In this document: one piece after another, positions 1 through 64,000 of the stretch | How the letters are laid out: the number at the start of each line of letters is the position of its first letter | Numbering within the stretch: the first letter of the stretch is position 1 | NCBI GenBank assembly: GCA_041653195.1 | Contig: JBAZFU010000003.1 | Coordinates: 8,912-72,911 of the forward strand | Reading direction: 5' to 3' | DNA from: an archaeon | GTDB taxonomy: Archaea > Iainarchaeota > Iainarchaeia > Iainarchaeales > JAAZKV01 | DNA length: 64,000 nt | Program-made: the position numbers and the translations under genes | Notes under the pieces: generated by a model | Seen by the model: only the letters and a program-made list of their open reading frames with translations | Told to the model about the DNA's origin: nothing | Database searches by the model: none

Positions 1-879
1 AACTGCAATTCTCACAACTTCAAAAGGCATTAAATCGTTAATCCTTCTTCCTGCCAGAATTACCTGCGGATGGTAGCCGAGCTCTTCCGCTTTGTAAGTA
101 AGGTAATACGGGTCGACGCCGATGCAGTGGCCGCCCACGAGTCCGGGAGAAAAGTTCAAAAAATTCCATTTCGTTCCGGCCGCTTCGAGAACTTCTTTTG
201 TGTCGATCCCCATTCTCTTGAAAATGAGGCTTAACTCGTTCACGAGCGCGATATTGAGATCACGTTGCGTGTTCTCAATTACCTTCGCCGCTTCCGCGAC
301 TTTTATCGAGGATGCCTTGTAAACTTTTGTAACTTTTGAATAAACTTCCGCAATTTTTTCCAGGCTTTCCTCATCCATTCCAGAAACTATTTTCGTGATT
401 TTATTTATCGCATGTTCCTTGTCGCCGGGATTTATCCTTTCGGGAGAATAACCGACTTTCCATTCTTTTCCGCACTTCAACCCTGAGGCTTTTTCTATTA
501 TCGGAACGCAAAATTCTTCCGTAAGCCCGGGGTAAACGGTGCTTTCAAAAACAACAATGCTTCCTTTTTTCAGGTTCGCACCGACAATCTCGGAAGAGCT
601 CTTTAACGGAGCCAAATCGGGGGCTTTCGCTTTCGTTATCGGCGTCGGCACCGCGACAATTGTGAAATCGCATGATTTGATTATTTTCGGGTCGCTGGAA
701 AAAACCATTTTCGTATTTTTCAAATCCTCGCCCAGAGTTTCGTTGTTCCTGTCAATGCCTGCCGCGAGATCCTTAATTCTTTTTTCGTTTATGTCAAAGC
801 CGTAAACCTGATATTCCTCGGCAAGGCAGAGGGCAAGCGGAAGCCCGACATAACCCAATCCGACTACGCAAATTTTCAT
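1..879 (-). CDS. Nucleotide-sugar (UDP-GlcNAc/GalNAc-type) 6-dehydrogenase, WbpO/TviB/WecC family; 3' end runs off the window
   Basis: Not in the ORF track. Manual translation from ATG 879 gives [14 protein letters not shown] (Rossmann fold), [31 protein letters not shown] and catalytic [12 protein letters not shown]. Confidence 0.88.
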
Positions 880-933
880 AAAAAATAAAACTGTCAGGGG
901 CTTTAAAAAGAATGCGGTTCAATTCACAAAACA

Positions 934-2544
934 TCAAAGAACCCTGTATGCGGCGGAACAGCCGCCGTCGAATATTTTTTCAACAAGGCCTTCTTCTTCA
1001 AGCAGGGGCAATTTTTCGGAAAGCGGATCGTTGTAACAGGTCGAAATTATATAAGAGGGGTTTTTTTCAAAAATTTGGTTTTTCAACTCGTCAAGTGAAA
1101 AGCCTTCCTGCAGATTGAGTTCGATAATTTTTTTTTCTCCGAATCTGGTATAGTAAGTCAAGTCCCTTGCCTTGTTAAACGAGGCGATGTCGTTTATTTC
1201 AGAATTGGAATTTATATAATTGAAGAGTGGTGCATTTTCCTTTTCAACACCCTGATAAAAAAGGGCACTTGTTGATGTCAGCGCGAAAGAGAAAATTGAA
1301 AAAAGCACGAGCGATGAAATAAAAATTGCCTTAAAATTACGGTTCTTTAATTTGGCGAATCCGTTTGTAATCAGAACAGCCGCGAGCGGGAAGAAAGGAA
1401 TGAAATAACGGATGTACCAGCTTTCGTTTCTGACGACCGAAATGGCCGGAATGATTCCTGTCAAAATCGAAAATGTAATCATAAGCAGGAAAATTGTTAT
1501 TCCATCAAAAGCTTTCTTTTTTCTAAAATTTAAAAATGCGCTTTGAAAAACTGAAATAATTTCCTTTGCGAAAAGCAAAAAAATCGGCAGAACTATTAGC
1601 GCGAAAATTATTGAAAGCGGAAGAATCGGGAGGGATGAAATTAGAGGAATTTTTGAGAACGCCGTTGCGGGAGGAAAATCAAAAAAACCGAGATACGCTT
1701 GAAAAAGAACGCTCGGATTAAAAGCTTCAAAAATATTTACGGATAACACGGCATCCGCAGGAGTTCCCGCGCCGTGCGAACCGCCGGTCGGAATTATCGA
1801 AGAAGCCGAGGGCGAAACCAGGAATACGGCAAGCGGAAGCCCTATCGAAACCAAAACTACCGCTGCGAAAAAAATTATTTCTTTCGAAAACCATTTTTTT
1901 TCTTTTTTTTGCAAAGATTTTTTTTCAAAAAGCATGGTTTTTTTTGCAAATAAAACTATAAAGCCTAAAATCATGAAAGGCAATGCGACAAGAAGGTTCA
2001 GCTTCGTTAGCACAACCGCAACAAACGAAACTATCGAAAGAACAGCGAATTTTTTTTCTTCAGCGGGGTTTTTTGAAACTGCGAAAGAGTAAATTGCATA
2101 AAATGAAAATAGCATCACAGCAGCGGCAAACGAATCAACCATATTTACGGAGCCGATTCGAGTCATCCACGGGTTGGCTGCCACAAAAAGAAGCGGAATA
2201 AGGTAATGTTTTGGAAACATTTTTTTGAAAAGCAGGAACGCGAGTAAAAGCTGTACAGCCATCACAATCAGCGGAATTATTTTTACGAACGGCCATGCCA
2301 TCGGAAAGCCCGTCGATCCGAAAAAACCCTCAAGAATGTAATGGTATAAGAGCGGCGGCGAACCGGCAGGAATTGCATCGCCCGAAAGTATCGTTTTTGC
2401 AAGTTCAAGATGATAAACAGAGTCATTGTAAGCCGGTTCAGGGACCACAAAAACTGAGAATACGCGGAAGGCAATTGCCACTAAAACGAGGAAAACAAGG
2501 GCTTTTGCCGAGTTTTGAACCAAAACCTTTGATATCCCAAGCAT
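934..2544 (-). CDS. Multi-pass membrane GT-C glycosyltransferase (ArnT/PMT-like)
   Basis: About 11-13 hydrophobic segments; first loop NDSVYH followed by PPLLYHY motif; late RYFIPFFP motif; soluble C-terminal domain; lies in a glycan cluster. Confidence 0.65.
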   Translation of the reverse strand: MLGISKVLVQNSAKALVFLVLVAIAFRVFSVFVVPEPAYNDSVYHLELAKTILSGDAIPAGSPPLLYHYILEGFFGSTGFPMAWPFVKIIPLIVMAVQLLLAFLLFKKMFPKHYLIPLLFVAANPWMTRIGSVNMVDSFAAAVMLFSFYAIYSFAVSKNPAEEKKFAVLSIVSFVAVVLTKLNLLVALPFMILGFIVLFAKKTMLFEKKSLQKKEKKWFSKEIIFFAAVVLVSIGLPLAVFLVSPSASSIIPTGGSHGAGTPADAVLSVNIFEAFNPSVLFQAYLGFFDFPPATAFSKIPLISSLPILPLSIIFALIVLPIFLLFAKEIISVFQSAFLNFRKKKAFDGITIFLLMITFSILTGIIPAISVVRNESWYIRYFIPFFPLAAVLITNGFAKLKNRNFKAIFISSLVLFSIFSFALTSTSALFYQGVEKENAPLFNYINSNSEINDIASFNKARDLTYYTRFGEKKIIELNLQEGFSLDELKNQIFEKNPSYIISTCYNDPLSEKLPLLEEEGLVEKIFDGGCSAAYRVL

Positions 2545-2663
2545 AAAGCATTTATATAATTGAAGCTTTTAATAAGTATTGATACAAAAACAATCCGCAC
2601 CGGAAGGCGGCAATTTTAGGCGCATTTGCTTTCGAAGCGGGTTTGGATTAGCGGGTTTTTTGA

Positions 2664-3626
2664 ATGCAAAAAATAAATCGTCTCGTTGTAATGGTTCCTT
2701 GCTATAACGAGGAAAAAACAATCGGAGAGCTTCTGAAACGGGTGCCGAAAAAAATTTCGGGTATTTCTGAAATTAAAACGCTTGTTGTTGATGATGGAAG
2801 CACGGATAGAACTGCAGAAGTCGCGAAAAAAACCGGCGCGACAAATGTGCGTTCGCGCTATCCTAATAAAGGTCTTGGCACAAATTTTCGCGAAGGAATT
2901 TTGGAAGCGCTTAAAATGGACGCCGATGTCGTGGTAAATATAGACGCGGATTTGCAATTCAATCCGGAGGACATTCCTTTTCTTCTGGAACCAATACAAA
3001 GCGGGAAGGCCGAAGTTGTCACATGCACGCGATTTGGAAAAAAAGAATTCACTCCGAAAATGCCGCTCATAAAAAAATTCGGAAACTGGTACTTTACAAA
3101 AACCGTTTCAATGGTGACGGGGCAAAAGTTTACGGATACGCAATGCGGCTTCAGAGCGTATACGCGCGAGGCATGCCTTCGGATGAATCTTTTCGGAAAA
3201 TTCACCTATACCCAGGAAGTATTGCTTGACCTGGCAAATAAGGGAATGAGAATTGAAGAAGTTCCTTTGAGAGTTCGTGGAGAAAGGGAAGGAAAGAGCA
3301 GGGTTGTGAAAAACTGGTATTCCTACGGAATAAGGTCGATGCTGATAATAGTTAGAACAATACGGGACAACCATCCGCTCAAATTTTTCGGAAGCATGGG
3401 GGTCGCAGTTTTTTTAGCAGGATTTGTTCCTGGCGCGTGGCTTTTCGTGAGATGGTTGCTTACTGGAAAAACTTCGCCCTTCCAATCGCTTATTCTTTTG
3501 TCCGCGACGCTGATGATAATAGGCTTCATGCTTGTAATTCTGGCGCTGCTCGCCGACTTGCAGGACAGGCAGAGAAAAATACTTGAGGAAATAATTTATA
3601 ACCAAAAAAAAGAGGCGCTGAAATGA
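2664..3626 (+). CDS. GT2 glycosyltransferase, DPM/polyprenol-phosphate hexose synthase-like, with two C-terminal TM helices
   Basis: VPCYNEE, VVDDGSTD, NKGLG, DADLQFNPED, DTQCGFRA motifs. Confidence 0.9.
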   Translation: MQKINRLVVMVPCYNEEKTIGELLKRVPKKISGISEIKTLVVDDGSTDRTAEVAKKTGATNVRSRYPNKGLGTNFREGILEALKMDADVVVNIDADLQFNPEDIPFLLEPIQSGKAEVVTCTRFGKKEFTPKMPLIKKFGNWYFTKTVSMVTGQKFTDTQCGFRAYTREACLRMNLFGKFTYTQEVLLDLANKGMRIEEVPLRVRGEREGKSRVVKNWYSYGIRSMLIIVRTIRDNHPLKFFGSMGVAVFLAGFVPGAWLFVRWLLTGKTSPFQSLILLSATLMIIGFMLVILALLADLQDRQRKILEEIIYNQKKEALK

Positions 3627-4120
3627 GAACGAGCGGCACCATTGAACTGAGCGAGAACACACGGAGAAATCCTGTAAGAGCAGTTGTTAATAAAATTCTT
3701 GAAGCAATTGCAAGCAATGTTCCGATGCTTCCGTCCCAGAGGGTTTGGCTTCAGCGCAGGCGCGGAGTAAAAATAGGAAAAAATGTTTTCATCGGAAGCG
3801 GAGTGCTGATTGATCAGGCGTTCCCGGAAAAAATTTCAATCGGCGACAATGCAACAATACTCGCAAAAACAATAATAATTGCGCACTCGATTTATCCGAA
3901 GCATTTCAAAAAAATTCTGAAAAACAAAACTGCTGCGGTTGAAATTTGCGAAGGCACTTATATTGGTGCCGGCGCAATAATAATGCCGGGCGTAAAAATA
4001 GGAAAATATTCGGTTGTCGGAGCAGGGGGCGTGGTTACGAAAAGCATTCCTCCCTATTCGAAAGCGGTGGGCTCGCCGGCAAAAGTAATCGGAAAAATTG
4101 ACAAAAAGTTGGTCGGATGA
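3623..4120 (+). CDS. Hexapeptide-repeat acyltransferase (sugar O-acetyltransferase-like)
   Basis: IGKNVFIG, IGDNATI, IGAGAIIMPGVKIGKYSVVGAGGVVTK, VGSPAKVI left-handed beta-helix repeats; ATGA overlap with the upstream gene. Confidence 0.88.
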   Translation: MRTSGTIELSENTRRNPVRAVVNKILEAIASNVPMLPSQRVWLQRRRGVKIGKNVFIGSGVLIDQAFPEKISIGDNATILAKTIIIAHSIYPKHFKKILKNKTAAVEICEGTYIGAGAIIMPGVKIGKYSVVGAGGVVTKSIPPYSKAVGSPAKVIGKIDKKLVG

Positions 4121-5277
4121 AAATACTTGTTTTGAGCACTTCTTTTCCGAGATGGAAAGGGGATTATTTCGGAGTTTTCGTTTTGGAACTCGTGAAAGAG
4201 CTTGCGAAAAAAAATTCCGTGAAAGTTTTGACCCCTAATTTTCCCAAAGGAAAGGGCGCGGAAAAAATTAGCGGAGTGGAGGTGCGGCGCTTCGATTATT
4301 TTTTTCCGAGGAGCGCGCAAAAAGTAATTTATCCCGACGGAATGCCGAACCAGCTGAAAAAAAGCGTTCTCGCAAAAATAGAATTTCCTTTCTTTCTCGG
4401 AAAATTTGCCGCAGAGGCTGCAAAAATGGCGAAAACTTCCGACATTATTCTCTGCAATTGGGCCTTGACGGGCTTGATTGCGGAAAAATCAACTGACGGC
4501 AGGGCAAAAATTATTACGGTGCTGAGAGGAAGCGACATGCAGCTAATAGAAAAAAAAGGATTTATGTCAAAAATTCTTTTGAATTCGCTTAAAAAAGCGG
4601 ATGCTGTGTGCGTAGTGACAAACGATTTCGCTGAGCCTCTTCGGAAGCTTGGAATTAAAAAAGTATTTTTTACCCCGAACGGTGTTGACGAACGCGAATT
4701 TGTTCCGACAAAAATTGCGAGAAAAAAACTCGGTTTGGGAAAAGAAAAAATCGTATTGTACATGGGAAGCCTGATTGAGAGGAAGGGAGTAAAATATTTG
4801 ATTGAGGCGATGAAGGGAGTTGACGCAAAACTTGTAATCGGGGGCGACGGTGAGGAAATAAATTTTCTCAAGGAGCTCGCAAAAGCTGAAGGGGTTGACG
4901 CAAAATTTTTGGGACAGGTGCCGACCGATGAAATGCCTTTATGGATTTCTTCATGCGACGTATTTGTTATGCCCTCGCTTTACGAGGGAAGGTCGAATGC
5001 GGTGATTAGGGCGCTTATGGCGGGCAAGGCAACGGTGGCGACAAAAATAAAAGGCACAAAAGAGCTGATTGAAAACGGGAAAACCGGCTATCTTGTGGAA
5101 ACAAAAAATCCTCCCGCATTAAGGAAAAAAATAATGTTCCTGCTAAAGAATGAAAAAATTCGAAACAGAATCGGCTCGAACGCAAAAAAAATCGTGCTAA
5201 AAAAAATTCCTACGTGGAGAGAGTCTGCGAAAAAATATGAAAAGATTTTTAAGGCGGTTTCAGGAAAAAATTTGTAA
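4117..5277 (+). CDS. GT4 family glycosyltransferase
   Basis: MKILVL start, PNGVD, GSLIERKG, DVFVMPSLYEG motifs of the retaining GT-B fold. Confidence 0.9.
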   Translation: MKILVLSTSFPRWKGDYFGVFVLELVKELAKKNSVKVLTPNFPKGKGAEKISGVEVRRFDYFFPRSAQKVIYPDGMPNQLKKSVLAKIEFPFFLGKFAAEAAKMAKTSDIILCNWALTGLIAEKSTDGRAKIITVLRGSDMQLIEKKGFMSKILLNSLKKADAVCVVTNDFAEPLRKLGIKKVFFTPNGVDEREFVPTKIARKKLGLGKEKIVLYMGSLIERKGVKYLIEAMKGVDAKLVIGGDGEEINFLKELAKAEGVDAKFLGQVPTDEMPLWISSCDVFVMPSLYEGRSNAVIRALMAGKATVATKIKGTKELIENGKTGYLVETKNPPALRKKIMFLLKNEKIRNRIGSNAKKIVLKKIPTWRESAKKYEKIFKAVSGKNL

Positions 5278-5293
5278 TAATAGTGATTTTTAT

Positions 5294-5299
5294 AGGTGA
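5294..5299 (+). promoter_or_regulatory. Shine-Dalgarno AGGTGA
   Basis: AGGTGA followed by 5 nt and ATG 5305; supports ATG 5305 over the GTG 5296 call. Confidence 0.6.
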
Positions 5300-5304
5300 A
5301 AAAA

Positions 5305-5844
5305 ATGAAATTACATCTTGGTTGCGGGCATAACAAAATTGAAGGTTACGTTAATTGCGACATATCTCCCACAGTCAAACCTGACAGGATAGTGGATTTG
5401 GAAAACCCCCTTCCTTTCAAAACAAACAGCATTGAAGAAATAATCTGCATTAATGCTATTGAACATCTTGGGAATCCTGAAATTTTGATAGAGGAATGCT
5501 GGAGGGTTTGCAGAAACGGGGCAACAATTTTGATTGAAACAAATCACGCCAGCAATTTCGTTGCAAACAGCCTGCTTGGACACAAGCGCACCGGGTTGAG
5601 CGCCTTTAGTTTTAAGGATTATACTGTCAAACACAAAAGGAATTATTATTCGCAGGCAAAATTCAAGATTAGAATAGAATACGTTTGGTTTAAGCTGCCA
5701 GGAAAATCTGTCATAGAATGGATTCTTGGACTCAATTTTATTTTTTCTGAATATGTTTTGACAAAATTTTTCCCTTTCAATAATATACGCTTTAAATTAA
5801 CAGTTATAAAGAATGAAAAAATCAAACCAAAAAATAAAAAATAA
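5305..5844 (+). CDS. Class I SAM-dependent methyltransferase (type 11-like)
   Basis: KLHLGCG motif I, YVNCD, IEHL, ECWRVCRNG. Confidence 0.8.
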   Translation: MKLHLGCGHNKIEGYVNCDISPTVKPDRIVDLENPLPFKTNSIEEIICINAIEHLGNPEILIEECWRVCRNGATILIETNHASNFVANSLLGHKRTGLSAFSFKDYTVKHKRNYYSQAKFKIRIEYVWFKLPGKSVIEWILGLNFIFSEYVLTKFFPFNNIRFKLTVIKNEKIKPKNKK

Positions 5845-5860
5845 ATAAAATAAGACGGAG

Positions 5861-6394
5861 ATGGGCAATTTGGAAAATTACAAAAATCAATTGTCTGGAA
5901 AAAAGAAAAGCTCAGTAAAGGAACTCTCAAGGTCGCTTCTTTATAATTACCTTACCGGCGGATTGGAATTTGAAAACTGTATAGATGTGGGTTGCGGCAG
6001 AAACATATTTGTAGAGTTAATGAAAAAAAATGGGAAAAAAGCGGTCGGCTTGGATAGAGTCAAAACCGGAAACGATGTTATTGTTGGAGACGTTTTGAAA
6101 ACCCCTTTCAAAGAAAAAAGTTTCGACCTTGTTTTCTCAAGCATGGTGCTTGAGCATGTGGATCACCTCAAATTCATTAAAGAAATCGGAAGAGTGAGCA
6201 GAAAATATTGCATAATAATAACTGTGAAACCCTGCAATGCTTTTTGGGATTCACTCGACCACAAAAGGCCTTACACAAAAAAAGCCCTAAAGAGATTGCT
6301 TGAACTCGAAAACTTTGAGCCCATAAGATTTTTCGATATTCCTTTTGTCAGCACAATCGGAATAGTTGGGAAAAAAATTAACCCAAAAAAATGA
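5861..6394 (+). CDS. Class I SAM-dependent methyltransferase (type 11-like)
   Basis: IDVGCG, VGLD, FDLVFSSMVLEHV, DHKRPY motifs. Confidence 0.85.
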   Translation: MGNLENYKNQLSGKKKSSVKELSRSLLYNYLTGGLEFENCIDVGCGRNIFVELMKKNGKKAVGLDRVKTGNDVIVGDVLKTPFKEKSFDLVFSSMVLEHVDHLKFIKEIGRVSRKYCIIITVKPCNAFWDSLDHKRPYTKKALKRLLELENFEPIRFFDIPFVSTIGIVGKKINPKK

Positions 6395-6419
6395 ACCCTG
6401 CAAAAACCAAAGTTTTTAA

Positions 6420-7841
6420 TTAAATCTTTTTCAAATTGAGTTCTCCTAAAAGAATCATTAAAGCGACAAAAATTGCTGAAAGAACAAAAAATTTCGCAAG
6501 AAGCAGTATTCCTGAGAATTGCAGGAAATAAGACGCTGCAAAAATTGTCGCCCCTGCGGGAATTATTTTCGCGAGGCTGGCCGGCCTCGCCATTCCTTCA
6601 AATTTTGAGGAAACAAAAAACGAGAGGGCTGAAAAACAAATAACTGAGGCAATCATGGTTGATGCTGCTGCTCCGGCAAGCCCGTAAACGGGAATCAGAA
6701 AAATGTTCAGCGCCGCATCGGAAGCTATCGATAAAAAAAGAATCATTATTGGAAGGGCGACTCTTTTTGTAGAAGTAATTATCGCAACAAGCACTGATGA
6801 AAGACCGAAGAATGCCATGCCGATTGAAAGCATTATGAGCGCGGCGGAAGCCGGAACATAATTTGAATTGAAGAGAAGGGACAGCAATTCTCCAGAGGAA
6901 GAACAAACTAACGCCAGGCTAAGGACAAGGAACATTATTGAATATTTCAATGAATTTCTTGAAATTTTTCCGATTGAGCCAGTGTTTTTTTTTCCGTGCG
7001 CCTCCGAGACGAACGGATAAATAAGGAAAGGAATCGCGAGTACCACCATGTTCGGAATCTGCGAAATTGTTTGTGCAGCAACGTAAAGGCCAACGGAATA
7101 ATTATCCCCTATAATTGTTTTTATGAAAAAAAGGTCGGTTGAATAAAAAAGCTGGAGGAAAACTGAGAGAAAAGTTAGCGGAAAAACGTATTTGCAAATA
7201 ACTAACATCGAAACGGAGGATTTGCCTTTCGTTCTGTTTTTGTGAATGAACAATGCGACAACTGCGAGGACACCAGCACTTGCAAGCACAAATCCGCCGA
7301 CGGAACCATAAACTCCGAAACCGAGAACAGCGAGCCCGATCACGAGAAATACTTTGAGAAGATTGTAAGAGATTTGAATTATTGATTCTGAAGAAAATTT
7401 TTTCAAGCCGTTCAAATAACCGAGTGCGACCGCATATATCGAGCTGAACGGGAACACAAATGAAATTACAACAATGTATTTTGAAAGCGAAGCGTCGCCG
7501 AAAAGAAGCGCGATGTTTTCGGCAAAAAAATAAAAAACAATGAACAAAAGCATTGAGACTGCGAGCTGCAGGGAAAAAATTTTTTTGAAAAAGGAAAAAG
7601 CGTTTTTTGTTTCGATTGAAACGAAGTGCGAAGTTGTTTGGAGAAAAGAATTTTTGAAAATTACAGTAAATACTGTTGCGAGCGAAATTATAAGGCCGTA
7701 GATTCCGAATTCTGCCGGCGTGAGAATAAATTTTCCGAGAACTATGTAAACTGCAAAACCGGAAAGAAAAAGCGTTGCGTTTCCAGCGACAAGCCAGAAG
7801 AATCCCGACTTCACCCCCTTAAAACCGACACTTTCGGACAT
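6420..7841 (-). CDS. Oligosaccharide flippase (Wzx/MOP superfamily polysaccharide biosynthesis protein)
   Basis: About 12-14 TM segments, EFGIYGL, VGLYVAA, LIPVYGLAGAAAST motifs. Start moved to ATG 7841 because the longer ORF overlaps the divergent MTAP gene. Confidence 0.85.
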   Translation of the reverse strand: MSESVGFKGVKSGFFWLVAGNATLFLSGFAVYIVLGKFILTPAEFGIYGLIISLATVFTVIFKNSFLQTTSHFVSIETKNAFSFFKKIFSLQLAVSMLLFIVFYFFAENIALLFGDASLSKYIVVISFVFPFSSIYAVALGYLNGLKKFSSESIIQISYNLLKVFLVIGLAVLGFGVYGSVGGFVLASAGVLAVVALFIHKNRTKGKSSVSMLVICKYVFPLTFLSVFLQLFYSTDLFFIKTIIGDNYSVGLYVAAQTISQIPNMVVLAIPFLIYPFVSEAHGKKNTGSIGKISRNSLKYSIMFLVLSLALVCSSSGELLSLLFNSNYVPASAALIMLSIGMAFFGLSSVLVAIITSTKRVALPIMILFLSIASDAALNIFLIPVYGLAGAAASTMIASVICFSALSFFVSSKFEGMARPASLAKIIPAGATIFAASYFLQFSGILLLAKFFVLSAIFVALMILLGELNLKKI

Positions 7842-7905
7842 GCTAAAATTAATTACTTGGCCGAATTTAAAAAATAGTTGGTACACAAAAAATAATTGTG
7901 ACAAA

Positions 7906-8649
7906 ATGATCGGAATAATAGGCGGCTCGGGATTAGAAGACCCAAAACTGCTACATAATGCAAAAGAGGTCAAAATAAAAACTCCTTTTGGAAAGCATTC
8001 GCCGATAAAAAAAGGAAAAATAAACAAAGTTGAAGTGGCGATTCTTTCAAGACACGGATACAAGCACGAATATTCCCCAACAACCGTGCCCTACAAAGCA
8101 AACATTTGGGCGTTAAAAAAATTGGGTTGCAGAGCAATAATTGCTACAAGCGCATGCGGTTCGTTGAAAGAAGAAATAAAACCCGGAACATTTTCACTCC
8201 CTTCACAATTTCTTGACAGAACCCATAACAGAGAACAGAGTTATTCGGAACACGGAAAAGTGCTTCACATTTCCATGGCAGAACCTTTTGAAACCGAAAT
8301 AAAAAAAATACTTTTAAAAAAATGCAAAACTCTTGGATATAATTGCAGTTCTGAAACAACTGTGGTGACAATTGAGGGGCCAAGGTTTTCAACAAAAGCA
8401 GAAAGCAATTTCTATCGCTTGCTTCAATGCGATTTGATAAATATGACAACCGTGCCGGAGGTTTGTTTAGCAAAAGAAATTGAAATCCCTTACCAAGTAA
8501 TAAATCTTGTAACGGATTATGATTGCTGGCGCGACGGAACAAAAGCTGTTTCATTTGAAGAAGTGCTCAAAGTAATGAAAAAAAACGCTGAAAAAGTTAA
8601 GAAATTAATTGTCGAAGCGTTGCCGGAAATAAACAAAATATACAATTAA
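7906..8649 (+). CDS. mtnP: S-methyl-5'-thioadenosine phosphorylase
   Basis: MIGIIGGSG, SRHG, YKANIWALKKLG, FLDRT, EGPRFSTKAES, NMTTVPE, VTDYD. Confidence 0.92.
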   Translation: MIGIIGGSGLEDPKLLHNAKEVKIKTPFGKHSPIKKGKINKVEVAILSRHGYKHEYSPTTVPYKANIWALKKLGCRAIIATSACGSLKEEIKPGTFSLPSQFLDRTHNREQSYSEHGKVLHISMAEPFETEIKKILLKKCKTLGYNCSSETTVVTIEGPRFSTKAESNFYRLLQCDLINMTTVPEVCLAKEIEIPYQVINLVTDYDCWRDGTKAVSFEEVLKVMKKNAEKVKKLIVEALPEINKIYN

Positions 8650-8667
8650 AAAAATTGGCCAATTCAC

Positions 8668-9177
8668 TTACATGAATCCGAAAAGAGAAAATAAACCTAC
8701 TGTAAAAACCGTTACAATAATTCCCGCAATTGTAACGCCTATAATTTCGGCCACGAAAAACTTTTTGTAACCCGTGCCGAGCAGGTTTCCTATAAGCGCG
8801 CCTGTCCAAGCGCCAGTTCCCGGAAGCGGAATAGAAATGAACAAAGCTAATCCTATGACGCCGTATTTTTCAATCAACTTGCGAGAATTTCTTTGGGTGC
8901 GCAAAACAATTTTTTCATACTGCTTTTTTATCCAATTAATTTTTAAAAAAACAAACAATATTTTATCCACAAAAAAATAAACTATGATTCCTGCCGCAAT
9001 GTTTGCCAGAACACAAACTATAAAAACTTCTAAAACTGGCATCCCCAAACCCTGCACCGACCCGAGAACGGGAACATTTTCGACCGAATTCAAGACACCA
9101 ATCGGAATTGCCCAACGCAATTCAAGAAACGGAACCGAAGAAAGCAAAATAAGTATTAAAATTTTGTCAATCATCAA
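8668..9177 (-). CDS. Small multi-drug export family membrane protein (COG2426-like)
   Basis: PFLELRWAIPIG and FISIPLPGTGAWTGAL motifs; 4 TM segments. Confidence 0.85.
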   Translation of the reverse strand: MMIDKILILILLSSVPFLELRWAIPIGVLNSVENVPVLGSVQGLGMPVLEVFIVCVLANIAAGIIVYFFVDKILFVFLKINWIKKQYEKIVLRTQRNSRKLIEKYGVIGLALFISIPLPGTGAWTGALIGNLLGTGYKKFFVAEIIGVTIAGIIVTVFTVGLFSLFGFM

Positions 9178-9234
9178 AAAATTAGTGCGAAGTAAAACTA
9201 TAAAAACAGGTTCGTTCTAATTAATACGCGAAAA

Positions 9235-12063
9235 ATGCCCTTACAAAAAGATGATTTGCTAATGAAACACGCCTCGAATTATTTTATAGCAGTTATTTTT
9301 ACAATTTTCGTTCTTGCGGCAACTGTTTTTGCTTCAACGCCAACTTGGAGCAGCGGATTATCATTAACCCCTAATGCCGCAAAGAATATCACTAGCATAA
9401 GCGCGACAATAAATTATTCAAACCCGGGTGATTTGAATGCTGTTTGCTTTAGCACTACTGACAACAATTCTTCAGTAAATTGCTACGAAACAAATCAAGC
9501 AAGCGGATTTGCCTTGCCGCTAACTTCAATCTTAACCGGAATATCTTCAGACGGAAATTATACGCTTTTTGCATTTTTAAGAGGCAGCGATTTTAATTAC
9601 TCTTTTTCTAGCAGCGCACAACTAATAATTGATAATTCTCCGCCATCTCTTAACGCATCATATCCGGCAAATAACGGCGATTTTAGCAGTTTTACATTAG
9701 ATTTTAACATAACAGATTCTCTGTCGGAAGTTCAAACTCCCGTAATTAAACTTGACAGCGTGGGCCAAACTGTTGGAATCCCGACTCTGATAAGTAATGG
9801 AAAAGAGTTCAAAGTAACAGGCGTTACTGGTTTAAGCGAGGGAAGCCACACTATAACAGTCGATGTAAACGATTCTTTATTGAATTCAATGTTAACGGCA
9901 ACAATTACTTTTAGAGTAGACACTACCGCTCCAACAGCAACTAGCATTACGTCTTCGAATACGACAAGCTACACAAATTCCAGTAATCCAACATTTACTT
10001 TGAATGTAAGCGATAGTGGTTCCGGAATGCCCAACGGACAAATAATGCTTTCGTGCAAACAATTAAGCGCGTGGTATGTTACAACTTATCCTTCGAGTGG
10101 AAACACTATAAGTGATTTTAATGTGCTTTCAAGCAGTTATGACTGTAATACGAGTGACGGCAACAAAATAGTTTACGCAAAGTTCAAGGATAAGGCCGGA
10201 AACTGGTCCGCAACAACTGTTAGCACAAATGTTTTGGTAGACAGAACGGCGCCGAGCGCCCCAAGCGGTTTGGCTGCAAGTTCGGGTAACGGACAGGTTT
10301 CTTTGAGTTGGAGTGCGCCAACAGCCGACAGTACCCCCGGTTCAGGAAATGCCGGTTATAGAGTTTACAAAAACGGCTCACTATATTCATCCCCTACAGA
10401 CACTAATCAAATCGTTACGGGGCTTTCAAACGGAACAGCTTACACTTTCAAAGTAACAACAATCGATAACGCGAATAACGAAAGCTCCGCAACTGCGGAT
10501 TTGAATGCAACGCCTTCAGCAGGCCCTGCTGCAACAGTAACTATTTTGGTTCAAAAAAACGGAATTATTACGAGTTATGCAAAAAGTGCAGATGTTCTAA
10601 ATGTGTCCTGTTCTTTTACTTACACCGTTGATGATGCTGTGATATATTATCAATATTATAACACAAACCAAAGTCAGGCAACTCTTACGGGCCCGACGGA
10701 CAACACCTCTTCGGTAAGTAATAATATTACGCTTGCAAGTGGACACACAAGAGTTGATTTTTGGTGCAATGGAACACAATATGGTTCAACAATTTCTTCA
10801 CCCACAACACAAATTTATTTTGACAGCACTTTGCCGGCAATAAATTGGAAAGATGCCAATGATTCGAATTCTACTTGGGATGGGCAAAAAATAATTTTTG
10901 TGACCGCATCAGACGATAGGGAAATTGACACTGTTGAATTCGAATTGAACGGAGTCAAAATGATTGCCGTTAAAGACGGAAATACATATTCTTACAATTT
11001 GAAAACAACGGATTACAACAATGGTTCTTACACGCTTAAAGCAACCGCGAAGGACAAGGCGGGAAACACTACAAGCATAACAAAAACAATTACCTTGCAC
11101 AACATACTTACCGCCGCACAAATGGCCGAAGAGGCGATAGCGCAGGCCAGCGAAAAGAAAGTTGTGATCGAGGATTTGATAAAATTTTTTGCAACAGAGG
11201 GGCTTGCGTTTCCTAACGAACTTTTAGCAGAGAAAAATTCTGCGGACCAGTTGCTCAAAGACGCCGAAGCAATAAAAAATAGTGATGGGAACGGGGCAGC
11301 GGCAAAAGCAAACTCTGCAAAAGAAAAATATTTGGAGATAAATGTTAAAGCATCTATTAATCCGCAGCAAACCAAATTTTACGAATATGATGCAAACAGC
11401 TTAGAAGCAGCATTGCAAAGCATAGGTCTTACTCCGTCACAAATCACTGAGGCTACCACACTAATAAAAGGAACAAATGTTGAACGAAAACTTGTGATAG
11501 TTAAGATAGGGAATGATGCAAACGCGGGCTATCAGGCAAAAATAGAAATAACCTTTACGAGCGATAGCAACGATGCTATTCTGAAAATAGTCGAAGTGAT
11601 TCCAAAAGAATTTGTGCAATCCGCTGCAAAAATTATTTCAGATTATAATTTTACAATAATACAAAATGACCCTATAATAGAATTCAGCGTTCCCGTATCA
11701 AACGGAAAAAGCGTTAAACTGACTTACGGAATAGGAAACATTACCAAGGAGCAGGCAGACGCGCTTGTTTCAAACAATGTGATTGCGAAATTTTCCGGTC
11801 CGCCAATAGTGCTTTCAGAAGACACCGATATACAAGGCACCCTTGGAGGATTTGCTTTTCCGGATATTTCAGGAATGCTTGTTTGGATACTGATAATTTT
11901 AGTCGCACTTATAGCGGTAGGCGCAGTTGTATTCGTTCTGATGAAAAAGAATGGCGGCTCTTCGCTTGGAAAAGACGGTTCTATTATCGAAAAAGTTTCC
12001 GATAAAATTGTGCTTCCTGAAAACAAACAGAGTAAAGAAACAAAAATTTGGGAACATAAATAG
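9235..12063 (+). CDS. Secreted, C-terminally anchored surface protein with Ig-like (Big) and FN3 domains
   Basis: Signal peptide (likely start ATG 9262); repeated DxTAP/KDKAGN Ig-like motifs; FN3 APSAPSGL...VSLSWSAP...YRVYKNG...YTFKVTTID; helical segment; TM helix near the C-terminus followed by a short tail. Confidence 0.8.
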   Translation: MPLQKDDLLMKHASNYFIAVIFTIFVLAATVFASTPTWSSGLSLTPNAAKNITSISATINYSNPGDLNAVCFSTTDNNSSVNCYETNQASGFALPLTSILTGISSDGNYTLFAFLRGSDFNYSFSSSAQLIIDNSPPSLNASYPANNGDFSSFTLDFNITDSLSEVQTPVIKLDSVGQTVGIPTLISNGKEFKVTGVTGLSEGSHTITVDVNDSLLNSMLTATITFRVDTTAPTATSITSSNTTSYTNSSNPTFTLNVSDSGSGMPNGQIMLSCKQLSAWYVTTYPSSGNTISDFNVLSSSYDCNTSDGNKIVYAKFKDKAGNWSATTVSTNVLVDRTAPSAPSGLAASSGNGQVSLSWSAPTADSTPGSGNAGYRVYKNGSLYSSPTDTNQIVTGLSNGTAYTFKVTTIDNANNESSATADLNATPSAGPAATVTILVQKNGIITSYAKSADVLNVSCSFTYTVDDAVIYYQYYNTNQSQATLTGPTDNTSSVSNNITLASGHTRVDFWCNGTQYGSTISSPTTQIYFDSTLPAINWKDANDSNSTWDGQKIIFVTASDDREIDTVEFELNGVKMIAVKDGNTYSYNLKTTDYNNGSYTLKATAKDKAGNTTSITKTITLHNILTAAQMAEEAIAQASEKKVVIEDLIKFFATEGLAFPNELLAEKNSADQLLKDAEAIKNSDGNGAAAKANSAKEKYLEINVKASINPQQTKFYEYDANSLEAALQSIGLTPSQITEATTLIKGTNVERKLVIVKIGNDANAGYQAKIEITFTSDSNDAILKIVEVIPKEFVQSAAKIISDYNFTIIQNDPIIEFSVPVSNGKSVKLTYGIGNITKEQADALVSNNVIAKFSGPPIVLSEDTDIQGTLGGFAFPDISGMLVWILIILVALIAVGAVVFVLMKKNGGSSLGKDGSIIEKVSDKIVLPENKQSKETKIWEHK

Positions 12064-12154
12064 TTATTCAAAACTTAAAAAAAATCCAACGAACTTTTTC
12101 TCTCGACGCCCTACCAAAAACATTAATTAATTGTTACTGACAATATTTGTGTCA

Positions 12155-13303
12155 ATGGAAAGCATTGTAATAATCGGCGCGGGCCCGGCAGGTCTTCAGG
12201 CAGCAATAAGACTGAAAGAATTGGGTTTTGAAGCCACTGTTTTTGAAGAGCATGAAAGCGTCGGAATGCCTGAGAATTGCGGCGGGTTAATCTCAAAAAA
12301 CGGCTTAAAAGAGTTAGGTTTAAATGTCGAAGATTGCCTTGAAAATGAAATAAAAGGAGCAAAAATATTTTCCCCGAACGGAACAATGCTCAAAGTTTCC
12401 ATGCCAAAAACGGTTGCCTACGTTGTTGAGAGAAAAGGATTTGACCAATTGCTTGCTCGAAAAGCCAAAGAAAAAGGCGCAAAAATAGTTCTCAATTCGC
12501 GGCTCATAGATATTCACGGCCAAAATATTTTCTTAACAACAAAAGAGCGGGGCGAAATGAAAAAAGCTCAATATGTTATTGGCGCAGACGGCGTAAATTC
12601 TACCGTGAGACAACTAATGTCCACAATTATTTCAAAAGAAAATTTTGTGCATTCTGCACAAACCGTTTGCAGCGGGAATTTCGAAAAAGACTTTGTTGAA
12701 ATACATTTTGGAGATTTTGCCGATGGGTTCTTCGGATGGGTTATACCTTTGTCAAGTGAAAAGGCGCGAATAGGCCTTGGGTGCAGACTTGGGAAAAATC
12801 CTTCGGAGAATTTGCAAAAATTCATTGCACAAAAGTTTCCGGAAGCGCGTTCATACGGAACAAAATCTTCGCTCATACCCTGCGGGCCGCCGTTGAACGC
12901 ACAGCAAATACAAAAAAGCAATATTCTTCTTCTTGGTGATTCGGCATTTCACACGAAAGCGACGACCGGCGGAGGAATAATCTTCGGGATGAAAGCCGGG
13001 AACATCGCCGCGCAAACAATTGTGGATAATATTGTGCACAAAAAACCGCTTGCAAATTACGACAAAAATCTGGAAAAAATAAACAGGGAGCTGCGAATGC
13101 ACTGGAAAATACGGAAATATTTCAATTCGATGCGCGCGGAAGAAATTGACGCGCTGTTTGCAAAATTGAAGGCAAAGGGAATAGAAGAGTTCTTAGAGAA
13201 GGAAGGCGACATGGATAATCCTTCAAAGTTTGTCGGAAAACTTGCGGGCAAGCCGAAGTTCTGGTTCATGGCTAGAACGCTACTTGACATTGCGAGAAGC
13301 TGA
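12155..13303 (+). CDS. Geranylgeranyl reductase family FAD-dependent oxidoreductase (DGGGPL reductase-like)
   Basis: IIGAGPAG, CGGLIS, IGADG, FGWVIP, LLGDSA...TGGGI; start moved to ATG 12155. Confidence 0.85.
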   Translation: MESIVIIGAGPAGLQAAIRLKELGFEATVFEEHESVGMPENCGGLISKNGLKELGLNVEDCLENEIKGAKIFSPNGTMLKVSMPKTVAYVVERKGFDQLLARKAKEKGAKIVLNSRLIDIHGQNIFLTTKERGEMKKAQYVIGADGVNSTVRQLMSTIISKENFVHSAQTVCSGNFEKDFVEIHFGDFADGFFGWVIPLSSEKARIGLGCRLGKNPSENLQKFIAQKFPEARSYGTKSSLIPCGPPLNAQQIQKSNILLLGDSAFHTKATTGGGIIFGMKAGNIAAQTIVDNIVHKKPLANYDKNLEKINRELRMHWKIRKYFNSMRAEEIDALFAKLKAKGIEEFLEKEGDMDNPSKFVGKLAGKPKFWFMARTLLDIARS

Positions 13304-13320
13304 AAAAAACTTCTCAGCCA

Positions 13321-13342
13321 AAAACTCAAAAAAAGAAAAAAA
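13321..13342 (-). terminator. Oligo-T tract, probable archaeal terminator of the tRNA transcript
   Basis: Minus strand reads TTTTTTTCTTTTTTTGAGTTTT immediately after the tRNA mini-copy. Confidence 0.5.
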
Positions 13343-13389
13343 TAGCCCCGCCCAGATTCGGAACGCCAAGTCCCTTAGGCGACGGGGCG
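13343..13389 (-). pseudogene. Degenerate, internally deleted tandem copy of tRNA-Gln (acceptor-stem mini-copy)
   Basis: 17-bp exact repeat 13342-13358 = 13417-13433 (tRNA 3' end) and 9-bp repeat 13380-13388 = 13481-13489 (tRNA 5' end); no anticodon arm. Confidence 0.6.
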
Positions 13390-13417
13390 TGATTGCTCCG
13401 CAATCCCGCGAAAACTA

Positions 13418-13490
13418 TAGCCCCGCCCAGATTTGAACTGGGGTCCCGAGCTCCAGAGGCTCGTATCCTTGGCCACTAGACGACGGGGCT
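13418..13490 (-). tRNA. tRNA-Gln(CTG)
   Basis: Cloverleaf: AGCCCCG/CGGGGCT acceptor stem (A1-U72 as in archaeal tRNA-Gln), CGAGC-CTCTGGA-GCTCG anticodon arm, CCCAG-TTCAAAT-CTGGG T arm, discriminator A, no encoded CCA, no intron. Confidence 0.95.
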
Positions 13491-13513
13491 ATGCAGAAAA
13501 TAGGCATCTAAAT

Positions 13514-13524
13514 TATTTATAAAA
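13514..13524 (-). promoter_or_regulatory. Candidate TATA box of tRNA-Gln
   Basis: TTTTATAAATA on the minus strand 24-34 nt upstream of the mature tRNA 5' end. Confidence 0.55.
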
Positions 13525-13545
13525 GAAACTGGGGCGGATTTTCAG

Positions 13546-14394
13546 CTATTTTTCGCCAAAAATTTCTTCTAACAAATCGTTTACAAAATCCATCGGGCCG
13601 TCGTTAAGAATTATCACATCAAAATTTTTCCTAAAGTATTCGATATTCTCATCAATATTCTTATTTAGAAACCCTACTTTTATTATTCCTTTGTGATTCA
13701 TCCCTGCGGACATTTTTATATCTTCAACACTGTCGCCCAACAACAATACATTGATTCTGCCAGAAATTTTTTTGAAATATTTGGAGCCCTTTGCCTGCGC
13801 CTCATCCTTGTTTAGTGAATGGATTATTTTTGACTTGTAGCCGACCGCTTTTCCATTACCGTCAAATTTAAAAAAATTAGAAATTATATAAATATTTGAG
13901 CTCAAAAAGCCTTTATCCCCCATATATTTTTCAATAAAATCTCCCAACCCTGCTGAAAGAATCAGAACTGGCACATCAACATCATCCAAAATTTTGAAAA
14001 ATTTATCGATTCCTGGACGACCGACGATTCGCTGATCCAAAATTATTTTTTCCATTATTTGCTTCGACAATCCCGAATCGACAATAAGCTTCAGATGCTT
14101 GTTCCACCACTCATTCATTTTTACATTCTTTTCGGCGAACGGAATATTCGGATTGATTTCAATTGGATAATAATAATCATGAAGCGCGTACGCTTCTTTG
14201 ACATACTTTGGAGAAATATAACTGCCTTTTCTTATTTGTGCGATTGCAGTCGGCAGTTCTTCACCGTTTGAGAATGCAACGGTAAGTGTCCTATCAAAAT
14301 CAGAGACAACGTGCAATTTCGAGGCCCCTGCCAAAATGAAAACACTTTTTTTCCTTTCAAATTCTTCAGGATTTACAATAATTATTTCTTTCAT
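13546..14394 (-). CDS. HAD-superfamily pyrimidine 5'-nucleotidase (UMPH-1 / cytosolic 5'-nucleotidase III-like)
   Basis: Motif I VVSDFDRTLT, cap region YYPIEINP...MNEWW, motif II ILSAGLGD, IIHSLNK, motif IV LLLGDSVEDIKM. Confidence 0.8.
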   Translation of the reverse strand: MKEIIIVNPEEFERKKSVFILAGASKLHVVSDFDRTLTVAFSNGEELPTAIAQIRKGSYISPKYVKEAYALHDYYYPIEINPNIPFAEKNVKMNEWWNKHLKLIVDSGLSKQIMEKIILDQRIVGRPGIDKFFKILDDVDVPVLILSAGLGDFIEKYMGDKGFLSSNIYIISNFFKFDGNGKAVGYKSKIIHSLNKDEAQAKGSKYFKKISGRINVLLLGDSVEDIKMSAGMNHKGIIKVGFLNKNIDENIEYFRKNFDVIILNDGPMDFVNDLLEEIFGEK

Positions 14395-14424
14395 AAAAAA
14401 TATTCTGCAAAAAAGCTGAAAAAT

Positions 14425-15120
14425 CTACTTGCCAAACCTTCTTTCTCTCGAATTGTATTCGTCAATCAGCGTGTCTACATCATGCTCTGTGAGCGCGGGC
14501 CAGTACTTGTCGATGAAGGCAAGCTCGGAATAGGAACTTTGGAATGTGAGGAAGCCGGAAAGGCGCTGCTGGTTTGAGGTGCGCACAATCAAATCCGGCT
14601 CCTTGAAATCAGCATACAAATATTTTCTGAAAGAATCGATTGAAAGTTCAGAGGGATTGACTTTACCGATTTTTGTATCTTGAGCAAATTTTTTTGCAGC
14701 CTCAACTATTTCGGTCTGACCGTCATAGCCCAACGCAAGGTTGACTGTCTTTCCATTGAACTGAGACGTATATTTCTCCGCTTCGAGCATTTTTTTCTGA
14801 ATTATTTTTGGGAATTTTTCTTTTTGCCCGAGAAAATTTAATTGAATTCCCTGCTCTTCAATTATTTTCTTTTTTTTAACGCTATCAAGTTCCTTTTCAA
14901 ATATTTTCATTAGAACTGAAAGTTCGAGCCTGCTCCTGTCAAAATTTTTTAACGAAAAAGTGTAAAAAGTACCGACTCTTATTTTTGGATATTTTGTTAG
15001 CCACTCCAAAACATCCCAGGCTTTTTGCGTACCCAAATAGTAGCTTTCCGCAAGGTTTATTCCCGCCTGCTGCGCGTAACGCCTGTTGCCGTCCGGAATG
15101 AACGCTATTGATTCGAGCAT
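14425..15120 (-). CDS. uppS: cis-prenyltransferase (undecaprenyl/polyprenyl diphosphate synthase)
   Basis: IAFIPDGNRRYA, YTFSLKNFDRS, PDLIVRTS, RLSGFL, YSEL. Confidence 0.92.
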   Translation of the reverse strand: MLESIAFIPDGNRRYAQQAGINLAESYYLGTQKAWDVLEWLTKYPKIRVGTFYTFSLKNFDRSRLELSVLMKIFEKELDSVKKKKIIEEQGIQLNFLGQKEKFPKIIQKKMLEAEKYTSQFNGKTVNLALGYDGQTEIVEAAKKFAQDTKIGKVNPSELSIDSFRKYLYADFKEPDLIVRTSNQQRLSGFLTFQSSYSELAFIDKYWPALTEHDVDTLIDEYNSRERRFGK

Positions 15121-15277
15121 TTAAAACACTAAACAAAATAACGAATTGTTAAATATTAAAAGCTTCTGGTTTAAGCGGAAAAACGGTGCAAAAAAATCAT
15201 TCGATGATTGTACCAATTTGCAGGCGTTAAGTCAATAGAAAACCTTTAAACAACTAACAACCGAATTCTTTTATCAA

Positions 15278-15805
15278 TTGATTCAGGTGAAAAGAACGGA
15301 GCTTGTAAAGGGAAAAGAAATATTCGGCGCGATTCAAGCGCTCGACACTGGTTCAAAAAAAGCGGTTGTCGAAGCTTTGGGGATTGCAGAGCACATAGAG
15401 CGCGCGAGCAAAGCTTTCTATGAAAAGGAAGCTGAAAAAACCAATGGAAGCGAACTTGAAACCTTTTTCTCGTTTTTAGTGAAAGAAGAAACGATGCACC
15501 TGGAAAAAATACTTGAATTGAAAAAAATGCTTGAAATTGGAGACGCGGAAAAAATAATTTTTCAGCACAACACGCCGCCGCCCGCGCATTTAATGGACGC
15601 GGGAAAAGACGAGATTACTGCAATGCTTTATGCCTTGTGGAGAGAAAAAAAAGCGCAGGAATTTTATGCGGAAGCGGCTGAAAAAACAAGCGGTGCGGTA
15701 AAAGAATTTTTTTCGGAACTTGCGGAATTTGAGGGCGGGCACGTGGCACTGTTCGAGAAATACATTGAGGACACTGAAACCGATGTTGATTTGATGCTCG
15801 GATAA
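15278..15805 (+). CDS. Ferritin-like (rubrerythrin-family, no rubredoxin domain) di-iron protein
   Basis: Two E...FY...EExH repeats (IERASKAFY...KEETMH; REKKAQEFY...EFEGGH). Start uncertain. Confidence 0.8.
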   Translation: MIQVKRTELVKGKEIFGAIQALDTGSKKAVVEALGIAEHIERASKAFYEKEAEKTNGSELETFFSFLVKEETMHLEKILELKKMLEIGDAEKIIFQHNTPPPAHLMDAGKDEITAMLYALWREKKAQEFYAEAAEKTSGAVKEFFSELAEFEGGHVALFEKYIEDTETDVDLMLG

Positions 15806-15862
15806 TTTTTTTAATAAATTAAAATTATTTTATTTGAAATATTTTTTATCGGAGGGTTTTGT

Positions 15863-16405
15863 ATGGCAAAAATTGATAAGTATCCTGAAACGAAAAAGAG
15901 CTTGTGGGCGGCTTTTGCTGGCGAGAGCCAGGCGAGGAACAAATACGATTACTTCGCAAAGGAGTTTAGAAAAGCGGGTTATGAGCAGATAGCTGCGATT
16001 TTTGAGGAAACAGCTCTAAACGAAAAGGAGCACGCAAAAATGATTTGGAAATTGCTTGGAGAAAATGAAAAAGGATTAGAGGCTTTTTTGGAAGCGGCGA
16101 TTGCCGGAGAGCATTATGAAACAAACCAAATGTACCCAGAATTTGAAAAAGTTGCGAGGAAAGAGGGCTGCGAGGATGCGGCGACTTTTTTCAAAGAAGT
16201 AGCGGAAGTTGAGGAGAAGCATGAAAACAGGTACAAGCAAATACTTGGAACGCTGAAGGGAAAGAAAACTTTCAAGGAAGAAAAAGAAATAAAATGGAAG
16301 TGCAGGAACTGCGGATATGTGCACATGGGAAAAGAGGCGCCGGAAAAATGTCCGTGCTGTTTGCATCCGAAGGCTTACTTTGAAAGGCTCTGCGCAAATT
16401 ATTAA
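15863..16405 (+). CDS. rbr: Rubrerythrin
   Basis: AFAGESQARNKY, EKEHA, GEHYE, EEKHENRY, C-terminal rubredoxin-like CRNC...CPCC; GGAGG upstream. Confidence 0.93.
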   Translation: MAKIDKYPETKKSLWAAFAGESQARNKYDYFAKEFRKAGYEQIAAIFEETALNEKEHAKMIWKLLGENEKGLEAFLEAAIAGEHYETNQMYPEFEKVARKEGCEDAATFFKEVAEVEEKHENRYKQILGTLKGKKTFKEEKEIKWKCRNCGYVHMGKEAPEKCPCCLHPKAYFERLCANY

Positions 16406-16429
16406 ATTTCGAATTGGTGGCGGCTTTCC

Positions 16430-17065
16430 ATGAAAAAACAGAAGTTTTGCGCAGCGAGCGCCGAAATTGAAAACGAAATAACAAAGGCGTTGGCGAGTTT
16501 CAAAAAAACCTGGCTTTCGGACGAAAAAGTTTTCGAGGAACTGTGCTTCTGCATTCTTACGCCGCAGAGTTCGGCTAACCAAGCACTGAAAACGATTGAA
16601 CTTCTCAAGGAGCACAAAATTCTTTTGAAAGGAAGCGCGAAGCAGAAAGAAAAATTTTTGCGAAGCGTGAGATTTTACAAAACGAAAGCGAAGAGGCTTG
16701 AGGAAGCGCAAAAAAAGTTTCCGAAAAACCGAATTAAACAAATTTTGAAGCAGAACGGGCTCCCAGGCGCACCATTGAAGTGCAGAGAGTTTTTGGTGCG
16801 CGAAGTGAACGGCTACGGAATGAAGGAGGCGTCGCATTTTTTGCGGAATATAGGCTTCGGAGAAGAGATTGCGATTCTCGACAGGCACATTTTGAAAAAC
16901 TTAGTTTCTTGCGGAGTAATTGAATCGGTTCCGAAAACGCTGCCGCCGAAAAAGTATTTGGAGATTGAGGAAAAGATGAAAAATTTTTGCATGAAACATA
17001 AAATCGATTTTGCAGAACTGGATTTGATTTTTTGGAGCAATGAAACCGGAAAGGTTTTGAAGTAA
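16430..17065 (+). CDS. ogg: 8-oxoguanine DNA glycosylase/AP lyase (archaeal/Thermotoga-type Ogg)
   Basis: ELCFCILTPQS, HhH GYGMKEASHFLRNIG, AILDRHIL, LDLIFW. Confidence 0.9.
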   Translation: MKKQKFCAASAEIENEITKALASFKKTWLSDEKVFEELCFCILTPQSSANQALKTIELLKEHKILLKGSAKQKEKFLRSVRFYKTKAKRLEEAQKKFPKNRIKQILKQNGLPGAPLKCREFLVREVNGYGMKEASHFLRNIGFGEEIAILDRHILKNLVSCGVIESVPKTLPPKKYLEIEEKMKNFCMKHKIDFAELDLIFWSNETGKVLK

Positions 17066-17153
17066 GCCCGGTGAGAAAATCGTTTTTTGTTTTTGCGAAA
17101 TGCTTTAATATGGCAAAGCATTAATATTATTGAAACCTTTTTGAAGTGAAATA

Positions 17154-17354
17154 ATGGACGCTAAAGAAAATCCTGACGATGTAAAGGAAGAAATGAGCAG
17201 AATACTCTCAAATTTGCAGGACAAGATAAGCGAGGTTAACAGGCTTACAAAAGAATTGAAGCAGAAAAGAAAAGAATTCGAGAATGTTTCACCGAAAAAG
17301 ACAGAAAAAATTTTAGAAGAAATAAAAGTGCCCGCACTCGAACTTTTGAAATAA
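17154..17354 (+). CDS. Small coiled-coil hypothetical protein
   Basis: 66-aa charged heptad-like ORF filling the gap between co-oriented genes. Confidence 0.6.
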   Translation: MDAKENPDDVKEEMSRILSNLQDKISEVNRLTKELKQKRKEFENVSPKKTEKILEEIKVPALELLK

Positions 17355-17403
17355 ACCGGAATGATTTTTGAAAAGGGCATTCTAACTTTTTGCAGGCAAT
17401 TTT

Positions 17404-17745
17404 ATGTTAAAGACAAATGGAAAGCAACTGATGAAGAAGGTCAAGATTGCGAACACTTCTTGGGAGAGGATGCGCGGCCTTATGTTTGAGGAGGAAAAAC
17501 GCTTCGACTACGCGCTCGTTTTGGAAATGCCGAAAGAGGCAAGACTTGAAAGTTCAATTCACATGATGTTTGTTTTCTTTCCGATTGACGTGCTTTTTTT
17601 GAATAAGAAAAGAAAGGTAGTAGACAAGGTAACGGTTCAACCGTTTATTCCGAATTATACGCCAAAGAAAGCTGCAAAATATGTTATTGAACTGCCGGCC
17701 GGAAGAGCGAAAAGTGTGCGAATTGGAAGTACTCTTGACTGGTAG
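17404..17745 (+). CDS. DUF192 family protein
   Basis: ERMRGLMF, IHMMFVFFPIDVLFL, AKYVIELPAG. Confidence 0.9.
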   Translation: MLKTNGKQLMKKVKIANTSWERMRGLMFEEEKRFDYALVLEMPKEARLESSIHMMFVFFPIDVLFLNKKRKVVDKVTVQPFIPNYTPKKAAKYVIELPAGRAKSVRIGSTLDW

Positions 17746-18051
17746 AAAACCCTTCAATAAACTGCCTAAATGCCCGCATATTTTTGAAGATTATCTAATT
17801 CGTAAAAAAAAGAGGAAATAGAAAGCACAAAAGTAGCTTGCTTTCCATTCCTCCTTTGCCTCTTTACCTTCTACCTAGAGAAATCGGGGTGATAACCCGA
17901 AACTATGTAGTTAAAACAAATATAAAAATTTGTTAGGTTTGAAAATCAAACTGCGAGCAGTTTTTGAAATTTAATCGGCTTTTTTACTGCATTGAACGGG
18001 CAAAATTACTGCGATTGACGAATTCAGAAGAGTTTTTTTAAAGCACGAAAA

Positions 18052-19467
18052 TTGCTTTATTTTATGCAGAAAAGCGCAGGCTTTACAATAAATCAACTGG
18101 ATTATTCCAAGAAGGTCAGTGAGTGTGTCAGCGGTGAAATCGTTGCGAAGCAAGGCGATTTGTTTTTGGTTTTAAATATTCCTAAATTAAGCGAGAAAGA
18201 AAACAAATTTTTTGGCAAAGTTTTGGAGGAATTAAAACATTCTAATACAAAAATTGAGGCCAGAAGAGATGTTTATTTTTTTCTGAAGAATTACTGCCTT
18301 GAAAGCTTAGTGCTCCTGCCGAAGGAACAGCGGGAAAAAATGCTTCAATTATTGGAATGGGAATCGCTTGGAGAAAGTGTTCTTACGCCGTTGTTGAAGG
18401 ACCCCGATTTTGAGGAAATAATTGTGAACGGGCCGAACAAAGAAATTATGGTTTATCATTCGACTTTCGGTTGGCTAAGAACAAATGTTTTTTTTGATTC
18501 TGAAGAAAAAATAAAAAATATTGTGAACAAGATGGCGGCGCCGCTTGGGAGACAATTAAGTTTTCATACGCCGATGGTTAATGCAGTGCTTGCAGACGGC
18601 TCAAGATTGAATGCTTCTATTTATCCGGTTGCTTTTAGCGGAATAAATGTCACTATAAGAAAATTCAAGGAGAATCCGCTGACGCCGATAAATTTGATAG
18701 ATTTTGGAACCATTAGCAGGGAGGCGATGGCTTTTCTTTGGCTCGCGATGCAAACTTCTTCCTCGATTCTTATTTGCGGCAACACCGGTTCTGGAAAAAC
18801 AACTACCCTAAACTCTCTTTTTTGTTTTCTCCCTCCGAAAGAAAGAATAATAATTGTGGAGGAAACCCCCGAACTTATGCCGCCGCAGCACCATCTGATA
18901 AAAATGAATACTGCGGAAAAACTCAAAATCGGTTTGGACAAGCTTATTGAAAACACTTTCAGGATGAGGCCTGACAGAGTAATAGTTGGGGAAATCAGAG
19001 GAAAGGAGGAGGCAAAGGCATTCATTGATACCATGCTCGCGGGACAAGCGAGAGGAAGTTACTGCACTTTCCACGCTGAAAGTGCGAAGGAGGCTTTGGA
19101 GAGGCTCGTTTCTTTTGGGATAGAGGAGAGAGCGCTTGCTTCACTTGACCTTATTGTTGTGCAAAAACGGCAGGAAAAAATCGAAAAAAGCGGGGCAAGA
19201 AGGGAAGAAAGAAAGGTGACTGAAATAAGCGAGGTTATTCAAAAAGAAAATTCGCTCCAACTAAAAACCCTGTACTCTTTTTCTTATGAAAAAAACAAAT
19301 TAGAAAAAAAAGAAGAAACTGTAAGGGTTTTGGAAAAAATAGCGCGAGCTTTTTCAACAAACGAGAAAGAAACAAAAAAACTTTTAAAACAAAAGGAAAA
19401 GCTTTTGAAAAATCTTGATTCAAGAACAAGCTTCAGAGAATTTTTTGAAATAATTGAAAGGGAATAA
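18052..19467 (+). CDS. Type II/IV secretion-system ATPase (TadA/CpaF/VirB11 family), locus 1
   Basis: EEIIVNG, LADGSRLNA, IRKF, Walker A GNTGSGKTT, VEETPEL, RMRPDRVIVGEIRG, TFHAES. Start uncertain (TTG 18052 or ATG 18064). Confidence 0.92.
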   Translation: MLYFMQKSAGFTINQLDYSKKVSECVSGEIVAKQGDLFLVLNIPKLSEKENKFFGKVLEELKHSNTKIEARRDVYFFLKNYCLESLVLLPKEQREKMLQLLEWESLGESVLTPLLKDPDFEEIIVNGPNKEIMVYHSTFGWLRTNVFFDSEEKIKNIVNKMAAPLGRQLSFHTPMVNAVLADGSRLNASIYPVAFSGINVTIRKFKENPLTPINLIDFGTISREAMAFLWLAMQTSSSILICGNTGSGKTTTLNSLFCFLPPKERIIIVEETPELMPPQHHLIKMNTAEKLKIGLDKLIENTFRMRPDRVIVGEIRGKEEAKAFIDTMLAGQARGSYCTFHAESAKEALERLVSFGIEERALASLDLIVVQKRQEKIEKSGARREERKVTEISEVIQKENSLQLKTLYSFSYEKNKLEKKEETVRVLEKIARAFSTNEKETKKLLKQKEKLLKNLDSRTSFREFFEIIERE

Positions 19468-19468
19468 C

Positions 19469-20332
19469 ATGGCAAAGCAATTTGACGAAAAAAATTTAAA
19501 AATAAAACAAAAGGGTTCATTCAAAATTGTTTCAACAAGAGAATCTGTTTTGAAAAAAATTTTGAAAAGCAAAAGCTTTATGAGAGAAAAAGAGTTTGAA
19601 GCTCATAAATCGCAAAGCCTAAGGCTGAGTGTTTTTATAAGCCTCTTTATCTGGCTCATAACGGGCGTAATCGAAAAAAATATTTTAAAATCTGGAGCAC
19701 TTGCCGTTGTTTGTGCAGCAATTATTTTTTTGGCACTTTTAACCTCGCCATTTTTTAAAAAAAAAGCGTACTCGAAAAAAGTGGAGGCGGAACTTCCGTT
19801 CTTTCTGCTTCAATTATCGACTGAAATCAAAATAGGGAAAAGTTTTTTTGAGGCTATGAGAGATTGCGTAAAAAAAGATTTGGAAGAAAACTCCGCCGCG
19901 AAAGAGGAATTCGCGAAAGTTATGTTAGACATAGAAAAGGGGGTCAGTTTTCAGGAAGCGCTTAATGGAATTAGCGGGCGAATCGACTCACTAACAATGC
20001 GACGGGCGTGCAGCAACCTTTCAAATCTTCAACTGCAGGGAAAGAAAGATGTCGACGGACTAAAAAAACTGGCGCAAGAACTCCTGCTAAAACAAAAAAT
20101 CGAAAGCCGCGAGTTTTCGAATAAGATGGTTGTCTATGCATTAGTGTTTGTTGCGGTTTCGGCAATAGTGCCCGCAATGTTTCAAAGCTTCATTTTAATA
20201 GGAAGCTATTTTATGAACATAAAATTCACGCCGGAACAGATCTTTGCAATAATCGTCGGAGGTTTTCCGTTGGCGGACCTGGGAATTCTGCTTCTAATAA
20301 AAGCAAAAACCCCTGTATTTTTGCAGCAATAA
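19469..20332 (+). CDS. Type II secretion system F-domain platform protein (TadB-like)
   Basis: Two TM helices, EAELPFFL...GKSFFEAM...EFAKV...GVSFQEAL T2SSF pattern, further TM helices; follows the ATPase. Confidence 0.8.
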   Translation: MAKQFDEKNLKIKQKGSFKIVSTRESVLKKILKSKSFMREKEFEAHKSQSLRLSVFISLFIWLITGVIEKNILKSGALAVVCAAIIFLALLTSPFFKKKAYSKKVEAELPFFLLQLSTEIKIGKSFFEAMRDCVKKDLEENSAAKEEFAKVMLDIEKGVSFQEALNGISGRIDSLTMRRACSNLSNLQLQGKKDVDGLKKLAQELLLKQKIESREFSNKMVVYALVFVAVSAIVPAMFQSFILIGSYFMNIKFTPEQIFAIIVGGFPLADLGILLLIKAKTPVFLQQ

Positions 20333-20381
20333 AAAAATTTTAATCGAATACAAAAAATTTTAATTTTGGGCGGGAAAAATT

Positions 20382-21314
20382 TTGGATTCAATCATTTTCT
20401 TCAAAAAAACAATTAATTTCTTTTTCGAAAAAAACAAGGTTTCTTCGTTCGAGGAAAAAATTTTTATGAACCGCTCGCGAATGAAAACCCTTGGAGGATT
20501 CATAGAATACTCTGTTGTGGAAGGAATACTTCTAATGGTCACGGCAATGTTTGTTATTTCGCGATTTTTTGGGGCAGAAAGCATTTCAATCGGAATGCTC
20601 GTGTTTTTTCTCCCTTTCATTTTAAATTATCTTTTTCAAGACATAAAATTTGAGAACCGCAAACGCGCGAAAGAAAAACTTTTGCCCGATTTGCTTCTCG
20701 AAGCAAGCGTTTTTTGTGATGAAACCTCGCTTATTGGAACAATAACCAGACTTGCAAAACAGGATTTTCCACTGTTAAGAGAAGACTTTGAAAGGGCAAG
20801 CAGCGAAATAAGAAACGGGGCAAGTGTTGAGGAAACCCTGCAGAGAATGAAGGACTTAAATAAAAGCACTGTTTATTCGCGAACAATAAATCTTCTTTTG
20901 CAGGGTTATCACAGCGGCGCGCAAATGTCTAAAATATTTAAGGAAGCTGCGGAGGATTTGCTTGAAACTCAGGCAATTATGCGAGAGAGGCAGGCAGTCA
21001 TGTTAATCAACAAGTATACGTTAATACTTGCTTCAGGATTTATAGTCCCTGCAATAATCGGATTGATTGTAGGCCTTGTTTCTGGATTGAATTTCGATTC
21101 AATGGGCGAATTGAGCATTGGAATGGAAATCGAGGTTAGAAAAAAAATGCTCGCATTCGCAACGCTCGGCACAACAATTTATCTCTGCGAATATTCTTTG
21201 CTAAGCGCTTTTTTTCTTTCGCTGCAGGAAGGAAATAAAAAACAGTTTTGGATTTATGCACTCATACTTCTGCCGATGGCAATGGCGATTTTTTTAATTG
21301 CAAAGGGTGTTTGA
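20382..21314 (+). CDS. Type II secretion system F-domain platform protein (TadC-like)
   Basis: LLPDLL...EDFERASSEIRNGASVEETL...GAQMSKIF...EDL pattern, C-terminal TM helices. Confidence 0.8.
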   Translation: MDSIIFFKKTINFFFEKNKVSSFEEKIFMNRSRMKTLGGFIEYSVVEGILLMVTAMFVISRFFGAESISIGMLVFFLPFILNYLFQDIKFENRKRAKEKLLPDLLLEASVFCDETSLIGTITRLAKQDFPLLREDFERASSEIRNGASVEETLQRMKDLNKSTVYSRTINLLLQGYHSGAQMSKIFKEAAEDLLETQAIMRERQAVMLINKYTLILASGFIVPAIIGLIVGLVSGLNFDSMGELSIGMEIEVRKKMLAFATLGTTIYLCEYSLLSAFFLSLQEGNKKQFWIYALILLPMAMAIFLIAKGV

Positions 21315-21389
21315 ATTACAATAAGCGTTTTAATCTGCGCATGGAAAAAGTTATTAAGGACGTAATTCATTCTAATATTGTGAAAAATC

Positions 21390-22139
21390 TTGAAACCTAA
21401 AAACGATTCCCGCGCCTGCGATTGCACTGTTGAATTAATTGAAACAAAAAATGTTTCGCTGCGCGGGTACACGCTGCTTGAGGGATTTCCGGGGCTCGGT
21501 CTTTCGGGGACCATTGGTTCCAAATACATTGTGGAAAAATTAAGGCTGGAGCAAATAGGCCACATTAATTCGGAAAAATTTTTGCCCATAATAAGGATTG
21601 AGAACGGCCTCCCAATGCACCCTGTGCGAATTTATGCGAGCAAAAAAAATAAATTAGCGATAATACTTGCTGAACAAGTCGTGCCGAAAGAATCTGCTGC
21701 TGATGTTGCAAAAGAATTTGTTGATTGGGTGAAGAAAAAAGGAATAAAAACAGTTATTTCGACTTCGGGCATAAGAACCGACGAGACAACAAAAGTTTAT
21801 GCTTTTGCGAGTAACGAGAATTCGAAAAAAATTATTAGCAATAACGGAATAAAATTAATCAGCAACGGTATAACTTCGGGGGTAACTGCTTTGATAATGC
21901 TTGAATTGAAGGAAAACAATATCGATGCGCTTTGCATAATGGGAAACACTAAAACGAGCGCCGACTATCACGCTGCAAAAGAAATAGTAAAAGCCATTTG
22001 CAAAATAACCGGCTTGAAAATTGATCTGACATCGCTTGAGAAAGAGGGAAGAACCGTTGAGGATTCCCTTGTAGAACATTTGAAAACCGTGAAAGAAAAT
22101 TCTTGCGATGAGAGCGACATCACTCCCATGTATGCATAG
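21390..22139 (+). CDS. PAC2 family proteasome assembly chaperone-like protein
   Basis: LLEGFPGLGLSGTIGSKYIVEKL, HPVRIY, GITSGVTAL, ADYHAA. Confidence 0.85.
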   Translation: MKPKNDSRACDCTVELIETKNVSLRGYTLLEGFPGLGLSGTIGSKYIVEKLRLEQIGHINSEKFLPIIRIENGLPMHPVRIYASKKNKLAIILAEQVVPKESAADVAKEFVDWVKKKGIKTVISTSGIRTDETTKVYAFASNENSKKIISNNGIKLISNGITSGVTALIMLELKENNIDALCIMGNTKTSADYHAAKEIVKAICKITGLKIDLTSLEKEGRTVEDSLVEHLKTVKENSCDESDITPMYA

Positions 22140-22195
22140 TATGCCGATTTTCAAAAATAGTAACTGCTGGGTTCAATCAGTTATTTTTTTAGCAA

Positions 22196-25100
22196 CTAAT
22201 TATTTTTTTTATAAAAATTTCTTTTTCTTGTAATAATAAACGATGCCGCAAGGAAAAGCGAGACGAAAAGCATTAGGCTTTCAACGGTTTCTGGAACCGA
22301 TGGAATATTAAGTCCTGTGCCTGTTGATGTGCCAACATTGAACGTCATAGGATTTTTGCCTTCGCCCACAATTTTTCCGTTTTCGCCTGCGATGTAAAGC
22401 CCGTTATCTTTTATTCCCTGATTAAGCGGGATTTGCATCCCGTTTTCCGGATACCATTTTCCTGTTGTCGGGTCGTACCAGAATGAGCCGTTTGGCCCTT
22501 GCGCTGCAAGGAGTGTTTCCGGAGTACCGTTGTTGTAAGTCAGCATTGGAACCCCGTTTTCAGAATCAAATTTAAGGCTGTGCTGTTTCCCGTCAGCAGT
22601 GCTGAAAACTAATGTTCCATCTTCAAGTTGTTTTATTCCTTCAACGCCGCCGACTATTTCAGAATCTTTAATTATTTTCCCCGTATCCTTGTCCCTTATT
22701 CTGAAATAATCTTTGCAATCACCGCTTGTAGGGTCGCGCTTTGAATAGAACTCGTAAATTCTTCCGTCAGTTATGAATTGAGTGAAAGGCCCCAGGTGAT
22801 CCATTGATTGATTGAAGGTAGTTACTTTTTTCTGACCCAAGTCATCATTCGGATAAGCTTGTGCGGCAAGGTTTAGCGCCGGAACGGGGCACTCGGTTTC
22901 AGGGTCTATGATTGATGTTTTGGTAGCAGTTAATCCTGCAACATCTTTTGCATCAAGAACTGAATCTTTGTGCTGTCTTAACCAAACTATGAGTTCGTTT
23001 GTTTCTGGTTTTAGCGCTATTACTCCGTAATCGAAATTCATTGAAACGAATTTTCCGGCAGGCTGTTCTTTTCCGTTATCCGAAAATTTTGTTTCCCAAA
23101 AACCGTCAACAATTACTTTAGAATCGCTTCCGACACCCTGTGTTCTGTTGCCCGTTCCTTCCAAATAAATTTTTCCGCCCTGCACGAATATTCCGCTGTA
23201 ATCGGAAGTTTTCAAATTTTTGAGTGCGCCGAAAGCTTGTGTTAATTCATCGCCCGAGAACACTATTCCCGTTTGTGCTTCAACCGCTTTTTGTATGCAA
23301 CTCAAAACTTCTGCATATACGACTCGCACTTCGCCGTTTGTGTTTAATTCAAACACCGGAGAATCAACTTCGGGCGCAGCTATTTTCGTAAGTGTTTTCG
23401 GAACAACTATTGCGGGAATTCTTGTGTCTGCAGGAGTCGTAGCCATTCTTGTGTGATCGGCTTTTGAAGCGGGAACAACAACTTTGCCATTGTATTTTAT
23501 TTCTCCTGTTTCATTGTTAACTTCGAGGCTTTTGTTTCCGTCTTTCCAAATAATTTTTCCTTCTGTAGAATACCCTGACGGCATTATCGAGCCCTTGTAC
23601 CATATGTAAAACACATCTTTTCCTGTAACGCCGCCTGTACTGAGCGGATCAAGTTTAATGGTTGCTTGGAGCACGTTTGCTTTTTGTGCTTGTTCGGAGA
23701 AATTTGAAAATTGTTGTTTTAATTTGTCCATCGCGCTTGAAACAACGTTTGGCTGAGAATTATCAGTTGAATTTTTTGCAACCGCCCCATTAACACTATC
23801 AACTATTTTTGCGGCAGTGCTTGTTAGTGTTTCATTAGAAATTAATTCTTTTGGCTGGCTTGTTTTTGCTTTCTCACTCGGCGGCATATAGAAGTGTATG
23901 TAATAACCTTCGGCATCATCAACACAATCTTTTAATTTTGGGGCCAAATAAACTTGTTGGATTCCTGAGGCTATCAACCCAAACCCGGGGTTTATTACAT
24001 AAGCCATGTTCTCTCCGAATGCAAGTATTCCTCCCGCACCGGTTCCTGCCCAGCCTAACCCTATTTCTCTTAATTTCTGGTCGCATGTTTCTCCGTCTTT
24101 TCTCCCATCAACAAGGTTAATCGCTTCGCCTTCAATGTCGCCTGTTTTTCCCTTAATGTTAGAGTGATGAGTGTAAGCTATTAGCGTAGTCCCTTCTTTT
24201 GCTTTTTCATCCGCATCTGTTGCTTCCAATAGGAAAACTTGCGCGCTTTCTGTAATCTTAAAACCGCCGAATGTTAAGTAATCATCTTTGTAAGTCATGT
24301 CGGCGCCGCAACCATCGCATTTCTCGTTGTGAGAATAAAATGCAATATCTTTTACCGTGTCGCGCATTATTGAGCCGTTTGTTATTCCCGCCTGCAACCC
24401 GCCTTCGCCTGAAAATCTTGAGAACCATTCTTTTAGTTGAGGCACAGTACTAAGCGCAGGGTCAAGCACCAGACTTCTTATCGGGAAAATGAAAGAGTTT
24501 ATTGCTTTAGCAAATAGGTCTCCTTGATCAGAGCCTTCGTTTGCGAAAAAATCAATAAAAGAATCATTGTAAATTCTGTCAACGCCTTGTGTAATCGCTG
24601 TTGTTGTCCAGCTGTCCGGAAGCATGTACGCAGAATAATCTTCATTTCCGAATCCTCTTTTCGCGTTCCAGTAAAGTATCGGCATTACTGTTCCCTTCCA
24701 GATACCTGCTCTCAGCGGATCCTTGAAATACTGTTTAAGCATATTATCCTCTAGAGCGAACTGTCTGTCAAGAACACTAAGAGCTTTTCTTGGCTTGAAA
24801 TTTTTTTCGGCCATTGCAAGCGTCAAATCTTTTACGTTGTTTTCAGCGGTGTTGTATCTTGAAAACATTCTGCTGTGTGTTATTCGCGCAGCAAAGTCTT
24901 CCGGCGTTAATACTTCGGCTTTTTCGAAGCCTGTTTTATAAATATCTATCGAAGCCGGAAGATACTGATTCTTTGATAAATTTCCAAGGCCGCTTTCAGA
25001 AAGTTCCACGAAATTTCCGTTAGTAAGTTTTACTGATATGCGTCCGTCGCCGTACTGTTTTATCCATTTTGTTAAATCTTCAAAGCGAACATTGGATTGT

Positions 25101-26944
25101 TCAAGTTTATTCGGCACCACTTTATACAATTGTATTCCCTTCTCAGTTACTTCGAAAGTGTCAGGGCTAAGCGAAGCTTTCCAAGCATCCCAATTCCCAT
25201 TTTTTTCAAATTCTTTCATTATTGATTTCATGTCATAGTTTTTTCCGGTTAGAGATATTGCGCCCTGTTCAACATTGGCAACTCCGTTTTTTTTAACTGA
25301 CAACCCTTGAAGTGAAAACAAATCCTCGTTGTTCTGCACCCATTCGGGCACATCTAATCGCGTAATGTCATCCCACTCGTTGCCCATTCTAACAAGGTCT
25401 CTTGCAACATCAACTTTGCTGGAATTTAAAGCCTGTTGAGCCGCTTTTATTGCATCAGTATTGGTTCCTGCAACTTTAATCGCATCATCATAATTTTTCA
25501 TCGCTGATTCAAGTACTGACTTGTAGTCCTTTGCTTTTACATTGCTTGCTTTCACATAAGAGGCGAAGGTTTGGAAATCGTCAAAAAATTGTTCTCTTTG
25601 CAACGGAGTAAGTTTCATTAATTGTGATTCATTAGAGAGCATGTCGCTTACGAATCCCTGCGCTCCGTTCGAAAAAAGTTTCTTTTTTATTATTAAATCA
25701 TCCATTGCCGGGCCGAATCCGTGCTTCTGAACATTCGGCCAAAACTGGCTCATTTTTTGAACACCCACAAGGTTTGCGGGAGTTTCTTTTATTCCTGTTG
25801 CAATTTTGCTATAAGTTTTATTCAAATTTGCGAGCCCTTTTCCCAAAATAGTTTGCTCCTCTTTTCCAACATTAGTTGATACTCTTGAGGCGATTGATTT
25901 TAAGCCTCTGGTTGCCTGATTAAAAAAAGTCGGGCCGATGTTGAAGACAACCAGGTCAGTTGAGAACCACGAATTATAATATTTGTCGAACGCGGAATAA
26001 GTGCTTATTGCGCAATTGCTGTTGTTGCAGCTTGTTGCATTTTTTGCGCCGTAACTCTTTGTAAGAATTGAATTTTTTATTTTTTCTCCGGACGCCCAAC
26101 TAATGTTTGTAAAATTCGAATCGTTTTGGTCAACAATATTTTGTTTTAATTTTTCATACTCCTGATCAGTCATATTTATTTTTGATCTCTCGGCAACATC
26201 GCTAAGAGAAGCGACTGCGTTCGTAATATCCGAACTAAAACCGGTGCCGCTGGTTCTAATGCTTAGCCCCGGGTCGTTTATCCAACAGGCCTGACTTTGC
26301 AAGTCCGCGCATCTTCCGACTCTAAGCGTATCATCCAAAACCAATCCGAGTCCCCATGGGCCTTCTATGTGCCTGTCCGCCAAAAATTTGAATCTTTCAG
26401 CATCGGTCATTTCATTTGGAGGTTTTTGAGTGACTGCATTCTTGCCGTCATTGCTTTCTCCGACTATCTGTGCGCCGTCAATTTTTTTTCCAGGCTCGTT
26501 AGTGTCAATTCCGTCGCCCAAAATTTTACCGTCAAACCCGTCGCTGGTAATATTCATTATGGCTTTCGATTCTTTCGGAGTGAGGGAAGATATTACGCAG
26601 GAACTTCCGTTCGAATAATCTATTCCGTCGACATTGTTGCTCGTCGTCGAATCGGCGGTGCCGGAGGTTGTCGTGCCTGCTGTTCCGGCAGTTGTTGCGG
26701 AATTGTCGGTTGTTTCGCTTGTTGTTGTGCTCGTTGAACTATCTGCGGTATCGGTAGCGGTTGTAGTTTCTGCTAAAAAAATTTTTTCGCTTGAAACTTG
26801 TACATAATCAGAATTTATGTTTTGAAAAGAGAGCGCGAAAGCCGGCGAGCTCATAAAAAGAAGCATCACGAGAAATGCGGCGAAAAAGCCTCTGCAAAAG
26901 TGGCTGAACAAATTTTCAGCACCTATTTTATTCATCTCATTCAC
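22196..26944 (-). CDS. 1582-aa secreted protein with a PEF/PEP-CTERM-like sorting tail
   Basis: Signal peptide ending SPAFA, Thr/Ser-rich linker, several Cys pairs, C-terminus IPSVPET + hydrophobic helix + TRKRNFYKKNN. Confidence 0.75.
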   Translation of the reverse strand: MNEMNKIGAENLFSHFCRGFFAAFLVMLLFMSSPAFALSFQNINSDYVQVSSEKIFLAETTTATDTADSSTSTTTSETTDNSATTAGTAGTTTSGTADSTTSNNVDGIDYSNGSSCVISSLTPKESKAIMNITSDGFDGKILGDGIDTNEPGKKIDGAQIVGESNDGKNAVTQKPPNEMTDAERFKFLADRHIEGPWGLGLVLDDTLRVGRCADLQSQACWINDPGLSIRTSGTGFSSDITNAVASLSDVAERSKINMTDQEYEKLKQNIVDQNDSNFTNISWASGEKIKNSILTKSYGAKNATSCNNSNCAISTYSAFDKYYNSWFSTDLVVFNIGPTFFNQATRGLKSIASRVSTNVGKEEQTILGKGLANLNKTYSKIATGIKETPANLVGVQKMSQFWPNVQKHGFGPAMDDLIIKKKLFSNGAQGFVSDMLSNESQLMKLTPLQREQFFDDFQTFASYVKASNVKAKDYKSVLESAMKNYDDAIKVAGTNTDAIKAAQQALNSSKVDVARDLVRMGNEWDDITRLDVPEWVQNNEDLFSLQGLSVKKNGVANVEQGAISLTGKNYDMKSIMKEFEKNGNWDAWKASLSPDTFEVTEKGIQLYKVVPNKLEQSNVRFEDLTKWIKQYGDGRISVKLTNGNFVELSESGLGNLSKNQYLPASIDIYKTGFEKAEVLTPEDFAARITHSRMFSRYNTAENNVKDLTLAMAEKNFKPRKALSVLDRQFALEDNMLKQYFKDPLRAGIWKGTVMPILYWNAKRGFGNEDYSAYMLPDSWTTTAITQGVDRIYNDSFIDFFANEGSDQGDLFAKAINSFIFPIRSLVLDPALSTVPQLKEWFSRFSGEGGLQAGITNGSIMRDTVKDIAFYSHNEKCDGCGADMTYKDDYLTFGGFKITESAQVFLLEATDADEKAKEGTTLIAYTHHSNIKGKTGDIEGEAINLVDGRKDGETCDQKLREIGLGWAGTGAGGILAFGENMAYVINPGFGLIASGIQQVYLAPKLKDCVDDAEGYYIHFYMPPSEKAKTSQPKELISNETLTSTAAKIVDSVNGAVAKNSTDNSQPNVVSSAMDKLKQQFSNFSEQAQKANVLQATIKLDPLSTGGVTGKDVFYIWYKGSIMPSGYSTEGKIIWKDGNKSLEVNNETGEIKYNGKVVVPASKADHTRMATTPADTRIPAIVVPKTLTKIAAPEVDSPVFELNTNGEVRVVYAEVLSCIQKAVEAQTGIVFSGDELTQAFGALKNLKTSDYSGIFVQGGKIYLEGTGNRTQGVGSDSKVIVDGFWETKFSDNGKEQPAGKFVSMNFDYGVIALKPETNELIVWLRQHKDSVLDAKDVAGLTATKTSIIDPETECPVPALNLAAQAYPNDDLGQKKVTTFNQSMDHLGPFTQFITDGRIYEFYSKRDPTSGDCKDYFRIRDKDTGKIIKDSEIVGGVEGIKQLEDGTLVFSTADGKQHSLKFDSENGVPMLTYNNGTPETLLAAQGPNGSFWYDPTTGKWYPENGMQIPLNQGIKDNGLYIAGENGKIVGEGKNPMTFNVGTSTGTGLNIPSVPETVESLMLFVSLFLAASFIITRKRNFYKKNN

Positions 26945-27511
26945 CTACAAAACTGCTCCCAAAAAACTTATAACCAACAACGGAAGCGCCCTTATTTTTC
27001 CGTAAAAAGTGAAAATAAAAAGCCCCAAAATAACCCAATCAAAAAAGAACAAAATCAGCACTAAGAATAGGGCGGCGGCGCCGAAAACGCCTATCAATTG
27101 TTTTAGCAAAACAGAATACTTATTTTTTTTCTGCATTGAAATTATCAGGCTCGCTACGAATTCGAAAATAAGCAATGCGAGCGCGATGGTTATCGCGGAA
27201 ACCGCAATTCTAATACTGTCAAATAAAATAACCCCTAAATTTTCAAGCATAGTGAGTTGAGAATCCTGGTCAACCGGAGCGCCTGTAGCCGCGCCTATCA
27301 AAATAAAGTAGATGTAAAAGAAAAAAAGCCACGCAAAAGCAACAACAAAATTCAGAATAATACAGGCTTTTACCCAACTAAGCGAATGCTTACCTGTCAA
27401 TTTTTCAAGAATCGGTTGCCCGAGCTTGTAAGCTATAAACCCGATTACTCCAAGGGGAACGAGCAATTTAAGAAAATCTATTGCCGTGCCCGCTATAGTG
27501 AAGATATCCAT
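26945..27511 (-). CDS. Multi-pass membrane hypothetical protein, abutting the 1582-aa gene
   Basis: About 5 TM segments; its TGA abuts the next ATG (AGGTGAATG); start moved to ATG 27511. Confidence 0.7.
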   Translation of the reverse strand: MDIFTIAGTAIDFLKLLVPLGVIGFIAYKLGQPILEKLTGKHSLSWVKACIILNFVVAFAWLFFFYIYFILIGAATGAPVDQDSQLTMLENLGVILFDSIRIAVSAITIALALLIFEFVASLIISMQKKNKYSVLLKQLIGVFGAAALFLVLILFFFDWVILGLFIFTFYGKIRALPLLVISFLGAVL

Positions 27512-27694
27512 GCTTTCAAAAAAATTATATATATAGTGATATATAAGCGTTCCTTTGGCGAGAGTTTCTTTCAAGTTTTTTAAATTTAAGAACTTTAAAA
27601 AATAGAGAAATCCGCGTGCTAAACGGGCATTCTCAAAACAAAAAGTAATAAATACCTAGGAACTTATTAGTATCCGGAAGCGCGGTGAAATCAC

Positions 27695-28294
27695 TTGATT
27701 GATTTGCTTATTTATCTGGTTTCAGTTGCAGGAAGCTTTTCAATTGGTTATTCTATTATTAGATTAGGCTGGCCGGAGACCCAGGGATTCTCGGTAACCG
27801 AAAAAATAAGTTATGCTTTTCTTGCAGGCCTTCCGATTTCAATAATCTCTATAATTGTTGCATTCGGTTTCGGCGCAAAATATTTTTTCTTTATGTTTGG
27901 AGCGCTTTATGCCCTGTTTATTGCAGTAGCTTTTGCAAAAAGAATTTCGTTTGAAGAAACGGATTCGACTCAGTTAGTTAAGAAAAAAAAACGTGAATTG
28001 ATTCCTGAAAAAATATTGGCCGGCGACAAAAAAAGTTATTTCAATGCGGAAAGCGCAAATCAAAAAGAACAGGTTTTTAAAGAGAAAAAAACAAGTATAA
28101 TTTCTGACCTAAAACAGAGACTTTTAGGTTCCGAACAAAACAAAGATGCGGAGAAGAAGAACGCTTTACAGCAGTTAAAAGCCATTGCAAAATCAAATGA
28201 GAAAAAAGATTCAGGGAAGAATAAAAGAAGCTGCAAAGAACTTGGAGAGGATATTAATTTAAGCGAACTTGAAAAAATTGAAAGGTTTGAATAA
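27695..28294 (+). CDS. Membrane protein (3 N-terminal TM helices, charged tail)
   Basis: Hydrophobic residues ~1-80 then a Lys/Glu-rich tail. Confidence 0.7.
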   Translation: MIDLLIYLVSVAGSFSIGYSIIRLGWPETQGFSVTEKISYAFLAGLPISIISIIVAFGFGAKYFFFMFGALYALFIAVAFAKRISFEETDSTQLVKKKKRELIPEKILAGDKKSYFNAESANQKEQVFKEKKTSIISDLKQRLLGSEQNKDAEKKNALQQLKAIAKSNEKKDSGKNKRSCKELGEDINLSELEKIERFE

Positions 28295-28320
28295 AAATTT
28301 ATTAAAGCAGAGTTGATTTT

Positions 28321-29220
28321 ATGGAAAAAACACCCCGCAGGCTCAGAAGGTTTTATCGTCAGGCGGAACAAAAAACAGGGCAACACCGGCGCGGTGGAGA
28401 CGCGGAAGAACGAAACGGAAACGAAGAAGATTATTACGGGCTCGGAGCGGGTTATGATACCCCTGCCTATTCGGAACACTCGCCCCATCAGCCCCTTTCA
28501 GGAATTCCGACAATGAGCTATGAAGACATCAACATCGATGAAAAAAACTATCGCGAACTAAAAAAATTCGAACAGAAAAAAAAAGAAGAGGATTTGGCGC
28601 TTGTAGAAATAGCGAAATTTAAGGAAAAAAACAAGCGCATGCCCAACAAAGAGGAAGCGGAACAAATCGCGGAAAATATTTACACCCAGCTAAAAGACAG
28701 CAATGTTTCCGAACTCTACCCAAAAGAAGAAATTGCGGAAAGCGAAGCTCAGCAAACGGAAGGTAAAAGGGAAAACTGGCGTGATAGAAGATCAAGAAGG
28801 GCTATGCGGAGAGGCGAAGTAAAAGAAAACCCTGTTGAAGAGGAAAAAGGAATTGAGCCGATTGCGCCTGTTTCCGCCGAACCGATTAAAAACATAAAAT
28901 CTTTACTTGAAGACGAATCATTTGACATCGGAGACGAAAAAAAATCGCCCGGCAAAAAAAACGGCGCTGATAACGAATTCGATTTGGGAGAGGGTTTTGA
29001 CGAAGAAGGCGGAGAAATTAATTTGGACGAAGAACCGGAAGAAATCGTGGCGGTTGAAAAAGCCGACAAGAAGGAAAACCTTTGCACAAATTGCAAGGCA
29101 AAAACGGATAAAATTATTTACTGCCCTAAATGCGGGAAGGCATATTGCGCAAAATGCGCGGCGGCATATTCCGAAGGAAAATATTCCTGCCCGAGCTGCG
29201 GAACAAAAACAAAAATCTAA
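28321..29220 (+). CDS. Acidic, partly disordered protein with a C-terminal 8-Cys zinc finger
   Basis: Long Glu/Asp-rich linker; C-terminus CTNC-x9-CPKC-x4-CAKC-x10-CPSC. Confidence 0.75.
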   Translation: MEKTPRRLRRFYRQAEQKTGQHRRGGDAEERNGNEEDYYGLGAGYDTPAYSEHSPHQPLSGIPTMSYEDINIDEKNYRELKKFEQKKKEEDLALVEIAKFKEKNKRMPNKEEAEQIAENIYTQLKDSNVSELYPKEEIAESEAQQTEGKRENWRDRRSRRAMRRGEVKENPVEEEKGIEPIAPVSAEPIKNIKSLLEDESFDIGDEKKSPGKKNGADNEFDLGEGFDEEGGEINLDEEPEEIVAVEKADKKENLCTNCKAKTDKIIYCPKCGKAYCAKCAAAYSEGKYSCPSCGTKTKI

Positions 29221-30072
29221 TTATGAAGGAATAAGCGTGTCTTCATAATCAGACCTATTGACAAGCATGCAATTGAAATCCGCTTTATGCGAATCGCTTT
29301 CGAGCGACCTGAGGCTTGTTATGTCCTTTGAAACCCAGAGATCAAGTTCCATTACATAATTCGCTCCGCCGCTTACGTTAATTTTCCCATCAGCGGCTTT
29401 CACCGATTTTGCCAAAAATATTTTGCTTGCTGCAGAATCGACTTTTCCCGTGTAGGGAAAAACCTTGTCTTTTAACACCGTTGCGCTTGTGGGCGAATCA
29501 ATCGGCGGAAGACAATAATACATTCTTCTTTCACTTCCGACTATCCTGTTAGCGTCATCAACTTTACAATCGACCCCCGATTCATCCTTTATGCATTCAT
29601 GAAGCCCTATCAGAAGGAACAGAAACTTCTGCGAATCCTCCTGAAAAAAATAGAATGCGTAATCGACCGAGTGCTCAAACGGTTTCATTACCGTATGCAC
29701 GGTGTTTGCAATCGCTTTTTTTGTCGGCGGGCTTAAATAGGGGGAACCGGCCGCGCTTGTCTGCGAATAATCTTCCTTAATCATAGTAAGCAAATAATCA
29801 TATTGCGGATCGGGCCCCTCGTCGGCGTAAATGCTATTGCCGTCGCGCATAACATTCACATAGGCGATTACTTTAAGCGTGTCCATCGCGAAATCGCTTG
29901 AGTAAAAAGAATTAATCTGGTCCTCAATTGTTATGCCGTAATTTATTATAAAATAAAATAAGAGCGTGCAGAGCATTGCAACTATTGCAAGGAAAAAAAG
30001 AGAATCTGTTAGAGCTGCCTGCCCGCGGGAATCAATTTGATTAGGGAAAAATTTTTTTTTAAAAAATTTCAT
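29221..30072 (-). CDS. Class III signal-peptide (pilin-like) protein
   Basis: SRG|QAALTDSLFFLAIVAMLCTLLFYFII; ATGA overlap with the upstream gene; GGTGGTG SD. Confidence 0.7.
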   Translation of the reverse strand: MKFFKKKFFPNQIDSRGQAALTDSLFFLAIVAMLCTLLFYFIINYGITIEDQINSFYSSDFAMDTLKVIAYVNVMRDGNSIYADEGPDPQYDYLLTMIKEDYSQTSAAGSPYLSPPTKKAIANTVHTVMKPFEHSVDYAFYFFQEDSQKFLFLLIGLHECIKDESGVDCKVDDANRIVGSERRMYYCLPPIDSPTSATVLKDKVFPYTGKVDSAASKIFLAKSVKAADGKINVSGGANYVMELDLWVSKDITSLRSLESDSHKADFNCMLVNRSDYEDTLIPS

Positions 30073-30710
30073 TGCCACACCACCATAACCATTATCGCCG
30101 GCGCGACAACGCTATGCTCGCCGGAAACCGAAAATTTTGTTTGAACCGCTACGGGATAAAATTTTATTATGTAATTTTTTTGGCTGCAATCAAAACTTTT
30201 TGAACCAACTTTTACATACTCGCAAAAATATTTGCAGCTCAACTCGCTTCCGGCATCGCAATCTTGAAAAAGGTCCGGAAGCAGAGCGGTTTTATTAAAA
30301 CCGGGTTCGCCGGCATCAAATGCGCTGCTGGAACAATTTAACATATTGGAAAGAGCATCGCCTGAAACGCCGGCATCGGAAGAACTTTGCCCCACAAGAT
30401 AAATTCCAACCGCAAAGTTGTAAGGGATTTTTTCTGACCGAACGTCATTGCATTTTCCCTTAAACTGATCCAAGCTTAGAATCAGTGAATCCCCTTTAAT
30501 TTCTCTTGAAATTGAAATCATTTTTACTTTCTGGTTGAATTCCTCATTTTTTGTTTCATAATTATTCAGAGTTGCGGAAAACACTGTAAAAAAAAGCAAG
30601 AGCGCAAAAACAATCGGTATGAGCGACGGCAAATCATCCCCTATTGCGCCGATAAAACCTTTCGAAGAGAAAAATTTTTTTAACCGCTTTTTTGTTTTAG
30701 AAAAAACCAT
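30069..30710 (-). CDS. Class III signal-peptide (pilin-like) protein
   Basis: SKG|FIGAIGDDLPSLIPIVFALLLFFTVF; Cys-rich C-terminal domain; start moved to ATG 30710. Confidence 0.65.
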   Translation of the reverse strand: MVFSKTKKRLKKFFSSKGFIGAIGDDLPSLIPIVFALLLFFTVFSATLNNYETKNEEFNQKVKMISISREIKGDSLILSLDQFKGKCNDVRSEKIPYNFAVGIYLVGQSSSDAGVSGDALSNMLNCSSSAFDAGEPGFNKTALLPDLFQDCDAGSELSCKYFCEYVKVGSKSFDCSQKNYIIKFYPVAVQTKFSVSGEHSVVAPAIMVMVVWQ

Positions 30711-30727
30711 TGAATCACCAAAAAATA

Positions 30728-31504
30728 TTAATTCGGCGCCATACTCAACGCTTTGCACTTTAAATAAGTGTTGTTTTTCGAAGAAATGTCATCACTCAAA
30801 TAATCGTTCACAAAACAGGAGGGAATTTTTTGATTGTCTTGATAATTTCCAAGCATGGCTTTATAGCAGCCGACTTCGGAAAGAACTTTAGCGCAATTTC
30901 CAAGAATGGAACTGGTGCAGGGAATAATGTAAAGCGTTTTATTTCCGTCGGAAATTTCTTTTACAATATAAAACGAATCAACTGGTATTTCGGCACGCGG
31001 AAAAAGAACCAGCGGCTTAGGGCCGCTCAAATTCATATTGCCAATATCGTATACAGTCGGTTCTATTTGAGATAAATTTAAACGCACCACCTCATCGCTT
31101 ATCAGAACAATATCCGCATCGGTTGTGACGCTTTGCGATGCAACAACTTTCCTGTTAGGATTCGTTTTTCCGAGTTCGTTATTGTAAAGTGAAAGAATCA
31201 ACTCATTTTTTTTCGGCTCGGAAGACGAGCCTGCATAAATATTGACCACTTGAAAATCGATTTCATACAAAGCGCTTTCGTTTATTCCATACCTGAGCCT
31301 ATCCGGTATGCCGACAACTTTTCTTGAGCACAACGCGTCCTGATTTATTTGCCCGCCAATCGTCAACACGTTTTGCTGGAGAAGATTTGTCGCGGCGGTC
31401 GTTAAATCTCTTCCCTGAATAAAAAAAAGAAACGCCAATGCGATTACAAATATTCCTGTTGCGAAAAGAAGCATGTTCATTTTGCTTAAAATAAAACTAA
31501 GCAT
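30728..31504 (-). CDS. N-anchored pilin-like protein lacking an obvious cleavable leader
   Basis: MLSFILSKMNMLLFATGIFVIALAFLFFI then a soluble domain with Cys pairs; inside the pilin operon. Confidence 0.6.
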   Translation of the reverse strand: MLSFILSKMNMLLFATGIFVIALAFLFFIQGRDLTTAATNLLQQNVLTIGGQINQDALCSRKVVGIPDRLRYGINESALYEIDFQVVNIYAGSSSEPKKNELILSLYNNELGKTNPNRKVVASQSVTTDADIVLISDEVVRLNLSQIEPTVYDIGNMNLSGPKPLVLFPRAEIPVDSFYIVKEISDGNKTLYIIPCTSSILGNCAKVLSEVGCYKAMLGNYQDNQKIPSCFVNDYLSDDISSKNNTYLKCKALSMAPN

Positions 31505-31552
31505 TTTTCATCACACCAAATAAATAAAATTAAATAAAAAAAACTCACTTCA

Positions 31553-32182
31553 TTATGATTTATGATAAATACAAACCCTTGGTGTTTCCTGCCCTATTGA
31601 TGAAACATTTTCAAAAATGTAACTTCCCGATTTTAGTCTCGGCTGCCCTTCGGCAACAATTGTGGAACCGGAAGTTACGGATAAAAGTTCGGGCATTATC
31701 ACTGTATAACCTTCTTCTGCCCCCCCTTCCTCAGTTCCGGAACAAGCGTCACCGGTTTCAAAGTTTGTGAATTCGGGCACGTCAAGGCACTTGCTTATGT
31801 AACCGCCTGAAATGTCGGGCGTGTAAAAAACAAATATGTGACATCGCTCTGTCGGCCTGCCGCAGGCGAGATTGCAATTGCTTGAACTGTTAGGGCCAGC
31901 TCGCTCTACCTGTATTCCGATAGTCGCTTTGTTTTCGTTGAAACAATCGTCAAATTTTAAAAAAAACTTGCTGCTACTTCTGTACTCAACAGTATTATGC
32001 AGATTAAGAATAAATTTTTCTATTTCTTTATCGTTATTGTTTTTGCACACTTGCTGCTGGACCTGCATTAACAAAGAGGTGCCGATTATTATGACAAAGG
32101 CCATTATTATCACTGCAACCATCAGTTCGAATGGTGCGCTGACTTGTCCGCGTTGGCTTATTTTTTTAGCGGCACTTTTCAC
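31553..32182 (-). CDS. Class III signal-peptide (pilin-like) protein
   Basis: QRG|QVSAPFELMVAVIIMAFVIIIG; GTG start with AGGTGG SD; multiple Cys. Confidence 0.8.
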   Translation of the reverse strand: MKSAAKKISQRGQVSAPFELMVAVIIMAFVIIIGTSLLMQVQQQVCKNNNDKEIEKFILNLHNTVEYRSSSKFFLKFDDCFNENKATIGIQVERAGPNSSSNCNLACGRPTERCHIFVFYTPDISGGYISKCLDVPEFTNFETGDACSGTEEGGAEEGYTVIMPELLSVTSGSTIVAEGQPRLKSGSYIFENVSSIGQETPRVCIYHKS

Positions 32183-32190
32183 GAAACCAC

Positions 32191-32364
32191 CTAACTGCTC
32201 GAAGTGCTTTTCGGAATGCTTTTTTGCGCCTGCTGGAACATCGGTTTTGCAATGAGAATAAGCAATAGAGCTACGATTGCGAAAACAAGTATCAAATAGA
32301 CTGCGCCGAAATCGGAAGAAGCACTTTCCTCGAAAAAAAGCTCTTTAGCTTCACGAAGTTTCAT
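32191..32364 (-). CDS. 57-aa single-TM small protein (pilin-like), absent from the ORF track
   Basis: Manual translation MKLREAKELFFEESASSDFGAVYLILVFAIVALLLILIAKPMFQQAQKSIPKSTSSS*; fills the operon gap, and its stop overlaps the next gene's SD. Confidence 0.7.
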   Translation of the reverse strand: MKLREAKELFFEESASSDFGAVYLILVFAIVALLLILIAKPMFQQAQKSIPKSTSSS

Positions 32365-32425
32365 AAAAAAAATAATGAGGAAAGAAGTATATAAGGCTAT
32401 ACTTCTTTCAAAAAAAGTTTGAAAA

Positions 32426-32953
32426 TTATGCCCTCTTTATTACCACTAAACAGCAGGGCTGATATTCGCCGTCTAAACCACAGATTTCCATATCTGCTTC
32501 TCCGCTGATATCAAGCTCTAATGGCCCAATGGTATCTGCCAGAGATTGCCCTGTTGCCTCACAATAAACCGACGCTTTTGCTTTCAACTGCGTTGCACCC
32601 TTGTAAATGAACTGTGAGAATGCTTCTTCTGCGGAACTCGGGGGGAGATAAATTAAATTATTGCCCGCAAGTGAACTGGAAGTTTCAAAAATTATTGAAT
32701 GCTGATCAAAACCCTCTTTTGAAAATTGTTTACTTGTAAGAGTATCGTCCTTTTTAAGCACAAATTCCTGACTTGTTTGCGCACCGCCGTTTTTTACCGC
32801 GTTCAAAGTATTCGCGATGTTGTCCCTCGCGGAACCGCTCGGAGTAATTAGATTATTTATAATCGGCAATAGCACAAAAAGAATTGCGACCGCTATTATT
32901 GCGGCAATCATTAATTCAAAAACACTAAAAGCTTGTCCTCGTTGGTTTAACAA
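32426..32953 (-). CDS. Class III signal-peptide (pilin-like) protein
   Basis: QRG|QAFSVFELMIAAIIAVAILFVLL; TTG start with GAGGTG SD. Confidence 0.82.
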   Translation of the reverse strand: MLNQRGQAFSVFELMIAAIIAVAILFVLLPIINNLITPSGSARDNIANTLNAVKNGGAQTSQEFVLKKDDTLTSKQFSKEGFDQHSIIFETSSSLAGNNLIYLPPSSAEEAFSQFIYKGATQLKAKASVYCEATGQSLADTIGPLELDISGEADMEICGLDGEYQPCCLVVIKRA

Positions 32954-32958
32954 AAAAA

Positions 32959-32964
32959 CACCTC
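32959..32964 (-). promoter_or_regulatory. Shine-Dalgarno GAGGTG
   Basis: GAGGTG followed by 5 nt and TTG 32953. Confidence 0.6.
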
Positions 32965-33014
32965 TTTCACTTAGTGAGAGTCAAAGTAATATTTAAACCT
33001 TGCTCCAGTTAGCC

Positions 33015-33578
33015 CTAATCTGCAGGCGGGCATTGAATAAAATCATTATTCGAAATTTGCTGTCCGAAAGAAATATTGCAGCAAATTTCTATGCAGTCTA
33101 ATTTGCAAATCCCGCCGTCACCAACAGGGTTTAGTCCTTCTCCGCAACCGGTTTTGCACGCAGTTAATTGGTCAGCCGGCTTGCAGATTGCATAAACTTT
33201 TGCCTGAACAGACCGATTAAATGTTATGGAATAGGGGTTGGTCAAAATTTCTACAGCTGAAAGGTTTGATAAAAGCACAAAAGAGCGCGGAGGTTCGCCT
33301 GTGAGCGCGGAAAGATTTGAAACCGTGTATCCTCTTCCTTCAGGAAAAGAAAGTTCTCTTGAGGCAATTACTTCTCCGCTCGGAAGCTTAACCGCTGAAA
33401 GCATGAGTTCGTTGAATTCTTTTGTTGAAATGTCCTGCATCATTCCCTGAAATTGTTGGAGCGCTGAAATTATTATTATCAAAACTGCGAGCATTATTAT
33501 CGAATCAACCATTAGGCGGAAAACTGCGCCGGCCTGTGCTTTTTCCTCCGAAAAAAAATTTGAAAAAAATTTTTTCAT
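33015..33578 (-). CDS. Class III signal-peptide (pilin-like) protein
   Basis: EKA|QAGAVFRLMVDSIIMLAVLIIII; Cys-rich C-terminus. Confidence 0.75.
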   Translation of the reverse strand: MKKFFSNFFSEEKAQAGAVFRLMVDSIIMLAVLIIIISALQQFQGMMQDISTKEFNELMLSAVKLPSGEVIASRELSFPEGRGYTVSNLSALTGEPPRSFVLLSNLSAVEILTNPYSITFNRSVQAKVYAICKPADQLTACKTGCGEGLNPVGDGGICKLDCIEICCNISFGQQISNNDFIQCPPAD

Positions 33579-33599
33579 AAAAAAACCCGTTAAACTAAA

Positions 33600-36053
33600 T
33601 TACCCGCCCTGAGTAAGTATCATTGATATGAGCGTGTTGCCCATAAAAACGGTTGCGACAAATACGAGCATCGCAATCGGCAATGCTTTTGCAAGGTTAA
33701 TTCTGAAAAGCAGTTCATTATCTTCCTGTATTTTTGTGGTAAAATAAATCATTATTATTACAATTTCGATTACATAGATTCCGATGATTATGAGAAATTG
33801 AAGCGGGGAAGCGAATGTTCCGAAAACCGCAGGCTTGATGTCGAACATGGTGCCGATGTTTGAAAGCGTTGAAAGATTTCCTCCGACAGAGCCGCCCGCT
33901 TCAACCGCGGTTTTTGGGGCCAGCGGATCCGAAACTAAGCCGGCAAGAGTATTTATCACAACTTTTTGAAGCGCGGCAGTTATTCCAAGCACTATTGGCG
34001 CGATAAAAATCGCCATAGTTTGCATTGTAGTACTTACTTCCGAAACCATGTCTTTGAGCCCTTTGTTTACTTTGTCAATGTTGTCCATTTGGAGCGAGAG
34101 GCTCATCAGTGTTCTGGAAGCGACTTCTACTCCGAGAGAAACAGAATCAACAAGGAGACGCATTGCAGTATTCAAAGTATCGGAAGGAATTCCTTTCATT
34201 GAACCGTAAACCGGGCTGAAGACTGCTGTCTCAAGCGGCATTCCAAGGAGCTCAATATTCTCAATTGTCTTTGCAAAAATTCTTTCGCTAATTTTCAGAT
34301 TAGGCAAAAAGTTTTTTGCGTGTTTCAGCGCGTTCTCAACAGGTTTGTTTTCCCCCATTCGCGAAGCGATTAGATACATTGATTCTTTGAATTCGCTTTC
34401 CATTTGCATTATTTCGAGCTGGGCTTTGCGCTTGTAAATGTTCCTGTAATAAAGCATGAAAGCTACGGCGCATGCAAGGGTAATCATCATGCCGAACCAG
34501 AAAACGTATTTTGTCGGATCATTTTTCGGATTGCTTGTGAACATCAATTGTTTTTGGATTACGGCGGCGGCAACTTCTTCGCCGGAACTTTCACCGTACG
34601 TCCTTATTAGTTGCGTATAATACGAACCTTGCTTCAAGTCATAGTAATCAATGAAATAAAAATCAAAAACTTTTTTTCCATAATAATCCGAAGCCTTGTT
34701 GTCTTTCAGCAGAACTTCTTCCATTGTTTTGTCCGCGGAAAGAATCTGGTAATATGCGCCTTCATCGTTTTCGGATGAAAGCAAAAATTTTGGCGGAAGC
34801 CCTTCTACCGAAAGGAAGAGCGAAATTCCAAAACCGATTGCGATAATAACAAAAAAAACGAATCTAACATCGAGGACTCCACCGCCTTTCATTTTCATCT
34901 GCCACTTTTTCGGCAAACCCATGTAATCATCGTTAATAATCGGCGGTTCGTATGTCGGAGGTCTTTTTTGCACAACTCCTTTTGCGAAATTGTAAGCGAT
35001 GAGCGGGATTACAACACAAAAAACCAGGAACAATATTTCCGGGCGGGCAAAAGGCTGACCGGAAAAAGCGGAGCCGACAGGAAGAATTATTATTAATAAA
35101 AGGGGAAGCAAAACTCCCATGTAGAATAGCATTATTGACGGCTGGTTCAAACTGCGGGCGTAATCCTCCATTTTTCCTTTCACGCTGTCAAGAACCTGCG
35201 ACATTGTTTTGTCTAACAATTGGTAGCGGCGGGATTCGCTCGGTTCCATTACGGATGCGCGAATTCGCATGAGCGCTTCTTTTAACTCCGAAGAGTATTT
35301 TCCCCAATTGTATGCGAGTGCGTCGAGGCCTTCGCTTACAGAACCGTAAACTCCTATTTGAAAATCCCATAAAACTTTTTTGAAATCGGCCGCGACTTTT
35401 CCTCTTCCGTGTTTTGCCGAAAATTCAATCGCTTTCTCAAGGTTTGGAACGAGTTTCATCGACATTATGAGATAGCCGACTATTTGGGGAACGTATGTGA
35501 GCGCCTTGTTTTTTTCGGAATCAGCTATCACAATCGGATAATTATAAATGTAATAAATTATTATTCCTAAAAAGCCGAGGAGAACCGCTGCGAGGAAAAG
35601 GAACGGCGTTGTCGGGTCGCCCCCGAAAGAAGAAAAAATCGGAGAATCGTAGCCGATTATTTGATAAGTGTAGTAAGGGTCATTTACTGTTCCGCCGATT
35701 TGTATTCCTACTCCGAAAATGTATCCTAGAATGAGAACGACCACTATGGGCACTATTGCCGTCATGAAAGTGCCTTTTATTCCGGCCATGAATTCCGCTG
35801 CTGTGAGGCGCCAACCCAAAAAATTTATTGCGTCCTGATGCTGTTCGGAAAAGGAAGCGTTTTTTCCAAGCGAAGGATTTTTTCTGTACAAATCTTTGCA
35901 GTATTTTACAAACGCGTTGTCCTGTTCAACGGAAGTTTTTCCGTTTTCATCCTCAAATGAAATGTCGCCGAGTGCGGTGATTCTGCTGTAGAGCTGGCCG
36001 GGGCTCGCCTCGGACTTGTATTTTTCACTCAGCTCTTTTTTTTTCGATGCCAT
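33600..36053 (-). CDS. Large T2SSF platform protein with two F domains (fused TadB/TadC or FlaJ-like), locus 2
   Basis: Two F-domain patterns (PNLEKAIEF...GKVAADFKKVL and ENKPVENAL...MPLETAVF) separated by TM bundles. Confidence 0.8.
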   Translation of the reverse strand: MASKKKELSEKYKSEASPGQLYSRITALGDISFEDENGKTSVEQDNAFVKYCKDLYRKNPSLGKNASFSEQHQDAINFLGWRLTAAEFMAGIKGTFMTAIVPIVVVLILGYIFGVGIQIGGTVNDPYYTYQIIGYDSPIFSSFGGDPTTPFLFLAAVLLGFLGIIIYYIYNYPIVIADSEKNKALTYVPQIVGYLIMSMKLVPNLEKAIEFSAKHGRGKVAADFKKVLWDFQIGVYGSVSEGLDALAYNWGKYSSELKEALMRIRASVMEPSESRRYQLLDKTMSQVLDSVKGKMEDYARSLNQPSIMLFYMGVLLPLLLIIILPVGSAFSGQPFARPEILFLVFCVVIPLIAYNFAKGVVQKRPPTYEPPIINDDYMGLPKKWQMKMKGGGVLDVRFVFFVIIAIGFGISLFLSVEGLPPKFLLSSENDEGAYYQILSADKTMEEVLLKDNKASDYYGKKVFDFYFIDYYDLKQGSYYTQLIRTYGESSGEEVAAAVIQKQLMFTSNPKNDPTKYVFWFGMMITLACAVAFMLYYRNIYKRKAQLEIMQMESEFKESMYLIASRMGENKPVENALKHAKNFLPNLKISERIFAKTIENIELLGMPLETAVFSPVYGSMKGIPSDTLNTAMRLLVDSVSLGVEVASRTLMSLSLQMDNIDKVNKGLKDMVSEVSTTMQTMAIFIAPIVLGITAALQKVVINTLAGLVSDPLAPKTAVEAGGSVGGNLSTLSNIGTMFDIKPAVFGTFASPLQFLIIIGIYVIEIVIIMIYFTTKIQEDNELLFRINLAKALPIAMLVFVATVFMGNTLISMILTQGG

Positions 36054-36104
36054 TAAAAAAACCCTAAACTAAAAATAATTTTGAAATGATTTTTTTAACA
36101 AAAA

Positions 36105-38417
36105 TTATTTTTCATCCCCTTCATCCGAGGGCGCTTTCTCTTTTCCTTTGCTAAATCGCGGAACAACTTCTGTGTTCACCCAGTTTTTCCACTGCCCGAG
36201 CAGTTGTTCGTAATTCGCTTTCCCTTCTTCCTCAATCATAATTTCTTTCATGAGAAGCAGTTTGTTGTTGCAGAGCGAAGTGGATTCCGCTTCGAGAAGC
36301 GAGGGAAGTTTTAATTTATTTTTTTGCTCAACCAGGAAAAGCTTTGCGTTTCCGCGCAATCTTATGTCTTCCCAAATTTCATCAACTGTGAGCCCGGAAG
36401 TTTTCTGAACTTTCTGCAGCAACTCGCTTTCTTTCAAATTATCTTCCATTAATTCCAAAGTATCTTTTGCCGCATCGTAACTCATGAGTGCGAGCAATCC
36501 GCCTTCCCTGTCCGGGTCCTCGTTCCAATGTTTTTTTATTTCAGTGATTTCAACTATTCGTCTGCTTCTCTGCGAACTTCCTTTGAACCTTATCGGGCGC
36601 GCGACAACAACCAAATCCGTTGCTTTGAATGAAGTGGTCGGAACTTCCAAATCGTTTACGACTCTGTCCCATACGGAGTATGCGGAGTCCGCGTGGATGG
36701 TCCCAAGGACTACGTTTCCCGCAGCACCGATTCGCATAGCTTCGTACAAAACTTTTGCTTCTTTTGAACGCACTTCTCCGATAATAAGCGCGGAATCTCC
36801 GAGACGAAGAGCTGTCCTGAGAGCTTCGGCAGGATCAACTTCGGTTTCCGTTTTTGAAACACTTATCGGACTTCGCGTTTTTAATCGCTGAATGTTAAAG
36901 CCAACGTCTTTCATGTAACCTATTGGCAATTCGAGAGTATCTTCCTGCACAATTATTCTTGAATTCATTGGGATTTCAAGCATCACTGCACTAAGCAAAG
37001 AAGTTTTTCCCGCACCCCTTGAACCTGCAATGAGTGTTGTCGCCTGCATGTCGGTAAAAAAACTTATTAGCCCGGCGGCGAGCGGATTAATGTAATTCAC
37101 ATCAATAAATTGTTCCAGCGTCCAAGGAGTAACTTTGTGCAAACGGAAAGCAAAAGCCGAACCTGATGGAGAAAGGGGCGGACCAATGAGGGCGACTCTT
37201 GCATCTAAATCCGGCAAATCAAAGTCGAGAACGGGGTGCGCTTCATCGAACGGACGCGCGGACATGGCTCTCAATTTTGAAATAAGCGCGTTTGCTTCGT
37301 TTTCTGTAAAAGTAACGTTGGTTTGGCACTGTCCGTAATCCGCGTGCACAACGTAAATCGGTTTTCCTCCAATCGGCGCATCAAGATAAATATCGGTTAA
37401 TTTTCTGTCGTTTAAAAGAACTTCAAGAATTCCGTAGCCGACTGTGTAGCGCGCAACAACCTGCCCGAGAGAAACCATTTCTTCAGGGGAAAGGCGCACT
37501 TTGTAAAAATCGGCAATTTCTTTTATTGTGGATTCGTACATTCTTTCGAAGTAGCGGCGCGAAGTTGCAACGGTGCTGAGAGAAGTTTTTCCGGGCTTGT
37601 AGGTCGCAACAATTTCCCTTGTTTTGCTCAACACAAAATATTTATCGGGTGCGAGAGAATACTCTGGCGGATTAACAAAATAAATTTTTTCCAATTTGTC
37701 GGGTTTGGAAAAAATTTGAACAGTAGTATCTTTCACCGCATATTCATCGACAATTTCAACATTTTCCATTCCCGTAAAAGAAAGTTTCGAGCCGATGAAA
37801 CTCGGTTTTATTTCGGCTTCAAAAATCCCCTTGTAAATCACTTTTGTATCGGGCACTTCCGAAAGGTCGGTGAGAAGTTTTTTCGCTTTTTGCACTAATC
37901 CAGTTGCGTCAAATTGTTGTTTTACCTGCACAAGCGAAGCGAGATATGGTTCGGCGCATTCGGCGTATTCTTCGCTGCTTTGCTTTATTTTTTCCTGTTC
38001 TTTTCGCAGTTCGTTCAGAAGCGTGAGGTATGAAAGTATGGGATCAAAATTGATTAGGTCATTTGCGATTCGCACCATTATTTGGTGCCTTTCAGGAAAA
38101 TATTGCTCACATTGTTTTTCAGGCTTTCCGAGATGAGAATAACTCCATACGCTTTGAACATGAAAGTTTTGTGCGAGATTCGCGACTTCCATCAAAATTT
38201 TTGTTTGTGCCTCTTCGTAAACACGCTCGTAAACTTCGGCGAGAACAATTCTGTCCGCCTCGACATCCTGAAGAACTTTAATTACGTGAAAACGGCAGTG
38301 ATGGTCGTCGGCAATGGTTGCGGAGTAAACGCAATTTTTACAATCGAAAATGAGCGAGCGTTTTCCGCCGACTTCTCTGACAGTGTATTCTCCTACCTTA
38401 AAGCCGCCGATTTTCAT
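36105..38417 (-). CDS. Type IV pilus/T2SS assembly ATPase with a long N-terminal extension, locus 2
   Basis: Walker A GSRGAGKTS, QEDTLEL, LRLGDSALIIGEVRS, GTIHADS; start moved to ATG 38417 (GGTG SD). Confidence 0.92.
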   Translation of the reverse strand: MKIGGFKVGEYTVREVGGKRSLIFDCKNCVYSATIADDHHCRFHVIKVLQDVEADRIVLAEVYERVYEEAQTKILMEVANLAQNFHVQSVWSYSHLGKPEKQCEQYFPERHQIMVRIANDLINFDPILSYLTLLNELRKEQEKIKQSSEEYAECAEPYLASLVQVKQQFDATGLVQKAKKLLTDLSEVPDTKVIYKGIFEAEIKPSFIGSKLSFTGMENVEIVDEYAVKDTTVQIFSKPDKLEKIYFVNPPEYSLAPDKYFVLSKTREIVATYKPGKTSLSTVATSRRYFERMYESTIKEIADFYKVRLSPEEMVSLGQVVARYTVGYGILEVLLNDRKLTDIYLDAPIGGKPIYVVHADYGQCQTNVTFTENEANALISKLRAMSARPFDEAHPVLDFDLPDLDARVALIGPPLSPSGSAFAFRLHKVTPWTLEQFIDVNYINPLAAGLISFFTDMQATTLIAGSRGAGKTSLLSAVMLEIPMNSRIIVQEDTLELPIGYMKDVGFNIQRLKTRSPISVSKTETEVDPAEALRTALRLGDSALIIGEVRSKEAKVLYEAMRIGAAGNVVLGTIHADSAYSVWDRVVNDLEVPTTSFKATDLVVVARPIRFKGSSQRSRRIVEITEIKKHWNEDPDREGGLLALMSYDAAKDTLELMEDNLKESELLQKVQKTSGLTVDEIWEDIRLRGNAKLFLVEQKNKLKLPSLLEAESTSLCNNKLLLMKEIMIEEEGKANYEQLLGQWKNWVNTEVVPRFSKGKEKAPSDEGDEK

Positions 38418-38574
38418 TAAACAACACCAATTTGACAAACTGCCAGAGACAAGGCAAATGCCGTTAGAATATATATTAATGAAATATAAAAGGTTTCGCC
38501 GTGGTTTTCCGTTGGCGCTTTAAAAAAATAAGCCGAGGGAATGCGTTAAATATATCCTGAGACAAAAATACTTT

Positions 38575-39348
38575 ATGCAAGAAATGCCGCCAAAAGAAGA
38601 CGTTGCTCTTCTTAAGAAAAAATTCAAAACTGCGCTTAACAGTTACGGCATTAAACGCAAAGACAAAAGAAAAATAAACGCTGCATTGGAGATGCTTGAA
38701 GAAAAAAGTCTTAAGCATTACATTCATTCGCTACGAGTGGCCCTTCTTGCGCCGCAAATCGCTTCGCTGTTGAAGCTTGATGAAAAGGCGCTTTTCTTTG
38801 CAGGCGCACTGCACGACATCGGAAAAATAATGATTCCAAAAAAAATATTGCAAAAAACTACGGGACTGAGTCCAAAGGAAAAGGAAATCATGGCAATGCA
38901 CCCGATTTATTCCTACGAAATCCTAAGAGAACTAGGGTTGCTTTTTTCTGCCGAAATATCACTCAGGCATCACAGGTTTCAAGGGTGGAAATATCCGAAA
39001 AGAATTCCAAAATACGAGGGCCCAATGTCAAATGAAACAATAATGAAGGCGAGATTTTGCGCGCGAATGCTTGCAATTGCGGACGTGTACGTTTCCGCAA
39101 CAAACAGGCCTGCAAAAAGATATGATTGGAAGAAACCGCTTTCCCGCGAAGAGGCCGTTGCAATGCTGAAAAGAAAATTCGTTTCACAAAAAAATATCAT
39201 AGGCGAGATTTATGCCGCAGGAATATTCGAAGCAAAAAATTCGGTGCGGCCTGTTCAAACAAGAAGGCCTGTGATGCGACCGGCAAGAAATATAATTATT
39301 CAGCACGGGCCGGGAGCGCAGATTTTTACCAGAATGCGCCGCCGTTAG
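38575..39348 (+). CDS. Stand-alone HD-GYP-like metal-dependent phosphohydrolase
   Basis: HSLRVA, LHDIGK, HPIYSYEIL, RHHRFQGWKYP (degenerate HHExxDGxGYP), ARMLAIADVY. Confidence 0.8.
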   Translation: MQEMPPKEDVALLKKKFKTALNSYGIKRKDKRKINAALEMLEEKSLKHYIHSLRVALLAPQIASLLKLDEKALFFAGALHDIGKIMIPKKILQKTTGLSPKEKEIMAMHPIYSYEILRELGLLFSAEISLRHHRFQGWKYPKRIPKYEGPMSNETIMKARFCARMLAIADVYVSATNRPAKRYDWKKPLSREEAVAMLKRKFVSQKNIIGEIYAAGIFEAKNSVRPVQTRRPVMRPARNIIIQHGPGAQIFTRMRRR

Positions 39349-39390
39349 AAAAAAGTTTCAAAGAAAAGTGTTTTAAGCGAAAAGATTCAA

Positions 39391-40068
39391 GTGATAACTA
39401 TGCCGATAAAGAAAAAAATTAAATCCGGAAAAAAATTCGAATCAAGAAAAAGCCCTTCAAAAAAAAATTATTGCGGCGAAAAAAGTTTTTTTGAAAAAAT
39501 AAAATCTTACTGGGGGGAGCAGGAAGAAAAAATAAGGAAAAGCCAAGTGAAGCAGTTCGAATTTTTTATTTTAGGTTTCATTTTTTTTTATCTTTTAATT
39601 TCCACATTTGTTTCTTTTGTTCCTCAAAGTTTTTTTGAATCTGCGACAGGGCTCACCGTGAAAAGTTTGCTTTCCGCGCAGGGGATTGAAGTGCGCGGCG
39701 CAGTTAAGGCGGTTGAGGGTTTCGGCGAGGTCTTTGTGATGCAGGTCGGAAACGGGGCGGCGGCGAAAGAAATAATAATTTCGTGGCTGTGTTCGGGCGT
39801 TTTTGAAATAATTATTCTGATTTGCGCGATTTTAGCCAGTTTCGGAGTGAAGTGGAGAAAAAAGTTTCAAGGAATAGGTGTCGCGGCTGTTGCAGGATTT
39901 TTTTTCAATGCGTTGCGCGTATGGATTACAGTAAATATTGCGCTTACCCAAAACATTCAGGTTGTTGAATTCGCGCATGATTTGCTGTTCCGAGCAGCAC
40001 TTTTCATCTACATAACAGGTTTTTATGTTTTGTGGTTTTTTTGGGCAATAAGAAGCGATAAAACATAG
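39391..40068 (+). CDS. Archaeosortase/exosortase family transpeptidase
   Basis: Multi-TM protein with Cys (ISWLCSG), Arg (FNALRV) and His (FAHDLLF) in the order and spacing of the exosortase triad. Confidence 0.82.
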   Translation: MITMPIKKKIKSGKKFESRKSPSKKNYCGEKSFFEKIKSYWGEQEEKIRKSQVKQFEFFILGFIFFYLLISTFVSFVPQSFFESATGLTVKSLLSAQGIEVRGAVKAVEGFGEVFVMQVGNGAAAKEIIISWLCSGVFEIIILICAILASFGVKWRKKFQGIGVAAVAGFFFNALRVWITVNIALTQNIQVVEFAHDLLFRAALFIYITGFYVLWFFWAIRSDKT

Positions 40069-40200
40069 TTTCTCATTCGCCATTCAAAAAAACAAAACCT
40101 TTATTAATATAAGAAAGATATATTCAGTATTGGTAAGCAACTGAATTTGGTTAATTAATTACTTACAATAAGTGGAATAGAATTTTCTAGGGTGCTTTGA

Positions 40201-43200
40201 TTGATTTCGGAAAAACTCGCGGGTTTTTACACGAAGCTGGAAGATAAGTACTTCGATTTTCTAGATTTTTTGGATTCGAAAGGCGTGCCGGTTTACAAAT
40301 ACTCTGATTTTTTTGAGAACAGGGGCGTTCCAAGTTTTATTGTTACAATCGCAATAATTGTTCTTCTTTTTGCATTGGTTGGCGTAGGAGTTGCTTTAAG
40401 CACGCCCGCTACACAGGAAATAATTTTAAACCTCAAAGACGGAGACGGAAATCCGCTAAACGGCGTAACTATTTCTGTCCTTGATGAAAAAGGAAATATT
40501 CTTACCGGCCCGCTGGAAATGCGCGACGGAGAAATTGTAAGTTTGCCGAAGCTTTCGCAAGGAACAAAAGTAAGTTTAATTGCGTCGAAAGACGGTTATC
40601 AAGGAGATCAAACCGAAGTCGCGCTGGGCACCGAAGTAGCTACTGGAACACTTTCACTCGCCGCCTCATTTCAGGGAATAAATGCGACGCTCAATTTAAC
40701 TGACTCCGAAACAGGAACGAAAATAATTTCGGCAGTAGTGATTGCGACCTGGAATGACATGAGTTTCAATTTTGATGTGGATGACAACGGCACTTATTTC
40801 AAATCAGGAATTCCTGAGGGAAAAACTGTAACGCTCACGGCTACTGCCGACGGTTATACCGCCCTTTCTACCACTGCAGTTTTTTATAACAACAGTTTGC
40901 GTTCATTCAAAATGACTCCATCGAGCCAAAGCTACGGTCAAAAATCGAGCGTGCTGATTAATGTAAAAGATTCGGTTGGAAACGCGGTTGACGGCGCAAA
41001 AGTAACGCTTGTTAACAATGCAAGCGAAGTTATTTTGCTTGAAGATTACACGAAAAAAGGAAGTGTGGCGGGCTCAATCCAAACGGGGCTTGCAATACAA
41101 ATACTTGTGGAAAAAGCGGGTTACATAAATTATGATTCCGAAACTGTCGGAGAAAGCATTACTCTCAGGGAAAAAGAAAAACAAATTGATGTCATACTGC
41201 AGCAGGGCGGGCAGAAACTGAAAGTCAATGTTACGAATAAACTCGGGCTTTCTCTTGATGAATCAACTGTTCAACTCTTTACGCTTGACGGGGAAAAAAT
41301 TAATTCTGGAAAAACCACTACTGCAGGAATAGAATTCGCCGGATTGGACACGAATGTTGACAGCATGATTGTTACCGCGCACCACGAGGGCTACCTTGCA
41401 CAAAAAAAATATGTTTCGCCTTCCGCGACAACAGATTTGACATTCACACTGGACAATGCCGGAACCGATAATTCAACCGTTCTTGAAATTTTTGCGGTTG
41501 ATGAAACAACACTCGGAGTGGGCGGAGCAAAAATAGAATTGTACATCAGAGAAGACGGAAATGTTTTGCCCTACGGTTATTCTGAATTAGAAACCCCAGT
41601 GACAGGTTATGTAAGCGCGAATGTGGAAAGAGGAAAAAGTTACGAGGTTAGGGCGCAAACCGATGTGCTGGAAGGAAAAACAACAATTGATGTTTTGGGA
41701 AAAACTCCCGCCAAAGCTTATTTGATAATGAAGAGAAAGGCGAGCATTCTCGAAATGGATTTTGCCGGGCCGAAAGGAGAAAAAATTTCCGGAACCGCAA
41801 CTGTGAACAGCGTTGAGGGAGATTTGCTTTACGATGGAAATATTTACAACTCAAAAATATTTTTCGACCCGCTTGGAAAAGAAGTGGTCGAACTCACGGT
41901 TTATCTTGCCGACGGAAATAGTTTTTTGGAAAATGTGAACATTAAGGGGCAGAGCGTTGTAACTGTTGTTGTTTACAGCGGAGTGAACGAAGCGCTTTCT
42001 CCGAAAATAGAATTTATCGGACTGGAAGATGAAGCGGGCAATGCAATTGACGGAATTACTCCTGGCGCATTTTATTGGGCAAAATTTTCTGTAACCTATC
42101 CTCTCGGAGCGGAGCAGGGCGGTGTTCATTTCAGAATCGGAAATGACAATGAAAAGTTTGTGCAGTCGGGAAACGGAGCGATATTTGATTTGAGCCTGCA
42201 GGGCGCGAACACAATTTACTCTACTTCTTATTCTCCGACGCCGACGCCCGGAAACGAAACTGTTGACAGATCAAATGCAGGACAATCAGGAACGCCGAAC
42301 AAATGGGCGGAGGGAATGATTAATCAGCCGAGCGGAACTTACACTGCGAAAGTAAAAGTGCGAATTACAGAATACACTGCAGGAACAATTGATTTGAAGT
42401 ACAGGGCTTGGGCAATAAATAACGGAGATTATTACAGAAATCCGGAAGATATTGCGCTTGGAAGCGATGCTTTTACTGAAAACAAGAGCGGGCTTTATGC
42501 GGAAACGAAAGTGCAGCAATTGAAACTTTACGAGTCCTTGCCAGAATGTAACGGGAATATTTGTGTTGCGCTTAATTTCAGCGATGCGGATGGAAAATTT
42601 TTCGATTTGACAAGTTTTGAAGCGATGCAGGGAAACACTTATGCATTCGAAGCGGAACTTTCTGTGCAGGAAGCTGAAATAATTGACTTGACAGTTTCTT
42701 CTCCTGACAAAATTGTTTTCACAACAACTGAAAAAGGATTTTTTGATCCTTCGACAGGATTTGTAAGCAGCGGAACAATAACAAGCGGCTTCGACAGCAC
42801 AACAGGAAGCGGAGTAGACGGAGCAACCGAGACTGATACTGAAAGCGGCGAAACAACGACCACCGGGTTTCTTTCAGGGCTGACACAAACGCTAAACGGC
42901 GGTGCAACAAATAATGAAAAAAATACGAAGTGGAGTTTTGCAGCCGTTGATACTGAAGACGCACTCACAAGCGGAGACCTGCAGGGATTTAGTACCACTG
43001 GGGGCACTGCGGCAAGCGGCGCAACTGGAAAAAAAGAAATGACTTTGAGAGTTTCGGTCGGAGCGGGCGGAAGGGAAAGAGTAAAGTTTTATTTTATCGG
43101 AAACACTCTGGGCGGTGCGCAAATAAATTTCAGAGCCGTGGGAAGTTCACAAATAGAAAAGGCTGTTTCATTCAATGTTGTTGCGCGAAAAGCATTGCTT

Positions 43201-46200
43201 GTTGAACTGAGTAAGAGCCAGGTAAATTTGGGCGAAGAATTTACCGTAAAAGTCAGGGACGCGAATTCGGGAAAAGGAAATATTGAGAACGCGCTTGTGC
43301 AAATAATAAACAAGGACGGCGAAACTGTAAAAAGCATTTCAGGAGATGGAGGAACCGGAACAGGAAAGGGCGGAAATTATACTGTGGAAAATAGTTTTGA
43401 CGCAGGGTTATATACTGTGCAGGTCAGCGCATCGGAATACCCTACAAAAGAAGTTCCGCTGCTCGTTACTACAAAAAATATTTTGGATTTCCCTTCAAAA
43501 ATAGAAATAAAAATGCCGTTTAACCAGACACAAACAACGGTCACGCCGCAACCAGAACTGATAAATAATTCCGAATTCGATTTAACGCAAATAACTTATG
43601 AACTAAATGGAAGTGACAAAAATAAGGACGGAGAAATCAACAACTTTTTGTTTAATATAGGATTGCCGCCGACACTCGGGAACGGAGGAAAAATGAGCAT
43701 TCCGATAACGGCGAATTACACCGGCGCGATTTCTGATTCTGCGGATGAAACCGCAACGCTTGTAATAAAGGCGATGGTGGAAGGAAAATTTTTGACACAA
43801 ATAACTTCAAAGGTTCATGTTTCTTATAACAAAAAACTTGACGAAAGCTGTTTGAAGATAGGGCCGTCAACGGTCACAATTGATTTAATCGGAACAGAGG
43901 GTTCGAGCGACTCCGAAGTAGTTCAAATCACGAATGACTGCGAACAAGCTATTTCAATGGTGAACAGGGTAAAAGAAAACACTGCAAAATCTTACGTCAT
44001 TGTTAGCGCAGAGGATTTGGATTTACAGCCCGGTGAAACAACAAATGTTACTATTACTGCGGAAAATTTGATTGATAGAAAATTCCAGCGCGACAATACT
44101 TACAGTTATGAAGTGACTTGGGATGCGAATTATTTAACGAAGAGATTGGATGTGACTGTGAGAACAATAAATCCGAGCCTCGCGTTAAGCTATCCGGGGC
44201 AAATAACTTTGTGGCTGGCACAGAATTCTGAAAGAGGGAAAGCTGCTGCAATTCAACCGATTTACATCACAAATGTTTCTAACTTCCCCGTTGAAGGAAT
44301 TACTTTCAGTGTTCAAAAGGAATACGCGAGCGGAACTAATGTGAGCCTAAATGTTGAACCCGCGGCGGTAATAAACCTTGACAAAGGGCAATCGGCGAGA
44401 AAGGACGCTTACGCACAAGCTGCATCAATAATAACAGAACCTGTGAGAGCTTCAATTTTGATACGCGGAAGAATGGGGCAGGTTTACAACAGGAGCGGAC
44501 AGAGAGACGCTTACAATTACTATGATAATTACTACAATGATTATGCAGACCAAACCAGCGGAACCACAAGCGAAGATTACAGATACAACATAAACAATTA
44601 CGCTTCTGCCACAAACGGTTACTCTACAGGAACAGAAGATTTGGGAATAATCGACGTAATGATTTATTACTCAGGATTTGATTGCTTCAGGGTCTCGCCT
44701 GTTGATGACATGTCTTTCTTTGTTTCGAATTCGGGCGGGCAGATTGCGAGAAGAGTTGCAATACAGAATGATTGTGCCGAACCGATAACTGTCACAGGAT
44801 TAAGATCTGCAACTCCCCAAATAATGCTTTCAATATACCCGATGGTTACTGTAGGAGTAAAGCAGAGAGTGGAAGCGATGATTTCCGCGATTCCACGAAT
44901 CGCAATGGGAAGCTTTGCAGCTGCCGACACTACAACTACGCCAACAGACACTACCACCACTACTCCCGATACAACAACTACTCCTCCTGTTACCACTCCT
45001 TCAACGACAACTCCAACCACGACAACACCGAGCACAACAACCAACAATTCTTCATCAAATAATTCTTCTTCAAGTTCTTCATCGAATACGACAAGCGCGG
45101 GAACAACTCAAAGCGGTTTCACAAACAGGAGCGGCACCAGCGCGATAAAAACGCCGACTTACCAATTGAAAGTAGTTGGAATAACTTCCATAAGTCAGAC
45201 TCCGATTGAGAGCAGGCCGATAACAATAGAAATTTATTCAGGCGATGACGTTGCTTCACAGTACAGCAAAGTGAATAAAGGAGTTAGCATCGAAGTCTGC
45301 GGACAAACTGAAAAAGATAAGGCTGATTTCCCTAGAATCGCGACAAGCAATGATTGCAGTAACGGTTACTGTGACGCAAAAACCGCTGCAAAATATTTAG
45401 CGCAAAATTTGAATAACGCGATAAAAAATGCGGAGTCCGCAGGTTACTCAAAACAAAATCTTTCCGAAAATTTCGGCTGTGAGAATCAGGGCTTCTGCAC
45501 TTTCGGCGCGATGGGAATAAGCACTGAAAGAATTCCGCTGTATTTACAGAACGACAGATTGAGTCCGGAAGCGCTGAGTGAAGCACTGCTGGAAACTAGC
45601 GGAGGCAGCACGGGATTTTCCGGAATAGTCGGAATAGGAAACTATGACATACAACCGTTTGATGTGACTGACACTACAATAAGCATGCTTGCTCAATCAG
45701 GTTACTCGCGAAGAATATTTTTAGACAGCAAATTACAGGGTTGCGGTTACTACAAGGTTGGGATTGACGGCGCGTTCCCTGTTGTTGGCGGACAAGTTGT
45801 TTTCACAGAACCGATAATAGTTATTAGAGCAATTGATTTCGGTTCAGGGCCGAGAGTAGTTACAAAAGAATGCGAAAGCAACATCATTAACGTCGCAAAT
45901 TTGAATCCTGTTGACGAGGGTTACACTTCCGGAGACAATAAAGGAACATGGCTTTCAACAGTCGGAGGAAGCGGCGCATTAGACGAAATAGCAAATAAAA
46001 TTGCAAAAGAAAGATACAAGGCTGAAGATAGGCACACCGCGATAGGCCCTGGAAACAGAGTTGAATTAAGTGAAGGCCCGCTGGTTGATTCGATGGCGGA
46101 AATGTGCATGGGTTCCGGCGGAGATTACAAAACAATAAATGTCACTGTAAGTTCTGATATTTCAAAACTTGCGAAGGCACAGGGAAAAGATACTGAAAAT

Positions 46201-49116
46201 GCTTATTCACAAGTTGCGAAAATGGTTTCGGACGCGCTAAACGGAAACTTCGGACAAGGAAACTGTGTAACAAAAGGCGCCATGGGTTATGAGTGCGTAC
46301 AATTGAGGAACCCGAGCGGTTTGGGAAATTTGAAAATGGATATTAAGGATAAGACGCTTACGATGTCGGACTCCAAAGCATGCGTACCGGGAAAAGTTAT
46401 TTCAGGCGTTGTGGAAAGCGTGGTATTCGAAATACAACAGGGGCAGGAATTCAAGGGAATAACAAAAATAACTGTTGAGGATTTGGGGAACGGGACAGTT
46501 TACAAGGAAGTCACTTATGACGGCACCGTAATAAGGGAAGAGAAGCCGGGCGTGCCGATGGTTCTTGAATTCGGCAACAAACAGAACGAACCCTATTCAA
46601 AGGAAATTATGATTTGCGCTTATTCGGGAAGCGAGAAGACAAATGAGGGAAGCCCGGGTTACCTCGAAGCGAACGGTTCGAGCTTCATTGTTCAGGCAAT
46701 AAATAAAAATGCCGGAAACAGGGAAACGAGCGCCGCGGACGGAACAATTACAATCGGAATAGGCACGCTGCACATTGATGATTTCGTTAAAAAAATTGCG
46801 GCGGAGAAAGATAAATTACAAAAAACAAAAGACCACCCTTACTATTTCACAATAATGTGGAAGGGCGGGCCTGACGCGATAAATTTCAAGGACTACGTTT
46901 TAGGATTGGGCGCGCTGGGACAAATGCCTGATGTCGTTATTAAAAATCTTGAAATGGGACCGGAACTCACAAAAACTGGAAAGGACTTGTCCGCGAACGG
47001 AAAGAGAAATGGGCTGTTATCATATTTTACGACCTGTGCAATAGTGAGCGCGGGATGCAGCGCTTACACCGGTGGATGGACACTTGCAACAAACGTCGGA
47101 TTGGATTGCGCATTCCCCGCAGCAACTATGTTCAAAGATGACCTTGTGCAATACCTTCCTTTCCTAAAGGGTGTTTACACTTGGCTTGGAAATTTCCCGT
47201 TACTGAACTCGTTTTTCAAATTGAGTTCTAATCCAACGGTGCAGGCAAAGGATTGGTCGCCGATAACAAATCCTTCCACACTTGTAACCAGCCCTTACAT
47301 TACCAGTGGCATTGCCGCTTCAAGCGCGACAAGGGCAGGAACAATAATTGCAAAACTTTCCGGAGGATTGAATTACGGAATGATAAAACAGTTTAGCACG
47401 GATGTAAGTGATGCTTATGCGACAAAATTCGAAGACTCCATGAAAAGATTATTCCAAGTGGGAACCGGCGAGGGAAAAATTTCCGAAGAAGCATTGGCAG
47501 CTATGAAAACAAAATACACCGACACATTCAGAAAAGCGGTGAGCGACAGCCTGTCTAAAGAATATAAAGATGCCTTATGGGCCGGCAGAAAAGGCACTCT
47601 CAGACCGAACGCGATGTTCGTGCATGACTTTGGGGTTCAAACGGACACAACCAAAGCGATAAACACTGCGGTTGAAGCGGCAAAGAAAAAAGCGGCGGAT
47701 TCAATAACCAAAGACCTTGGTGCAATTGCAAAGGGCAAAACTCTAACGGATATTGAAAAAATGTTTACCGTTACTGGCGAGGACTCTTTTGAGCAGGCCA
47801 TAAAAAATATAAGAAACGTTCCTATCGATGAGAAAGCAATATTTGACAGAGTAAAATCCTTAGGAGAATCTGCAAAAGCAACCCCTATTTTGAATGCCGA
47901 CGGAAAACCAATGTTAGATCCGAACGGAAGACCTTTGATGACCGAAGGACTCACCCCTGATGCTTTCGAATCAAGGGTAAATGCTTTGATTGACGATGTT
48001 GTCGAAAAGAGTGGAGTGCCAAAAAGCCAGCGCTCAACAATTGCAAAAGAAATAAAGGACAGCGTTATTGGGGGAGAAAACGGAAAGAGGGCATTGCTGA
48101 ATAGCGCCGCAAGAGACCCTGACGGAGTCGCCGCAGAAATAATAAGCAAGGCAAGGTCAGGTCTCGGAGATACGAAGGCAAGTCTAGAATTAGCCGAATC
48201 GGGAATGAAAGAAATCGGAGACAAAGTTGCTGCGGATGTTGTTAAAAATGGTGAAGGGGCGGTAAAAAATCTTTCGAAGTGGGATGCATTCTGGGCTGCG
48301 ATGAGAACTAAAAAGTTCTGGAGCGGACTCGGACGCACCGTTGGATGCGGAGTTGCCGCGAACTACGCAGGAATATACGCATACAATCGTGCAATCGGAA
48401 TCTCGAACAGCGATTTAATGTCAAAGAGCATCGAGCCGGTTGACTTCCTTTTCGTGAAGGGAAAAACTTACAAAGTTATTTTGGAAAAAGAAACTAACGG
48501 CGCGATAAAAATAATTCCGTCGGAAGTTTTGGGCGATGCGCAAAAACAAATGCTAATGGATTTGCAGACAAATACTGCTGGCGAAAAGAAGGGAGAGAGA
48601 TGGATTTCAGGAAAGGACAAGGACGGCCGCTACCCCGAAGACAGACTGCCGACATTGTATATGCTTTCAAAGCACCCTTACGATGCGCAGCAAAAAATGT
48701 CGCTTGCGGGTTACAGCCAAACTAATATTGACAATGCGCTTACAAAAATAGCAGATGCATCGACGCAGAGTCTCATAATGAGATATGTTTCAACAAAGGA
48801 TTCGAGAGGAAACGACAATAAAAAGAGAGTATCTTCAAACGGCTACCCTGCGACTGAGGGACTTGCAATCGCAATAATAATTAACGGTTCGAGCGAGTAC
48901 ACTTCAGAAATGCAGAAAAAGGAAATTAAGGACGGCGACGGTTGGTTGAAAAACAAGTTAACGATTGCTGTTAATGATTTGACTAACACAAAAACTTTTA
49001 CAAAAGAGACCGCGAAAAAATTATTCCCGGACAAGAACGACAAATTCTGGGACCAGCTTACAAAGGACGTTGCAATGTGGGACAGCGTTTCTATTTGGGA
49101 TAGGGGCCAACAGTAA
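40201..49116 (+). CDS. 2971-aa N-terminally anchored giant surface protein (paralog A)
   Basis: Short N-terminal cytoplasmic helix, one TM (res ~45-65), carboxypeptidase-regulatory/Ig-like repeats (VKDSVGNAVDGAKV...), Tyr/Asn and Thr/Ser inserts, helical C-terminal region. Confidence 0.85.
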   Translation: MISEKLAGFYTKLEDKYFDFLDFLDSKGVPVYKYSDFFENRGVPSFIVTIAIIVLLFALVGVGVALSTPATQEIILNLKDGDGNPLNGVTISVLDEKGNILTGPLEMRDGEIVSLPKLSQGTKVSLIASKDGYQGDQTEVALGTEVATGTLSLAASFQGINATLNLTDSETGTKIISAVVIATWNDMSFNFDVDDNGTYFKSGIPEGKTVTLTATADGYTALSTTAVFYNNSLRSFKMTPSSQSYGQKSSVLINVKDSVGNAVDGAKVTLVNNASEVILLEDYTKKGSVAGSIQTGLAIQILVEKAGYINYDSETVGESITLREKEKQIDVILQQGGQKLKVNVTNKLGLSLDESTVQLFTLDGEKINSGKTTTAGIEFAGLDTNVDSMIVTAHHEGYLAQKKYVSPSATTDLTFTLDNAGTDNSTVLEIFAVDETTLGVGGAKIELYIREDGNVLPYGYSELETPVTGYVSANVERGKSYEVRAQTDVLEGKTTIDVLGKTPAKAYLIMKRKASILEMDFAGPKGEKISGTATVNSVEGDLLYDGNIYNSKIFFDPLGKEVVELTVYLADGNSFLENVNIKGQSVVTVVVYSGVNEALSPKIEFIGLEDEAGNAIDGITPGAFYWAKFSVTYPLGAEQGGVHFRIGNDNEKFVQSGNGAIFDLSLQGANTIYSTSYSPTPTPGNETVDRSNAGQSGTPNKWAEGMINQPSGTYTAKVKVRITEYTAGTIDLKYRAWAINNGDYYRNPEDIALGSDAFTENKSGLYAETKVQQLKLYESLPECNGNICVALNFSDADGKFFDLTSFEAMQGNTYAFEAELSVQEAEIIDLTVSSPDKIVFTTTEKGFFDPSTGFVSSGTITSGFDSTTGSGVDGATETDTESGETTTTGFLSGLTQTLNGGATNNEKNTKWSFAAVDTEDALTSGDLQGFSTTGGTAASGATGKKEMTLRVSVGAGGRERVKFYFIGNTLGGAQINFRAVGSSQIEKAVSFNVVARKALLVELSKSQVNLGEEFTVKVRDANSGKGNIENALVQIINKDGETVKSISGDGGTGTGKGGNYTVENSFDAGLYTVQVSASEYPTKEVPLLVTTKNILDFPSKIEIKMPFNQTQTTVTPQPELINNSEFDLTQITYELNGSDKNKDGEINNFLFNIGLPPTLGNGGKMSIPITANYTGAISDSADETATLVIKAMVEGKFLTQITSKVHVSYNKKLDESCLKIGPSTVTIDLIGTEGSSDSEVVQITNDCEQAISMVNRVKENTAKSYVIVSAEDLDLQPGETTNVTITAENLIDRKFQRDNTYSYEVTWDANYLTKRLDVTVRTINPSLALSYPGQITLWLAQNSERGKAAAIQPIYITNVSNFPVEGITFSVQKEYASGTNVSLNVEPAAVINLDKGQSARKDAYAQAASIITEPVRASILIRGRMGQVYNRSGQRDAYNYYDNYYNDYADQTSGTTSEDYRYNINNYASATNGYSTGTEDLGIIDVMIYYSGFDCFRVSPVDDMSFFVSNSGGQIARRVAIQNDCAEPITVTGLRSATPQIMLSIYPMVTVGVKQRVEAMISAIPRIAMGSFAAADTTTTPTDTTTTTPDTTTTPPVTTPSTTTPTTTTPSTTTNNSSSNNSSSSSSSNTTSAGTTQSGFTNRSGTSAIKTPTYQLKVVGITSISQTPIESRPITIEIYSGDDVASQYSKVNKGVSIEVCGQTEKDKADFPRIATSNDCSNGYCDAKTAAKYLAQNLNNAIKNAESAGYSKQNLSENFGCENQGFCTFGAMGISTERIPLYLQNDRLSPEALSEALLETSGGSTGFSGIVGIGNYDIQPFDVTDTTISMLAQSGYSRRIFLDSKLQGCGYYKVGIDGAFPVVGGQVVFTEPIIVIRAIDFGSGPRVVTKECESNIINVANLNPVDEGYTSGDNKGTWLSTVGGSGALDEIANKIAKERYKAEDRHTAIGPGNRVELSEGPLVDSMAEMCMGSGGDYKTINVTVSSDISKLAKAQGKDTENAYSQVAKMVSDALNGNFGQGNCVTKGAMGYECVQLRNPSGLGNLKMDIKDKTLTMSDSKACVPGKVISGVVESVVFEIQQGQEFKGITKITVEDLGNGTVYKEVTYDGTVIREEKPGVPMVLEFGNKQNEPYSKEIMICAYSGSEKTNEGSPGYLEANGSSFIVQAINKNAGNRETSAADGTITIGIGTLHIDDFVKKIAAEKDKLQKTKDHPYYFTIMWKGGPDAINFKDYVLGLGALGQMPDVVIKNLEMGPELTKTGKDLSANGKRNGLLSYFTTCAIVSAGCSAYTGGWTLATNVGLDCAFPAATMFKDDLVQYLPFLKGVYTWLGNFPLLNSFFKLSSNPTVQAKDWSPITNPSTLVTSPYITSGIAASSATRAGTIIAKLSGGLNYGMIKQFSTDVSDAYATKFEDSMKRLFQVGTGEGKISEEALAAMKTKYTDTFRKAVSDSLSKEYKDALWAGRKGTLRPNAMFVHDFGVQTDTTKAINTAVEAAKKKAADSITKDLGAIAKGKTLTDIEKMFTVTGEDSFEQAIKNIRNVPIDEKAIFDRVKSLGESAKATPILNADGKPMLDPNGRPLMTEGLTPDAFESRVNALIDDVVEKSGVPKSQRSTIAKEIKDSVIGGENGKRALLNSAARDPDGVAAEIISKARSGLGDTKASLELAESGMKEIGDKVAADVVKNGEGAVKNLSKWDAFWAAMRTKKFWSGLGRTVGCGVAANYAGIYAYNRAIGISNSDLMSKSIEPVDFLFVKGKTYKVILEKETNGAIKIIPSEVLGDAQKQMLMDLQTNTAGEKKGERWISGKDKDGRYPEDRLPTLYMLSKHPYDAQQKMSLAGYSQTNIDNALTKIADASTQSLIMRYVSTKDSRGNDNKKRVSSNGYPATEGLAIAIIINGSSEYTSEMQKKEIKDGDGWLKNKLTIAVNDLTNTKTFTKETAKKLFPDKNDKFWDQLTKDVAMWDSVSIWDRGQQ
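44926..45115 (+). repeat. Thr/Pro then Ser/Asn low-complexity linker
   Basis: Encodes DTTTTPTDTTTTTPDTTTTPPVTTPSTTTPTTTTPSTTTNNSSSNNSSSSSSSNTTSAGTT; imperfect ACN-rich repeats. Confidence 0.85.
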
Positions 49117-49176
49117 AAAAATTTTTTTGAGAATGCCTTCCCCTAATCAGGAAAAAACAATAAGCAAAGAAAACAC

Positions 49177-49446
49177 TTATTTTTGTTTTATTTCCATTCG
49201 CTGGTTAATTTCTATCTTTTTAAAATTAATGGAATAAAAATACGCGTTTCGATTTTCATTAAAACGCCGTTTTATCAATCCTGTTCGAAGCAATTTTTGA
49301 AGCGATTTATAAACAGATTCCCTGCGCGCAATATTGGGCAGCTCCCTGAACACCTGAGTCAATGTTTTTCTTTCAAAAAGAATCTGAATAATTTTCACTT
49401 TTGTTTCGTCCCCAAGAACAAGCGCAAGCTGTTTTCTTGAAACCAT
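49177..49446 (-). CDS. Small winged-helix-turn-helix protein
   Basis: LGDETKVKIIQIL...TLTQVFREL..IARRESVYKSLQKLLRTGLIKR (ArsR/TrmB-like wHTH pattern). Confidence 0.7.
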   Translation of the reverse strand: MVSRKQLALVLGDETKVKIIQILFERKTLTQVFRELPNIARRESVYKSLQKLLRTGLIKRRFNENRNAYFYSINFKKIEINQRMEIKQK

Positions 49447-49458
49447 TACAAAACTTAT

Positions 49459-49501
49459 CTATTGCCCAATAAAATTACAGTATTTCCTGACTAGGCAATA
49501 G
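49459..49501. promoter_or_regulatory. 8-bp inverted repeat in a divergent promoter, candidate operator
   Basis: CTATTGCC (49459-49466) and GGCAATAG (49494-49501), 27-nt spacer. Confidence 0.35.
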
Positions 49502-49532
49502 TTAAAATACTTTTCAATTAAAGTCAATCCGG

Positions 49533-50756
49533 ATGAAACTAAGTTTTGCTTTCGCACTGATTTTAATGACTGGGCCCGCTTTTTCAATGCCCGAACTTAC
49601 GCCAATCTGGGATTTAAACTTCAACAATGGAAACAACGGCCTTCAGGATGTCTCTAGAGCAGGCATACAAATAGGCACGAATTTGTTTTCTTGCGGATAT
49701 TTCGGCTCTTCTCCAAATTGGGCATGGGGTTTCAAAAAAATGAGTATAATTGGGTCACTGCTGGATTCGAACATTTACAACTACGGAGGAGTTAATATTT
49801 GCGATTCAATGGCTTACGACGGCGATTCTATTTTCTACGCAGGGTATGATAGCGGACCGGGAAACAGAAGGATTGTAAATAAGGATTTAAACGGAAACCT
49901 TTTATGGCAAAAAACTTTTGGCCACGGGAGATACAACGGAATTACAATAATGGGTGACAATTTATATCTCTGCGGGAGTAACGGTTCGACAGGGTTGTTT
50001 GAAAAAATTAACAAGAGCGGCGCATTATACAAGGCAGTTGCCGATACCAACAATTCGTATTTTGATAACGCTATTACAAATGACGGCACTTACATTTATG
50101 TTGCCGGAGAAACTGCCAACTTCGGAGGAGAATTGCTTATTACCAAACTTGATTCGGATTTGAAAACTATTTGGACGCAAACATTTTTTTCCGAGTCGGG
50201 GGAAGCGCATGCAACAGGAATAGCTTATCTAAACAGCAAACTTTACATCGCTGGTTACAGGCAAAACGGGGCAGATACCAACGGCGTATTTATGCGTATA
50301 AATTCAAACAACGGTTCTCTTGACTGGAATTTTGTTGATACGAATTCTAACCAATTCTACAGCGTAATAACAATAGACGAAAAATATGTTTTGTTTAGCG
50401 GCTCCGACAAAAAAAATTGGTATTCTCTTTTAACAGATCTGTCCGGAGGTGTAGTTAACAGTTGGACTTGGGATTCAAACACTGGCTCAGGCGAAGCCAG
50501 AATAATGAATTCATATTACAATGGTGACGGCAATCTTTTCTTGTTTGGGTACGGACAAAATCTTGTTTCTGATTCAACCAACAAAGATTGGTGGATAAAA
50601 AGAGTTAACTTAAATACAGGTTTTCAAAAAAAATTGAGTTTGCCTGAACCAAAAAACCAGCTGCTATCCTATATCGTTTTTTTCTTAAGTATGGGCATAA
50701 TTTTAATTTTAGTAATTTTGCATTTAAACCGGAAGAAAGCTTCTGGCAATAATTAA
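49533..50756 (+). CDS. Secreted probable beta-propeller protein with a PEP-like C-terminal anchor
   Basis: Signal peptide ending PAFS; ~45-aa repeats (IFYAGY, LYLCGS, IYVAGE, LYIAGY, LFLFGY followed by W); tail LPEP + TM helix + NRKK. Confidence 0.7.
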   Translation: MKLSFAFALILMTGPAFSMPELTPIWDLNFNNGNNGLQDVSRAGIQIGTNLFSCGYFGSSPNWAWGFKKMSIIGSLLDSNIYNYGGVNICDSMAYDGDSIFYAGYDSGPGNRRIVNKDLNGNLLWQKTFGHGRYNGITIMGDNLYLCGSNGSTGLFEKINKSGALYKAVADTNNSYFDNAITNDGTYIYVAGETANFGGELLITKLDSDLKTIWTQTFFSESGEAHATGIAYLNSKLYIAGYRQNGADTNGVFMRINSNNGSLDWNFVDTNSNQFYSVITIDEKYVLFSGSDKKNWYSLLTDLSGGVVNSWTWDSNTGSGEARIMNSYYNGDGNLFLFGYGQNLVSDSTNKDWWIKRVNLNTGFQKKLSLPEPKNQLLSYIVFFLSMGIILILVILHLNRKKASGNN

Positions 50757-50814
50757 GTATCACTACTTTTCCAAAAAGCTTTTTAACAACCTGAAACATT
50801 TTCTTATTGATTAA

Positions 50815-52347
50815 ATGCTTTTCACAATCAACTCACGTGGTTTCAATCTTTTTTCAGCGCTTGTCGCAGCGGTGCTCATAATGGTGGGCGTGCTGCTCGT
50901 AAACACCATGACTTTTAGGGAATCGAGTACGCGAAGTCAGGTTTATTCAATGAAAGAAAATTTTGGTTTGGCGGATGCCGCAAACATTGCGAGAGCAGAT
51001 GCGATACAAACTTTCAGCCATTATTTCAGAAAAGAGCTCGAGGATTACCTCGCGTTTGACGAAGCCAATCCGAACTATTTCACGCTTCTCACAATACGCA
51101 AGGACACCGGACCCAATTTCAATGATTGGGACTCGCCAACAGGAAACAGTGTTATTCGCACATTTGAGCGGAGCATATTGCTGGAACCGGATTCAGCATC
51201 CCCGAATGAAAAAAAATATGAAGCAGTTGTAAATTTTGTTGCGCAAAATATTGTGGATAATTTTCAATGGGCGCAAAAAGGAAGTTACGGGAGGTACAGA
51301 ATAAAATTGAGCGAAGAAGATCCGTACGTTGCGCAGGCCGAAATAAAAACCGGAGTTTCAAATGCAATAGAAACCGCGCTAACTCCTGTTCCCGGCGCAG
51401 AAGAAAGCATACAGGATTTTTTTGAAATAGTTGAGTGCACGAAAGAGGACTGTCCGCTTGGAACTTTTTATTTCAACCTTCCATTGGACAAAATGAGCCA
51501 AACGGATTATGAGAATCTTCCCAGAATAATTGTCACAGATACTCACACCGGAGAAGAAATAAAAATTCCTCTGCTCCCGAGAGAAAAATTGCGAATTTAT
51601 ATTCCGCTAAGGTTTTTGAAAGCGGTTCACGAAGCGTGGCTGGTTGCAAAAAATTATGACTCTATTGGATTGAATGAAGAATTCGGAGGATACGAACTCG
51701 GTTTTTGTGATTCCGGATGCGCGCCGAGAGACAACCCTGAAATCCCAAAACAAGAAAACAGAACCGGTGCTTTTTGTCCTGAAAGTGCGACAAGTAATGC
51801 GAGCCCTCAAGAGTTGCTTGCGGGAGTTCCTGCCAAGGACTATGGTTTGATTGAAAAATATCCAAGCGGAGGCGAGAACCCCGGAAGTCTTGAACTTCAA
51901 AAAGCGGTTATTGGAAGACTAAGACAAGCACTAGGAGGAGTAACTGAAACTCCTCCAAGCGACCCGACTTTCGTAAATGAAATGACTCAGGAAAATTATC
52001 TCCTCCCGAAAGATTATTACGAAAACAGCAGAGATGTTTGGGAGGGCTTTCCATTCAAAGATATTGTGGTGCAAAGAAATTCTTTTGCAACGAAACAAGT
52101 AAAGTCAAATCTAGGAGATGAAATTACCGCCGCACCGCTTTATTGTACCCAAGTCGGATCAATCGAAATAAAAATGCTTTACAGGGAAAAAAACAAACAA
52201 TACATAGTTGACGGAAAGGAAGTTAATGGAGAAAATGTTTACGGAATAAAATTTGTCGACGAGAATTTTACCAAAAAAAGCGCATCAGATGAACTTTGCA
52301 TAAGCGATCCTAGCGCTCCGAATGGTGGAACCTGTAGCTCTCAATAA
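50815..52347 (+). CDS. Large (510 aa) class III signal-peptide protein
   Basis: SRG|FNLFSALVAAVLIMVGVLLV; several Cys pairs; directly upstream of giant paralog B. Confidence 0.7.
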   Translation: MLFTINSRGFNLFSALVAAVLIMVGVLLVNTMTFRESSTRSQVYSMKENFGLADAANIARADAIQTFSHYFRKELEDYLAFDEANPNYFTLLTIRKDTGPNFNDWDSPTGNSVIRTFERSILLEPDSASPNEKKYEAVVNFVAQNIVDNFQWAQKGSYGRYRIKLSEEDPYVAQAEIKTGVSNAIETALTPVPGAEESIQDFFEIVECTKEDCPLGTFYFNLPLDKMSQTDYENLPRIIVTDTHTGEEIKIPLLPREKLRIYIPLRFLKAVHEAWLVAKNYDSIGLNEEFGGYELGFCDSGCAPRDNPEIPKQENRTGAFCPESATSNASPQELLAGVPAKDYGLIEKYPSGGENPGSLELQKAVIGRLRQALGGVTETPPSDPTFVNEMTQENYLLPKDYYENSRDVWEGFPFKDIVVQRNSFATKQVKSNLGDEITAAPLYCTQVGSIEIKMLYREKNKQYIVDGKEVNGENVYGIKFVDENFTKKSASDELCISDPSAPNGGTCSSQ

Positions 52348-52449
52348 TTTGTCTTGATGCCCTCGGCACATTATTCCTATATATAATAGAGATAATAGAA
52401 TAGTTCAGCGATGCCTGTGCAAAGGTAAAATAAAATGCGTCAAGAAGTT

Positions 52450-52466
52450 TGCAAAATGATTTTGCA
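52450..52466. promoter_or_regulatory. Perfect palindrome, candidate transcription-factor site
   Basis: TGCAAAA-TGA-TTTTGCA about 95 nt upstream of the 2456-aa gene. Confidence 0.3.
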
Positions 52467-52561
52467 TTAACAGTTAGATTAATATAGATTGGTGGAAGTA
52501 ATATTATTTAGTTAATAAGTGGTTTGTCAGGGTTGTTGGTGCGGCAAATACGTGATTCTCT

Positions 52562-55500
52562 ATGGGCATAACTGATTCATTGAAAGACTTTTATTTTAAG
52601 CTCGAAGACAAGTGGTACGGCTTCGTGGACAAAGTATCCGATACTTTTCCCGCGTTTGGAAATCTGGTTGATGCAATTGAAGACAGAGGAGTTCCAAGCC
52701 TGCCGATAGTAATAGCTCTTGTATTAATTCTGATTTTTGGAATTTATTTAATATTCGCACTCGGCGGGGGCTCTGCAGTAACATTTACTGTTACTGATGC
52801 CGACAAAAATCCTTTAGTGGGCGCTAATTTAACGGTTTTTGTTGAGGGGAATGCCCGCGAATCCGTTCCGACGGGAGCAAATGGAAAAGTAACTGTTTAT
52901 CTTGCGAACGGAGATTACCAAATAAAAATTGAGAAGGAAAATTTTTCTCCGCAAACAATCGATTACACTGCGAATGGAAATGATGAACAGGGAATAATTC
53001 TTCTTCCGCAGGAAACAACAATTTCTAAACTGGTGAAACTTCAAACTGGAAACGGGGCATTGATTCCGGGCAATGGAACCGTAATTTATTCTTGCGAAGA
53101 AACGGGAGAAACCGGTTCGGCATCTTATTCAAACGGACAATTTAATGCAATATTCAATAATCCCTGCCAAACTATTTCCGTTGATTCTGTTTCTGGCTAT
53201 GAAATAACTCAAGGGAGAATTTCTTTTTCAGGAAGCATTAATTCAATTGAAGTTGAAGAAAAAACAATCAATACCGGAAAAGTAATTGTAAATCTTACTT
53301 CGGGCAGCGGCGACACGCCAATACATGCAGGAATAAAAGTTTTGTTGGTTAGCGTTGATTCTTCCGTATTGCCGATGACACAACTTACGCAGCAAACTTT
53401 GAGCGTGGCATTTGATGATGTGCCGACTGGCGCTTATCACGTGGTTGTTTCGGATCCTGATGGAAAATTTGCGGAGCTGGATTCTTCTTCTCTTGAACAG
53501 CCGAAAACAATTTCAAAAGATGAAACTACTACTTTCAATGTTACTCTGCAAAAAAGCGCTTCTGTAACACTTACAATAAGTGTTCTTGACGCAGATACAG
53601 GCTTGCCTGTTCTTGGCGCCGAAGTCGCACTTATGAGAGAAAATATTACGCTTAACACCGATGTTACGGGCGCGACCGGACAGGTTTCTTTCAAAATAGT
53701 TGAGGGCTCAATTTATTCTGTTCAGGTAAGCCACCCGAATTACATGCTTGCAAACGAACTTAGTGTTTCATCCGCAAAACCGAATGTGCAAATAAATATT
53801 GTGAAAGCGAACGAAGCGAATTCAAGAACACTGACAGTTTTAGCGATTGATCCTGACGGAGAAGTTATTAGCGATGCAAAAGTTTTCCTGAAAAAAAATG
53901 ATGAAACACAGATAGGAGAACCGAAAGTTACTGGGGCTGACGGAAAAACAAGTTTCTTCAATTTGGAATTGGGGGAAACGTATTACGCTTATGCAATAAA
54001 GGAAGGTTTCGAGGGAGCAAATTCTTCAACAATACAAATAACTCCTCGCGTTGAAAACCTGCTCAGAGTGACGCTGAACATCGGAAAAGGAACAATGAAT
54101 ATTAGCGTAATGGATTCGGACAGCGCGATACTAAGCGGAGCGACTGTCACGGCAGTGGATTATTTTACGGGAAAAACTATTTCTCAGGCGGCAACTGATG
54201 CTGCAGGATTAGCGTCTTTCGAGATAAGGGCTGATAAAAAAGTTTATTTCACTGCGGAAGCATCGGGTTACATGAAATATTTTACAAGCGCGGTTTATCC
54301 TGATGTTGGAGCGGCAACAGACAAAGAAATAATTATGGCAAAGGAAACCGGTTCGCTTTCGGGGGAAATAATCGGAATCTATAGCGGAAACAATCTTGTT
54401 TCCGGCGGAGATAATCAAAGCATTGCGCAGGGAACTTATACAGTGAAAGCGATTCTAACAGTTCCAAAAGGAAGTTTTTCCGAAGCGGGTTTGCATTTGA
54501 GAACAGGAAAAGCGGAAGAGGGAGTAACAAATCTTATGGAAGAAGATTCGCTTTATCTTGGAAGAATTGAAAGTTCGGCCACTAAAACAATAAGGGGGAC
54601 GACGTACACCCCTACAAGCGGCTATGATGTTGACCAGAAAAATTTAACTTCCGGAAATTCAAAGTGGGCGAACGTTACTTGGAAAAGTCCTGGCGCGGGA
54701 ACTTATGAAATTGAATCTGAATTAGTTATAACAAACACTGATGCCGGAATGCCTTTGGATTTGTGGTACAGGGCGTGGGCAAAAGGCTCATCGGTTTTGA
54801 GATACCCTTCTGACACTCCGCAGCAGGAACTTTACGCGAAAGCAAAGCGCTACATACTTTCATTTGATGCGACAAATGTTTGCATCGGAAGTTTTTGCAG
54901 AAGTTATTACATTGAAACGCTTACAGGAAGCGAAAAAGGAAAACGCGCGTACATAAACAACACTTTCCAGGCGCAGAAGGACACGAACTATGCACTCGTA
55001 TTTACCTTGACAAATAATTCTTCAAAAACAATAAGCGATGCGGAACTAACAGTCGAAGGAAAGTCGCTAACAGTTTCCGAAATAACTTTGGACGGGAAAA
55101 AAGTCGATTCCCCTGTAAAACTCGGCACTCTCGACAAGGGTTCTTTTAATAGCGGAAGAATAATTTTTGACACAACCTCTGCAGGAGTAGCAACATTGAG
55201 ACTCATGATTAATTCGACCGCGAAAAATGAATTTGACGAAACGATTACTGTGAGTGTTCCGGCGAACAAAAAGTTTTCTCTTTCAATGGTGCCGAAAGAA
55301 ATAATTCCTTACATTACCAACACTTTGTTTTTTGACGTCAGCGACGGAAACGAACCTGTGAGTGATGCGGCAATAGAAATTTATTCTGCAAAAACTTTGT
55401 TGGGAACTGTTGAAACTACCGGTGAAGGGCTTGCGGAGTTCGATTTGGCTGCGCCTACTCCCGGAAAAATAATTAAAATTGTTGCAAAGAAAGAAGGCTA

Positions 55501-58500
55501 TGATAATTTCGAAGTTGAAAGAACTGTTGACGAACAAATACTTACGGTGATTCCGCCCGAAATTGAAGGAACAATAAAAATAGGCGAAGCGATAGGCCTT
55601 GAACAGGAAGTAATATTTGAAAACGGGACTGTAAGGGATTTGAAAATTGAAGGCGTTAGTTTCGAAGGAGGAACTAATTCATTGCTTACTTTTGGATTTG
55701 AAAGTCCTGCGGAAGGAACGACAATCGTTTCCGGTGCGGACAAAAACTTCACTCTTTCAATAAAAATAAAGAAGGACGCTTACAGACTTGAGGGCCCGAA
55801 AACCATTGAAGGAAAAATGATGGTTAGCGTCGGAGTGCTTGACACCACTGAAGGAAGTACTGATTCTGTACAAACATTCCTGACAGAGGTTCCGATAAGC
55901 ATAAGACTTACTCTTCCGGGTTACATTGAAAGCGACGGCTGTTTGCAGGTAACGCCGGGCGAAATAGAATTTATTAGCGGCGGCGAAGAAGCTGTGCAAA
56001 CAATTGAAATTGAAAACACTTGTTCTGCGGACGGAATCGATATTCCATTACACAATGTCGAGGCAAAATTGAAAGATGATTCAAAGTTTGGAAAAATAAT
56101 TATTGTGGGAGCAGATACAAATTTCGGAAGCGCCACACTGAGCACAAGTTACTCAACTATTGCTGATTTCATGGAAAGGGCTGCGAAAGAAAGCGTTACA
56201 ATAAAATTTTCTCCTTCAAAAACAATCGCTTCTGGAAAACAGGAAACTGTAATCGAATTTAGGGGAAAAAATACTCCCGAAGAGGGCGTTGACGAGTATG
56301 TGGGTTCAAATGTTAATTTGAAAATTACTATGAGCAATTTATCGCAGTGCGTTGAAATACAGGAACCTGCAGGCGGAGTGTTGCTCGAAGTTGCCGGATT
56401 TAATGACGGCCAAAGCGGGTTCATCGGAACAAATTATGCTCCGACGGTTTCTGCATATGCAATGACTTATCAGGGTTTTACTGACAGGGGAGGAGTTTCA
56501 TCACCATACGGGCTGAATAACAGTTATGGCAACGGGCTTCCTTTTACAAATTATGGTTCGCAGAATCTGGATGCACAGCAAACAGACAGTTTTGTGATAA
56601 AAAATAATTGTGTAGGCGATGTTGAAATTGACCTTGACCCTGATTCGAGAGTCAGCGTTGACGAAGAAAAATTCACTATAAGCGCGAATAACGACCGCAC
56701 GGTAACTGTAAGCCCTGGGTACACTCTCGGAAGGTACAAAGTGAAAGTTAATGCTAAGGCTGCAAAGACCGAAGATTCGTTGCAAAACATTGGCACAGTT
56801 AATGTTACTGTTCAGAAGCTTGGGGACACGGATGATGACTGCATAAAAGTAAGCACTTCAAGATTGAACTTTAATTCGTTTGTTCAGAGTCCTCAAACTT
56901 ACAAGGTTTACAATTATTGCTATGATTTGGGAACAACACTTTCAAGGGATCCGAACGCAGTTTCAATAAGCTGCACACCTCAATATAGCCCTCAGATGCA
57001 GGGATATCAGGCGCCTTACTTGATGTACGGACAGGAACAATTGTACAACAATAGTTACCCGTTGAATACTGGCGGCACTGGAACTGACTTAGTAAGTTAC
57101 CCTGGAATGTTGAATAATCAAGTGCCTTATTACAATGGTTGGGGCGGCGGAACCACTAATAACTACAGTTCAATGTATGATTACATAAGGCCAAACGGAA
57201 CTTGCATACAAAATAATTGCCAAATGGTTTCAGGAACGCAAATAATAAACAGAAGAATGACTCAGGGCGGACCAAATGGTTCAATAGAAGAACTAATTTT
57301 CCAGGTAAGCCCGAGTATGAATTATATTCCGCAGAGACAGGTTTACAATCAAGGTGCGCAAACTTACGGACCGATAGCGAGCATACTAATGCTTCAGAAC
57401 TTTGCAGGCAGCGCAAACACAATGACCAATCTTTATGGAACAATAAATGTTGAATATTCTAATCGTTACGGTTCGGGGCAATGCAAAAATTTCCCCGTAC
57501 AAATTGAAGACAATTGGAATATGCTTAGCCTGCTTGACTCGGCAATGCTTTGGGGTTCGAGTAATGCGGAACCGGGCGATTGTGTTGAGCCAAGCGCATT
57601 GGATATTGTTAGTTACTGGAAAAAACACGGGAGCTCCAGCGGAGTAGTTCCTGATTCATCTTTCAAAACTACGACTTATCTGCACGTGGCTGATCCGCCT
57701 GCAATAAGAGTCGGCGGCGGAGCAAGCTCTGTAAGCATTTTCAACATAGGATTAAATAGTTCCGGCGGAAAATGCGGGCTTAACGATTCGCTTACAAATG
57801 TTAAAGTCGGCGGAGGAAGCACTTACGGAGTAACAATAAAAGCGAGCACTGTTTCCCCTTCAAGCAAGAGCACGACTATGTTCGGCGGAGGAAAAGGAGT
57901 TAATCTTACAGTAGAAATAAACAGAAGCGGATTGAAATCTAACTGCGCATACATAGAAGTTCCTGTAACAGCGACACTAAAGAGAGCAATTAATATGAAG
58001 AGCGCGGAAGTTTCATGGACACTAAAAGTTCTTGTTGCAAAAGAAGGTTACAAAGTAGGTTCGCTTGAAGAATGCGAAAACGGGTCAACGGCAAAAACAA
58101 AGGAAGATTGTTTGAAATGGCTGGCTGATGAAAAGGCGAGCGCTCCGAAAGAAAAAACTGCAAAGCAAATATTGGAAGCGGTAAAAGCTGCGCACAAAGA
58201 ATGCACTATGCTTACTGAAAGCGATGTGACGGCGGTGCAAAAAGGCTCATGCAGAACAGTTACCAGCGATTATGGATTCAAATACATAAATATGACCGAG
58301 AGCCTGGCAGAACCGGTTGACTGCAACAATTTCTTCTGCAACAGCACACAGGCACAGGCATTCCTGATGAAAAGATACAAAGAAATTGATGATGCAATAA
58401 TTAAGCTTGAAGACATTGAAAAAGTTTGCAAAGAAGAGGAATCTTCCAGTATGCGCGACAATAGAACTTTAAATAATCTTTATTCGGAAGCAGAAAAAGT

Positions 58501-59932
58501 TTCTATTCCAATTTGCAACGGCACGACTAAGACTATGAAAAAGTTTTATACTGCCGAAGATGACAAGGGTTTAGTAACACTCGGCTACAAAATGCCTTCT
58601 AACACACCTGCCGCAAGCAAGGACAAAGTGCTTCAATGGGATAAGGACAGCGCTATTGCAGACATGATTGACCTGTTGAACACAATTATTACTTCAGAAT
58701 CTGCTGGAGCCGACAAGATTCTTTTGGAAGTGCCTTCAAGCGATGCGCGCACAGACACTCTTGGAAAAATAGGAACAAGAGTCGGAGACAACTATTATAT
58801 CCCGATTAAAAATTATCTTGAAATATTGAGAGCGATTAGCAAGAATGAATCCTGCAAACTGGGAGACGGAAAAGACTGCACAATTAGTGTGTCCTGCATT
58901 AACGCTACGCCGATTGTTCTGAAAAACGGGGATGCGCAATACCTTGCAGAAAATACTTTCGTAAAAAAAGGTGTTCCGGAAGTTACAAGCGACACAACCG
59001 AACAAAATCAGATTTACAAAATGAATCCTTCGCTGGGCAAAATACACGCTCTTGCGGATTTCAACATGCTACTAACAAAAGCGGATTTCGGCGAAGAACA
59101 ATTGAGTGCTTTCAACACTTGGGCGAACAGTAACGAAACCATAACTAGCGACAGCGCACAAAATTTAGTGGATTTCATGGAAGCCAAAGGCCTTAAATTT
59201 GAAGGAACAAGCACAAGCAAAGACGTTGGAAAATACTCTACAAATTTGAATTATAATTACTGCCAAACTGGCGATGCTGAAGAAAAACTTGAAATGACCG
59301 TTAAATTCGGCGACAAATCTGAAATTAAAGATGCGAAGAAAGCGAGCACAAACATTTTGCTGCAAAAGGGTTATGCATTCGAACCAAAATCTTCAAGTCT
59401 GGCCGAATCGGATAACGGAACAATATTCGGCAAAGGCACTGCGGACGGAAAAGGAATTTTCTATAAAAGAGTTCCTGTAAAAATTGAAGTGACTGCGCCT
59501 GCTGGAGAAACTTCTTTCGAATATGAGTTTATAAGCGCGCCCGAGGATGCTCCGAAAGAATTCTTGACATGGTATAATTCGAGCAACGCAAAATTCGGAA
59601 AAGGAAAACTCGGCACAGACAACAAATATTTATTGGGCGGAATACACGTTGGAAGCGCGACAACCTTGAAAAGCATTTATTATTTCCCTGAGGAAAACGG
59701 AAATTTGAAATTCTGGAAAGGAAAGTCGGGAGATTTAAGCATAACCGCGACGGATGTTACCGAGAAAAACAAATTCGGAACATCATCAAGCATTGTTGAA
59801 AGCAACGGAACACCTGTTATTCCGACGCCGCAGGAAATAATCGATTATGCGAATGAAACAACAAGCCAGAAAGTTTGCATCAGCGAAGAAGGCGACAGAG
59901 TATTCTGGAACGAAGAACTTATAATAAAATAA
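52562..59932 (+). CDS. 2456-aa N-terminally anchored giant surface protein (paralog B)
   Basis: FYFKLEDKWY...RGVPS + TM; carboxypeptidase-regulatory-like repeats (VLDADTGLPVLGAEV...TGATGQVSF); Tyr/Gly/Asn inserts; Cys-linked C-terminal region. Confidence 0.85.
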   Translation: MGITDSLKDFYFKLEDKWYGFVDKVSDTFPAFGNLVDAIEDRGVPSLPIVIALVLILIFGIYLIFALGGGSAVTFTVTDADKNPLVGANLTVFVEGNARESVPTGANGKVTVYLANGDYQIKIEKENFSPQTIDYTANGNDEQGIILLPQETTISKLVKLQTGNGALIPGNGTVIYSCEETGETGSASYSNGQFNAIFNNPCQTISVDSVSGYEITQGRISFSGSINSIEVEEKTINTGKVIVNLTSGSGDTPIHAGIKVLLVSVDSSVLPMTQLTQQTLSVAFDDVPTGAYHVVVSDPDGKFAELDSSSLEQPKTISKDETTTFNVTLQKSASVTLTISVLDADTGLPVLGAEVALMRENITLNTDVTGATGQVSFKIVEGSIYSVQVSHPNYMLANELSVSSAKPNVQINIVKANEANSRTLTVLAIDPDGEVISDAKVFLKKNDETQIGEPKVTGADGKTSFFNLELGETYYAYAIKEGFEGANSSTIQITPRVENLLRVTLNIGKGTMNISVMDSDSAILSGATVTAVDYFTGKTISQAATDAAGLASFEIRADKKVYFTAEASGYMKYFTSAVYPDVGAATDKEIIMAKETGSLSGEIIGIYSGNNLVSGGDNQSIAQGTYTVKAILTVPKGSFSEAGLHLRTGKAEEGVTNLMEEDSLYLGRIESSATKTIRGTTYTPTSGYDVDQKNLTSGNSKWANVTWKSPGAGTYEIESELVITNTDAGMPLDLWYRAWAKGSSVLRYPSDTPQQELYAKAKRYILSFDATNVCIGSFCRSYYIETLTGSEKGKRAYINNTFQAQKDTNYALVFTLTNNSSKTISDAELTVEGKSLTVSEITLDGKKVDSPVKLGTLDKGSFNSGRIIFDTTSAGVATLRLMINSTAKNEFDETITVSVPANKKFSLSMVPKEIIPYITNTLFFDVSDGNEPVSDAAIEIYSAKTLLGTVETTGEGLAEFDLAAPTPGKIIKIVAKKEGYDNFEVERTVDEQILTVIPPEIEGTIKIGEAIGLEQEVIFENGTVRDLKIEGVSFEGGTNSLLTFGFESPAEGTTIVSGADKNFTLSIKIKKDAYRLEGPKTIEGKMMVSVGVLDTTEGSTDSVQTFLTEVPISIRLTLPGYIESDGCLQVTPGEIEFISGGEEAVQTIEIENTCSADGIDIPLHNVEAKLKDDSKFGKIIIVGADTNFGSATLSTSYSTIADFMERAAKESVTIKFSPSKTIASGKQETVIEFRGKNTPEEGVDEYVGSNVNLKITMSNLSQCVEIQEPAGGVLLEVAGFNDGQSGFIGTNYAPTVSAYAMTYQGFTDRGGVSSPYGLNNSYGNGLPFTNYGSQNLDAQQTDSFVIKNNCVGDVEIDLDPDSRVSVDEEKFTISANNDRTVTVSPGYTLGRYKVKVNAKAAKTEDSLQNIGTVNVTVQKLGDTDDDCIKVSTSRLNFNSFVQSPQTYKVYNYCYDLGTTLSRDPNAVSISCTPQYSPQMQGYQAPYLMYGQEQLYNNSYPLNTGGTGTDLVSYPGMLNNQVPYYNGWGGGTTNNYSSMYDYIRPNGTCIQNNCQMVSGTQIINRRMTQGGPNGSIEELIFQVSPSMNYIPQRQVYNQGAQTYGPIASILMLQNFAGSANTMTNLYGTINVEYSNRYGSGQCKNFPVQIEDNWNMLSLLDSAMLWGSSNAEPGDCVEPSALDIVSYWKKHGSSSGVVPDSSFKTTTYLHVADPPAIRVGGGASSVSIFNIGLNSSGGKCGLNDSLTNVKVGGGSTYGVTIKASTVSPSSKSTTMFGGGKGVNLTVEINRSGLKSNCAYIEVPVTATLKRAINMKSAEVSWTLKVLVAKEGYKVGSLEECENGSTAKTKEDCLKWLADEKASAPKEKTAKQILEAVKAAHKECTMLTESDVTAVQKGSCRTVTSDYGFKYINMTESLAEPVDCNNFFCNSTQAQAFLMKRYKEIDDAIIKLEDIEKVCKEEESSSMRDNRTLNNLYSEAEKVSIPICNGTTKTMKKFYTAEDDKGLVTLGYKMPSNTPAASKDKVLQWDKDSAIADMIDLLNTIITSESAGADKILLEVPSSDARTDTLGKIGTRVGDNYYIPIKNYLEILRAISKNESCKLGDGKDCTISVSCINATPIVLKNGDAQYLAENTFVKKGVPEVTSDTTEQNQIYKMNPSLGKIHALADFNMLLTKADFGEEQLSAFNTWANSNETITSDSAQNLVDFMEAKGLKFEGTSTSKDVGKYSTNLNYNYCQTGDAEEKLEMTVKFGDKSEIKDAKKASTNILLQKGYAFEPKSSSLAESDNGTIFGKGTADGKGIFYKRVPVKIEVTAPAGETSFEYEFISAPEDAPKEFLTWYNSSNAKFGKGKLGTDNKYLLGGIHVGSATTLKSIYYFPEENGNLKFWKGKSGDLSITATDVTEKNKFGTSSSIVESNGTPVIPTPQEIIDYANETTSQKVCISEEGDRVFWNEELIIK

Positions 59933-59960
59933 AAAAATCAATTTTAATTTTCTAATAAAA

Positions 59961-60467
59961 GTGGGACTGATGGAAAAAAAACCCGCAATCGCTTTGCTGC
60001 TTTGCCTAATCGCATTATTTTTAGGATTCATTTATTCATTCGCAACTCCTTCACCGAATTTCCTGACATCAATACCTCTTACTTTTCTCGTAATCGGGTT
60101 TTTTTTAATGAGCGCGCTTTTTTTCGGATACCTTGCTTTTTTGCCGCACATATTTTACGGACTGGCAATAGGCTCTGAAAAAAACGCGGCAATATTTCTC
60201 TACATTTTTCCAATAGTGCTTGCCACATATGCGGGAGCAAAACTTGGTTTTGCGCTTGAAGCGGATTTCAAATTAGAAAAATATTTTTTAGAGGACGGAA
60301 AAAAGGTTTTTTGGATGCTGGTAACGGCAATCATTTTGGCGCTCGCAATTGAAATATTGTTACCGCAAATAATTTCGATGATTCCCGAAGGGCTTTTCGG
60401 GTTGGACATAAAAGGCGGAGAAACTACTGTGAGCCTGTTTGACAAACTTCGGGGACTTGCGCACTAA
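59961..60467 (+). CDS. Multi-pass membrane protein (possibly SpoIIM-like)
   Basis: 4-5 TM segments; sits between two giant-protein genes; likely start ATG 59970. Family assignment is weak. Confidence 0.6.
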   Translation: MGLMEKKPAIALLLCLIALFLGFIYSFATPSPNFLTSIPLTFLVIGFFLMSALFFGYLAFLPHIFYGLAIGSEKNAAIFLYIFPIVLATYAGAKLGFALEADFKLEKYFLEDGKKVFWMLVTAIILALAIEILLPQIISMIPEGLFGLDIKGGETTVSLFDKLRGLAH

Positions 60468-60598
60468 AAATCGCGCTTTTTAATTGATTAAACTTTTTAA
60501 CAATTAGGGTAAAGTATATAAATGACTGTAGAATATAGTTATGTAAGGTTTAGAATTTCTTTAGCTGGTTGGGAAAACGCTGGTTTGGTTGGTTACTG

Positions 60599-63500
60599 AT
60601 GGGCATTGGAGAAAAACTAAAGGACATTTACTATGCGGGAGAGGAAAAGTGGTATTCCTTCCTAGATAAGGTTGATGAACATCTTCCGGTTTACGGAATA
60701 ATTGACAGAATCGATTCGGTTGTGCCGAGTTTTGCTCTTTTTTTAGTTCTAATAATAATAATTTTGCTTCTTTTGGGGCTTTTCATGGTAGGCTTTATCG
60801 GGCCGGGCCAAGTTGCAACACTAAAACTAACTGTTTCCGACGAATCCGGAAATCCGATTGAGGGCGCATCAATAGCACTTTCAGGCCCTTTTGAATTGGA
60901 AGCGACTTCAAACGCTTACGGTTTAATTCAGGATGTGGAAGTTCCGCTTAATTCCACTATAAAAATTGTAGCATCAAAAGACGACATTACGCAAGTAAGA
61001 GAAATATTTATTTCCGAATTAAACCAAATAGAAGAAATTACTCTTCCTGTAAAAAGCATTTCTTTCGACGCAAAAACAATAAGACTTTTGACTCCCACTG
61101 GAAGCCTTTCCACCGAAGAAGTTACTCTTACCTTCTCTTGCACAACTCCTGGAGTTAACCCGCCGGACGAAGCGGTCACTTCAACAGGAATAGTAAATGT
61201 GAATGTGCCGAGCGATTGCGGAATTTTAATGGCAACGGTAAAATCAGGCAGATATAAGGCCGGACCATATTCAATAACTGCTTCAAATATTATTCGCCTT
61301 GAAGAAGTTTCAGCTCAACAGGCACAGGTAACTGTTAATTTGAAATATAATGGCGCATTAATCAGCGAATCTGTTCCGGTAGACGTTTATAGGGAAAATA
61401 ATTTAGTTTCGCCGGACGATACGAAAAGAGCTTACAACGGACAGGCAATATTTACTCTTGATGAAGGAAATTATTATTTCGTTACAAAAACTACGAGCAT
61501 TTACAAATCCGAAAGATCGGGCCTTACCACCGTAATTGGAAATAAGCCGCAGAGCGTTTCCATGGATTTGGACAAAAATGTTGTTGGAAGCATTCATGTT
61601 AATGTTACTGTAAACAGCGTGAGAACTGAAGGCGTTTATGTTGCTTTGAAAAAAGATTTAACCGAAGTAAACAACGGGGAAACCGATTCAAACGGAAGCA
61701 TTACTTTCGACGTTGAAGAAGAAGGAACTTATACTGTAATGGCTTCGCTCGACGGTTATTGCACGAACGCAAAATCGGATGTTGCGGTTGGCTCAACAGT
61801 TTCAATAAACTTGATAAGTAGCACTGCAAGCTGCGGTTCCACACTAAAAGCACAGGTTGTCGATTCTGACGGAAGAAGCGTTCCATACGCAAAAGTTGTT
61901 TTATTCGGCGAAAATGATGCGGGCGTATACAAATTAGGTTATACTGAAAAAGTTACGGACATAAACGGAATGGCTCAGTGGACAAGCATCCCTGATTCTA
62001 CCGACAAGCTAAGAGTTTTTGCTTACAAATCGGTGTACAACGGTTGGAGCGAGTCGCGCATTTTCAATTCTGGCAATGCGGATGTTCCGTTCGCGGTTGC
62101 ACTTGAAATCCCATACGGCACTGTAAATGTTTCAGTGAAAGACAGGGATGGAAACCCTTTGCAGTACGCGACCGTTACGCTTTACGATGATTACTCCCAG
62201 GGAAATGTGATAGGCACAAGGTTTGTGGAAAGCGCGGACGGAAAAGTTTCTCTCCAAGTAAAAGCGGACAAAAAAGTTTATGCAGTTGTTTCAAAGGAAC
62301 CCTCTGAAGCAAACGATTTGGGTTATGAAACAGTTACAACAGTTCCAAAACAGGTAATCGGAAACGGAGTGATTAATTTTGATGTTGCATTACCGAGACC
62401 GCCGCTCGAAAAAATAAACGCGGAATTTTTGGGGTTGTACAAGGGCGATGAAAAAGTTTTGAAGGTCGAGGCCGCCGGAGAATACGATGCGTTGTTCGCG
62501 ATTACTGCGCCTATTTCATACGATAATTTGGGATTATTTGTAAGAGTCGGCGCTGACAATGTTACAAAAACAGAGTTGGATAAACTTTACATAAAAGATA
62601 TTGAAGCGCCAAGAGTGCACACGATAACAAAAGGAAGTTCTTACAACGCGCCAAGAGGAGGGGAAACAGATTCTGAAAACCTTAACTTGGAAGAGAGCAA
62701 GTGGGCACAGGTAGTTTGGGCACAAAACAGTTACATTCCTGGAAAAATATTTGTAAAAGCGACGATAAAAATCAGGGATACGGCGCAAATGGGCGACCAA
62801 CTAATTATTGCTTACAGAGCATTCGGAGTAGAAAACGGTTTGTATGACAGGGACCCTGTTGATGACGCGCTTGGAACTGCAGAAAGCAGCAGCGCGAAAA
62901 GCCCGTTGTACGCGCAGACGAATGAAGAATACATGAAAGTCGGCGAAGAAACGCTGTGCGAAGTCACTGACAGCGGAAAAACATTCTGCGTAACTTCAAG
63001 TTACATTGACGCGAAAGAAAATTTCATTCATTACTTTGACACGAGCTTTGATGCAAAAAATAATGAGACTTATTATTTGGGAGTGAAGGTTCTGAACGGG
63101 GGCTCAAGACCGCAGGACACTTATTCGAATGCACAAACAAAAGTGCAAAACGACGAAGAAAACACTTACATGGGCGCTTACACTTTATCTACTCCAACAT
63201 CAATAACTTCGAGCGGAAACATAAACGGTTATGAAGGAGACTGGATTGACACTTCAAGCTTTGGGCAGGGCAGTTCGATTAATTTGCAGTCGCTCACATT
63301 AACACCTCAAAAATCAGGAACGGGAACAATTCTATTTAGAATAAGAGACGGAAAAGAATTGATTTTTGAAAAACCATTTACCTTGAATATTGCGGCTTCA
63401 GGCAAACTGCGAATTGAATTCATGGTTAACGGCGAATTCCAAGCGGAAATGCCCACACTATTATCCGGAAAAGATGAAAATGTTACTGTAAAGATTTTTG

Positions 63501-64000
63501 ATACGGAAACGAATCTTGAAGTCAGCGGAGCGATAGTGAAATTGTTTGACCGCTTCGGCACAAAACTTTACGAAAAAACTACTAACACAATCGGAATTGC
63601 GACAATAATTGTTCCGGCTGCGCTTCCGGGAGAAAAATTAACTCTGAGAATAGAGAAAGGCGGTTACGAGACGCTTGAGTTTCCTTTCACAATTAGCGAG
63701 GATGTTGTAACTGTTACGCCTGAAGACCTTTCATACACGCTTAATCCTCAAACAAAACCAACTGAAACAAAAACTGTTAAGATTGAAAACAACACCGGAA
63801 TCGATTTGACAATCAAAAATATAACACTGGTTGGAAAATTCAAAAACTTGCTTGATGAAGCGAGGATTGCGAGTGCGCTAGAAGTTTACAAAGGAAAAAT
63901 AATCAAGGCACAGGATTACGAGGAAATTGATTTCCAGGTAATACTTGCAGCGGTAATTCCATCAACTGATGATTTGGACGGAACGTTCCAGATAACACTC
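60599..64000 (+). CDS. Giant N-anchored surface protein (paralog C), 3' end outside the window; absent from the ORF track
   Basis: Manual translation MGIGEKLKDIYYAGEEKWYSFLDKVDEHLP...VVPSFALFLVLIIIILLLLG. The frame was spot-checked near 60.6-61.2 kb, 62.5-63.0 kb and the window end (1134 codons if fully open). Confidence 0.85.
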   Translation, partial: MGIGEKLKDIYYAGEEKWYSFLDKVDEHLPVYGIIDRIDSVVPSFALFLVLIIIILLLLGLFMVGFIGPGQVATLKLTVSDESGNPIEGASIALSGPFELEATSNAYGLIQDVEVPLNSTIKIVASKDDITQVREIFISELNQIEEITLPVKSISFDAKTIRLLTPTGSLSTEEVTLTFSCTTPGVNPPDEAVTSTGIVNVNVPSDCGILMATVKSGRYKAGPYSITASNIIRLEEVSAQQAQVTVNLKYNGALISESVPVDVYRENNLVSPDDTKRAYNGQAIFTLDEGNYYFVTKTTSIYKSERSGLTTVIGNKPQSVSMDLDKNVVGSIHVNVTVNSVRTEGVYVALKKDLTEVNNGETDSNGSITFDVEEEGTYTVMASLDGYCTNAKSDVAVGSTVSINLISSTASCGSTLKAQVVDSDGRSVPYAKVVLFGENDAGVYKLGYTEKVTDINGMAQWTSIPDSTDKLRVFAYKSVYNGWSESRIFNSGNADVPFAVALEIPYGTVNVSVKDRDGNPLQYATVTLYDDYSQGNVIGTRFVESADGKVSLQVKADKKVYAVVSKEPSEANDLGYETVTTVPKQVIGNGVINFDVALPRPPLEKINAEFLGLYKGDEKVLKVEAAGEYDALFAITAPISYDNLGLFVRVGADNVTKTELDKLYIKDIEAPRVHTITKGSSYNAPRGGETDSENLNLEESKWAQVVWAQNSYIPGKIFVKATIKIRDTAQMGDQLIIAYRAFGVENGLYDRDPVDDALGTAESSSAKSPLYAQTNEEYMKVGEETLCEVTDSGKTFCVTSSYIDAKENFIHYFDTSFDAKNNETYYLGVKVLNGGSRPQDTYSNAQTKVQNDEENTYMGAYTLSTPTSITSSGNINGYEGDWIDTSSFGQGSSINLQSLTLTPQKSGTGTILFRIRDGKELIFEKPFTLNIAASGKLRIEFMVNGEFQAEMPTLLSGKDENVTVKIFDTETNLEVSGAIVKLFDRFGTKLYEKTTNTIGIATIIVPAALPGEKLTLRIEKGGYETLEFPFTISEDVVTVTPEDLSYTLNPQTKPTETKTVKIENNTGIDLTIKNITLVGKFKNLLDEARIASALEVYKGKIIKAQDYEEIDFQVILAAVIPSTDDLDGTFQITL

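What the first reader, a model, noticed from the sequence alone, without database searches (positions are those of the whole stretch)
22196..64000. A ~42 kb surface super-locus: T4P operon, archaeosortase, sortase-tailed proteins and three giant paralogs, a candidate DPANN host-contact apparatus
Seen: nearly every gene from 22.2 kb to the window end encodes an exported or membrane protein. These are a pilus ATPase and platform, eight pilin-like proteins, an archaeosortase, two proteins with PE-x sorting tails, and three paralogous N-anchored proteins of 2971, 2456 and >1134 aa. Known: DPANN archaea are often episymbionts, and type IV pili and giant surface proteins are proposed host-interaction factors. 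Inference: these genes form one co-functioning machine in which a retractile pilus with a multi-subunit tip captures a partner cell, and long glycosylated Ig-like stalks present hydrophobic, helical distal domains to its membrane. I do not recognise this combination as a named system.
Basis: partly seen in the sequence, partly recalled or inferred. Interest (0 to 1): 0.85.

Follow-up and report, generated by a model that had tools for sequence, protein, structure and literature searches.

The report
Conserved pilus–archaeosortase–giant surface protein island
A tiny DPANN archaeon (Iainarchaeota) spends about 6% of its genome on one block of cell-surface genes (a pilus machine, a sortase-like enzyme and four giant membrane-anchored proteins) that recurs across the phylum and has not been described; whether it grips a host cell is unproven.

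Summary
The window carries:
- a divergent FlaI/PilB-type ATPase and an 817-aa T2SSF-like platform;
- eight pilin-like genes, one of them a 57-aa mini-pilin;
- one archaeosortase-family gene and two proteins with PE-x tails;
- N-anchored giant proteins.

There are four tandem giants, not three (2971, 2456, 2805 and 2331 aa). The island runs about 12 kb past the window end, covering 54 kb, or 6.2% of the 871-kb assembly.

The ATPase ortholog is in 135 of 151 genomes of the phylum. The archaeosortase gene lies within 5.4 kb of it in 25 of 30 relatives. The triad ATPase <-> archaeosortase -> first giant recurs in another order and in MAGs labelled Micrarchaeota. The island is two modules that can separate, and one family has dispersed it.

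Conserved linkage is shown. A single physical machine, retraction, a tip complex and host contact are not shown. The modelled G3 distal region is beta-sandwich, not helical or hydrophobic. Only G4, and weakly G1, has conserved hydrophobic segments. Iainarchaeota are described as putatively free-living.

Best reading: a lineage-specific adhesive surface and envelope island built from known kinds of parts plus an uncharacterised family of giant proteins.

The parts
18052..21314 (+). Second type IV filament core just outside the finding: TadA-like ATPase (18052-19467) plus a split TadB/TadC-like platform (19454-20332, 20382-21314). No pilin genes of its own lie next to it.
   Evidence: Pfam T2SSE 135 bits; T2SSF 36 and 43 bits. 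Same position next to the 1582-aa gene in G001, G005, G006 and G039.
22196..26944 (-). p1582: signal peptide, Thr/Ser-rich linker, large ectodomain with no Pfam match, and a C-terminal tripartite tail (NIPSVPET, then TM, then RKR). Best candidate archaeosortase substrate.
   Evidence: Sequence; no Pfam or NCBIfam hit. Tail consensus [LF]N[IL]P[SL]xP[EG]x-TM-basic in 6 genomes from 3 families.
26945..27574 (-). tm209: multi-pass membrane protein whose gene abuts p1582. Conserved partner of unknown role.
   Evidence: orthologs in G005, G006, G039.
27695..29220 (+). Conserved pair. p199 is membrane-anchored and charged (27695-28294). znf299 is an acidic protein with a C-terminal Cys-rich zinc ribbon (28321-29220). 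Possibly regulatory.
   Evidence: Weak RING/zinc-finger Pfam hits. Pair conserved in G005, G006, G039.
29221..31504 (-). Three pilin-like genes: pil285 (RG|QAALTD), pil229 (KG|FIGAIGDDLPSL) and pil258 (N-terminal TM, no clear cleavage site).
   Evidence: Leaders conserved in 4-5 relatives. No curated family hit.
31553..32182 (-). pil209, a pilin-like gene (RG|QVSAPFEL).
32191..32364 (-). 57-aa mini-pilin (Flp-like: short leader, one hydrophobic helix, KPMF..AQK tail). A TATA-like box precedes it, and a T-run follows the upstream pil175 gene. Candidate major pilin.
   Evidence: Conserved ORF in the same gap in G005, G006, G026, G038, G039.
32426..33578 (-). pil175 (RG|QAFSVFEL) and pil187 (KA|QAGAVFRL), both pilin-like genes.
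   Evidence: A pil175 paralog lies on C2.
33600..36053 (-). plat817: very divergent, elongated T2SSF-type platform protein.
   Evidence: hhalign of residues 36-365 to TadB: probability 73%, E 3e-5. Pfam T2SSF matched by 3 of 5 orthologs, best E 2.7e-5; the window's own copy only E 0.21. No PDB sequence match. Ortholog in 37 of 40 relatives.
36105..38438 (-). ATP777: FlaI/PilB/TadA-superfamily ATPase with a ~300-aa N-terminal extension carrying a Cys/His cluster. Near-universal in the phylum.
   Evidence: Ortholog (48-91% identity) in 135 of 151 genomes and in 54 of 55 high-quality ones.
38575..39348 (+). HD-domain protein. An insertion seen only in this genus so far: a homolog is present in the closest Lac Pavin MAG but absent at this position in G005, G006 and G039.
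   Evidence: Pfam HD 60 bits.
39391..40068 (+). art225: small archaeosortase/exosortase-family protein. The only one detected in the genome.
   Evidence: TIGR04178 35 bits against cut-off 23. Invariant LC[ST]G..E, FN..R and H..LFR. No paralog found. Within 5.4 kb of ATP777 in 25 of 30 relatives.
40201..49116 (+). G1 (2971 aa): N-terminal anchor module (conserved ~45-aa segment, then GVPSF, then TM), beta-rich repeats, a Thr/Ser/Pro linker, and a C-terminal ~700 aa rich in Lys/Ala/Glu with weak hydrophobic patches.
   Evidence: No Pfam hit. Full-length orthologs immediately after the archaeosortase gene in family f1.
49177..50756 (.). Inserts with no ortholog in the four other-genus and other-family genomes compared (G005, G006, G038, G039; G001 not checked): a small wHTH-like gene (49177-49446, -) and prop407 (49533-50756, +). 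prop407 has a signal peptide, a weak propeller-like hit and an LSLPEP-TM-NRKK tail.
   Evidence: no orthologs in G005, G006, G038, G039.
50815..52347 (+). pil510: pilin-like protein (RG|FNLFSALVA) always found between G1 and G2. It has a 72-residue N-terminal helix and a globular head with no solved relative.
   Evidence: 46 homologs, all unnamed. AF2 pLDDT 85, pTM 0.79. No PDB fold match, E > 1. Position conserved.
52562..59932 (+). G2 (2456 aa): N-anchor module followed by CarboxypepD_reg / Big_1 / MG-like beta-sandwich repeats.
59961..60467 (+). tm168: small multi-pass membrane protein conserved between G2 and G3.
60569..64000 (+). G3 (2805 aa in full; runs to C3:77897 beyond the window). 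It is followed outside the window by G4 (2331 aa, C3:78175-85170) and small TM genes.
   Evidence: AF2 model of the G3 C-terminal 656 aa shows beta-sandwich domains.

Best explanation
This is a lineage-wide cell-surface gene island of Iainarchaeota, also found in MAGs labelled Micrarchaeota. It is built from two conserved modules.

Module B (pilus module):
- It encodes a type IV filament machine: an elongated FlaI/PilB-family ATPase and a very divergent T2SSF-like platform.
- Its pilins are a ~40-residue (mature) Flp-like mini-pilin as the likely shaft subunit, plus five or six larger pilin-like proteins as likely minor subunits.
- It ends with a 1582-aa secreted protein that has a conserved IPSxPE-TM-basic tail.

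Module A (giant module):
- It starts with a small archaeosortase-family enzyme, which most plausibly cleaves and lipid-anchors that tail protein and a few others.
- Four ancient paralogous giants (2.3-3.0k aa) follow. Each has an N-terminal signal-anchor module and long chains of beta-sandwich domains. They are acidic, Cys-rich and sequon-rich, as expected for exposed glycoproteins.
- A 510-aa pilin-like protein is interleaved between G1 and G2.

The ATPase gene sits back-to-back with the archaeosortase-giant operon.

My reading is that the two modules together build the cell's adhesive outer surface: thin pili plus a coat or brush of tall stalk proteins, used to attach to surfaces or to other cells.

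Shown: gene content, conserved motifs, and conserved linkage and co-occurrence.
Inferred: filament assembly, archaeosortase processing of the tail proteins, surface exposure of the giants, and any physical coupling between pilus and giants.
For: Gene identities.

Linkage:
- The ATPase ortholog is in 135 of 151 genomes of the phylum.
- The archaeosortase gene lies within 5.4 kb of it in 25 of 30 relatives that have one.
- Tandem arrays of 3-4 giants follow in at least 19 relatives. The same holds in another order (G041) and four further families.
- An archaeosortase homolog precedes a giant in 17 of 80 loci. In 12 of these the divergent ATPase is there too, including MAGs labelled Micrarchaeota.

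Gene order:
- Order across the whole island is the same in a closed genome of another family (G039).
- G1-G4 each have collinear, full-length one-to-one orthologs.

Sorting tail and enzyme:
- The p1582 tail motif is conserved in 6 genomes.
- The Cys/Arg/His signature is invariant in art225 orthologs.

Other support:
- The mini-pilin is conserved.
- The genome has two prepilin peptidases.
- Giants carry 1.0-1.6 sequons per 100 aa against a background of 0.68, and 20-34 Cys each.
- No PF05123-type S-layer protein is found in the genome.
Against: - Linkage is not absolute. In genus g3 and some genomes of g5 the platform lies on another contig or more than 100 kb from the ATPase. In G006, the one fetched, platform, pilins and p1582 together sit 128 kb away.
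- In family f3 the ATPase, the archaeosortase gene, the pilus module and the giant array are all apart.
- Within the family, housekeeping genes to the left are just as syntenic. Close-relative synteny alone is therefore weak evidence.
- The giants lack a C-terminal tripartite signal, so the tight archaeosortase-G1 adjacency is not explained by a canonical substrate relationship.
- A second ATPase/TadBC core next door could be the real motor for the Flp-like mini-pilin.
Confidence: 0.45

Rival explanations
1. This is the first reader's model: a dedicated host-contact apparatus. A retractile pilus with a multi-subunit tip captures a partner cell. The giant stalks then present membrane-active distal domains to the partner's membrane.
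For: - Cultivated DPANN are ectosymbionts, and type IV pili drive episymbiosis in Saccharibacteria (PMC9894109, listed).
- G4 orthologs keep an internal Gly-rich hydrophobic hairpin with Kyte-Doolittle scores up to 2.4. G1 orthologs keep weaker Cys-flanked hydrophobic patches.
- The island takes 6.2% of a reduced genome.
Against: - No retraction-type ATPase was identified in the island.
- The modelled G3 C-terminal region is all beta-sandwich. Its only PDB matches are generic Ig-like ones. The homologous G4 C-terminus is probably the same.
- G2 and G3 have no hydrophobic segment other than the N-terminal anchor.
- The G4 hairpin is at about 63% of the protein's length, not at the tip.
- Iainarchaeota are described as putatively free-living (PMC12892359).
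- One-to-one orthologs in a fixed order look like core structural parts, not fast-switching host-range adhesins.
Confidence: 0.15
2. This is the assembly-engine model, like the Sulfolobus bindosome system (Bas) or a type II secretion pseudopilus. The ATPase, platform and pilin-like proteins do not build a free pilus. Instead they deploy or organise the giants in the envelope. The conserved cytoplasmic N-terminal module and the (I/V)PSF-TM motif act as the recognition signal, and pil510 acts as the adaptor.
For: - When the modules separate, the ATPase stays with the archaeosortase-giant operon, not with its platform.
- pil510 is always embedded between G1 and G2.
- The N-anchor module is invariant at V-P-S. 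It is found only at the N-terminus, in 606 protein-cluster representatives.
- G1 orthologs carry [RK]G|[IV]PS, which resembles a class III cleavage site.
- BasE is among the weak NCBIfam matches of the ATPase.
Against: - G2-G4 lack a Gly/Ala at -1 or a Lys/Arg at -2, so they are poor prepilin-peptidase substrates.
- The BasE score is 69 bits against a cut-off of 1000.
- A conserved Flp-like mini-pilin with its own promoter-like box argues for a real filament.
- Family f3 keeps every part without the adjacency.
Confidence: 0.15
3. There is no functional coupling. The pilus operon, the archaeosortase and the giant array are independent surface functions. They sit together only through inherited gene order in slowly rearranging small genomes.
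For: - Housekeeping genes left of the island (GGR, UPP synthase, rubrerythrin, Ogg, PAC2) are equally syntenic within the family.
- PAC2 sits between the Tad-like core and p1582 even in another family.
- The island is split in genus g3 and dispersed in family f3.
Against: - The ATPase-archaeosortase-giant triad survives to 45-53% ATPase identity, in another order and in MAGs labelled Micrarchaeota. General collinearity is not expected to persist that far.
- The archaeosortase (module A) and its best candidate substrate p1582 (module B) tie the two modules together.
Confidence: 0.2

Closest known systems
Archaeal type IV pilus loci with associated large proteins (Makarova, Koonin & Albers 2016, PMC4858521)
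   Same: - Both have a FlaI/PilB-family ATPase, a polytopic platform and several pilin-like genes with class III signals.
- That paper already notes large S-layer-like or adhesin-like, Cys-rich proteins inside some archaeal T4P loci.
   Different: - Here the ATPase (777 aa, with a Cys/His N-extension) and the platform (817 aa, barely recognisable as T2SSF) are oversized.
- The shaft candidate is a 57-aa Flp-like mini-pilin.
- The large proteins are four fixed N-anchored paralogs plus an archaeosortase gene.
- DPANN lineages are not mentioned in that paper.
Archaeosortase A / PGF-CTERM system of Haloferax volcanii (reviewed in PMC6098224)
   Same: - Both have the family signature domain and a conserved Cys/Arg/His.
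- Both genomes encode proteins with a C-terminal motif-TM-basic tripartite signal.
- In both, the enzyme is tied to major cell-surface glycoproteins.
   Different: - art225 is much smaller (185-225 aa) and reaches no ArtA-E subfamily cut-off.
- The motif is IPSxPE or PE-x, not PGF.
- The review places archaeosortases in a subset of Euryarchaeota, not in DPANN.
- The gene is fixed next to giants that have no C-terminal signal.
Tandem 'Giant1-5' surface protein genes of Apilactobacillus kunkeei (PMC12863079)
   Same: Consecutive genes for very large extracellular proteins take up about 6% of a small genome (abstract).
   Different: - That case is bacterial and the proteins are unrelated in sequence.
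- The abstract seen does not mention a pilus machine or a sortase-like gene next to them.
- Here the giants carry a specific N-terminal anchor module and are phylum-wide one-to-one orthologs.
Bacterial Tad/Flp pilus and Methanococcus Epd pilus
   Same: - Both use a very short Flp-like pilin.
- The ATPase has a TadA-like match, TIGR03819 at 125 bits.
- A TadA/TadB/TadC-like core lies next door.
   Different: - The TIGR03819 score is below its cut-off of 373.
- The platform next to ATP777 is a single fused 817-aa protein.
- Which of the two motors serves the mini-pilin is unknown.
Micrarchaeota S-layer protein SLP_Mh (10.1101/2021.04.28.441871)
   Same: It is the known outer-surface protein of the sister lineage. 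It is N-terminally anchored or signal-bearing, and it is glycosylated.
   Different: - It is a 101-kDa protein with the PF05123 domain.
- No PF05123 match exists in this genome, and the giants share no domain with it.

Membership tests
Type IV filament (archaeal type IV pilus) system | PilB/FlaI/TadA-superfamily secretion ATPase | tested here: met
   Pfam T2SSE 66.3 bits against cut-off 24.9. Walker A GSRGAGKTS is visible in the sequence.
Type IV filament (archaeal type IV pilus) system | Polytopic T2SSF-family platform protein next to the ATPase | tested here: inconclusive
   - The window's own protein matches T2SSF only at E 0.21.
- Three of 5 orthologs match, best E 2.7e-5, all below the gathering score.
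- hhalign to the neighbouring TadB gives probability 73%, E 3e-5, over 272 columns.
- No PDB sequence match.
Type IV filament (archaeal type IV pilus) system | Pilins with class III signal peptides ([KR][GA] cleavage site followed by a hydrophobic helix) | tested here: met
   - Motifs [RK]G|Q, KA|Q and [RK]G|F are conserved across 4-5 genomes for six genes.
- The mini-pilin has RA|Q or KG|Q in G039, G038 and G026, and a less typical FG|A/M site in this family.
- This rests on inspection only; no curated pilin model matches.
- pil510 is modelled with a 72-residue N-terminal helix.
Type IV filament (archaeal type IV pilus) system | Prepilin peptidase (Peptidase_A24) in the genome | tested here: met
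   Two matches above the cut-off on contig C1, not in this island.
Type IV filament (archaeal type IV pilus) system | An assembled extracellular filament | not testable with these tools
   Needs microscopy of a culture or enrichment.
Archaeosortase/exosortase family | Family signature domain above the curated cut-off | tested here: met
   TIGR04178 35 bits against cut-off 23. Pfam Exosortase_EpsH only 17 bits against 25.7.
Archaeosortase/exosortase family | Conserved catalytic-type Cys, Arg and His | tested here: met
   LC[ST]G..E, FN..R and H..LFR are invariant in 6 orthologs from 4 families.
Archaeosortase/exosortase family | Membership of a named subfamily (ArtA-E) | tested here: not met
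   The best match is ArtC TIGR03762 at 23.9 bits against a cut-off of 100.
Archaeosortase/exosortase family | Substrates in the same genome with a C-terminal motif-TM-basic tripartite signal | tested here: met
   Five candidates genome-wide, two of them in this island. The p1582 tail motif is conserved in 6 genomes.
Archaeosortase/exosortase family | Proteolytic removal of the tail and lipid attachment | not testable with these tools
   Needs mass spectrometry or heterologous assays.
Archaellum | FlaI equivalog score and archaellin/FlaFGH genes | tested here: not met
   NF058587 148 bits against cut-off 550. No archaellin or Fla accessory family appeared among the neighbours scanned.
Sulfolobus bindosome assembly system (Bas) | BasE-type ATPase | tested here: not met
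   NF053672 69 bits against cut-off 1000.
Archaeal S-layer proteins (PF05123 type) | S_layer_N domain | tested here: not met
   No match anywhere in the genome and no S-layer family in the giants. This does not exclude an S-layer-like role.
Bacterial alpha-2-macroglobulin-like proteins | MG domains plus a thioester (CxEQ) domain | tested here: not met
   Weak bMG3 and MG4 hits in G2 and G3, but no C[GLAIV]EQ motif in any giant.

The most novel reading that the evidence does not exclude
The N-terminal module of the giants (a conserved ~45-aa cytoplasmic segment, then an invariant (I/V)PSF, then a TM helix) is a new sorting or assembly signal. A dedicated pair, the oversized Cys/His-bearing ATPase and the small archaeosortase-like enzyme encoded back-to-back with it, recognises this signal and deploys or processes giant surface proteins. 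That would make this a previously unknown archaeal surface-protein deployment system shared by Iainarchaeota and Micrarchaeota, covering at least 600 protein-cluster representatives.
Probability: 0.15. Interest if true: 0.85.

Novelty: new variant of a known kind. Interest (0 to 1): 0.62.

Why it matters
DPANN archaea are a large, mostly uncultivated part of archaeal diversity. How their cells are built and how they attach to anything is largely unknown, and for Iainarchaeota I found no description of a surface protein or S-layer.

This island is near-universal in the phylum and costs about 6% of a sub-megabase genome. It links three things that are usually studied separately: a type IV filament motor, an archaeosortase and giant surface proteins.

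It gives concrete targets:
- the four giants, the 1582-aa tail protein and the mini-pilin, for antibodies, proteomics and cryo-ET in enrichments;
- a defined N-terminal module that marks an uncharacterised family of at least 600 giant-protein cluster representatives;
- an archaeosortase outside the Euryarchaeota, with a new tail motif.

If the coupling is physical, it would be a new way of deploying very large surface proteins.

Tried and rejected
1. Giants as S-layer proteins of the Micrarchaeota type: no PF05123 in the genome. An S-layer-like role stays open, but family membership is rejected.
2. Giants as alpha-2-macroglobulin-like proteins: only generic MG/Ig hits and no thioester motif.
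3. ATPase as archaellum FlaI or bindosome BasE: scores far below the cut-offs.
4. pil510 as a known minor pilin or tip adhesin: the model is confident, but no PDB fold match was found.
5. Giants as canonical archaeosortase substrates: they have no C-terminal tripartite signal.
6. Giants as ordinary class III (prepilin) substrates: only G1 orthologs keep [RK]G before the motif.
7. Homolog collection for the G1 and G2 distal regions found nothing beyond the query, both by word-index search and by single-protein locus search. A ten-sequence alignment was too divergent to search with. A three-sequence alignment worked.
9. Profile search of the platform against PDB sequences gave no hit.

Full report
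**Organism and setting**

The window is C3:8912-72911 of an 871,508-bp assembly in 25 contigs, 88.8% complete. The closest named records are MAGs of Candidatus Iainarchaeum, with ATPase identity of 92% to a Lac Pavin sediment MAG. Earlier notes on the same genome also place it in the DPANN class Iainarchaeia.

**What is in the range**

On the minus strand, tightly spaced, lie in order:
- a 777-aa ATPase (36105-38438). Pfam T2SSE scores 66 bits against a cut-off of 24.9. Its best NCBIfam models are FlaI (148 bits) and TadA (125 bits), both far below their cut-offs;
- an 817-aa polytopic protein (33600-36053);
- six pilin-like genes (33578 down to 29221).

A 243-bp gap between two of the pilin genes holds a 57-aa ORF (32191-32364). 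It has one hydrophobic helix, and a TATA-like box precedes it; a T-run follows the upstream pil175 gene. The same mini-ORF sits in the same gap in five other genomes. Earlier agents working on other Iainarchaeota genomes independently reported a ~55-residue mini-pilin. Counting the 510-aa pilin-like gene at 50815-52347, that makes eight.

The leaders are conserved across genomes: [RK]G|QAFSVFEL, [RK]G|Q.SAPFEL, KA|Q, [RK]G|QAA, KG|F[IL]G.IGDDLPSL and RG|F. One gene (30728-31504) has no clear cleavage site.

The 817-aa protein is only weakly recognisable as a platform:
- hhalign to the neighbouring TadB gives probability 73%, E 3e-5;
- Pfam T2SSF is matched by 3 of 5 orthologs, best E 2.7e-5;
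- no PDB sequence matches.

Two prepilin peptidases are encoded elsewhere in the genome.

Further left lie a conserved zinc-ribbon and membrane-protein pair, a multi-pass membrane protein and the 1582-aa protein. The last has a signal peptide and the tail NIPSVPET-TM-RKR.

Divergent from the ATPase, on the plus strand, lie:
- an HD protein;
- a 225-aa archaeosortase-family protein (TIGR04178 35 bits against cut-off 23);
- G1 (2971 aa);
- a small wHTH gene on the opposite strand;
- a 407-aa protein with an LSLPEP-TM-NRKK tail;
- pil510;
- G2 (2456 aa);
- a 168-aa membrane protein;
- G3.

**Corrections to the observation**

The contig continues past the window. G3 is 2805 aa, and a fourth giant, G4 (2331 aa), follows it. 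After G4 come four small membrane proteins. From the 1582-aa gene to the end of G4 the island is 54 kb, or 6.2% of the assembly. The four giants alone are 31.7 kb.

An HMM built from the giants' first ~75 residues finds six ORFs in the genome. These are the four giants, a 1441-aa protein on C5 and a truncated one on C17.

Paralogy is uneven:
- G2, G3 and G4 are collinear over their first 1300-1400 residues at 25-26% identity (E 1e-52 to 1e-81).
- G3 and G4 also share a ~630-aa C-terminal region.
- G1 shares only the anchor module and a ~220-aa domain with G3.

A second ATPase with a split TadB/TadC platform lies at 18052-21314, just left of the stated range.

I ran it on 40 relatives, drawn from this family and 16 other families of the order.

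Presence in the 40 relatives:

| Part | Relatives with a match |
|---|---|
| ATPase, full or near-full-length ortholog at 53-91% identity | about 30 (plus end-of-contig fragments in five more) |
| Archaeosortase homolog | 30 (all 10 high-quality genomes) |
| Platform | 37 |
| N-anchor giants | 39, mostly 4-7 per genome |

Across the phylum, the ATPase ortholog is in 135 of 151 genomes and in 54 of 55 high-quality ones.

Positions in the 40 relatives (coordinates):
- In 25 of the 30 relatives with an archaeosortase gene, it lies 0.1-5.4 kb from the ATPase.
- In at least 19 relatives a giant N-terminus lies within about 25 kb of the ATPase on the same contig. Usually this is the start of an array of 3-4 giants.

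Gene order:
- Gene-by-gene comparison of fetched neighbourhoods shows the same order across the whole island in G005 and in G039. G039 is a closed 1.24-Mb genome of another family.
- G1 to G4 each have a collinear, full-length ortholog in the same position, at 22-49% identity.

Beyond the order:
- G041 has the ATPase next to giants, as do four further families.
- Among 80 loci fetched with the N-anchor profile, an archaeosortase homolog lies in the 3 kb upstream of the giant in 17. That is about the share expected if only the first giant of each array is preceded by it.
- In 12 of those 17 the divergent ATPase is present too. These include records labelled Micrarchaeota, Micrarchaeia and Nanobdellati, with ATPase identity of 40-51%.

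The refuting outcome did not occur.

**Limits of the linkage**

- In genus g3 and some genomes of g5 the platform lies on another contig or more than 100 kb from the ATPase.
- In G006, the one genome of this kind that I fetched, the island is two modules 128 kb apart.
  - Module A: ATPase <-> archaeosortase, G1, pil510, G2, tm168, G3, G4 and the small TM genes.
  - Module B: platform, pilins, the zinc-ribbon pair, tm209 and p1582.
- In family f3 the giants stay in tandem, but the ATPase, the archaeosortase gene and the pilus module lie elsewhere.
- Within the family, housekeeping genes to the left are equally syntenic. A PAC2-family gene sits between the Tad-like core and p1582 even in G039.

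Within-family synteny therefore says little. The weight rests on the comparisons across families and orders.

**The archaeosortase and its substrates**

Orthologs from four families keep an invariant LC[ST]G..E, FN..R and H..LFR. This matches the conserved Cys/Arg/His of the family as reviewed in PMC6098224. No ArtA-E subfamily cut-off is reached, and no paralog was found in the genome.

A genome-wide scan finds five proteins with a P[ED]x-TM-basic tail, two of them in this island. The p1582 tail is conserved as [LF]N[IL]P[SL]xP[EG]x-TM-basic in six genomes, including family f3. That makes p1582 the best substrate candidate and ties module A to module B.

The giants have no such tail. The near-invariant placement of the archaeosortase gene directly before G1 therefore remains unexplained.

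**The giants**

All carry a conserved ~45-aa N-terminal segment (L.D.Y..LEDKWY..D), an invariant V-P-S before a single strong TM helix, and then beta-rich repeats.

Domains and composition:
- G2, G3 and G4 hit CarboxypepD_reg, Big_1 and MG-like Pfam families. G1 hits nothing.
- They are acidic, carry 20-34 Cys, and have 1.0-1.6 sequons per 100 aa against a background of 0.68. None has a thioester motif.

Family size: against 1.84 billion cluster representatives, the anchor profile finds 606 proteins at E <= 1e-10. The match is always at residues ~1-100. Full-length members are mostly 1600-1800 or 2200-3400 aa.

Distal regions:
- An AF2 model of the G3 C-terminal 656 aa (11-sequence alignment, pLDDT 73, best in the last 250 residues) is a chain of beta-sandwich domains. 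Its only PDB matches are generic Ig-like or CARDB-like.
- Only G4 orthologs keep a strongly hydrophobic Gly-rich hairpin, with Kyte-Doolittle scores up to 2.4. It sits at about 63% of the protein's length.
- G1 orthologs keep weaker Cys-flanked patches.
- G2 and G3 have none.
- The G1 C-terminal ~700 aa was not modelled.

pil510 gives a confident model (pLDDT 85) with a 72-residue N-terminal helix and a head that has no solved relative.

**How it most likely works**

The conservative reading is a two-module surface island. A type IV filament, with a Flp-like mini-pilin shaft and larger minor pilins, sits beside a coat or brush of tall N-anchored glycoproteins. At least one large protein is anchored through the archaeosortase. 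Together they form the adhesive outer face of the cell.

No PF05123 S-layer protein exists in this genome. The giants could therefore also serve as the envelope itself.

Two more specific readings stay open. The other is an assembly-engine model in which the motor deploys the giants. The second is favoured by two facts: the ATPase gene stays with the giant operon when the platform moves away, and pil510 is fixed between G1 and G2.

Against the host-contact reading:
- Iainarchaeota are described as putatively free-living (PMC12892359).
- No retraction ATPase was identified.
- The modelled G3 distal domains are plain beta-sandwiches.
- The giants are fixed one-to-one orthologs, not variable adhesins.

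**Comparison with what is known**

- Large S-layer-like or adhesin-like proteins inside archaeal T4P loci were noted by Makarova et al. 2016 (PMC4858521).
- Tandem giant surface genes taking about 6% of a small genome are known in Apilactobacillus (PMC12863079).
- Archaeosortases are known from a subset of Euryarchaeota (PMC6098224).

I found no paper that links an archaeosortase to DPANN, or that describes this combination or the N-anchor family. The 46 pil510 homologs are all unnamed.

I rate it a new variant of known kinds of system, not a categorically new one. Every recognisable part belongs to a known class, and the function of the whole is still inferred.

**Not done**

No multimer prediction was available.

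Noticed in passing
window 36105-38438 (orthologs in G004, G013, G032, G063, G075, G078, G087, G089, G090, G104, G108, G136, G153, G162): In at least 14 related genomes the ATPase ortholog is a 1270-1330-aa open frame (1835 aa in G153). Its match to the query breaks at residues ~496-502 and resumes about 500 codons later. This looks like an intein inserted shortly after the Walker A region; G153 may carry two.
   Followed up: no
window 18052-21314: A second TadA-like ATPase with a split TadB/TadC platform has no pilin genes of its own beside it. It is conserved next to the 1582-aa gene, separated only by a PAC2-family gene, in G001, G005, G006 and G039. It could be the real motor for the Flp-like mini-pilin.
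   Followed up: partly
window 32191-32364 (-): A 57-aa mini-pilin ORF sits in the 'gap' between two pilin genes, preceded by a TATA-like box; a T-run follows the upstream pil175 gene. It is conserved in five other genomes and falls below usual ORF-length thresholds.
   Followed up: yes
own genome C3:78175-85170 (G4), residues ~1440-1495: A Gly-rich, strongly hydrophobic hairpin lies in the middle of G4 (…GLVGAVAGGGLAYM…GGWVVGGITVVGGLVGLLVGG…). It is conserved in position in G005, G006, G038 and G039. It could be an internal membrane hairpin or a glycine-zipper segment.
   Followed up: partly
own genome C5:40088-44413 (-) and C17:1-1383 (-): Two further proteins carry the same N-terminal anchor module outside the island: one of 1441 aa and one cut by a contig end. 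The database length mode of ~1600-1800 aa suggests a separate, shorter subfamily.
   Followed up: no
window 9235-12063 (+): A 942-aa protein with Big_13, Big_7 and fn3 domains lies upstream of the island. It is conserved in G001 and G005, so it is another large surface protein in the neighbourhood.
   Followed up: no
window 27695-29220 (+): A conserved divergent pair sits inside the pilus module in every genome checked. One is a membrane-anchored charged protein; the other is an acidic protein ending in a Cys-rich zinc ribbon. Function unknown, perhaps regulatory.
   Followed up: no
own genome C3:85660-87588: Four small multi-pass membrane proteins (111-140 aa) follow G4. Three of them are conserved after the giant array in G005 and G006, and one in G039.
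   Followed up: no
window 40201-49116, 52562-59932; G3/G4 C-terminal regions: All four giants contain a short motif, C-x(2-6)-[FY]-C-[DN]-[AST]-x-[QT], followed by a helix. Examples are NGYCDAKTAAKYL, NFFCNSTQAQAFL, YVYCDTTQFTIST and YVYCDASQFSIEV. This hints at one shared distal domain despite the otherwise undetectable G1 similarity.
   Followed up: no
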